A DNA stretch of 32,000 bases from Nostoc punctiforme PCC 73102 (GCF_000020025.1 NC_010628.1:1560001-1592000), one strand, 5' to 3'. Shown: positions 1-32,000, counted from the first letter of the stretch. Notes: a model not told the origin generated them from the sequence alone. Made by a program: numbers and translations.

Positions 1-475
1 GTAAAGCTTGCTGAATACGCTTAATGGCTGCTTCGACCCGAGCAGGAGATAAGCCACCAGCACCAAATGAACTTAAAATTTTCTCTTTGCCAAGGGCAAT
101 TACCAGTTCTTCAGAAGCAATCCCTTGAGCCATTGCGCCCGTGGCATAAGCGTATTTTACACCATGAAATTTGAGAAAAGTTGAATCGCCTAATTGCCGA
201 GTTGACAGAGGTGGAGTAGATACTAATATTTCTGCCTGTCCTGTTTTTCCTTGGTTGCAAGGATATAGATAACCTTCGTTAGTTGCACCAACTTTTCCTT
301 CAACTCTAATAATATAACAAGGCTTTTCTAAATTTAGAAGCTTAGATTTTATGCCTTTTTCGTTAAAAGATACAAAATCTAAAATACCTTGCCAAACTTG
401 ATTTTGTTGGGAAATATAGTCTGAAATTTTTAGGTAGTTACCATTGTTATTTAGTATATTATCTGCACCAATCAT
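1..475 (-). CDS. PfaD/HglD-like trans-acting enoyl reductase (FMN, 2-nitropropane-dioxygenase-like) of PUFA/Hgl-type synthases; 5' part only, gene continues past the left window edge
   Basis: Own minus-strand translation from ATG (475-473): MIGADNILNN...STRQLGDSTFLKFHGVKYAYATGAMAQGIASEELVIALGKEKILSSFGAGGLSPARVEAAIKRIQQAL. The Y-x-x-GAMA-x-GIAS...FGAGGL pattern is the PfaD-family hallmark. GGAGG Shine-Dalgarno lies 9 nt upstream (485-489 on the complement). Same strand and directly downstream of the two PKS genes. Confidence 0.8.
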   Translation of the reverse strand, partial: MIGADNILNNNGNYLKISDYISQQNQVWQGILDFVSFNEKGIKSKLLNLEKPCYIIRVEGKVGATNEGYLYPCNQGKTGQAEILVSTPPLSTRQLGDSTFLKFHGVKYAYATGAMAQGIASEELVIALGKEKILSSFGAGGLSPARVEAAIKRIQQAL

Positions 476-571
476 CTTTTTTAACCTCCAGTTCCAGAAA
501 ATTGTTTACCAGATAATGTTTGAAGAATTTACAGCAGATTTTATACTGATTACCTGTGAGGTTGCTCTAGA

Positions 572-593
572 ACAAGGGGCTTAAGCCCCTTGT
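572..593. repeat. Perfect 22-nt palindrome ACAAGGGGCTTAAGCCCCTTGT in the spacer between the CLF-AT gene and the enoyl reductase gene
   Basis: Read directly. It can form a 9-bp stem with a TTAA loop on either strand. Confidence 0.9.
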
Positions 594-660
594 CTTACTA
601 AACTTGATTGTGTACCAATTATTTATTCAAATAATCTGGTTACTTTGCTGCTTTAAATGA

Positions 661-3600
661 TTATGATTCAAATAACTTTTGATAACAAGCTATTTGCAAC
701 TGAATGATGACGCTAATTTGCTTTAGTGACTCCTGTCGTGCTTGTAAAAAGACAGCATGAGCTTTGGTCATCCTGGAAGCGTTCTCACTCAGCTTTTGAT
801 AGTAAGGACTGTGTAAATTGAGCAAATTGGTTTCGTCAACAATGCTGGATGTTTTCAAACTAGGGGTCAAAGCGAATTGATTATTTTCCTGTTCTGTTAC
901 CAAATTTTCGTTAATTTGTAATTTTTCTACACTTTCATTGCGTTCTTGTAACAATAACTGAGTAGGTTGGCTGCTATTTTGAAAGTTAACTTGCTCTTGG
1001 AGACTTTCTAGATTTCTAGAGGTGTTTTCAAGACTTTTGGTAGGATTAGAGAGCAAAGAAGAATTCATTTTTGGAAATTCCTTTAATTCTGATAGTTGAG
1101 ATTGCTGCTGATTAACAGTTTTGATGGGATATCTAAAAGAGATATCTTGAAGGATTTCTTGATTTTTTTTATTCAAAGATGTGTAACTAATCTTGGTATT
1201 GTCCAAGGTTATAGTTTTCACACTAGGTTGGCTTTGGTTGAAAATTTCTGGCTCTTGAGAATATAGTGGTGATAAATCCAGATCAACTCTGTGGCTGAGG
1301 AGTTTGGCTAAAGCTTTGATAATAGAAGCATGATCGTCTACACCTCTTTTATTAAGAGACACTGTGATGTGTTCTTTTGCATTAAGGGTTTTATCAATCC
1401 ATCTAGAACAGTTACTACCAGCACCTACTTCGAGGAATATTTTGAAGCCATCTTCATAGACGCGATTAATTAGCTGAGGAAAATTAAGCTGTTGACAGAG
1501 ATTTTGAGCAATATTGTGAGCAATAGAATGGCTATCAAGGTCAATGGGTTTATACTCAGCTGCGGAATAGAAAATAGTCTCTGGGATGTTTCGGCTAGGT
1601 AATGTATTTAATCTCACAAGTTCATCGTACTCAGAGCGCATTGCCTCGCAATGAATTACATGGGTGAAGGGAGCAGAAAAAGCATTACAATTTAGGCTAG
1701 CGATAACTCGCTGACAGGCTTGGATTTCACCAGCGATCGCAACTTCTTCTGTAGTGTTAATTAAAGGCAAATAGACGCGGTTTTCATATTTGATAGTTTC
1801 CTGAACGCGGGATACTGGACACATGAGAATATAATTGCGCCAAAAATCTTCGCCTTGTTGATTCTGCTCTTGAGGTAATCCCCAATACTCGCGCACAGCA
1901 TTTTTTTCACCAGATAGCCTTGTCTTCAGCAGAGATGATGAGTTAAAGCCCTCGCTACCTTCTTGAAACTGAGTCCAGACACCCTGAGCCAACATCATAC
2001 TGATTTCGCCCAAGCTATAACCAAAAGCACATTCGGATTTGAGTTGGAAATAATTTTTCAGAATTGCTGTCATGAGTCCAGCACAGGCCATCTCTGATTC
2101 GAGTACTGCTACTGAATCATTGAGCAATTGCTGTTCGAGGACTTCTAATTGCCTGTTTGACAATTTTTCTAAGCTTCGGGGATAAATAAGTTTTTCTACG
2201 TTGGCGACACGGTTGTAGATGCTTCTGATGAAAGGATCGTCGTAAAGTTGAGGGAATAAGCGAAACAGATTCCGACCTAGACCGATATAAGCACTAAAGG
2301 CACCTGGGTAAACGAAAGCAATTTTACTTTTTTGACCTAGTGGTTTTGCTGTAAAATAGCTGCCTAGAGGACTTTGCCAGTCTTTCCCTGTCTTGAAGGC
2401 ATTGACAATACCCTTGAGGGAGTGCTGAATTTCGCGCTGCAATTCATCTTGATTGTGTCCGAGAATTGCTACTGCATAAGTTGCCTGTTGATGCTGTTGA
2501 AAAGCTTTAAAAGTCAGCCTAGCAGCAGTAGATAGGGAAGAACAATTTTGAATGGTTTGTTGAAGAGTACGGATTTCCTCTAATAGGGTTGATTGATCGT
2601 CAGCTGCGATCGCAAACACATAGTAAGGCATTTGCTCTAAATACCTGCTGCTGTGATGTTGCTGATATACTTCCTCTGACAAAATTAAATGTGCATAACT
2701 CCCATCTATCTCCATCCCGTTAATCGCAGCTATTCTTCTAGTGGCTCCTTTTTCTAAAAACCAGGGTTTTGATTCAGAAGCGACATAAAAGGGACTATCT
2801 CGCCAAATCTCTGGCATTTTAGGACCAGACCACTGGGGAACTGCGGGAATGTAACGATGATACAGGCAAAGTGCTGTTTTAATCAGGCTAACTATCCCCG
2901 ATGCAGCATAGGTATGACCTATATTTGCTTTAATACTCCCGATCGCACAAGTTAAATTTGGCTCAAATGTGCGATAAGCTGCGAGCAACCCTTGAATTTC
3001 TGACTCATCTTGCTGGGGAATTCCACTACCAACAACTTCCAAATAGTTGATATCTCTTGGTTTGATATCTGCAAGATGAAAAGCCTGTTGACAAGCCTGG
3101 GCTATCATTTCAGAATTTGGAACCGTGAGAGAGTGAATTTTAGATTTTGAATTTTCCACAAGACTAAGAGCGTCAATCGTTGCATATATGCGATTGTTCT
3201 CTCGTTTTGCTGTTTCGTGGAGCTTCAATACTACAGCCGCCGCACCCTCACCGACTATCCAGCCATTGGCTTTCTGGTCGTAACTGAGAGTATTCACACC
3301 TGTGTTAACTTTTGTTATTTCATTTCGTTGTAAAACACTAGCGCCATCCCCAGCAAGGTCAATCGCACCGACTAAAACAGCGTCTACTTCTCTGATTGCG
3401 AGTAGCTTTTGGGCAAGCTCCAAGGCTTTAAAAACAGAATTTTGTTCGGCAATTAATGTGAATGTCGGTCCAGCAAAATTCCACAGTTTGGAAATATAAT
3501 TAGCTGGACTGTTTTCGATGTAGTCGGTATATTCATTATCTTCAACTTGCTCTTTTTGTTGATGCAGAGTTAGATCTTTAGTAATAGCAATAATAATTGC

Positions 3601-3972
3601 TATTCTCGTACTTTTACGAAGTGCCGCATCTTTTAGAGCATTATCAGCAACCTGAAGCATCAACAGTTCTTGAGGGTTAAAATTGTCTACTTCTTCTGGT
3701 GGTATTTCTAAACTGAAAGTATCAATTTCAAAATCTTTAATATATGCACCTAATGGTGCTACACCATCGGGAAGACTGTAGTTTTTCAACAACTGTTGTT
3801 GTGCTTCTATTGCTTGCCATCGCTGAGGAGGTCTGGAAATAAAATGCTGAGTTCCCTCATAAATACTGCGTTCAAAGGTATCTAATCCCTTGCAGCCGCC
3901 ACCCAAATAGCAATCCATCCCTACAATCGCTATTTTATGAATTTTATTTTGTGCAAATTCTTCCATCACCAC
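661..3972 (-). CDS. KSQ/chain-length-factor-like ketosynthase fused to an acyltransferase-like domain, with a Q/N/S-rich C-terminal tail (HglG/PfaB-like subunit)
   Basis: 1103-aa ORF. The KS fold is present (IAIVGMDCY..., KANIGHTYAASG), but the active-site Cys position reads IAEQNS (Gln177, nt 3442-3444) when aligned to DAACASS of the upstream KS. The first catalytic His motif reads EVVGSGI instead of EAHGTGT. AT-like domain has FVYPGAFSAY and GYSLGE (Ser653, nt 2014-2016). Residues ~905-1103 are low complexity. Confidence 0.85.
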   Translation of the reverse strand: MVMEEFAQNKIHKIAIVGMDCYLGGGCKGLDTFERSIYEGTQHFISRPPQRWQAIEAQQQLLKNYSLPDGVAPLGAYIKDFEIDTFSLEIPPEEVDNFNPQELLMLQVADNALKDAALRKSTRIAIIIAITKDLTLHQQKEQVEDNEYTDYIENSPANYISKLWNFAGPTFTLIAEQNSVFKALELAQKLLAIREVDAVLVGAIDLAGDGASVLQRNEITKVNTGVNTLSYDQKANGWIVGEGAAAVVLKLHETAKRENNRIYATIDALSLVENSKSKIHSLTVPNSEMIAQACQQAFHLADIKPRDINYLEVVGSGIPQQDESEIQGLLAAYRTFEPNLTCAIGSIKANIGHTYAASGIVSLIKTALCLYHRYIPAVPQWSGPKMPEIWRDSPFYVASESKPWFLEKGATRRIAAINGMEIDGSYAHLILSEEVYQQHHSSRYLEQMPYYVFAIAADDQSTLLEEIRTLQQTIQNCSSLSTAARLTFKAFQQHQQATYAVAILGHNQDELQREIQHSLKGIVNAFKTGKDWQSPLGSYFTAKPLGQKSKIAFVYPGAFSAYIGLGRNLFRLFPQLYDDPFIRSIYNRVANVEKLIYPRSLEKLSNRQLEVLEQQLLNDSVAVLESEMACAGLMTAILKNYFQLKSECAFGYSLGEISMMLAQGVWTQFQEGSEGFNSSSLLKTRLSGEKNAVREYWGLPQEQNQQGEDFWRNYILMCPVSRVQETIKYENRVYLPLINTTEEVAIAGEIQACQRVIASLNCNAFSAPFTHVIHCEAMRSEYDELVRLNTLPSRNIPETIFYSAAEYKPIDLDSHSIAHNIAQNLCQQLNFPQLINRVYEDGFKIFLEVGAGSNCSRWIDKTLNAKEHITVSLNKRGVDDHASIIKALAKLLSHRVDLDLSPLYSQEPEIFNQSQPSVKTITLDNTKISYTSLNKKNQEILQDISFRYPIKTVNQQQSQLSELKEFPKMNSSLLSNPTKSLENTSRNLESLQEQVNFQNSSQPTQLLLQERNESVEKLQINENLVTEQENNQFALTPSLKTSSIVDETNLLNLHSPYYQKLSENASRMTKAHAVFLQARQESLKQISVIIQLQIACYQKLFES

Positions 3973-4128
3973 CTCCTCAAGCTGATGTATATATTTTGTA
4001 AGAATTCAGGAGTCAGAATAGTTAAAGAATCAGGATAAAATTTGATGAATCAATCATATTAGATTCCTTCTAAATCTAACTTCTGACTCCTTAATGCTGA
4101 ATTCTTATGACATTTCTCAGTTGCCTAT

Positions 4129-7100
4129 TTAAATTTCATCTAGTTGCTTGGGTAAAATAGTTCCCTTAGCACCAAGCATTCGGGTATATATTTTCCCTTG
4201 CTGATTATGGGCGATGACATCAACAACTAAACTCGATTCTGTCTTTGATTTTATTTCACAAGAAACGTAAAATGTTTCATCAAATGGAACGGCAGCAAAC
4301 TGTTCAAAAGTTTTGATTTCTGAAGGTAAACAAGCTACCTGATAAAAATGCTGCGCCCAAATCCAAAATGCATGAATCTGCACATCTGCAATGTAGGGAT
4401 TGAATGTTTGGACTGGGAATTGTCCTTGTTGTCTTTCTCCAGGCTCTGGCAAGTAGCATTCTATGGCGATCTTGTCCAGATTGGCATTTAAAACAGATTT
4501 TACACCTTGAAAGGTAAATCCGTGAAATAAGCTAGCTGCCCCATTTTGATAAAGTGATGAAGTCGTCGCGGTGATTTTATGATCCTGGCTTAAGTTCATA
4601 AATTCGTGTGTTGGGGGAATAAGAATTTCCCGCTTCAATTTCATCTGACTACTAAAATGATAACGGATTTTACCTTCTGGCGTTTTACTCCAGATTTTGG
4701 CATCAAAATCTATCTCATTAATATCATGTTTAGCAACTTCTTGCAATTCTAAAGTGTATTCAGTTGCTAAATTTTCATCAAATATTAGTCCCTTCAAAAC
4801 TTTATAATTTGTACAACTGAAGGCTTTATAACCAGGATAGATTTGTTCGCAAGCGTTAGCAATCCATAAGAGTCCACAAGTCGCGGGGAGAACTGGATAG
4901 CCAGCAATTACATGATCTTGTAAAAATGGATTAGCTGCTAATGTTAGTTGCCTCTGAATCCGAAAAGTTCTCAACTCGCTTGGTAACTTTTCTGGGATAT
5001 ATACTAAGGGACTACCAATTACAACTTGCACAGTTTCTTGATTGGTGCTAGCTAATTCATCAACTAACATTTCTGTACCAATATCAACAGGAATAGTCTC
5101 GATATTCCGTTCAGCAAAAGCTTGCTTTAATTCAGGAGAAACCATACCACTATCCCAAGGGCCCCAATTAATCGCTACTACATGAGAATGGGGATGGTTG
5201 CGTTTGACAAGGTGGGCTGATTTGTTGAGAATTTCATTAGCGATCGCATAATCTGACTGTCCCACGTTTCCGTAGAAACCAACTACAGAAGAAAACAGGA
5301 CTAAATAATTCAGTTGGCTAGGTGTTACACACCGCAACAGGTTTTCTAGACCTTTAACTTTGGCAGTGTAAACTGTTTCAAAATCTTGGACTGATTTTTT
5401 CTCAATCCGCTTATCAGCTAGATTTCCAGCCCCATGAATAATTCCTGTTACCGGGCCAAAACGCTTGACAGCATTAGCAACTTGCTCTTGAAGTGCGATC
5501 GCATCAGTCACATCAACATTTAAATATTCAGCTTTTCCACCCGCCTTGTTGATAGCTTGTAAGGTTGTAGCAATTTCGCGACTAGATGAAATAGCGTTAA
5601 ACTTTTTCTGCACCATTGCAGGTGTGGGTTTTTCGCCTTTGGCGAAGAAATCCTCCATAATCCGCTTTTTCAAATCTGCTTCGCTTAAGTAACCTTCAGT
5701 CCATACGGGTTCTGGATCGGCGGTGGAACGACCCACCAAGATAAATTTGCATTGATAACGCTGCGCTAGTTTAATCACACACTGAGCCGTTATCCCTTTC
5801 GCACCGCCGCTTACGAGAAATACTTGGGATTTGGCATTAGGGATGGGGAAAACGTTGGAGGAAAAAGTGTTGGGTGCAAAGGGGATTCCGTCGATTTCCT
5901 GCTCTCTATTTTTTTGTTCTTCCTGTTCACATACTAGGGTTACTCGCTCTTGTGAGTTATATCCCACTTCCACAACTAATAGATTTGGGTCGTGAAGTTC
6001 GGCGAGGATATGCTGTGCTGATGTTTCGGCATCTAAATCAGGACTGAGGTCAATGGCTCGGCAAAATACAGATTCCCATTCCTGGTTCAAACTTTTAGTA
6101 AGTCCGAATAGTCCAGCGCCAATTGCACCGAAGTTAGTTTTTTGTCCTAGTCCAAATTCGCCATCCAGACGAGCCACAGTTATAAAACTACTACGTCCTT
6201 GAACTGCTGCTTGATTGAGCGGTTCTTTAAGATATTTGGCGATGAGAAAGACATGGCGAAGGATGGCTTTTTCTGATTCTAGATAACGGACATGGTTGCT
6301 TATATCGTCGTGAGTGGAAGGATTCAGATGGATAAATGTAGCTATTTGTCCATAGTTAGTAGCGATCGCTCCTAACTGTTCTCGCAAATGCTCCTCACTC
6401 AAATCTGCAAGCACCACACGGCTAATCCCTTCAGGTAACGGAGATTGTTTAGCAATCACGGTTGAAGGAAAAGTTAAGACAACGGTTTTCCAGCCGCGTT
6501 TGAACAGAGTCTCAGCTAGTTTCGCCGTAGTCAGAGAACCATCATCGGTAAGCAAGGCGATATGGTTATCGGGTAAGGTGAAATCTAAAACATCAGGTTC
6601 GGGAAGATATTTGAGTCTGACAGGATTGCGAAGAATTGAGGATTGGGGACTGGGGGTTGGGCATTGGGGATTGGGAATTGGGGATTGGGAAAACTCTTTC
6701 CCGCTTTCTTGTGCTTTTTCTATATGTGCAACAATTTGTCCAAGGGTACGTAATTGAGCCAATGCTTCTGAATTCATCTTGGGTAAATCCGGGTATAGTT
6801 CTAGCAACGCTTCGAAAATTTCCACAAGTTTGACAGCATCAATTCCCAAATCTGTCTCTATATCCATCGACAAATCTAACATCGTCGTCGAATAGCCTGT
6901 CTTTTCACTAACGACATTGAACACAATGTTAGTAAGCTCTGGAGATGAGGGGGATGGTGGGGATGAGGAAGGTATTGCTGTTACTCCTCCATTTCCCTCA
7001 TCTCCCTTATCTTCTCCATCTCCTTCTGCTCCCTGCTCCCGTTCGGCTACGCTCACGGCAAGCCCGCTCCCTGAATCATTTGGGGCGTTGACAAAGCCCG

Positions 7101-10100
7101 TCGCAGGTATCGCACCAGAAATCTCAGATGCAATTTTCCCCATATATTCAGCTATTTGAGCCAGTGTGCGTAGCTGTCCTACTTCTTCGGGATCCGGCTT
7201 GGGCAAATCGGGATATAGTTCTAACAACGCTCCGAGAATTTCTACACGTTTGATCGAATCAATCCCCAAATCTGCCTCGATATCCATCGTTAGCTCTAAC
7301 ATCTCCGTTGGATAGCCGGTTTTATCACTAACGATATTAATTAAAGTTTCACTCAGGGTAGCTTGATCGATAATTAGTGGTGGTTCGGGTGCAATTTCTA
7401 TAGGTGCAGTATTCTCCTTTAATGGAGTAACATCCAGAACTGCTGTTGCTTGATGATGTGCGCCATTACCATTACCATTACCATTTGTGCCGTTACCATT
7501 AGTTAAAACTGGCTCCGATTTAGTGGCAAATCCGTTACTCGGTAAAGCAACCGGTGCAGTCTCCCGAACAGGATTATCCTCTTCGGCTGGTGGAGCTACT
7601 GGACTTGGTTGATAATTGACTGGCGGTATCAGATTCTGTTGAGTGGTATTGCTGGGCGACGGTTGATAATTTCGCTGAAGCAATTGGAAAAAGTTGTTAG
7701 TGTATTCTTGCTGATAGTTGAGATATTGCTCATGGATACGGAGACTATCAGTTTGATGCTCGTGAAACCGCATGATGCTGCGCTCTGAACTGGAGATTAC
7801 CAGTTGCTGTGTTTCTGTATGTGGTTCGCTGAATTTACTATTTCCCCACACCGCATGTTGTTGCTCCATGAGTTGGAAGAAGGTTTTAGTATATTCTGTC
7901 TGATTGTTTAAAGATTGTTCATGAACCTGCAAGATTTCATGTTGATTGCGACTGAAATCAATTAGGGAGTATTCTAAGTTATCTATAGCTCTTAAATAAC
8001 TTAGAGGAAGTTCTGAACTAGGTTGCAAAGACTTAATATCGAGTTGATCTGATTGCCCATTCTGCACAGATTTCACTCCACCGTTGACTGTTACTTTCTC
8101 TGCTGAATGAGAGGGGTTAGCTGTTACTGAGTGAGGTTTATTGCCATTTCCAACGGGAGATTGACCGTTGACAGCTACCTTCTCTGCTGAATGAGAGAAG
8201 TTAGGTTTATTACCATTAACATGATGCCCATTTTGCATAGCTTTTTCAAAGGACTGCTTGGTTTTTTCTGATACATAGTTAGTGCTATTTAAACGGACAT
8301 TCAAGAGCTGATTTGGAGAAGCTTCTGGGATTTTGTACTCCAGTTGATAGGGGTCTAAGTTTTGCAAAGGTAATCCAGCAACGCGTAACTGTAGAACAGC
8401 TTGCCGCAAAGTGCGATCGCTATCTTTGAGATGACTAGCATTTAAAGCTACAGCTAAATGAGGGCGATCGCTTAGGATATCTTTTACCAAGTTGGTAAGA
8501 ACGCTTCGCGGCCCAAATTCAATAAAGCAGTAACCGCCTTCAGCGTAAATATTTTCAATTTCTTGCTTAAACAGCACCTGATTTTTCAGGTGTTCTTTGA
8601 GGAGTTTTTGAATAACTTGCGGCTCATTCGGGTAACGCTTCCCGGTAACATTTGTATAAACCGGGATTTGTGGCTCATTAAAAGTAACTTTCTCAATTGC
8701 TCTAGCAAAGGGTTGCTGTGCATAAGCTACTAATGGAGTGTGAAAGGCTGCGGAAACTCCCAACAAAATGCTAGAGAACCCTTGAGTTTTCAGAGCCTCC
8801 TGTACATTAGCAATTTCAGCTTTCGTCCCTGCTAACACCATCTGATTTGGAGAATTCAAGTTAGCAATGGTGACTTGCGGGAAATTCTGAATTAGTTCTG
8901 TAACCTGATTTACATCCCCTTTGACCGCCAACATTGCTCCCGCATCCAACAGAGGATCTTTTGGTGCAGCCATCGCTTGACCTCTAGCTTTGACCAAGAA
9001 AAGGTAATCTTTCTCATTCAAAACTCCCGCAGCCCACAAAGCAGTCAGTTCTCCAAAGCTATGTCCGGCAACGAAATCTGGCTTAAACCCAGCCTGTTGC
9101 AATATCTTGTACAAACCAGCGCTAAAAGCTCCAATAGCCGGCTGTGCGTATTCTGTTTGCTGCAACACCTTCATCTGGGCAGTCTTTTGATCTAGATCAA
9201 ACACAGGGTTCGGGAAAACAACCTCCGAAAGGGGCTGCAAACCGTCTTCACGTAAAAGGTTATCAATTTGAGCATAAGTCTGCCCCAAGTCAGGGAAGTT
9301 AATTAGGAGTTCCCGACCCATTTCTAAGTATTGCGAACCTTGTCCAGAAAATAGGGCAACCACCTTCCCCTCTGTTGCTATGCCAGTTTTGCGATAGTAA
9401 ATTCCTTGGGGATATTCCCATGATTCTGCTTGCAGTTTGCTTGTGAGCAAGTCAATACTTGTTTGCAGCAAGTCACAAGCTTGAGTGAGAGAATCAGCAA
9501 CAAACCCAAGTCTGGCATTTGTAACCGGAATTTCTAAAGATTGAGAAGCCGCAATCAATTCTGTATAAAGCTGTTCTCCCGTATCTGATTGCAATTGCTG
9601 TCTAATTTCTTGAATGCGCGATAACAATTCTTCAGGTGTTGACGCAAATAGCAACACCGACTGAGAAGGTTTGTGTAAACGATAGGGTTGCTGATGTTGA
9701 CTTGTGTATTCTTCCAAAACGACGTGATAATTTGTGCCACCAAAGCCAAAAGAACTTACCCCTGCACGTCTTGGTTGGTCATCGCCACTAATCCAAGGTC
9801 TGGTTTCGGTATTTAAATAAAATGGGGAACTATCAATATCTAATTTAGGATGCGGTTTGGTGACATTAATCGTGGCTGGTAATACTTTGTGGTGTAAAGC
9901 TAAAGCCGTTTTGATTAGACTTGCCGCACCCGCAGCAGCTTTTGTATGTCCAATCTGCGATTTGACAGTTCCAAGAGCAATATGCTGTTTTTTGGGATTG
10001 TTCTCGCCAAAAACTTCTTTTATAGATGAGAATTCGGCGGGATCTCCAGCCATAGTACCAGTGCCGTGTGCTTCAATCAAACCAACACTTGTAGGCGAAA

Positions 10101-11247
10101 ATCCGGCATCTTCGTAAGCACGATGCAAAGCTCTCATTTGACCTTCTGGACGTGGCGCATAGATACTTTTATAGCGACCATCGCTAGAAGTTCCAATGCC
10201 TTTAATGACTGCATAGATTCGGTCATTATCTCGCTGGGCATCCTCAAGGCGTTTCAGGACTAACATTCCCACACCTTCACCTAGCATCATCCCATCTGAT
10301 TCTGCATCGAAAGGTTTAACATTCTCACCTTGGGAAACAGCAGGAGTTTTGCTGAAGCACATGTAGGCCATAATTGAGTTGTCGGTGTCAACTCCGCCAG
10401 TGATCATCATATCGGCTCGATGCTCAATTAGCTCGCTCATTGCCATTTTGAGCGCACCTAATGAACTGGCGCAAGCGGCATCTACTACACAGTTAGTTCC
10501 GCCCAAATCTAGGCGATTGGCAATTCTTCCTGTAACTACGTTTGCCAGCATACCGGGGAAGGCATTCTCATCCCACTGCACATAAGCACTTTTGATTTTC
10601 TCAATGATTTTTTGTGTATCATCGTCAGATAAGCCACTGCCTTTGAGGACTTTTTCCCAAACCGGGTACTGCATTCTCACAGTCAGAGGAACCGCCAACT
10701 GTCTGCCTAGTGCCACACCTAAGATTACACCAGTGCGTTGGCGAAGGCGATCGTAGATATCGCTGTTAAACTGTCGAGATTCGCCGTAACCTGCATCTTC
10801 CATCGCTGCTTTCGCAACAATCAGACCTAGCAATTGCGATATATCTGTGACTTCTAGGCTGTTGGGTGGCAGCCCAAATTCCATCGGATTGAAATTGACA
10901 TCCGGGATAAATCCACCTCTTTTACAATAGGTCTTATCAGGTGTTCTGGGGTTAGGATCGTAATAATCCTCTACACTCCAACGCGAAGAGGGAACATCAG
11001 TAATACAATCAACTTTGTGAATTATTTTTTCCCAATATTCCTGTAAATTTTTGGATTGGGGAAAGATTGAAGCCATCCCAATAATTGCAATATCTGTTTT
11101 TTGCTGAGGTCTATTTATTTCGCTGGTTAACGGTGCATTCTCAACCATAACTTTTTTCACCTGTATGAGCTTTAGTAGAGCCTGTTCACAATTGCTAACT
11201 TCTTCTTGCAACTGTGCTAAAACAGCTTCAATTCTAGAAGCAGTCAT
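4129..11247 (-). CDS. PfaA/HglE-like iterative type I polyketide/fatty-acid synthase, KS-AT-ACP-ACP(Ser->Ala)-KR-DH
   Basis: 2372-aa ORF. Motifs read in translation:
- KS: DAACASS (Cys259, nt 10471-10473), EAHGTGT, SQIGHTKAAAG
- AT: FSGQGSQ, GHSFGE (Ser730, nt 9058-9060), AAFHTP
- ACP1: LGIDSIKRVEIL (Ser1331, nt 7255-7257)
- ACP2: LGIDAVKLVEIF (Ala1471, nt 6835-6837)
- KR: VSGGAKGIT Rossmann motif and SDYAIAN
- C-terminal PS-type DH: HVIAGYPVLP (His2112, nt 4912-4914). Confidence 0.93.
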   Translation of the reverse strand: MTASRIEAVLAQLQEEVSNCEQALLKLIQVKKVMVENAPLTSEINRPQQKTDIAIIGMASIFPQSKNLQEYWEKIIHKVDCITDVPSSRWSVEDYYDPNPRTPDKTYCKRGGFIPDVNFNPMEFGLPPNSLEVTDISQLLGLIVAKAAMEDAGYGESRQFNSDIYDRLRQRTGVILGVALGRQLAVPLTVRMQYPVWEKVLKGSGLSDDDTQKIIEKIKSAYVQWDENAFPGMLANVVTGRIANRLDLGGTNCVVDAACASSLGALKMAMSELIEHRADMMITGGVDTDNSIMAYMCFSKTPAVSQGENVKPFDAESDGMMLGEGVGMLVLKRLEDAQRDNDRIYAVIKGIGTSSDGRYKSIYAPRPEGQMRALHRAYEDAGFSPTSVGLIEAHGTGTMAGDPAEFSSIKEVFGENNPKKQHIALGTVKSQIGHTKAAAGAASLIKTALALHHKVLPATINVTKPHPKLDIDSSPFYLNTETRPWISGDDQPRRAGVSSFGFGGTNYHVVLEEYTSQHQQPYRLHKPSQSVLLFASTPEELLSRIQEIRQQLQSDTGEQLYTELIAASQSLEIPVTNARLGFVADSLTQACDLLQTSIDLLTSKLQAESWEYPQGIYYRKTGIATEGKVVALFSGQGSQYLEMGRELLINFPDLGQTYAQIDNLLREDGLQPLSEVVFPNPVFDLDQKTAQMKVLQQTEYAQPAIGAFSAGLYKILQQAGFKPDFVAGHSFGELTALWAAGVLNEKDYLFLVKARGQAMAAPKDPLLDAGAMLAVKGDVNQVTELIQNFPQVTIANLNSPNQMVLAGTKAEIANVQEALKTQGFSSILLGVSAAFHTPLVAYAQQPFARAIEKVTFNEPQIPVYTNVTGKRYPNEPQVIQKLLKEHLKNQVLFKQEIENIYAEGGYCFIEFGPRSVLTNLVKDILSDRPHLAVALNASHLKDSDRTLRQAVLQLRVAGLPLQNLDPYQLEYKIPEASPNQLLNVRLNSTNYVSEKTKQSFEKAMQNGHHVNGNKPNFSHSAEKVAVNGQSPVGNGNKPHSVTANPSHSAEKVTVNGGVKSVQNGQSDQLDIKSLQPSSELPLSYLRAIDNLEYSLIDFSRNQHEILQVHEQSLNNQTEYTKTFFQLMEQQHAVWGNSKFSEPHTETQQLVISSSERSIMRFHEHQTDSLRIHEQYLNYQQEYTNNFFQLLQRNYQPSPSNTTQQNLIPPVNYQPSPVAPPAEEDNPVRETAPVALPSNGFATKSEPVLTNGNGTNGNGNGNGAHHQATAVLDVTPLKENTAPIEIAPEPPLIIDQATLSETLINIVSDKTGYPTEMLELTMDIEADLGIDSIKRVEILGALLELYPDLPKPDPEEVGQLRTLAQIAEYMGKIASEISGAIPATGFVNAPNDSGSGLAVSVAEREQGAEGDGEDKGDEGNGGVTAIPSSSPPSPSSPELTNIVFNVVSEKTGYSTTMLDLSMDIETDLGIDAVKLVEIFEALLELYPDLPKMNSEALAQLRTLGQIVAHIEKAQESGKEFSQSPIPNPQCPTPSPQSSILRNPVRLKYLPEPDVLDFTLPDNHIALLTDDGSLTTAKLAETLFKRGWKTVVLTFPSTVIAKQSPLPEGISRVVLADLSEEHLREQLGAIATNYGQIATFIHLNPSTHDDISNHVRYLESEKAILRHVFLIAKYLKEPLNQAAVQGRSSFITVARLDGEFGLGQKTNFGAIGAGLFGLTKSLNQEWESVFCRAIDLSPDLDAETSAQHILAELHDPNLLVVEVGYNSQERVTLVCEQEEQKNREQEIDGIPFAPNTFSSNVFPIPNAKSQVFLVSGGAKGITAQCVIKLAQRYQCKFILVGRSTADPEPVWTEGYLSEADLKKRIMEDFFAKGEKPTPAMVQKKFNAISSSREIATTLQAINKAGGKAEYLNVDVTDAIALQEQVANAVKRFGPVTGIIHGAGNLADKRIEKKSVQDFETVYTAKVKGLENLLRCVTPSQLNYLVLFSSVVGFYGNVGQSDYAIANEILNKSAHLVKRNHPHSHVVAINWGPWDSGMVSPELKQAFAERNIETIPVDIGTEMLVDELASTNQETVQVVIGSPLVYIPEKLPSELRTFRIQRQLTLAANPFLQDHVIAGYPVLPATCGLLWIANACEQIYPGYKAFSCTNYKVLKGLIFDENLATEYTLELQEVAKHDINEIDFDAKIWSKTPEGKIRYHFSSQMKLKREILIPPTHEFMNLSQDHKITATTSSLYQNGAASLFHGFTFQGVKSVLNANLDKIAIECYLPEPGERQQGQFPVQTFNPYIADVQIHAFWIWAQHFYQVACLPSEIKTFEQFAAVPFDETFYVSCEIKSKTESSLVVDVIAHNQQGKIYTRMLGAKGTILPKQLDEI
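4132..4974 (-). other. PKS-type (double hot-dog) dehydratase domain (aa ~2092-2372)
   Basis: HxxxGxxxxP motif as LQDHVIAGYPVLPAT. The C-terminal ~280 aa have the length expected of a PS-DH. Confidence 0.7.
5023..6615 (-). other. Ketoreductase region (structural plus catalytic subdomains, aa ~1545-2075)
   Basis: Rossmann motif FLVSGGAKGITAQC, IIHGAGNLAD, catalytic-Tyr region SSVVGFYGNVGQSDYAIANE. Boundaries approximate. Confidence 0.75.
6642..6702. repeat. Seven tandem STRR1-like heptamers plus a GGGAAA/TTTCCC hairpin, lying inside the synthase coding sequence
   Basis: attgggg actgggg gttgggc attgggg attggga attgggg attggga aaactctttccc. Read on the minus strand as ...GKEFSQSPIPNPQCPTPSPQS... 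in the ACP2-KR linker. Confidence 0.85.
6712..6939 (-). other. ACP-like domain 2 (aa ~1437-1512), with Ala at the phosphopantetheine-serine position
   Basis: NIVFNVVSEKTGYSTTMLDLSMDIETDLGIDAVKLVEIFEALLELYPDLP. Clearly paralogous to ACP1, but the codon is GCT (Ala) where ACP1 has TCG (Ser). Confidence 0.8.
7132..7362 (-). other. ACP domain 1 (aa ~1296-1372), canonical DSI phosphopantetheine site
   Basis: TLINIVSDKTGYPTEMLELTMDIEADLGIDSIKRVEILGALLELYPDLP. Confidence 0.85.
8473..9366 (-). other. Malonyl-type acyltransferase domain (aa ~628-925)
   Basis: GQGSQ, GHSFGE, AAFHTPLV motifs. Boundaries approximate. Confidence 0.8.
9706..11094 (-). other. Ketosynthase domain of the 2372-aa synthase (aa ~52-514)
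   Basis: DIAIIGMASIF start, Cys259/His393/His434 triad motifs, GGTNYHVVLEEY end. Boundaries are approximate, from residue counting. Confidence 0.85.
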
Positions 11248-11905
11248 GACTTTTTCTTCACTATTAGATTTTTGAGATGTAAAGATGATAATAAAATTAC
11301 CATCTCTACAAATAGAGAAAGACGCGATTATTTTTTAGGTAAGGCTAGGGGCTATTGATGGTAAGCGAGATGCCTTTACTTGAGGTTCAGAAGCTATAAA
11401 CAAGACTTCAAGAGATTTTAGTGATGATATTCTGAAGTCTCAATGTAGAATTCAGATTTCTTTTGTGCTAAAGAATTGTTCTAAATTAGAAATGGCTTCA
11501 AAGTTACAACATAAGTTGTTAATCAGATGTAAATTGGATATTTTCATCCAGCTAACATCTCAACTTCTCAATTGTAGTTAATATTAGGCTGTTTAACTAT
11601 CCATTACAACTGATATACAACTTATATACAACGGTATAGCTCTTGAGAGGTAAAATCTCATTAGGCATAACTTCTTAGTCCATTTCAATAACGGTACTAG
11701 TAGCCTATCAGCCCGATCTCTTTTTGTCTCTGACTCTGTGTTCTCTGTGCCTCTGTGGTTCATCTCATTAAATTTGCTGGGTAAATAAGTTTATGGTTAG
11801 AATTTTCTAAGCGCTTTAATGATTAGTACAAACCCTCAAAATTAGCTTAGAAAAGTACATTTTCTGATTGCAATTTGAGAAGTGAATCAGAACCTAGATA
11901 TAAAC

Positions 11906-12190
11906 TTATACAGAATCTTTTTCGGAATTAAAATTGTCGTCTCCTTTATTACTTATCGTCTGGTTTTGAGCAGCAGCTAATAGCTTTTGCTCAAGCTTAC
12001 TAATACTAATTCCCAGCTCAGAAGCTTTTTTTGTTTTCCACTCTTCTAGCTCACAATCATGTTGATTGAGCCATTCACGCACCGCAACGCGGGCCATCTC
12101 AGCTTTGCGAAGAGTCTGGCGAGCTGCATGAAAAATCAGTCGCTGGTTATCAAAGCTTGGCAATGAGAGCATGAATCGCTGTAGTTTCAT
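11906..12190 (-). CDS. Small ribbon-helix-helix-like (CopG/Arc/MetJ-type) putative DNA-binding protein. The ORF is open up to 12304, but Met39 (12190) is the more plausible start.
   Basis: From Met39: MKLQRFMLSLPSFDNQRLIFHAARQTLRKAEMARVAVREWLNQ... This fits the RHH pattern (short beta strand RFMLSLP, then helix-turn-helix ending ...REWL). Same orientation as the PKS operon and upstream of it. No SD seen. Assignment is by pattern only. Confidence 0.4.
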   Translation of the reverse strand: MKLQRFMLSLPSFDNQRLIFHAARQTLRKAEMARVAVREWLNQHDCELEEWKTKKASELGISISKLEQKLLAAAQNQTISNKGDDNFNSEKDSV

Positions 12191-13014
12191 TTTATCTGGG
12201 GTCTTTAGGGGGCGATCGCTGTCACTCACATAACTATTAGAACTCTTTTCAATTAGTATGTCACATAACAAAAATACATTACTCGAATTGCATACAAATT
12301 GCATATATTTTCAATTTAGTACTCACCTCTTACTCGAAAAAATACTGAAAAAAAGTATTAGAATATCAACAACATTAGGCTGCTATTAGTTTATTTATTA
12401 TTGAAAAATAGAGATGATAGCTACTTAAACAAGCTAAGTGCCTGTGAGTTAATGCTATAGTTTTTACATCTATCCAAAAGTTGATTTATTTCTTTTGAAG
12501 ATTGTGTATTAATCAATAAGATATTTTTAAAAGATTTTTATTCCCAAAGAAGTAATTACGTCTGCAATGTAACAATAACCACTAGCAACTATATCTAAAG
12601 AATGAAAAATACTAGCGAACAACAGACCCACTATAAAGCAAAGACTTATTTTGATATGCTGAGTAATAGCGAGGACATAACAGTGTTAAAAAGTGGTCAA
12701 AGATCGCAATTATTTTTCATGAATTGTATCGATTACATTGCTAACTATTTCGCTTCACAACTGTTGCATATAGGTTGCAATTGAGTATCAATCAGTTTAT
12801 CGTAAGTGATTAAATAATGTAATTCAATACTGTCTGTTTAAGAAGGTGGAGAGATACATAAATAGGGAGAATAAAAATATAAATTCACCTGATTGCTGGT
12901 CACTCTATACATTCATAAACGCGCAGTATGACAATGTGATTTAATGCAATGAACCGTATTGTATGAAGCCTTCTGCATAATTAGACTGTCACGAAAATAT
13001 AAGGGTTTGCTGGC

Positions 13015-13338
13015 ATGAGACTATCTGAGCTAGATCCACTCATCCCGCTAATTGAGTTAAGAGAAGAACTCCTGAAGCTACCAAAAGGCTACTCATTTTA
13101 TGAAGATGAACTGGTAGATTTTTTATCTCGACGAAGATGGACTGAAAGTAATCGCCGCATTGATCGGACAACTTTCTGGCGGTGGAGAAATGACAACGGC
13201 ATTGAACATCAAAAAGTATTTAGTCGATTAGATATCTTGAAACTCTGCCAAATTTGCGACCACTATCGCATAGATGGAACTCGCAACGAATATCTGGCGA
13301 TCGTTAAAAGTAAAAAAGAGGCGGTTCTTAACAAATAA
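13015..13338 (+). CDS. Hypothetical 107-aa protein with a possible excisionase/MerR-like HTH segment
   Basis: ORF track. The segment RRIDRTTFWRWRNDNGIEH resembles the (S/T)xxTxYRWxxxGxxP helix of HTH_17/AlpA-type domains. It sits 300 bp upstream of devB on the same strand. No SD. Weak evidence. Confidence 0.4.
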   Translation: MRLSELDPLIPLIELREELLKLPKGYSFYEDELVDFLSRRRWTESNRRIDRTTFWRWRNDNGIEHQKVFSRLDILKLCQICDHYRIDGTRNEYLAIVKSKKEAVLNK

Positions 13339-13637
13339 AGCTACCTCTGGCTAGATACATAAAGTACCAAACTGCTTCATCCAAAGTTAATTTACTAACA
13401 GATTGATTTATGGATCGATATGATTGATGTTAGTAATATCTAGCTTTGGGAGATACCCCAACCCCCCTTAAAAAGGGGGGCTTAATTCACTCATTCAAAA
13501 TAGTTACTTTTACCCGCTTCAAGCTGAATTAGAGTGTTTATCTTGGCAATGATATAAGGTCTAATTTCATCTCTGCTATTTCTGAATAATTTCGAAAGGC
13601 CTTGTTCTCAGACATCGCTAATTTGGAATAGGTAATT

Positions 13638-14843
13638 ATGGTACAAAAACAAAAACAGTCATTCATCAAACCATTAATTAAGCCTGTAGTTTGGTGGCCA
13701 GTTATATTAGCAACTACTATGACTCTAGCTACTGGTGCAGCCTCTTTCTATACCTTTTCACGATTTCAGTTGTCCTCGAAAGTGCAGCCTCTAGCTACCC
13801 CACGTAGTTCTCCTAAAATGACTACTATTGCAGCATTAGGACGTTTAGAACCTCAAGGAGAGGTCATTCGTTTATCGGCTCCAGAGTCCCAAGGGGGTGT
13901 TAGGGTAACAAAACTTATGGTAAACAAAGGAGACAAAGTGCGACAGGGGCAAGTAGTTGCAATGCTTGACAGTTACTTTCCTCGTCTTGCAGCTTTAGAA
14001 AAAGCCCAACAACAAGTCTTAGTTGCTCAAGCCAGTCTTAACCAAGTAAAAGCTGGCGCAAAAGCTGGAGATATCTCTGCACAAAAAGCAACCATTGCTC
14101 GTTTAGAAGCTGAGTTGCGCGGAGAAACTTCTGCCCAAGAAGCAACGATCGCTCGCTTACAGGCTGATTGGCGGAATGCTGAAAGCGAAAATCAGCGATA
14201 TCAGCAGTTATATAAAGATGGTGCGATTTCAGCCTCCGACGCAGATACTAAACGTTTGCGAGTCGATACAGTTCAACAGCAACTCAATGAAGCTAAAGCT
14301 TCTCTCAAGCGCAGTATAGAAACTCTTCAAAAGCAGTTAATAGAGGCTAAAGCCAGACTCAAGAGTATTGCTGAGGTTCGTCCTACCGATATAGCAGCAG
14401 CACAAGCTGATGTCGAAAATGCCTTAGCCTCAGTTAACCAGGCTAAGGCAGAGTGGGATTTAAGTATTGTGCGATCGCCCATAACCGGGCAAATCATGAA
14501 AATTAATACTTGGCCTGGAGAAATTATCGGCACTACAGGAATAGCTGATTTAGGTCGCACACAACAGATGTATGTGGTAGCAGAAGTCTATGAAACTGAT
14601 ATTAAAAAAGTACGTATCGGTCAATCTGCGATTATTACTAGTGATGCTTTACCAGGTAAATTACGAGGAAAAGTTACAGATATTGGTTTACAAGTTGGCA
14701 AACAAAATATCTTTAACAACAATCCTCAAGCAGACACAGATAACAAAATAGTTGATGTAAAAATTCGTATTGATAATCTTCAAGATAACCAGCGAGTTGC
14801 TGGGCTGACTGATTTACAGGTAGAGGTAATTATTGATATTTAA
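13638..14843 (+). CDS. devB: DevB-family membrane fusion protein (HlyD-like periplasmic adaptor) of a DevBCA-type ABC exporter
   Basis: 401 aa. N-terminal TM helix (VVWWPVILATTMTLATGAASFY), lipoyl-like hairpin, long coiled coil with the duplicated SAQxATIARL(E/Q)A motif, and a beta-barrel C-terminus. Followed by devC and devA. Confidence 0.9.
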   Translation: MVQKQKQSFIKPLIKPVVWWPVILATTMTLATGAASFYTFSRFQLSSKVQPLATPRSSPKMTTIAALGRLEPQGEVIRLSAPESQGGVRVTKLMVNKGDKVRQGQVVAMLDSYFPRLAALEKAQQQVLVAQASLNQVKAGAKAGDISAQKATIARLEAELRGETSAQEATIARLQADWRNAESENQRYQQLYKDGAISASDADTKRLRVDTVQQQLNEAKASLKRSIETLQKQLIEAKARLKSIAEVRPTDIAAAQADVENALASVNQAKAEWDLSIVRSPITGQIMKINTWPGEIIGTTGIADLGRTQQMYVVAEVYETDIKKVRIGQSAIITSDALPGKLRGKVTDIGLQVGKQNIFNNNPQADTDNKIVDVKIRIDNLQDNQRVAGLTDLQVEVIIDI

Positions 14844-14993
14844 AACTTCTCAAGAAAGCTTTGTTAATTCATTGAACGTCCCTGCCCTACCTAATACTAA
14901 TTCGTAATTGACTACGCTTTAACAGAAAGTTCTTGATTCAAACAAAGCATTCTTTCTTAATTTAGTCTAATTTCCACCCTTGAGGTTTACTAA

Positions 14994-16166
14994 ATGATTC
15001 TCAATATCCCCTTAGCTTGGTTACAACTAGCCAGACAAAAAATTCGCTTTCTTGTAGCTTTGGCTGGGATTGCTTTTGTTGCAGTTCTCATGTTTATGCA
15101 AATTGGTTTTCAAGCTGCTCTTTATGATAGTGCCACGCAGTTACATAAGAATCTAGAAGGAGACTTATTTTTAATCAGTGCCCAATATAAATCTCTAACG
15201 TCAAATCAAAGCTTTCCTCGCTCACGCTTATATCAAGTATTAGGTTTTGATAATGTCGAATCAGTTAGCCCGTTATATGTGCAATTCGCCAAATTTAAAA
15301 ATCCCAACAATGGTCTAAAGTTTCCATTATACGTGCTGGGATTTGACCCAGTTAAATCAATTTTCAAATTCCCACATATCGACGAAAAGCTCGATCTAAT
15401 CAGAATCCCTAATATCGTTTTATTTGACCGCGATTCTCGACCAGAATTTGGAGCGATCGCTAAAGATTTTGAACAAGGTAAAGTTATAAAAGTTGAAATA
15501 TTCAGCTACACTGGATTAGTTGGTTACAAAGTTAAGGTTGGTGGTTTATTTCGCCTCGGACCTTCCTTTGGTGTTGATGGGAATTTAATCGTTAGTTCTT
15601 CAACTTTCCTCAGAATATTTCAAGATCGTCCGGCACAAAAGATAGATATAGGATTAATTAAGCTCAAACCTAATACCGACCAACAAAAAGTTTTTGCAGA
15701 TTTATCAGCCAACTTACCCAAAGACGTAAAAGTAATTACTCGCAAAGATTTTATTGCTTTGGAAAAAACTTATTGGTCTCTTAGAACACCCATTGGATTC
15801 GTGTTTAATCTGATGGTATTAATGGGGTTTGTTGTTGGTGTAATTGTTGTTTATCAAATTCTTTATAGTAATATTTCTAGTCATTTAACTGAATATGCAA
15901 CCTTAAAAGCAATGGGATTCAAAAACAAATACTTATTAAGTGTAGTTTTTCAACAAGCTTTAATCTTAGCATCTCTAGGTTATATTCCAGGTTTGGCTAT
16001 ATCTCTAGCCTTATATGATGTATCAAAAAATGCTACTAAATTACCAGTTATTATGAGTACAGATAAAGCCATTCTAGTATTGATATCAGCAACATTAATG
16101 TGCTTAACTTCTGGGTTTTTATCTACAAACAAACTCCGAAAAGTAGATCCAGCAGATATTTTTTAA
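14994..16166 (+). CDS. devC: DevC-family ABC exporter permease (FtsX/MacB-like, 4 TM with a large periplasmic loop)
   Basis: 390 aa. N-terminal TM (FLVALAGIAFVAVLMF), ~230-aa extracytoplasmic domain, and a C-terminal FtsX-type 3-TM bundle (...ATLKAMGFKNKYL...). Lies between devB-like and devA-like genes. Confidence 0.9.
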   Translation: MILNIPLAWLQLARQKIRFLVALAGIAFVAVLMFMQIGFQAALYDSATQLHKNLEGDLFLISAQYKSLTSNQSFPRSRLYQVLGFDNVESVSPLYVQFAKFKNPNNGLKFPLYVLGFDPVKSIFKFPHIDEKLDLIRIPNIVLFDRDSRPEFGAIAKDFEQGKVIKVEIFSYTGLVGYKVKVGGLFRLGPSFGVDGNLIVSSSTFLRIFQDRPAQKIDIGLIKLKPNTDQQKVFADLSANLPKDVKVITRKDFIALEKTYWSLRTPIGFVFNLMVLMGFVVGVIVVYQILYSNISSHLTEYATLKAMGFKNKYLLSVVFQQALILASLGYIPGLAISLALYDVSKNATKLPVIMSTDKAILVLISATLMCLTSGFLSTNKLRKVDPADIF

Positions 16167-16300
16167 TTTTACATAGCAGTCCGCTTTAATTTCTGTTCTT
16201 GCAGCGCACATGCGATAGGTAGCTAATAGACAATAAAGCTCTTTGAGTTGTACCTAGCTTCGCAAAAATCAAATATGAGTCATATATATCTGAGAAAATC

Positions 16301-17005
16301 ATGAAAACAAAGTTTATTGTGAATATTAGCGATCTGAATCACTACTTCGGCGAGAAAAAAGTACGAAGTCAAATATTGTTCGATATTAATTTTAATATCA
16401 AATTTGGAGAAATTGTGATTATGACTGGGCCATCAGGTTCAGGAAAAACAACTTTACTAACTTTAATTGGTGGGTTACGGTCTGTCCAAGAGGGAAGCCT
16501 TCAATTTTTAGGTCAAGAGCTTTCTGGAGCTAGTAACGAGCAATTAGTTAAAGTACGCCGCCACATTGGCTATATTTTCCAAGCTCATAACTTATTAGAT
16601 TTCTTAACAGCCAGGCAAAATGTTCAAATGTCGCTAGAATTACATAAAAATATTTCTGAATGGGAAGCTCGCAGCAAATCAGAAGCTATACTAAATGCGG
16701 TTAAATTGGAGAATAGAGTTAATTATTACCCATCTGATCTCTCAGGGGGACAGAAACAACGGGTAGCAATTGCTCGGGCTTTAGTAAGTCATCCAAAATT
16801 GGTTTTAGCTGATGAGCCTACAGCTGCTTTAGACAGTAAGACAGGCCGAGATGTTGTCACCCTAATGCAGAAACTAGCTAAAGAACAGAATTGTGCTATC
16901 TTAATGGTCACTCACGACAACAGAATTTTAGATATTGCCGATCGCATAATTCAGATGGAAGATGGTTATCTGGTCAAAGAGGTTTGTCATCTACCAAATG
17001 GATGA
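16301..17005 (+). CDS. devA: DevA-family ABC exporter ATP-binding subunit
   Basis: 234 aa. Walker A GPSGSGKTT, Q-loop, signature LSGGQKQRVAIARAL, Walker B LVLADEPTAALD, H-loop VTHD. Confidence 0.93.
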   Translation: MKTKFIVNISDLNHYFGEKKVRSQILFDINFNIKFGEIVIMTGPSGSGKTTLLTLIGGLRSVQEGSLQFLGQELSGASNEQLVKVRRHIGYIFQAHNLLDFLTARQNVQMSLELHKNISEWEARSKSEAILNAVKLENRVNYYPSDLSGGQKQRVAIARALVSHPKLVLADEPTAALDSKTGRDVVTLMQKLAKEQNCAILMVTHDNRILDIADRIIQMEDGYLVKEVCHLPNG

Positions 17006-17346
17006 TAACCAAATACCTGTAAAATTTGAATATGTCTTTAGCAATACTAATTTAGTTTAATTTTGCTACAAATATCCAGCAGCGAAGTACAGGTTAAAGA
17101 ATTTGTATCAGTCATTATAGTGAAACAATATTCCTTAAGTCTAGAGTAAGACACATCTGGAGTATGAAGTTATAAGTTTTTAGGTGAAATAATATTGTAG
17201 AGTATTTTTAAATACGGTCTTATGCTTTTTTGCCAGCATTTAGCTGCTTATCTTTATAAGATGTATCTAAATAAAAATAAATAAAAAATCAACTCATCAA
17301 AAAATCCAAAAATCGTTGTATTCATTGCAATTGCTACAGCAGCTTA

Positions 17347-17576
17347 TGCTTAAAGATTTGATTTTTTGTCTACAAGAAGCAGCTTTATACCTTATATTCA
17401 AAAAATCTCGAACACCTCAAGATCCTTCCGAATGTTTTGTGAACCCCCCCTGTGGATGTACTAATCCAGGGCAATATATCCAGTGTGAAGATTGTGATTA
17501 TCTTGAGTCCTGCTTATCGGATTGTAAGCTGCAAAACGTTTCGTTATTTTCATGTTCACAGAATAAATTTAATTAA
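17347..17576 (+). CDS. Questionable Cys-rich mini-ORF (76 aa from ATG 17347; the ORF track starts it at TTG 17316)
   Basis: ...ECFVNPPCGCTNPGQYIQCEDCDYLESCLSDCKLQNVSLFSC... 9 Cys in the 76 aa from the ATG start, including CxC and CxxCx5Cx3C spacing. No SD and no signal peptide. It is the only ORF in a 1-kb AT-rich tract. Confidence 0.2.
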
Positions 17577-18016
17577 TGTAAAAGTAATGCCTACGATAGA
17601 AGTAGGTTTACTCCTATGGTAGAAGTGTGAAAACAAACTAGCTGTTATGTTAATTAGGAATGAAAAAACAATTCATAATAAGTAATTAAAAAGTAGATTG
17701 CAAGTGAATATAAATATTTTTACATTCAGTAAGTATTACTTTTTATTCCTTGCTTTTTTGCGAACAAGCGGCTTTAGTCGTAGTTTCTCAATCATAAAAT
17801 TAAGTAATTACTGATTATGAATTAGTTTGAATCTGATGAATATTTATGTGTTATGGAAGCTTTAAATGCTTTCAATTTTTCCAACACAAACTAAGTGAAA
17901 AACTTCTGAATCTATAACTTGACGATCAAAAGTTACCTAACTTAGCACTGGATTAAGTAGAAAATATCAGTTTTGAACGTCAATCAACCACAGAAATCTA
18001 AAACATAAAAGGGACT

Positions 18017-18844
18017 ATGACCATGAAGCCTTTTAATTTATCTAAAACTGTTCTGGCTACTGCCTTTGCCATCAGTTTCGCTTCTGTATCTTTACCTCCT
18101 TCTGTTTTTGCCCAAAGCGGAGGCTCAGGTAGTGGAGGTTCTAGTAGTGGTAGTAGCTCAGGGACTGGAACTACAGGTACTGGAACTACAGGTACTGGCT
18201 CTGGAACTACAGGCTCTGGCTTAGGTACTGGCTCAGGCACTGGTTCTGGGGCTGAAACTACAGGCTCTGGCTTAGGTACTGGCTCAGGCACTGGTTCTGG
18301 GGCTGGAACTACAGGCTCTGGCTTAGGTACTGGAACTACAGGCACTGGTTCCGGGGCTGGAACTACAGGCTCTGGCTTAGGTACTGGAACTACAGGTGCT
18401 GGCTCAGGTACTGGAACTACAGGCACTGGCTCAGGGACTGGAACTACAGGCTCTGGCTTAGGTACTGGTTCCGGGACTGGAACTACAGGTACTGGTTCAG
18501 GTGCTGGAACTACAGGCACTGGTTCCGGGGCTGGAACTACAGGCACTGGTTCCGGGGCTGGAACTACAAGCACTGGTTCAGATGCTGGCACAACAGGTAC
18601 TGGCACAACAGGTACTGGAACTACAAGTACTGATCCTACAGGCACTGGCACAACAGGTACTGACACTACAGGTACTAACAGGAATACAGGTGTTACAACT
18701 TCCGAAAGAACTAGCGATCGCGGTTTCGATTGGGGTTGGCTAGGTTTACTTGGTCTAGCCGGTTTAGCAGGTCTGGCTCGTAATCGTGATAAAGTCCGGG
18801 CTTATAGCGATCCGAATGAAGTAACGGGTACTCGTTCTAGATAG
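18017..18844 (+). CDS. Secreted Gly/Thr/Ser-repeat protein with a WGxxGxxG-type C-terminal hydrophobic/basic motif (putative cell-envelope sorting signal)
   Basis: Sec-type signal peptide [33 protein letters not shown]. About 190 aa of (G/T/S) repeats. C-terminus [26 protein letters not shown]-rich SD-like 'aaaagggac' precedes the ATG. The plus-strand frame is favoured over the antisense PVP-rich ORF because only it has a signal peptide and a recognisable terminal motif. Confidence 0.75.
18117..18680 (+). repeat. Nested in-frame tandem repeats inside the Gly/Thr-rich gene (51-bp units near 18210-18312; exact 27-bp units near 18515-18570)
   Basis: 'caggctctggcttaggtactggctcaggcactggttctggggctg(a/g)aacta' recurs at 18210 and 18261. 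'ctggaactacaggcactggttccgggg' is repeated back to back. Confidence 0.85.
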
Positions 18845-18955
18845 TATTCACCACACTGTAGGAAGCGTACAGCCGTTATTTTTGTCAAGTTCAGGTTAGG
18901 TCAGTAGGGGCACAATATATTGATATTGCGCCCTTTTAATCACATCCCAGTTTAC

Positions 18956-21019
18956 TCAAGTCGAACTACTGTTTTGTCCAATGAAGATTACATTTGCCAA
19001 AACTTGTATTTTTGTTAGCGCCCGCACCAGACGTTGAGCTTGATGTTTATAAAGTGGTATTGGCAATACTCCAGGCAAATTATTCATCCACTGCCTAGCA
19101 GTAGCCAAACTACATCCTGTAATCAAGACTATTTCTTCAGCACCATAGATAATAGCATTTGTAGTCAGAGCTTTCTCGATCTCCACCTGCCAAAGGCGAG
19201 GCAACATTTCACCCCATTCGATTCGCTGCAAACTACTGCTTGTGGCTAAAACAATCAAGCGATCGCCAGCATAGAGCTTAACATCATACCAGGGCATCAA
19301 GGAATAATTGTCTCGCCGATATTTATGGTAGAGAATTGGCACAACACTGTAGCCAGATGCTATTTCAGATAGAAGTAACCCATTGAGGGTATCACCTTCT
19401 TCAATCTTGTATTCCGTCACCATGACTATTTGCTCGCTCAAGTGAAACAAGCTCAAAACATTTTCCCCAAAGGCAGCGCAAGCAAAGACTTCCGCAGATA
19501 AAGCCGCACCACATAAAACTTGAGCATAGGGAAATAGAGGAGCGATATTATCACTAAAATGACGATCTTGAGAGCGGATAATCAAGCTTGTGGCGGGGTT
19601 AATTGCATGAGCCATCAAACCAATTTCCAGATTTTCCATATTATCGTCCCCAACTAAAATGATGCTTTTAGCAAGCGAGAGATTCACCTTAGCGAGTGCT
19701 TCGTTAGTATTGCCAATAATCAGGGGGATATCTGGTAAAGTGCCTGGATCGAGAGCGGTAGTATGAATTCCTACTAACGGCTGATTGAGTTCTTGCAAAA
19801 GAGCAGCAACTTTCTGTCCCAAGCGATTTAAGCCAATAATCACTACATGGTTGCGTTGTGGTATGGGAGGACGAGAATTGAAAAACTGGAATCTGGAAGT
19901 GACAAGAGCATCAGTCACCAGTGCATATAATACTCCCACGAAAGCTTGACCTATCAATGTAAGCCCCAGGCTAAAAAACCGCAACCACCAAGGGATATGA
20001 TCTGAGGGTTCAGATTGCGATCTAAACTCAACACCGCCAAATAAATCTCCGTATCCTCCCAAGAGCAACACTGCTGTTGCATAGAAAGCTTCTTGCAGGG
20101 TGATGTCAGGATAATACAAGCGGTAAAGAATAATTCCAACGAACCACAGGATTAGTACGGTAATCCCATAAATTGTTGCAATTCGCCGAATTTGATTTTG
20201 GCTTCGGTAGTAAGATTGCCAAAATTGTAATATTTTTTGCTTAAAATTCTTCGCTGTTATGCCTTGAAGAAACTCTTGCCACTGCCACCTTTGGCGATAA
20301 GATTTATTTGTATATTGCTCAGAGAAAGCCAGTTCGTATGCAACATCAATGTAAACGAGCGTGTCTCCTACCTGCACTTCTGCTTCTGGGTTCCATCCAA
20401 ACAATTCTTTGAGGGGATCGGATGAAACGGTTGTGTGACTCAAAATGCGGCGAGTTGTGAGATTGAGTCTATGTACTGGCTTGCCATTGCACCAGCTATC
20501 TTTCGCTTGTACTTGGTGCTTGATTACTTGCAATAGTTGCCCTTCTAAAGTAAAGTAACCGATCGCTTCAGATCCAAGAGATGCTAAAGCAAAGGCATGA
20601 GCAGAGAGATGGGTAGGCTCAAAGGCAAGAAAATTGCCTAAGTTTTCGGATAAAAGTTTGTTAAAATTTTGTTTGTCAGAACGTACAATCAGGCGAACGT
20701 GCGGATTAAGTCGCCGTGCTGCAAACGCTGCTTCTATATTTATCCGCTCATTTCTTGTGACTAAAAGTATTGAGCGACATTGCTTTATACCTGCCTGCTC
20801 TAAAACACAAGGCTTGCGGCAGTCACCGATGATTAATTTTTCTAGCAAGCTTGGTACTTCTGGGACTTCCCAATGTTCGGGTTGTACATCGTCAATGGCG
20901 TTAACTTTAACATCGTATTCCTTTAAAACTGCAACACAATGCTGACCTAAACTTTGGAGTCCGCATACTAAGAAAAGGTCTTGGGTTTTTTTGGGATTGT
21001 TGCTAGGAGGGGGATGCAC
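18956..21019 (-). CDS. Potassium channel protein with RCK/TrkA domains on both sides of the pore (RCK - 2TM pore - RCK - TrkA-C)
   Basis: 687 aa. Rossmann-type motifs LFLVCGLQSLGQ (N-terminal) and HVVIIGLNRLGQ (after the pore). TM helices flank a pore loop with LLLGGYGD (GYGD = nt 20045-20056). C-terminal TrkA-C-like beta domain. Confidence 0.85.
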   Translation of the reverse strand: MHPPPSNNPKKTQDLFLVCGLQSLGQHCVAVLKEYDVKVNAIDDVQPEHWEVPEVPSLLEKLIIGDCRKPCVLEQAGIKQCRSILLVTRNERINIEAAFAARRLNPHVRLIVRSDKQNFNKLLSENLGNFLAFEPTHLSAHAFALASLGSEAIGYFTLEGQLLQVIKHQVQAKDSWCNGKPVHRLNLTTRRILSHTTVSSDPLKELFGWNPEAEVQVGDTLVYIDVAYELAFSEQYTNKSYRQRWQWQEFLQGITAKNFKQKILQFWQSYYRSQNQIRRIATIYGITVLILWFVGIILYRLYYPDITLQEAFYATAVLLLGGYGDLFGGVEFRSQSEPSDHIPWWLRFFSLGLTLIGQAFVGVLYALVTDALVTSRFQFFNSRPPIPQRNHVVIIGLNRLGQKVAALLQELNQPLVGIHTTALDPGTLPDIPLIIGNTNEALAKVNLSLAKSIILVGDDNMENLEIGLMAHAINPATSLIIRSQDRHFSDNIAPLFPYAQVLCGAALSAEVFACAAFGENVLSLFHLSEQIVMVTEYKIEEGDTLNGLLLSEIASGYSVVPILYHKYRRDNYSLMPWYDVKLYAGDRLIVLATSSSLQRIEWGEMLPRLWQVEIEKALTTNAIIYGAEEIVLITGCSLATARQWMNNLPGVLPIPLYKHQAQRLVRALTKIQVLANVIFIGQNSSST

Positions 21020-21131
21020 TTTCTGTTGATAGCAGCAGTCAATACTGCTAACAGTACGTGTTTGGTAGGATTATATCTTACCATTCGGGTAATGTATCCC
21101 TTCACTTACACAACTAAAGAGGTTTTCTGAC

Positions 21132-21284
21132 TATAGCAATCCTATTTGAGTTGTGAAAAATGTAGATTAGAAAACGAACCGCAAAGGACGCATAGACGCG
21201 GAGCGGCTTCCCGCAGGGTAGGGCGCAAAGGGAGGAAAGAAGAAAGAGAGATGTGATTTTCACGAATGATTTAGGACTGCTATA
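21132..21284. mobile_element. MITE-like non-coding element (153 bp) with ~30-bp imperfect terminal inverted repeats
   Basis: Left end tatagcaatcctatttgagttgtgaaaaat. Reverse complement of right end tatagcagtcctaaatcattcgtgaaaatc (~22/30 identical). The interior carries CGCAAAGG-type repeats (gaaccgcaaaggacgcatagacgcggag...ggcgcaaagggagg). No ORF. Confidence 0.6.
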
Positions 21285-21333
21285 TGTAAAAAATTACTTC
21301 TTAATAATATTCTCTGAGGATTGAGAGAGAAGT

Positions 21334-22107
21334 TTAAGAAAGTAAACTAGCAGAATTTACATCTAAAAATAACGTCGCTTGGGATTGTTGACGAAGAATA
21401 GAAGCCGGGCAATCTGTAGTTATAGCTCCTTGCAACATTTCTTTTACCACATTCGCTTTACGTTTTTCTGGAGCAAGACAGATAATTTTTTTAGCTGAAC
21501 AAATTGCTGAGATGGTGACAGTAAAAGCATATTGTGGGACAGTTTCTAGATTTGGAAATTGACCTGTACTAACTTGTTGCTGACGGTTCACTGTATCCAG
21601 TTTTACTAGTTTCACACTATAAGGATCTTGAAAATTTGCTACTGCTGGATCGTTAAAAGCCAAATGTCCATTTTCGCCAATACCAAGACAGCATAAGTCT
21701 ATTGGTTGCGCTTGCAATAATTTTGTGTAGCGATCGCACTCGTTTACTGGTTGCAGCGTATCACCTTCTATATAGTGAAACTCTTTAGGAGCAACCCGCT
21801 TCTCTACACGTTCTCGCATATAGCGCCGGAAACTCGCAGAATGGTCAGCAGTAATTCCCAAATATTCATCTAGATGGAACAGAATAATCCGCGACCAATC
21901 TACGCCACCCAATGCAATCAAAGCATCGAGAAATTTGAGTTGAGAGTTACCTGTTGCTAACAATACAGCAGCTATATCTTGTTGTTTGAGAACTTGCTGT
22001 AAATGCTTTTGGGCGATTTCGGCAACATCTTCGGCCATTTCGACTTCAGAGTTATAAATCTGCACTAATAAATCATCAACGCGAAAAAAGTTTGTAGCGG
22101 TTAGCAT
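21334..22107 (-). CDS. nagB: Glucosamine-6-phosphate deaminase / 6-phosphogluconolactonase-family sugar-phosphate isomerase
   Basis: 257 aa. LLATGNSQ, FHLDEYLG, CLGIGENGHLAFNDP motifs of the NagB/Pgl superfamily. Confidence 0.8.
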   Translation of the reverse strand: MLTATNFFRVDDLLVQIYNSEVEMAEDVAEIAQKHLQQVLKQQDIAAVLLATGNSQLKFLDALIALGGVDWSRIILFHLDEYLGITADHSASFRRYMRERVEKRVAPKEFHYIEGDTLQPVNECDRYTKLLQAQPIDLCCLGIGENGHLAFNDPAVANFQDPYSVKLVKLDTVNRQQQVSTGQFPNLETVPQYAFTVTISAICSAKKIICLAPEKRKANVVKEMLQGAITTDCPASILRQQSQATLFLDVNSASLLS

Positions 22108-22258
22108 TTGCTTACATAGAAGGTTATCAATAATTCACCAGAGGCTTACGTCACAGTGTAAGTATTCCCCTCTATTGACATAGAACAATCACTCAGCACA
22201 AAAACAATGTAAACTATGTAAATTAAGTTAACAATTATTTACATTTTACCAAAAAATC

Positions 22259-22945
22259 ATGCTAGCTGCAATTCTCTTTGACCTCGACGGCACTATTGTC
22301 AATACCGACCCCATACACTACCGAGCTTGGCGGGAAATGCTGTTAAATTACAGCCTAGAAATTGACGAAACATTTTATAAATCCAGAATTAGCGGGCGGC
22401 TAAATCCAGAAATTGTTAAGGATATTTTGCCACAATTATCAACCACAGAAGGGCAGAAATTTGCAGACGAAAAAGAGGCGCTTTTCCGCAAACTCGCCTC
22501 GAATCTTAAACCATTGAATGGATTTTCTGAACTACTAGCATGGACAGAGACACATGAGTTAAAGCGAGCATTAGTAACTAATGCTCCTAGATTAAATGCA
22601 GAATTTATGCTAGAGGTATTGGGAATAAAAGAAGCTTTCCATACAGTTGTTGTAGCGGATGATTGTGTAGCAGGGAAACCTGACCCTGCGCCCTACCAAG
22701 TCGCTCTGAATAAGTTGGCGATTTCAGCAGAGGAAGCGATCGCATTAGAAGACTCTCCCTCTGGTATTCGGGCGGCGGTGAGCGCAGATATCCGCACTAT
22801 TGGTATCGCTTCTACCCACGATCCGCAATTTTTACAAGAAGTTGGCGCATTTATGGCAATTCCAGATTTTACTGATTTGCAGTTGTGGACATTGCTCAAC
22901 TCACTCATTGAGCCAGATTTAAGTGCGATCGCTTCTAACCTGTAA
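22259..22945 (+). CDS. HAD-superfamily hydrolase (beta-phosphoglucomutase-like subfamily IA)
   Basis: 228 aa. Motif I FDLDGTIVNTD, motif II LVTNAP, motif III GKPDPAPY, motif IV EDSPSGIRAA. Confidence 0.85.
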   Translation: MLAAILFDLDGTIVNTDPIHYRAWREMLLNYSLEIDETFYKSRISGRLNPEIVKDILPQLSTTEGQKFADEKEALFRKLASNLKPLNGFSELLAWTETHELKRALVTNAPRLNAEFMLEVLGIKEAFHTVVVADDCVAGKPDPAPYQVALNKLAISAEEAIALEDSPSGIRAAVSADIRTIGIASTHDPQFLQEVGAFMAIPDFTDLQLWTLLNSLIEPDLSAIASNL

Positions 22946-22996
22946 ACGCAAAATCTGAGAATATTAAGAGTAGAGATGCAAATTTTGCCTCTCTAC

Positions 22997-23623
22997 TTAT
23001 TTTTCCGCCAAAATCGTGTAAATTTCCCGTTTAACTTGCTCTAAAAGCTCACGCACCCGATTTATTCGCTCCACATTGCCACTACGAGCAACCTGCACTA
23101 CAACAGCAGCTAATTCTGTTGCAGCATTCCGCAACTCAATAAACTCTTGGGGCTTACCTGTCACGAAACTTTTGACGGTATCCCAAGGAGTATCAGAAGT
23201 TTCTTGTTGGGCACGTTCTGCCAATAATTTTCTACCTTCATCGGTAATCGTGTAAATCCGCTTGCCACCTTCCTGGGCGCTCTTGAGATAACCCCCTTCC
23301 TCCAGCAATTGGAGTGTTGGATACACTGAACCAGGACTGAGGCGACGGAAACCACCATAACGAGTTTCCATCTCTTTAATCAGGTCGTAACCATGACTAG
23401 GATGCTCGGATAACAATTCCAGCAGGATGAACTTGATGTCACCCCGACGAGTCCGATGTTCATCTCCCCAACCACGACCAAACATTTCATTACCAAAGTG
23501 TTTGTCACGATCTCTACCATGATGTCTACCATGCCCAAACCAAGACCTGACAAGCAAGAAATCATCCTCGTTAACTCCTGCCCATGCAGGTGTACCAAAG
23601 CGTGAACGAAAGTGTCTAAACAT
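22997..23623 (-). CDS. PadR-family transcriptional regulator with a His/Arg/Gly-rich N-terminal extension
   Basis: 208 aa. Winged-helix core FILLELLSEHPSHGYDLIKEMETRYGGFRRLSPGSVYPTLQLLEEGGYL, plus a C-terminal helical dimerisation region. Confidence 0.9.
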   Translation of the reverse strand: MFRHFRSRFGTPAWAGVNEDDFLLVRSWFGHGRHHGRDRDKHFGNEMFGRGWGDEHRTRRGDIKFILLELLSEHPSHGYDLIKEMETRYGGFRRLSPGSVYPTLQLLEEGGYLKSAQEGGKRIYTITDEGRKLLAERAQQETSDTPWDTVKSFVTGKPQEFIELRNAATELAAVVVQVARSGNVERINRVRELLEQVKREIYTILAEK

Positions 23624-23650
23624 AAATCAATCTCAAATCAACTTTCTCTA

Positions 23651-23690
23651 ATATACGATATATCGGAATATATCACGATATATCGGAATA
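23651..23690. promoter_or_regulatory. Candidate operator: two tandem 20-bp repeats, each with the perfect 10-bp palindrome CGATATATCG (23656-23665 and 23676-23685)
   Basis: atataCGATATATCGgaata / tatcaCGATATATCGgaata, 17/20 identical. Located 28-67 bp upstream of the padR-like start codon (23623, minus strand). Confidence 0.55.
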
Positions 23691-23808
23691 GAATTTTGAT
23701 GAAGATTTATGAAGTAAGCAATTGTGCCAACGCAAAGCTTAAGAAGAATTCAGAATCAAGGCGCTCGTGACGCTCTTAGCGTTGCTATCAATACACTAAA
23801 ACACTTGT

Positions 23809-23833
23809 AGAGACAGCGATTTATCGCGTCTCT
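23809..23833 (-). terminator. Hairpin immediately after the AraC-family gene (Nostoc-type AGAGAC...GTCTCT repeat/terminator)
   Basis: agagac-a-gcgat tt atcgc gtctct (11 bp stem with one bulge). On the minus-strand transcript it is followed by a U-containing tract (GUGUUUUAGUGU). Confidence 0.5.
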
Positions 23834-24768
23834 TAGGCTGTGCGTAAACGTTCAATATCCCTGATCGGCGGCGCACCGAACATCCGGGAATATTCGCGGC
23901 TGAACTGTGAGGGGCTTTCATAACCCACCTGATAGGCAGCATTCGCCGCATCGGAGTTTTCGGCAAGCATCAGACGACGTGCTTCCAACAGTCTTAATTG
24001 CTTTTGATATTGAAGCGGACTCATCGATGTCACTTTCTTGAAATGGTGATGGAAAGATGAAGGAGACATACTTGCCTGCCCAGCTAGCTCCTCAACCCGC
24101 ATCGGCTTTGTAAAATCAGCCTTGATGAGTTTTATCACCTCGGCGATGCGCTGCATATTGCTGCCAGATGTTGCTATTTGGCGAACAGCTTCGCCCTGTT
24201 CACCCATTAGAAGGCGATAATAGATTTCGCGGATAATCATCGGCGCAAGGATCGGGATATCCTGGGGCGTATCTAAAAGCCGTGTTAGTCTCATAGCGCA
24301 ATCGAGCAACGGTGCATCGATGGTGCTAACAAATAAGCCTCTGACAGAGTTCTTCTTCTCCTCAATCACATTGGTTTGAGCAGTAATAATATCGCAGAGT
24401 TGACGTGGATCTAGATTCAGCTTGAATCCTAAATAGGGTTTCTCTGGGGTTGCCTCAACGATAAACGCACTTAATGGCAAATCAACCGAGACTACCAGAT
24501 ATTGAGCCGCGCTATAACGATAGGTTTCATCACACAGCAACGCTTCCTTTTTACCCTGAACAAGGATGGCAAGGATAGGTTCGCAGACACCTTGTAGTGT
24601 AGTGGAAACAGAAGATTCTCGCTGAAATTCCAGCTGCTCAATACCTGTTTTATGAAAACCGTCCCCTTTGCCATCAGTGCGACGAGTGACTAGTGCTGCC
24701 AATTCTTGACATTGATGAGCGATCGCACTTTGGTTTATGACTTGGTTGATGATTTTGCTCGTCACCAT
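23833..24768 (-). CDS. AraC-family transcriptional regulator (N-terminal AraC_N-type ligand domain, C-terminal double HTH)
   Basis: 311 aa. C-terminus ...MSPSSFHHHFKKVTSMSPLQYQKQLRLLEARRLM...AAYQVGYESPSQFSREYSRMFGAPP. Divergent from an SDR gene. Confidence 0.9.
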   Translation of the reverse strand: MVTSKIINQVINQSAIAHQCQELAALVTRRTDGKGDGFHKTGIEQLEFQRESSVSTTLQGVCEPILAILVQGKKEALLCDETYRYSAAQYLVVSVDLPLSAFIVEATPEKPYLGFKLNLDPRQLCDIITAQTNVIEEKKNSVRGLFVSTIDAPLLDCAMRLTRLLDTPQDIPILAPMIIREIYYRLLMGEQGEAVRQIATSGSNMQRIAEVIKLIKADFTKPMRVEELAGQASMSPSSFHHHFKKVTSMSPLQYQKQLRLLEARRLMLAENSDAANAAYQVGYESPSQFSREYSRMFGAPPIRDIERLRTA

Positions 24769-24930
24769 GTTCTTCGATTAATTTAATCATCCTCTTGTAG
24801 GCATTGTAGAACATCGATTTGGAGAATTAGGCAATAAAGCGCGAGGTTTGTGTATTTCAAACCTTTGCACTTACTCATACGATGAACACATCCAAAATTT
24901 AAATAAACCTCAACAGAGGGAAAAATAACC

Positions 24931-25665
24931 ATGTTAAACGTAGAAAATAAAGTCATTGCGATCGCTGGAGCCAGTAGCGGTATTGGTGAAGCCACAGCTA
25001 AGTTACTCGCTAAAAATGGTGCAAAAGTCGTTTTAGGGGCACGGCGCACCCAAAAGCTAGAAAAGATTATCGAGGAGATCCGTAACCAGGGTTATATAGC
25101 GGAATTCAAAGCGGTGGATGTTACGAATCGTGAGGATATGAAAGCGTTCATTCACTTCGCCAAAGATAAGTTTGGTCGTGTCGATGTCATCTTTAACAAT
25201 GCAGGCGTGATGCCCCTATCGCCGATGAATGCCCTGAAAGTCGAGGAATGGGACAACATGATTAATGTGAATATCCACGGCGTATTGAATGGTATTGCTG
25301 CTGGTTTACCAATCATGGAAGCGCAAGGCAGTGGACAGTTTATCAATACCGCGTCCATCGCCGCGCACATGGTAGGGCCTACCAGCGCGGTCTATTCCGC
25401 GACAAAATTTGCTGTTTGGGCCATATCCGATGGATTACGTCAAGAATCGAAAAATATTCGCGTGACAATAATATCCCCTGGCGTGGTTGAGACTGAACTC
25501 GGCTCTGATATCACAGATGAATCAGCAACAGGCTTCTTGAAAGAACTTCGGAAAATCGCACTGACCCCAGATGCGATCGCTAGAGCCGTCTTATATGCCG
25601 TATCCCAACCGGATGATGTTGATATCAATGAAGTGATTGTCCGTCCGACGGCAAGCGCATTCTAA
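24931..25665 (+). CDS. Short-chain dehydrogenase/reductase (classical SDR oxidoreductase)
   Basis: 244 aa. AGASSGIGEATA (TGxxxGxG), NNAG, catalytic S...YSATKFAV (YxxxK). SD-like GAGGGA lies upstream. Confidence 0.92.
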   Translation: MLNVENKVIAIAGASSGIGEATAKLLAKNGAKVVLGARRTQKLEKIIEEIRNQGYIAEFKAVDVTNREDMKAFIHFAKDKFGRVDVIFNNAGVMPLSPMNALKVEEWDNMINVNIHGVLNGIAAGLPIMEAQGSGQFINTASIAAHMVGPTSAVYSATKFAVWAISDGLRQESKNIRVTIISPGVVETELGSDITDESATGFLKELRKIALTPDAIARAVLYAVSQPDDVDINEVIVRPTASAF

Positions 25666-25710
25666 CTTTGGGAGCGCATTGAAGAGGTATTGGGCATTGA
25701 AAATAGGCAG

Positions 25711-25744
25711 AGGGGAAAACTCTTCTCCCCTACTCCCTTTTTTG
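25711..25744 (+). terminator. Candidate intrinsic terminator downstream of the SDR gene
   Basis: aggggaaaactcttctcccct (6-bp G/C-rich stem) followed by cttttttgg. It is also part of a dispersed repeat family (see findings). Confidence 0.5.
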
Positions 25745-26025
25745 GTAACAGCGATCGCTGCAATTATCCCAGCCCAGAGTAGCAGTTCTAAAATACTTGT
25801 ATTATAAATTGCAGCTTATTAACTTCTATGACCTATTTTATTTGAGATATAAAGTATATATTTTAACAATAAATACACTAGTTTCGGCAGCCATAGGATT
25901 TTTAATGCTAGATTTCAAATCTTGTTAAAAAATTTACGAAAATCAAATATCTAGTAAAAATACGTATGCCATTTTAAGTCTTCTCACTATATGAATAGTA
26001 GAATTAGCCCATAGAGGAGAAGACA

Positions 26026-26505
26026 GTGACGCTCTTAAACCAAGCTCAAGTAGAGCAGCTAAAGGAAATAACTACACATTTACGACAAGTAAGACAAGAA
26101 AAATCCATACGCATAGAAGAAATTGCTGCTCAAACACTGATTAGAGCAGGTGTTTTGCACGCTTTAGAAGAAGAAAGATTTGAAGAATTACCTGAGCCTA
26201 TTTTTCTTCAAGGCTTCATCCGTCGCTATGCAGATGCTTTAGGACTGGATGGAAATGCTTTATCACATACTCTTATAAGCAATCCAGTAGTCCGCCAAGA
26301 CCCCAAGAACGATCGTAAAAATTCTGACAACAAACCAAATACATACATACCTCTTGTCGTTACCTACATTCTGTTATTGGTCGCTGCATCTGCTGGTCTT
26401 TTACATATACTTAATCCACCACAAATCACATCTGAATCTCTGACTCCAGAAGTAAATAATGAACAGTCAATAGTCAGCAAAACTAACAAATTGACAGAAA
26501 AGTAA
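26026..26505 (+). CDS. RodZ-like helix-turn-helix membrane protein (HTH_25-type N-terminus plus a single TM)
   Basis: 159 aa with a GTG start and strong SD (gaggagaag 4-12 nt upstream). IRIEEIAAQTLIRAGVLHALEEERFEELPEPIFLQGFIRRYADALGLD. TM helix IPLVVTYILLLVAASAGLLHIL. Confidence 0.7.
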   Translation: MTLLNQAQVEQLKEITTHLRQVRQEKSIRIEEIAAQTLIRAGVLHALEEERFEELPEPIFLQGFIRRYADALGLDGNALSHTLISNPVVRQDPKNDRKNSDNKPNTYIPLVVTYILLLVAASAGLLHILNPPQITSESLTPEVNNEQSIVSKTNKLTEK

Positions 26506-26540
26506 GTACGTTGGCGCAATTAAAGCTAGCTGGCAAGGCT

Positions 26541-26568
26541 GTCATTTGTCCTTTGTCATTGGTCATTA
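26541..26568. repeat. STRR2-like heptamer run (TTTGTCA/TTGGTCA variants), left arm of an inverted pair
   Basis: gtcatttgtcctttgtcattggtcatta. Confidence 0.8.
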
Positions 26569-26665
26569 GTAAAGACTTTAAGCCTATTTACGTTTCGTAA
26601 CATAATTGGTTTATTTCTGCTAACTTACTTAGAGGAAGTGGCGAGTGAAGGATAAGAATTAATCA

Positions 26666-26690
26666 CCAATGACAAATGACAAATGACAAA
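26666..26690. repeat. STRR2-like heptamer run in the opposite orientation (AATGACA x3), right arm. It ends 2 nt before the gatA stop codon.
   Basis: ccaatgacaaatgacaaatgacaaa. Confidence 0.8.
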
Positions 26691-26691
26691 T

Positions 26692-28152
26692 TCAAGATAT
26701 TTGTGGTTTACGCAGATGCCAAGTAGTAGCTTGTTCATAAGCGTAAGCTACCTGAAACAATTGGTCTTCTCGCAGTACATTGCCAATTAGCTGTAATCCT
26801 ATTGGTAAACCCTGGTCATCAAAACCACATGGCAAACTTAAACTAGGTAAACCAGCAAGATTCACAGGAATAGTCATCAAGTCAGTTAAATACATGCTCA
26901 AGGGATCAGTAGTTTTTTCCCCTGCTTTGAATGCTGTAGTGGGAGATGTGGGACAAACTAACACATCAACTACGCGAAAAGCCTTTTCAAAGTCTTCTTT
27001 AATTAGGGTGCGGACTTTTTGCGCTTTCAGGTAATAAGCATCGTAATAGCCAGCAGAAAGGGCATAAGTGCCGATCATAATCCGACGTTTGACTTCTGTA
27101 CCAAAACCAGTGGCACGGGTACGAGTATACATCGATAGTAGGTTATCGGCATCAGGAGCGCGGTAGCCATATTTAACGCCATCGTAACGAGCCAAGTTTG
27201 CTGATGCTTCGGATGGGGCAATGATGTAGTAGGTGGGTAAGCCATAACGAAAGCGCGGACAGGAAATTATATGAATCTCCGCTCCCAAACTTTGTAATAC
27301 ATCTACTGCTTTGGTAACAGCTTGTTCCACTACAGAGTCTAAACCTTCACCAAAAGTTTCTTTAACGATCCCAATTCTTAGCTGACCTCTGGGTTTGAAG
27401 TCTGGTTTGAAGCTGGCGGCGTAGTTGGGAATGGCAACTTTGAGGCTGGTAGAGTCTTTGGGATCGTGACCTGCGATCGCATTTAATAATATTGCCGCAT
27501 CTTCTACTGTGTTGGCAAATGGCCCAATTTGATCCAAAGACGAAGCGTAAGCCACCAAACCATAACGAGAAACCAAACCATAAGTTGGTTTCATCCCCAC
27601 CACACCGCAGAAAGATGCCGGTTGCCGAATCGAACCGCCAGTATCAGAACCGAGAGCAACTACACATTCTTGGGATGACACCGCCGCAGCCGAACCCCCC
27701 GAAGAACCACCTGGAACTCGTGACAAATTCCAGGGATTAGCCGTGACTTGGTAGGCAGAGTTTTCTGTGGAACTACCCATTGCAAACTCATCTAAGTTGG
27801 TTTTGCCTACCATTACGGCCCCAGCATCTGCCAGCTTTTGCGTCGCCGTTGATTCATAAGGCGGCACAAAATTCTCTAAAATTCGGGAGGCGCAAGTGGT
27901 AGGGATTCCCTTAGTACATAAATTGTCCTTAATCCCAACAGGAATGCCTGCTAGTAGCCCGATTTCTTCTCCGGCAGCAATTTTGGCATCCACAGCACCC
28001 GCCTGCTCTAATGCCCGTTCTGCGGTAACACATAAAAAGCTATGTAATTTCGGCTCTAACGCTTCAATGCGCTCTAAAGCTTCTTGGGTAATTTCAACGG
28101 CAGAACGTTCTTTTTTAACTAGTTGTTGGTGCAACTCGCGGATGGATGCCAT
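26692..28152 (-). CDS. gatA: Glutamyl-tRNA(Gln)/aspartyl-tRNA(Asn) amidotransferase subunit A
   Basis: 486 aa. Amidase signature [11 protein letters not shown]...[16 protein letters not shown]. Typical GatA N-terminus ([20 protein letters not shown]) and length. Confidence 0.95.
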
Positions 28153-28192
28153 GATTGCTCTCTTTGTGACTCAAGTCATTGATTTTAGTACA

Positions 28193-28300
28193 TATTGGCC
28201 GATATGGGTATTGGGAATGGGTATTGGGAATGGGGAATTGGGCATGGGGCATTGGGCACAAAAGGCAGAGGGGCAAGGGAGCAGGGGGTAAGGGGGAGAA
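28193..28300. repeat. About 15 tandem degenerate heptamers (STRR1-like ATTGGGN/ATGGGGN), followed by a G-rich/C-rich hairpin (to ~28325)
   Basis: tattggc cgatatg ggtattg ggaatgg gtattgg gaatggg gaattgg gcatggg gcattgg gcacaaa aggcaga ggggcaa gggagca gggggta aggggga. Located just upstream of the gatA start. Confidence 0.85.
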
Positions 28301-28519
28301 TTAAAAGTTACTTCTTTCCCCTTTGCTACCTTATTCCCTAACTCTCCACTGTTAATAAATAAGACTCATACCTCTAAAGAAATAAGTAATTGTGGGGTTG
28401 GAAAAATTGCGAGCCTTAAACAAAATAATATTAGGAATTTAACATCATCCGTAAATAGAGGGACTACAATCAAAACGGACAAATGTTTCATGCTCCAATA
28501 AAGATAGGATTACAAAGCT

Positions 28520-28660
28520 ATGTCCGACTTAAATCGAGGAATTATGAAATTTGAGGGTGCAGATTCCCCAAAAGTAGTCACTATCTCTACCGTGTTGCTT
28601 CTGGGATCGATCGCTGCTCTCATCATCTGGGCGCTGCAAGCTGCCTATGCGCTAAACTAA
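28520..28660 (+). CDS. Small (46 aa) single-pass membrane protein, below the ORF-track size cutoff
   Basis: Own translation: MSDLNRGIMKFEGADSPKVVTISTVLLLGSIAALIIWALQAAYALN*. A clean 20-residue hydrophobic helix, followed by a GGGCACTTG...CAAGTGTCC hairpin (28680-28725). No homology could be checked. Confidence 0.35.
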   Translation: MSDLNRGIMKFEGADSPKVVTISTVLLLGSIAALIIWALQAAYALN

Positions 28661-28836
28661 AACCATTAGTAGTCTAGAAGGGCACTTGTCTTAAACGGTT
28701 TCCGTCGTAGCCAAGTGTCCATTCCATGACTAATAAATAAAAGCGCCCTAATTACCATCAAAAATTTCAGAAAAACTTTAGATTTTAGATTTGAGGTTTT
28801 AGATGGAAAATTTAAATCTAAAATCCAAAATCCAGA

Positions 28837-31752
28837 ATGTTTGAACCTTGGGGTGTTTTAGTTATTTTAATTATCTGCCCCCTCTTGGGCGGATTACCCC
28901 TGATTGCATGGATAGCTTACGCGCTTACGGGTAAGCAATTATCACAAGTTGGTACACGAAACATTAGTGTATCAGCTGCCTTTTATCACGGTGGTAAGTT
29001 TGTCGGAATTCTGGCAGTCTTGTCAGAAGCTTTTAAAGGAATTGCGGCAGTTTTCCTCACCCGTCTTTTCTTCCCAGAGGGATCGTTTTGGGAATTGATT
29101 GCCCTGATCGCTCTGGTAATTGGTAGATACTGGATAGGCAGAGGAGCAGGTACAACAAATGTCGTCTGGGGTTTTGTCGTACACGATCCCCTGGTGGCAA
29201 TATTTGTCTCTTTCTTTGCAGGTATTAGCTTTACAATTCTGCAATCAAAACAGGCAGTCAAATATGGGGTTTTGCTTCTCTTTCCACTGTTTGTAGCAAT
29301 TTTGCATCTAAGCGATATCCCCAGAATGCTTGCTGCTGTGGCTTTAGCTGGTTTAATGGCCTGGATTTATGCAAAAATCCCAGATGATATGAACCTACCA
29401 GCTCAAGAGGCACAAACAGAATCGCAAGCGATGTTGGAATTTTTACGGGGCGATGTCTACAACGGGCTACGCCAACGCGCGATGGTTTCTTTAGATGAAG
29501 AGTTGGATGCTGCTATTGTCGGAGAAAAGGCGGCTACATTATCCCAAATTAAACGTTGGGGCTATCCAGTCCCGAAAGGATGGGTACTAGCGCCAATCGA
29601 CGATCCAAAAGTGTTGACAGAATTTCTCCAGCCATCAGAATTATCCCCCTTGGTGGTGCGTTCCTCCGCTATTGGCGAAGACTCAGAACATTCTTCCGCA
29701 GCTGGGCAGTATGAAACAGTTTTAAATGTTACTAGCCCAGAGGCATTACAGCAAGCGATCGCTCAAGTTCAAGCTTCTTACAATCATCCATCTGCTGTAC
29801 AGTATCGGCGTGATCGGGGCTTAAACGATACAGCAATGGCTGTGTTGATTCAACAACAAGTCCAAAGTGTATATTCTGGCGTTGCTTTCAGCCGCGATCC
29901 CATTACTCAGCAAGGTGATGCAATCATCATTGAAGCCCTTCCAGGCAGCCCGACGCAAATCGTTTCGGGAAAAGTCACACCAGAACAATATCGCGCTTTT
30001 GTCGTTGAAACAGAAAAATCCTCCTCTGTGCAATTAGAGGGTGAAGGACGAGTTCCCCAAGCATTAATTAAGCAAGTTGCATATTTAGCTTACCGACTCG
30101 AAAAACGTTATCATGGCACTCCTCAAGATATTGAATGGAGCTACGACGGTCAAACGCTTTGGGTGTTGCAATCTCGACCAATCACCACTTTATTACCAAT
30201 TTGGACGCGCAAAATCGCTGCTGAAGTGATTCCTGGAGTAATTCACCCCTTAACATGGTCAATTAATCGTCCTTTAACTTGTGGAGTTTGGGGAGAATTT
30301 TTTACTATAGTTTTAGGCGATCGCGCTTTGGGGTTAGATTTTAATGAAACGGCAACTCTTCATTACTCCAGAGCCTACTTTAATGCATCCCTCTTAGGAA
30401 ACATTTTTCTCCGTATGGGATTGCCGCCAGAAAGTCTGGAATTTTTAACCAGAGGAGCTAAATTAAGTAAACCGTCCTTGCAGTCAACCTGGGAGAATTT
30501 GCCAGGACTAGGGAAGTTGCTAAAGCGGGAATTAAACTTAGAAAAAGACTTCAAGCAAGATTATCACCAACGGTTTATTCCTGGGTTGTCGCAGTTAGCG
30601 CAAGAGAATGTAGATAATTTGGAACCAGCCAAGCTGCTAATCAGAATTGACTTTATTCTAGAGTTGCTGCGCCACGGGACATATTACAGTATTTTAGCTC
30701 CCTTAAGTGCTGCCTTGCGACAAGCGATTTTTCGGGTGAAGGATGGCCAAATTGATAATAGCGTGACTCCAGAGGTGGCGGCATTGCGATCGCTCAGTGC
30801 AATAGCTACAGATGCCAAGCAAGTATTGCTTGAGTTTGAACCACAGCAGGTATTTGAGCAGTTAAAGCAAACCCCAGAGGGAGAGAAAATCCTGCAAGAA
30901 TTTGACGAATTGCTTCAGGATTACGGCTATTTAAGTGAAGTGGGAACTGATATTTCCGTTCCCACTTGGCGGGAAAATCCCCAGATGATTAAGCAGATGT
31001 TTGTGCAATTAATGCAGGGGAACGAACCACGATCGGGTGCTAAAGACGCGATTAATAGCATCTTTGCTGGTAAGCGCAAACGTTCTTTTGTCCAACGGCG
31101 TGTGGATATTAAAGGGCGAGTTACCGAGGTTTATTCACGGCTGTTAGCTGAATTGCGTTGGAGTTTTGTCGCTTTAGAGAAGATTTGGTTAAAGTCAGGC
31201 TTACTCCAGAAAGCAGGAGATATCTTTTTTCTCAACTTTGATGAAGTGCGGCGTTTAGTTGTAGGTGACGATTTTAGGTTAATTGAGGAGTTAGATAAGT
31301 TAGTGGAATCGAGGCGATCGCAATTCGTTCAAGATAGTGAGATCATTCAAGTGCCACTTTTAGTTTACGGCAATACACCTCCGCACCCCTTAGCTCCTTC
31401 TGCACTCTACTCTGACCAAATTTTACAAGGGATTGGAGCCAGTCACGGGCAAGCTGAAGGCAGGGTGAAGGTGTTGCGAAATTTACAAGACGTGCCAGAG
31501 ATTGACCGAGATACGATTCTGGTAGTACCTTACACAGATTCCGGCTGGGCCCCTTTGTTATTAAGGGCTGGAGGATTAATTGCCGAAGTTGGTGGACGGC
31601 TTTCTCACGGTGCGATCGTGGCTCGTGAATACGGAATTCCTGCTGTGATGGATGTTCGGGGTGCTACATGGCTTTTGCAAGATGGTCAACGGGTAAGGAT
31701 TGATGGATCTAGGGGTATTGTGGAATTATCTAACGATTTAAGACCCGAATGA
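28837..31752 (+). CDS. Fusion protein: N-terminal PlsY-like polytopic membrane domain (degenerate catalytic motifs), an ATP-grasp PEP/pyruvate-binding-type domain, and a C-terminal PEP-utilising 'swivel' phosphohistidine domain
   Basis: 971 aa.
- aa 1-190 align by eye to PlsY (LLGGLPLIAW...GTRNISVSAAF...SEAFKGIAAV), but GSGNxGATN, D..KG and GH..P are not conserved.
- aa ~215-460 are PPDK_N-like (GEKAATLSQIKRWGYPVPKGWVL..., VVRSSAIGEDS..SAAGQYETVLNV, DIEWSYDGQTLWVLQSRPIT).
- The C-terminus has VVPYTDSGWAPLL...GGRLSHGAIVAREYGIPAV (His924, nt 31606-31608). Confidence 0.85.
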   Translation: MFEPWGVLVILIICPLLGGLPLIAWIAYALTGKQLSQVGTRNISVSAAFYHGGKFVGILAVLSEAFKGIAAVFLTRLFFPEGSFWELIALIALVIGRYWIGRGAGTTNVVWGFVVHDPLVAIFVSFFAGISFTILQSKQAVKYGVLLLFPLFVAILHLSDIPRMLAAVALAGLMAWIYAKIPDDMNLPAQEAQTESQAMLEFLRGDVYNGLRQRAMVSLDEELDAAIVGEKAATLSQIKRWGYPVPKGWVLAPIDDPKVLTEFLQPSELSPLVVRSSAIGEDSEHSSAAGQYETVLNVTSPEALQQAIAQVQASYNHPSAVQYRRDRGLNDTAMAVLIQQQVQSVYSGVAFSRDPITQQGDAIIIEALPGSPTQIVSGKVTPEQYRAFVVETEKSSSVQLEGEGRVPQALIKQVAYLAYRLEKRYHGTPQDIEWSYDGQTLWVLQSRPITTLLPIWTRKIAAEVIPGVIHPLTWSINRPLTCGVWGEFFTIVLGDRALGLDFNETATLHYSRAYFNASLLGNIFLRMGLPPESLEFLTRGAKLSKPSLQSTWENLPGLGKLLKRELNLEKDFKQDYHQRFIPGLSQLAQENVDNLEPAKLLIRIDFILELLRHGTYYSILAPLSAALRQAIFRVKDGQIDNSVTPEVAALRSLSAIATDAKQVLLEFEPQQVFEQLKQTPEGEKILQEFDELLQDYGYLSEVGTDISVPTWRENPQMIKQMFVQLMQGNEPRSGAKDAINSIFAGKRKRSFVQRRVDIKGRVTEVYSRLLAELRWSFVALEKIWLKSGLLQKAGDIFFLNFDEVRRLVVGDDFRLIEELDKLVESRRSQFVQDSEIIQVPLLVYGNTPPHPLAPSALYSDQILQGIGASHGQAEGRVKVLRNLQDVPEIDRDTILVVPYTDSGWAPLLLRAGGLIAEVGGRLSHGAIVAREYGIPAVMDVRGATWLLQDGQRVRIDGSRGIVELSNDLRPE

Positions 31753-32000
31753 TTACCAATTCTCTGAAAGACTTACCAGAAGAATCTGTCTCTCACAATC
31801 CCGAAATCAAGAAAAAGGTGATGTTACGCTTCGGCGATTTGCCTCACCTAACTAACTTTTCTCAAGCGCGTTTTGCTCCCGGACAAACCGCACCAGGACA
31901 CGCACATCAAGATATGTGCGAAGTATTCTTTGTGGAAGCTGGTTCAGGAGTAATTCATATTGATGGTACAGAATACCCCCTGCTTCCAGGGAATTGCGTG
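31749..32000 (+). CDS. Cupin-domain protein, 5' part (continues past the right window edge)
   Basis: Own translation: MITNSLKDLPEESVSHNPEIKKKVMLRFGDLPHLTNFSQARFAPGQTAPGHAHQDMCEVFFVEAGSGVIHIDGTEYPLLPGNCV. Cupin motif 1 G-x5-HxH-x3-E-x6-G is present. The start ATG overlaps the upstream stop (ATGA at 31749-31752). Confidence 0.7.
   Translation, partial: MITNSLKDLPEESVSHNPEIKKKVMLRFGDLPHLTNFSQARFAPGQTAPGHAHQDMCEVFFVEAGSGVIHIDGTEYPLLPGNCV

Follow-up and report, generated by a model that had tools for sequence, protein, structure and literature searches.

Heterocyst glycolipids and the DevBCA exporters are textbook parts of nitrogenase protection in filamentous cyanobacteria, and in Anabaena variabilis the glycolipids of the akinete envelope reportedly depend on the hgl pathway, through hglB. 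The canonical hgl islands used here for comparison (Anabaena PCC 7120 and Nostoc 'Peltigera membranacea cyanobiont') have the gene order hglE-hglG-(KS)-hglC-PfaD-hglB-hetN-hetI, together with hglT and hgdB/hgdC/hgdA. The presence of hgdB/hgdC/hgdA in the PCC 7120 island has been described (PMC6692557), in agreement with the hgdB/hgdC arrangement given in the original prediction for the locus studied here. PCC 7120 also has the DevBCA-HgdD system (Alr3710-3712), a MacB-type tripartite ABC pump. Genome-mining papers routinely class every hglE-KS region as a heterocyst-glycolipid cluster; genomes of the ADA clade are reported to carry two such regions, with 85% and 57% gene similarity (PMC11412076; bioRxiv 10.1101/2022.09.30.510322). 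By our own arithmetic, these values fit 6/7 and 4/7 genes of the seven-gene hgl reference cluster.

Two halogenase-containing systems of Nostoc are also relevant. The 'nitronate monooxygenase-containing' CylC class of Eusébio 2021 (PMC8406957, Fig. S10) is found in Nostoc sp. LEGE 12447, LEGE 12450 and Desmonostoc muscorum LEGE 12446; the available part of that paper gives three examples from one culture collection, without a product, and does not mention DevBCA. The ngl (nostochloroside) cluster of Nostoc punctiforme has been described by Glasser et al. 2024 (PMC10849952, available in part).

The window analyzed here is a 32-kb stretch of the Nostoc punctiforme PCC 73102 genome. Our preferred reading, held with moderate confidence, is that it contains the upstream half of an hgl-sister cluster that is conserved in Nostocales, arranged head-to-head with its own DevBCA-type tripartite exporter, with synthesis and export proceeding by the mechanism described below. 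The six large genes are located where the original prediction placed them, and in a profile search of the window each protein scored above the cut-off of its curated model:

1–475, minus strand: PfaD-family trans-acting enoyl reductase, first 158 codons; TIGR02814 matches residues 91–158; runs off the left edge
661–3966, minus strand: KSQ/CLF-AT protein, 1101 aa; Pfam ketoacyl-synt N and C domains; TIGR02816 pfaB_fam
4129–11247, minus strand: PfaA/HglE-like iterative megasynthase, 2372 aa; TIGR02813, 2209 bits (cut-off 1010); Pfam KS, AT, PP-binding, KR and PS-DH
13638–14843, plus strand: DevB-family membrane fusion protein, 401 aa; TIGR02971, 364.5 bits (cut-off 129)
14994–16166, plus strand: DevC permease (FtsX/MacB type), 390 aa; TIGR01185, 463.8 bits (cut-off 290); Pfam FtsX
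16301–17005, plus strand: DevA ATP-binding subunit, 234 aa; TIGR02982, 379.5 bits (cut-off 296); Pfam ABC_tran

Family models and Pfam domains agree with the predicted set of three co-oriented synthase genes, the last of which is cut by the window edge, and the full devB-devC-devA set on the opposite strand is likewise recovered. No TolC-like gene is present in the window. The cluster continues on contig L007, which is 100.000% identical to window positions 1–7055 and extends past the left edge.

On motif inspection, the PfaA-like protein has the domain order KS(Cys256)-AT(GHSFG)-ACP1(GIDS)-ACP2(GIDA)-KR-DH(H2112). The predicted KS-AT-ACP-ACP-KR-DH architecture is correct as to its domains, but in the second ACP the phosphopantetheine serine is replaced by alanine (GIDA at 1471), and this ACP is probably inactive both here and in the nearest relatives of the strain. 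Full-length orthologues of the PfaA-like protein occur in 44 loci, with 62–98% identity. Only 162 nt separate its gene from that of the KSQ/CLF-AT protein, for which the gene callers chose the ATG at 3966 as the start. This protein combines a ketosynthase-like domain, in which the active-site cysteine is replaced by glutamine (AEQNS), with a PfaB-family acyltransferase carrying a GYSLG motif (147.9 bits for the AT part against TIGR02816 pfaB_fam, cut-off 144.3) and a Q/N/S-rich tail. The complete PfaD has 553 residues, and the L007 copy scored 665.8 bits (TIGR02814 cut-off 449). A bacterial PUFA synthase (pfaABCDE) was considered as an identity for the cluster and rejected, as the window and L007 contain no FabA domain, one intact and one degenerate ACP, and no PPTase gene. 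Other Nostoc do have a true PUFA-like type, which contains two FabA domains (L057).

In L007, the window part is followed by PfaD, a CylC-like gene that begins 15 nt past PfaD, a Fer2 ferredoxin, a free-standing ACP, a Condensation/PapA_C protein (Cdom), a 625-aa protein (P625), an epimerase remnant, a GT4 glycosyltransferase and an ABC exporter. The earlier statement that no glycosyltransferase is visible is therefore true inside the window but not beyond it, where the GT4 gene lies ~9 kb past the left edge. The CylC-like protein has a precomputed match to PF28091, which together with orthology to published clusters is the basis for calling it a halogenase. Cdom contains an HHAIADG motif and is matched by PapA_C and PapA5 models. 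PapA5 of the mycobacterial phthiocerol dimycocerosate pathway is a stand-alone acyltransferase that esterifies a long acyl chain taken over from the carrier protein of a synthase; Cdom is also a stand-alone condensation-family protein with the HHxxxDG motif, but it belongs to a different organism and pathway and its score against the PapA5-type family model (66.6 bits) is far under the 396-bit cut-off. The N-terminus of P625 (TubC_N docking) resembles the docking domains of AerJ, TubC and EpoB. The C-terminal tail of the free-standing ACP, S(Q/E)SE(I/V)(F/I)(E/Q)(I/L), is kept in every locus, and the protein is 47–66% identical to the stretch at the start of HglB (its ACP domain) in canonical islands. 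Neither HglB nor a HetN-like SDR was found to the left of the window, and no NAD_binding_4 reductase follows PfaD in L007.

When the locus is compared with the canonical hgl island, the PfaA-type iterative logic and the gene order (KS-AT-ACP, KR-DH, KSQ/CLF-AT, trans-acting enoyl reductase) are common to both. A DevB/DevC-type exporter adjoins the synthase in both systems; it is divergent here, and in PCC 7120 the island itself includes hgdB/hgdC/hgdA. However, PfaA is fused here, and the stand-alone KS, thioester reductase (HglB), HetN-like SDR and HetI are missing. Instead, a PapA5-like condensation enzyme and P625 form a putative release step, a CylC halogenase with ferredoxin may or may not be present, and the exporter is complete with its ATPase, as opposed to hgdB/hgdC plus an epimerase in the hgl island. 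A canonical island recovered for comparison (L087) contains a stand-alone KS (455 aa, located between the PfaA-type and CLF-AT genes), HglB (ACP/PP-binding and NAD_binding_4 reductase) and an SDR; neither Cdom nor P625 is present in it.

It is highly improbable that the locus is simply the canonical heterocyst-glycolipid island of the lineage with the known devBCA alongside. Such a reading would draw on the synthase order and domain logic, which are the same as in hglE/G-hglC-PfaD (PMC8073705; L087), on the exporter proteins passing the DevB, DevC and DevA models, and on antiSMASH-based papers that call both hglE-KS regions heterocyst-glycolipid clusters (PMC11412076). However, the downstream genes (CylC, ferredoxin, ACP, Cdom and P625 in place of HglB, HetN-like SDR and stand-alone KS) differ, and in PfaD and CLF-AT trees (simple neighbor-joining, without support values) the window-type clade is sister to the canonical hgl clade, and true PUFA-type clusters branch outside the two. 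One WGS project, OGVQ01, contains both types, L086 being of the window type and L087 canonical, and the two regions reported per ADA genome differ in gene similarity to the hgl reference (PMC11412076). PCC 7120 makes heterocyst glycolipids, yet it shows neither the cluster next to its 107-aa gene nor a close DevB among the best 120 matches. The single-island reading is thus largely refuted, and the original prediction of a paralogous, non-canonical lipid synthesis/export system stands, further supported by the constant linkage to DevB described below. The cluster is real and uncharacterized, a sister of the heterocyst-glycolipid cluster that occurs across heterocyst-forming cyanobacteria. This second hglE-KS region represents a distinct conserved pathway, with its own exporter and other putative release enzymes, to which many Nostoc add a C-H halogenase; 'hglE-KS' or 'DevBCA' annotations do not necessarily denote heterocyst-glycolipid functions.

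Judged by protein identity (94–98%) and shared gene order in L011 (LEGE 12447) and L021/L041 (LEGE 12450), the CylC-bearing form of the cluster is the orphan class of Eusébio 2021, in which a CylC homologue lies next to 'NMO' (PfaD), PKS, ferredoxin, ACP and glycosyltransferase genes. The difference is one of breadth: the CylC form is found here in 20 loci, and the CylC-less core occurs across Nostocales, always with DevBCA. Identity with the ngl cluster was rejected, as the gene sets differ. From the available part of its description, ngl is also a Nostoc chlorinated-glycolipid pathway, in which a glycosyltransferase and a sugar epimerase accompany a CylC homologue, but it contains a fatty acyl-AMP ligase, a modular PKS and a CylK-type alkylating enzyme, and that part reports neither a PfaA/PfaD synthase nor DevBCA for it (PMC10849952).

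The layout is conserved in 44 window-type loci. The 107-aa gene of the spacer and the divergent DevBCA were found in 37/37 loci with at least 6 kb of upstream sequence, and the full core in 35/37 loci with enough downstream sequence, CylC being present in 20/37. This recurrent pairing extends from Nostoc as far as Fischerella-type genomes, and yet what lies past the far side of devA varies. In the reverse test, in which loci were chosen from the DevB side, the cluster adjoins this type of DevB in all three (L067, L068 and L069). In homologue lists and a tree, the DevB of the window belongs to an 'A type' that always flanks the hgl-like sister cluster. The best 120 DevB matches reach down to 65% identity and include Fischerella-type DevB proteins (69–71%), but in either list none is from PCC 7120 (6,413,771-bp chromosome). 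Because PCC 7120 is missing while the more distant Fischerella-type proteins are present, the DevBCA of the window is probably a paralogue and not an orthologue of Alr3710-3712, an argument drawn from the lists of the best 120 matches. The two systems have in common the three-component architecture and a presumed TolC-like partner; the linkage to the sister cluster sets the window DevBCA apart.

The synthase and exporter arms are separated by an AT-rich spacer, as predicted, which houses two conserved small genes and two copies of a tandem DNA element:

11248–13637: spacer, 2390 bp, ~33% GC
11906–12190, minus strand: 94-aa gene, first of the synthase arm; 28 loci carry it, a Fischerella-type genome among them; column identity averages 84%
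12288–12304, plus strand: class II tandem element AATTGCATACAAATTGCATAT; ~100 nt upstream of the 94-aa gene, at a position shared by orthologous loci
12761–12790, plus strand: class I tandem element TGTTGCATATAGGTTGCAATTGAGTATCAAT; promoter-like; 235 nt upstream of the 107-aa gene
13015–13338, plus strand: 107-aa gene, first of the exporter arm; 86–99% identity across loci where PfaA has only 63%

The exact motif TTGCAW-N5-TTGCAW occurs twice in the 32-kb window (0.13 matches expected) and 71 times across 1.43 Mb of related loci, and it has no occurrence in 17 canonical hgl loci. The class I element has the same orientation as the 107-aa gene and devBCA. It is also present ahead of the epimerase-remnant/GT4/ABC genes past P625 (L007 14108–14145), immediately upstream of PfaA in L020, L032 and L035, and ~170 nt upstream of devB in L069. 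Since both arms and the tail genes share TTGCAW-N5-TTGCAW, they are probably switched on together. The spacer is thus short, divergent in layout and marked by a conserved element, and as a control region it is directly testable.

Functional coupling of the cluster and DevBCA is suggested by synteny, co-occurrence and this shared element. An unlikely alternative is that the adjacency of synthase and exporter is merely inherited gene order. DevBCA would then serve most Nostocales as their general exporter of heterocyst glycolipids, and the cluster would depend on a different route, e.g. the far-end ABC exporter. In most genera this is indeed the only DevB at such similarity among the matches listed, the cluster tail in Nostoc encodes another ABC exporter, and the 107-aa gene persists without the cluster in PCC 7120-type loci, where the upstream element is retained in a one-mismatch form. 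However, simple inheritance of gene order accords poorly with pairing in every locus that could be scored while the far side of devA varies, with the outcome of the reverse test, and with a class I element that is found ahead of devBCA and the tail genes alike and, in some genomes, also ahead of PfaA. PCC 7120 appears to be without both partners, with no cluster beside its 107-aa gene and no close DevB among the best 120 matches. Furthermore, some Nostoc hold a second, stand-alone copy (L065), so that the linked copy is not the sole option there.

As the sister cluster always lies beside its own DevBCA-type pump, it probably makes and exports a very-long-chain lipid, which would be chlorinated in this strain. 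In the coupled pathway that we favor, the PfaA-like KS-AT-ACP-KR-DH protein, KSQ/CLF-AT and PfaD would act iteratively, in the manner of the hgl enzymes, to produce a partly reduced acyl chain of very great length and hand it to the free-standing ACP. In the canonical pathway, reductive release by HglB and glycosylation by HglT follow; here P625, a protein of unknown fold, may process the chain instead, docked on the invariant C-terminal tail of the ACP, and the PapA5-like condensation-family acyltransferase could free it as an ester or amide. This release chemistry is guesswork, because the P625 enzyme family has no recognizable catalytic domain. In this strain and about half of its relatives, the CylC-type di-metal halogenase with its own [2Fe-2S] ferredoxin would chlorinate an unactivated carbon of the ACP-bound chain, and the GT4 glycosyltransferase and second ABC exporter would come after this step. 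Finally, DevBCA and a TolC-like protein encoded elsewhere would export the lipid from the cell. The cluster is a concrete target for a new lipid class, and a CylC-type halogenase with a putative natural carrier-protein-bound very-long-chain substrate would be of biocatalytic interest.

The product might instead belong to a developmental envelope-lipid pathway and not be a specialized metabolite, i.e. an alternative hgl-like lipid for heterocysts, akinetes or hormogonia to which the halogenase cassette was a late addition in Nostoc. We regard this as rather doubtful. The core (PfaA, CLF-AT, PfaD, ACP, Cdom, P625 and DevBCA) is order-wide and roughly species-tree-like, which is unusual for a toxin-type BGC; the cluster is sister to hgl, CylC and ferredoxin are limited to 20/37 loci, and characterized DevBCA pumps export envelope glycolipids (PMC6692557, PMC8277102). 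On the other hand, PCC 7120-type strains have working heterocysts without the cluster, and the akinete envelope glycolipid layer of Anabaena variabilis is reported to rely on the canonical hgl pathway (PMC8064123). A broader reading, which we put forward tentatively and rate at somewhat below an even chance, is that of a second order-wide envelope/secreted-lipid system, sister to hgl, with new release chemistry (a putative catalytic region of 570 residues, unknown in fold, that docks on an ACP derived from HglB, and a PapA5-like esterifying enzyme), chlorination in many Nostoc, a dedicated DevBCA paralogue and the previously undescribed TTGCAW-N5-TTGCAW promoter element, perhaps read by the lineage-restricted 107-aa protein.

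The two small genes were originally proposed to encode RHH-like and HTH-like proteins. The first lies in a 132-codon ORF whose upstream part contains stop codons in orthologues; the true start is an internal methionine, giving 94 aa. The gene is missing from the Anabaena/Dolichospermum/Aphanizomenon clade. The protein begins MKLQRFMLSLP..., followed by helices, and may be a ribbon-helix-helix protein: the sole match in a profile-versus-PDB search is the RHH protein ORF56 of pRN1 (2k9i, E = 0.067), and Pfam RHH_8 gives E = 0.1. The RHH assignment is thus plausible for a conserved gene, but on marginal matches only. A single-sequence structure model (pTM 0.38) was too poor for use. A 60-codon ORF at 12602–12784 overlaps a conserved element of non-coding DNA, is matched by neither Pfam nor NCBIfam models and was not counted as a gene. 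The HTH assignment of the 107-aa protein is not supported, as it has no HTH or other family match and its model has no match among PDB folds, HTH-resembling ones included. It has 45 homologues, none of them annotated, and in a set of 1.84 billion representatives no more than six clusters at 50% identity belong to it. The structure model consists of five helices and is confident (pLDDT 89.7). The cluster is present without the 107-aa gene in L069, where the gene has been deleted.

ORF listing and family scans placed the six large genes as in the original prediction, with a synthase arm on the reverse strand and an exporter arm on the forward strand, separated by a spacer (11248–13637) of 2390 bp with a GC content of ∼33%:

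1–475 (−), start of a PfaD-family enoyl reductase, identified by family scan
661–3966 (−), CLF-AT, 1101 aa, a KS-like domain with a C-terminal half of the PfaB acyltransferase family
4129–11247 (−), PfaA-like megasynthase, 2372 aa (TIGR02813, 2209 bits)
11906–12190, 94-aa gene at the head of the synthase arm, corrected from a 132-codon ORF
13638–17005 (+), DevB, DevC and DevA, all three well over the NCBIfam cut-offs

PfaA is composed of a KS domain (Cys256), an AT domain (GHSFG), two ACP-like segments, a KR domain and a PS-type DH domain. The motif of the second ACP-like segment reads GIDA and not GIDS, here as in the closest relatives, and more distant orthologues contain either two intact ACPs or only one. 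In the KS-like domain of CLF-AT the catalytic Cys is replaced by Gln (AEQNS). Rfam and tRNA scans of the whole window gave no matches, and generic promoter and terminator predictions in the spacer did not exceed chance.

The cluster continues past the left edge of the window in L007, a Logan contig that was found by exact-protein look-up and that, because it is 100.000% identical to window positions 1–7055, extends the window's own genome. In this contig the complete PfaD (553 aa; TIGR02814, 665.8 bits) is followed by genes for a CylC-like protein, a [2Fe-2S] ferredoxin, a 101-aa ACP, a condensation enzyme (Cdom), a 625-aa protein (P625), an epimerase remnant, a GT4 protein and an ABC exporter. 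The CylC-like protein (432 aa) is assigned to the precomputed Pfam family PF28091 'CylC-like'. Cdom is a 444-aa condensation-family protein with an HHAIADG motif and PapA_C/PapA5 matches. The sole recognisable part of P625 is an N-terminal TubC-type docking domain, and a profile of 21 orthologues matched only docking domains among PDB sequences (AerJ, TubC and EpoB), which leaves ∼570 residues without a known family. The epimerase/SDR remnant, located between P625 and GT4 (L007 14334–14726, 130 codons), is missing the N-terminal Rossmann motif and looks like a decayed gene. When L012, L027, L035, L036 and L037 are set against the other Nostoc loci at the gene just after PfaD, the CylC halogenase falls into two sequence classes, with 85–98% and 67–69% identity to that of this strain. 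The two-class split is absent from the flanking genes, which suggests that the halogenase gene was swapped inside the cluster.

The published order of the canonical heterocyst-glycolipid island is HglE-HglG-HglC-PfaD-HglB(thioester reductase)-SDR-HetI (PMC8073705), and a PfaD alignment used to scan metagenomes recovered many such islands. The canonical locus L087 encodes the C-terminus of HglE with two ACPs, a KR-DH protein, a 455-aa stand-alone KS, KS/CLF-AT, PfaD, HglB (PP-binding and NAD_binding_4) and an SDR. In contrast, clusters of the window type are devoid of the stand-alone KS, and the region left of the window, which the original prediction had proposed to inspect, contains no HglB or HetN-like SDR after PfaD but has Cdom and P625 instead. 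In neighbor-joining trees of PfaD and of CLF-AT, the window-type loci form one clade (Nostoc, Trichormus-like and the Anabaena/Dolichospermum/Aphanizomenon (ADA) group), with the canonical islands as its sister clade. The differing genes and the separate clade are in agreement with the main point of the original prediction, namely that this is a paralogous system and not the canonical hgl island; its account of hgdB/hgdC in PCC 7120 also holds, as hgdB/hgdC/hgdA have been described there (PMC6692557). Both types can come from one WGS project, as for the contigs L086 (window type) and L087, and two hglE-KS regions per genome have been reported for the ADA clade (PMC11412076; bioRxiv 10.1101/2022.09.30.510322). 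One of these two papers gives similarities of 85% and 57% to the reference heterocyst glycolipid cluster, and since that cluster lists seven genes, we read the values as 6/7 and 4/7 genes. Three loci from other Nostoc (L046, L052 and L057), which fall outside both clades, were considered as canonical hgl and rejected as a third, PUFA-like type. In these loci PfaA is split, PfaC has two FabA domains, and PfaD and an amine-oxidase-like flavoprotein are also encoded; no DevBCA was found near the cluster.

In the window type, the free-standing ACP shares 47–66% identity with the stretch that, in canonical islands, begins at the HglB start directly after PfaD, and this likeness suggests that the canonical reductase has been swapped for another release machinery. 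The C-terminal tail of the ACP is invariant across all clades, and the N-terminal docking domain of P625 is of a tail-binding kind, so P625 would most likely work on the ACP-bound chain. CylC-type enzymes are reported to halogenate carrier-protein-bound fatty acyl chains (PMC8406957). Canonical hgl has an extra KS, whereas the KS of PfaA is the single true KS of the window type; with this one KS and a KSQ-type partner, chain extension would have to differ from that of canonical hgl.

A PfaA scan with one genome per species yielded 51 loci, 43 of which are of the window type, and L067, reached from the DevB side, raises these to 44. They occur in Nostoc, Desmonostoc, Trichormus, Nodularia, Dolichospermum, Anabaena, Cuspidothrix and Aphanizomenon, and also in a Fischerella/Pelatocladus-type genome. 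A 107-aa gene and divergent devB-devC-devA are present in 37/37 loci with at least 6 kb of upstream sequence, and genes past devA differ from locus to locus. On the other side, CLF-AT, PfaD, Cdom and P625 are found in 35 of the 37 loci with enough downstream sequence, and CylC in 20 of these 37. Approached from DevB, all three of the looked-up homologues of other genomes adjoin the cluster:

L067, AP018298, DevB beside the cluster
L068, Anabaenopsis elenkinii, DevB beside the cluster
L069, Nostoc sp. UHCC 0870, DevB beside the cluster

In L069 (1214–8555 and 9209–10000), the 107-aa gene is missing, and PfaA is divided over three ORFs, of 1532, 272 and 567 aa, that mirror hglE/hglF/hglG. Homologue lists and a tree indicate about one DevB of this 'A type' per species. 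A second, stand-alone 'B-type' devBCA accompanies the cluster-linked set in the genomes of some Nostoc and of Anabaena azotica and looks like a lineage-restricted duplicate; in L065 (Nostoc sp. ATCC 43529) and the P0145–P0176 group, the stand-alone DevB has 395 aa and is 68% identical to that of the window. PCC 7120 is not among the best 120 DevB matches listed in either list, and Fischerella-type DevB, at 69–71% identity, is among the matches listed. From this we infer that the A type would be missing from PCC 7120, whose characterised DevB, Alr3710, is probably another paralogue. Co-presence and co-absence, together with the invariant adjacency, are the main evidence from which we infer that the flanking DevBCA serves the window-type cluster.

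The 94-aa gene was delimited within the 132-codon ORF because orthologues have stop codons in the part upstream of it. It is near-invariant where present (28 loci) and absent from the ADA clade. Its sequence pattern fits the RHH-like gene of the original prediction, and the matches are marginal (pRN1 ORF56, E = 0.067; Pfam RHH_8, E = 0.1); together they suggest a ribbon-helix-helix protein. A single-sequence model of it was too poor for a fold search. The 107-aa gene, which heads the exporter arm, is 86–99% identical across loci in which the enzymes are at 52–80%. None of its 45 homologues is annotated, and at 50% identity the protein accounts for only six clusters in a set of 1.84 billion representatives. 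Its predicted model is a confident five-helix structure (pLDDT 89.7, pTM 0.81) that matched nothing among PDB folds better than E = 0.44, so the proposed HTH-like nature of this gene finds no support. The 107-aa gene and the cluster are separable: PCC 7120-type genomes have the gene without the cluster beside it, and L069 has the cluster with the gene deleted. That the gene might lie in the long leader of PCC 7120's canonical devBCA was rejected, as the gene adjoins unrelated genes in PCC 7120-type genomes. A 60-codon ORF (12602–12784) was not counted as a gene: it matched no family, and part of it coincides with a conserved non-coding element. The sequence between the 107-aa gene and devB contains a G/C hairpin, CCCCCC-TTAAAAA-GGGGGG (13455–13483), with no T run after it.

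Alignment of the divergent region revealed conserved non-coding blocks, all with TTGCAW-N5-TTGCAW. Exact matches number two in the 32-kb window (0.13 expected), 71 in related loci covering 1.43 Mb, where they occupy corresponding positions, and zero in 17 canonical hgl loci. The class I element, GTTGCATATrGrTTGCAATTGAGTATC, is located ∼235 nt upstream of the 107-aa gene in the same orientation as this gene and devBCA; in L069, where the gene is deleted, it is ∼170 nt upstream of devB. In PCC 7120, the 107-aa gene is preceded, equally far upstream, by a copy with one mismatch. In three genomes the element lies immediately ahead of PfaA, and it also precedes the epimerase-remnant/GT4/ABC genes, where it takes the form of three tandem 11-nt repeats with a −10-like box after them. 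The class II element, AATTGCATACAAATTGCATAT, precedes the 94-aa gene by ∼100 nt. We read the element as a putative shared promoter/operator, which would argue for co-regulation. NtcA control was rejected, as GTA-N8-TAC occurs neither in the spacer nor upstream of the stand-alone devBCA of L065. In L071 (metagenome contig Ga0070738_10005029), the order of PfaA, PfaD and the 94- and 107-aa genes is rearranged, and there are five copies of the element, including one triple tandem.

By its predicted proteins, the system is an hgl-type secondary-lipid synthase with a DevBCA-type exporter, part of which is already catalogued as an orphan BGC. With CylC, the cluster corresponds to the 'nitronate monooxygenase-containing' class described by Eusébio et al. 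2021 (PMC8406957), and L011 and L021/L041 are the very clusters of that study; the later literature searched assigns no product to this class. Identity with the nostochloroside (ngl) cluster was rejected, because the latter is of the FAAL/modular-PKS/CylK kind. For N. punctiforme, the orphan C31H59O2Cl was dropped as a product, as the two CylC genes of that genome have 456 and 401 codons (432 here) and the genome gave no locus in the PfaA scan. To our knowledge, the literature searched does not describe the CylC-less core that spans the order, its constant pairing with DevBCA, its position as sister to hgl, the combination of an HglB-derived ACP and a docking enzyme, or the shared DNA element. 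The cluster is widespread, conserved and unstudied, with parts from familiar families.

Short tandemly repeated sequences are typical of heterocystous cyanobacteria, and two heptamer arrays in the window resemble them: ATTGGGG ×8 (6635–6689), within the coding region of a PfaA inter-domain linker, and TGGGAAT ×7 (28204–28256), which is intergenic. The Logan contigs L007–L010 all begin within PfaA ∼370 nt from the ATTGGGG array (window ∼7055), in the segment separating its two ACP motifs. A 275-aa predicted secreted protein (18017–18844, +) consists almost entirely of Gly/Thr/Ser repeats, with 27- and 54-nt tandem DNA repeats at 18201–18625, a signal peptide and a C-terminal anchor-like tail; it has no family match, and related strains keep only the N-terminus. 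A 971-aa protein (28837–31752, +) joins a PlsY-type glycerol-3-phosphate acyltransferase to PPDK_N ATP-binding and PEP-utilising mobile domains, an unusual combination. Between PadR-family and AraC-family regulator genes, the 20-nt unit ATATACGATATATCGGAAT is present in two tandem copies (23651–23690) that may be an operator.
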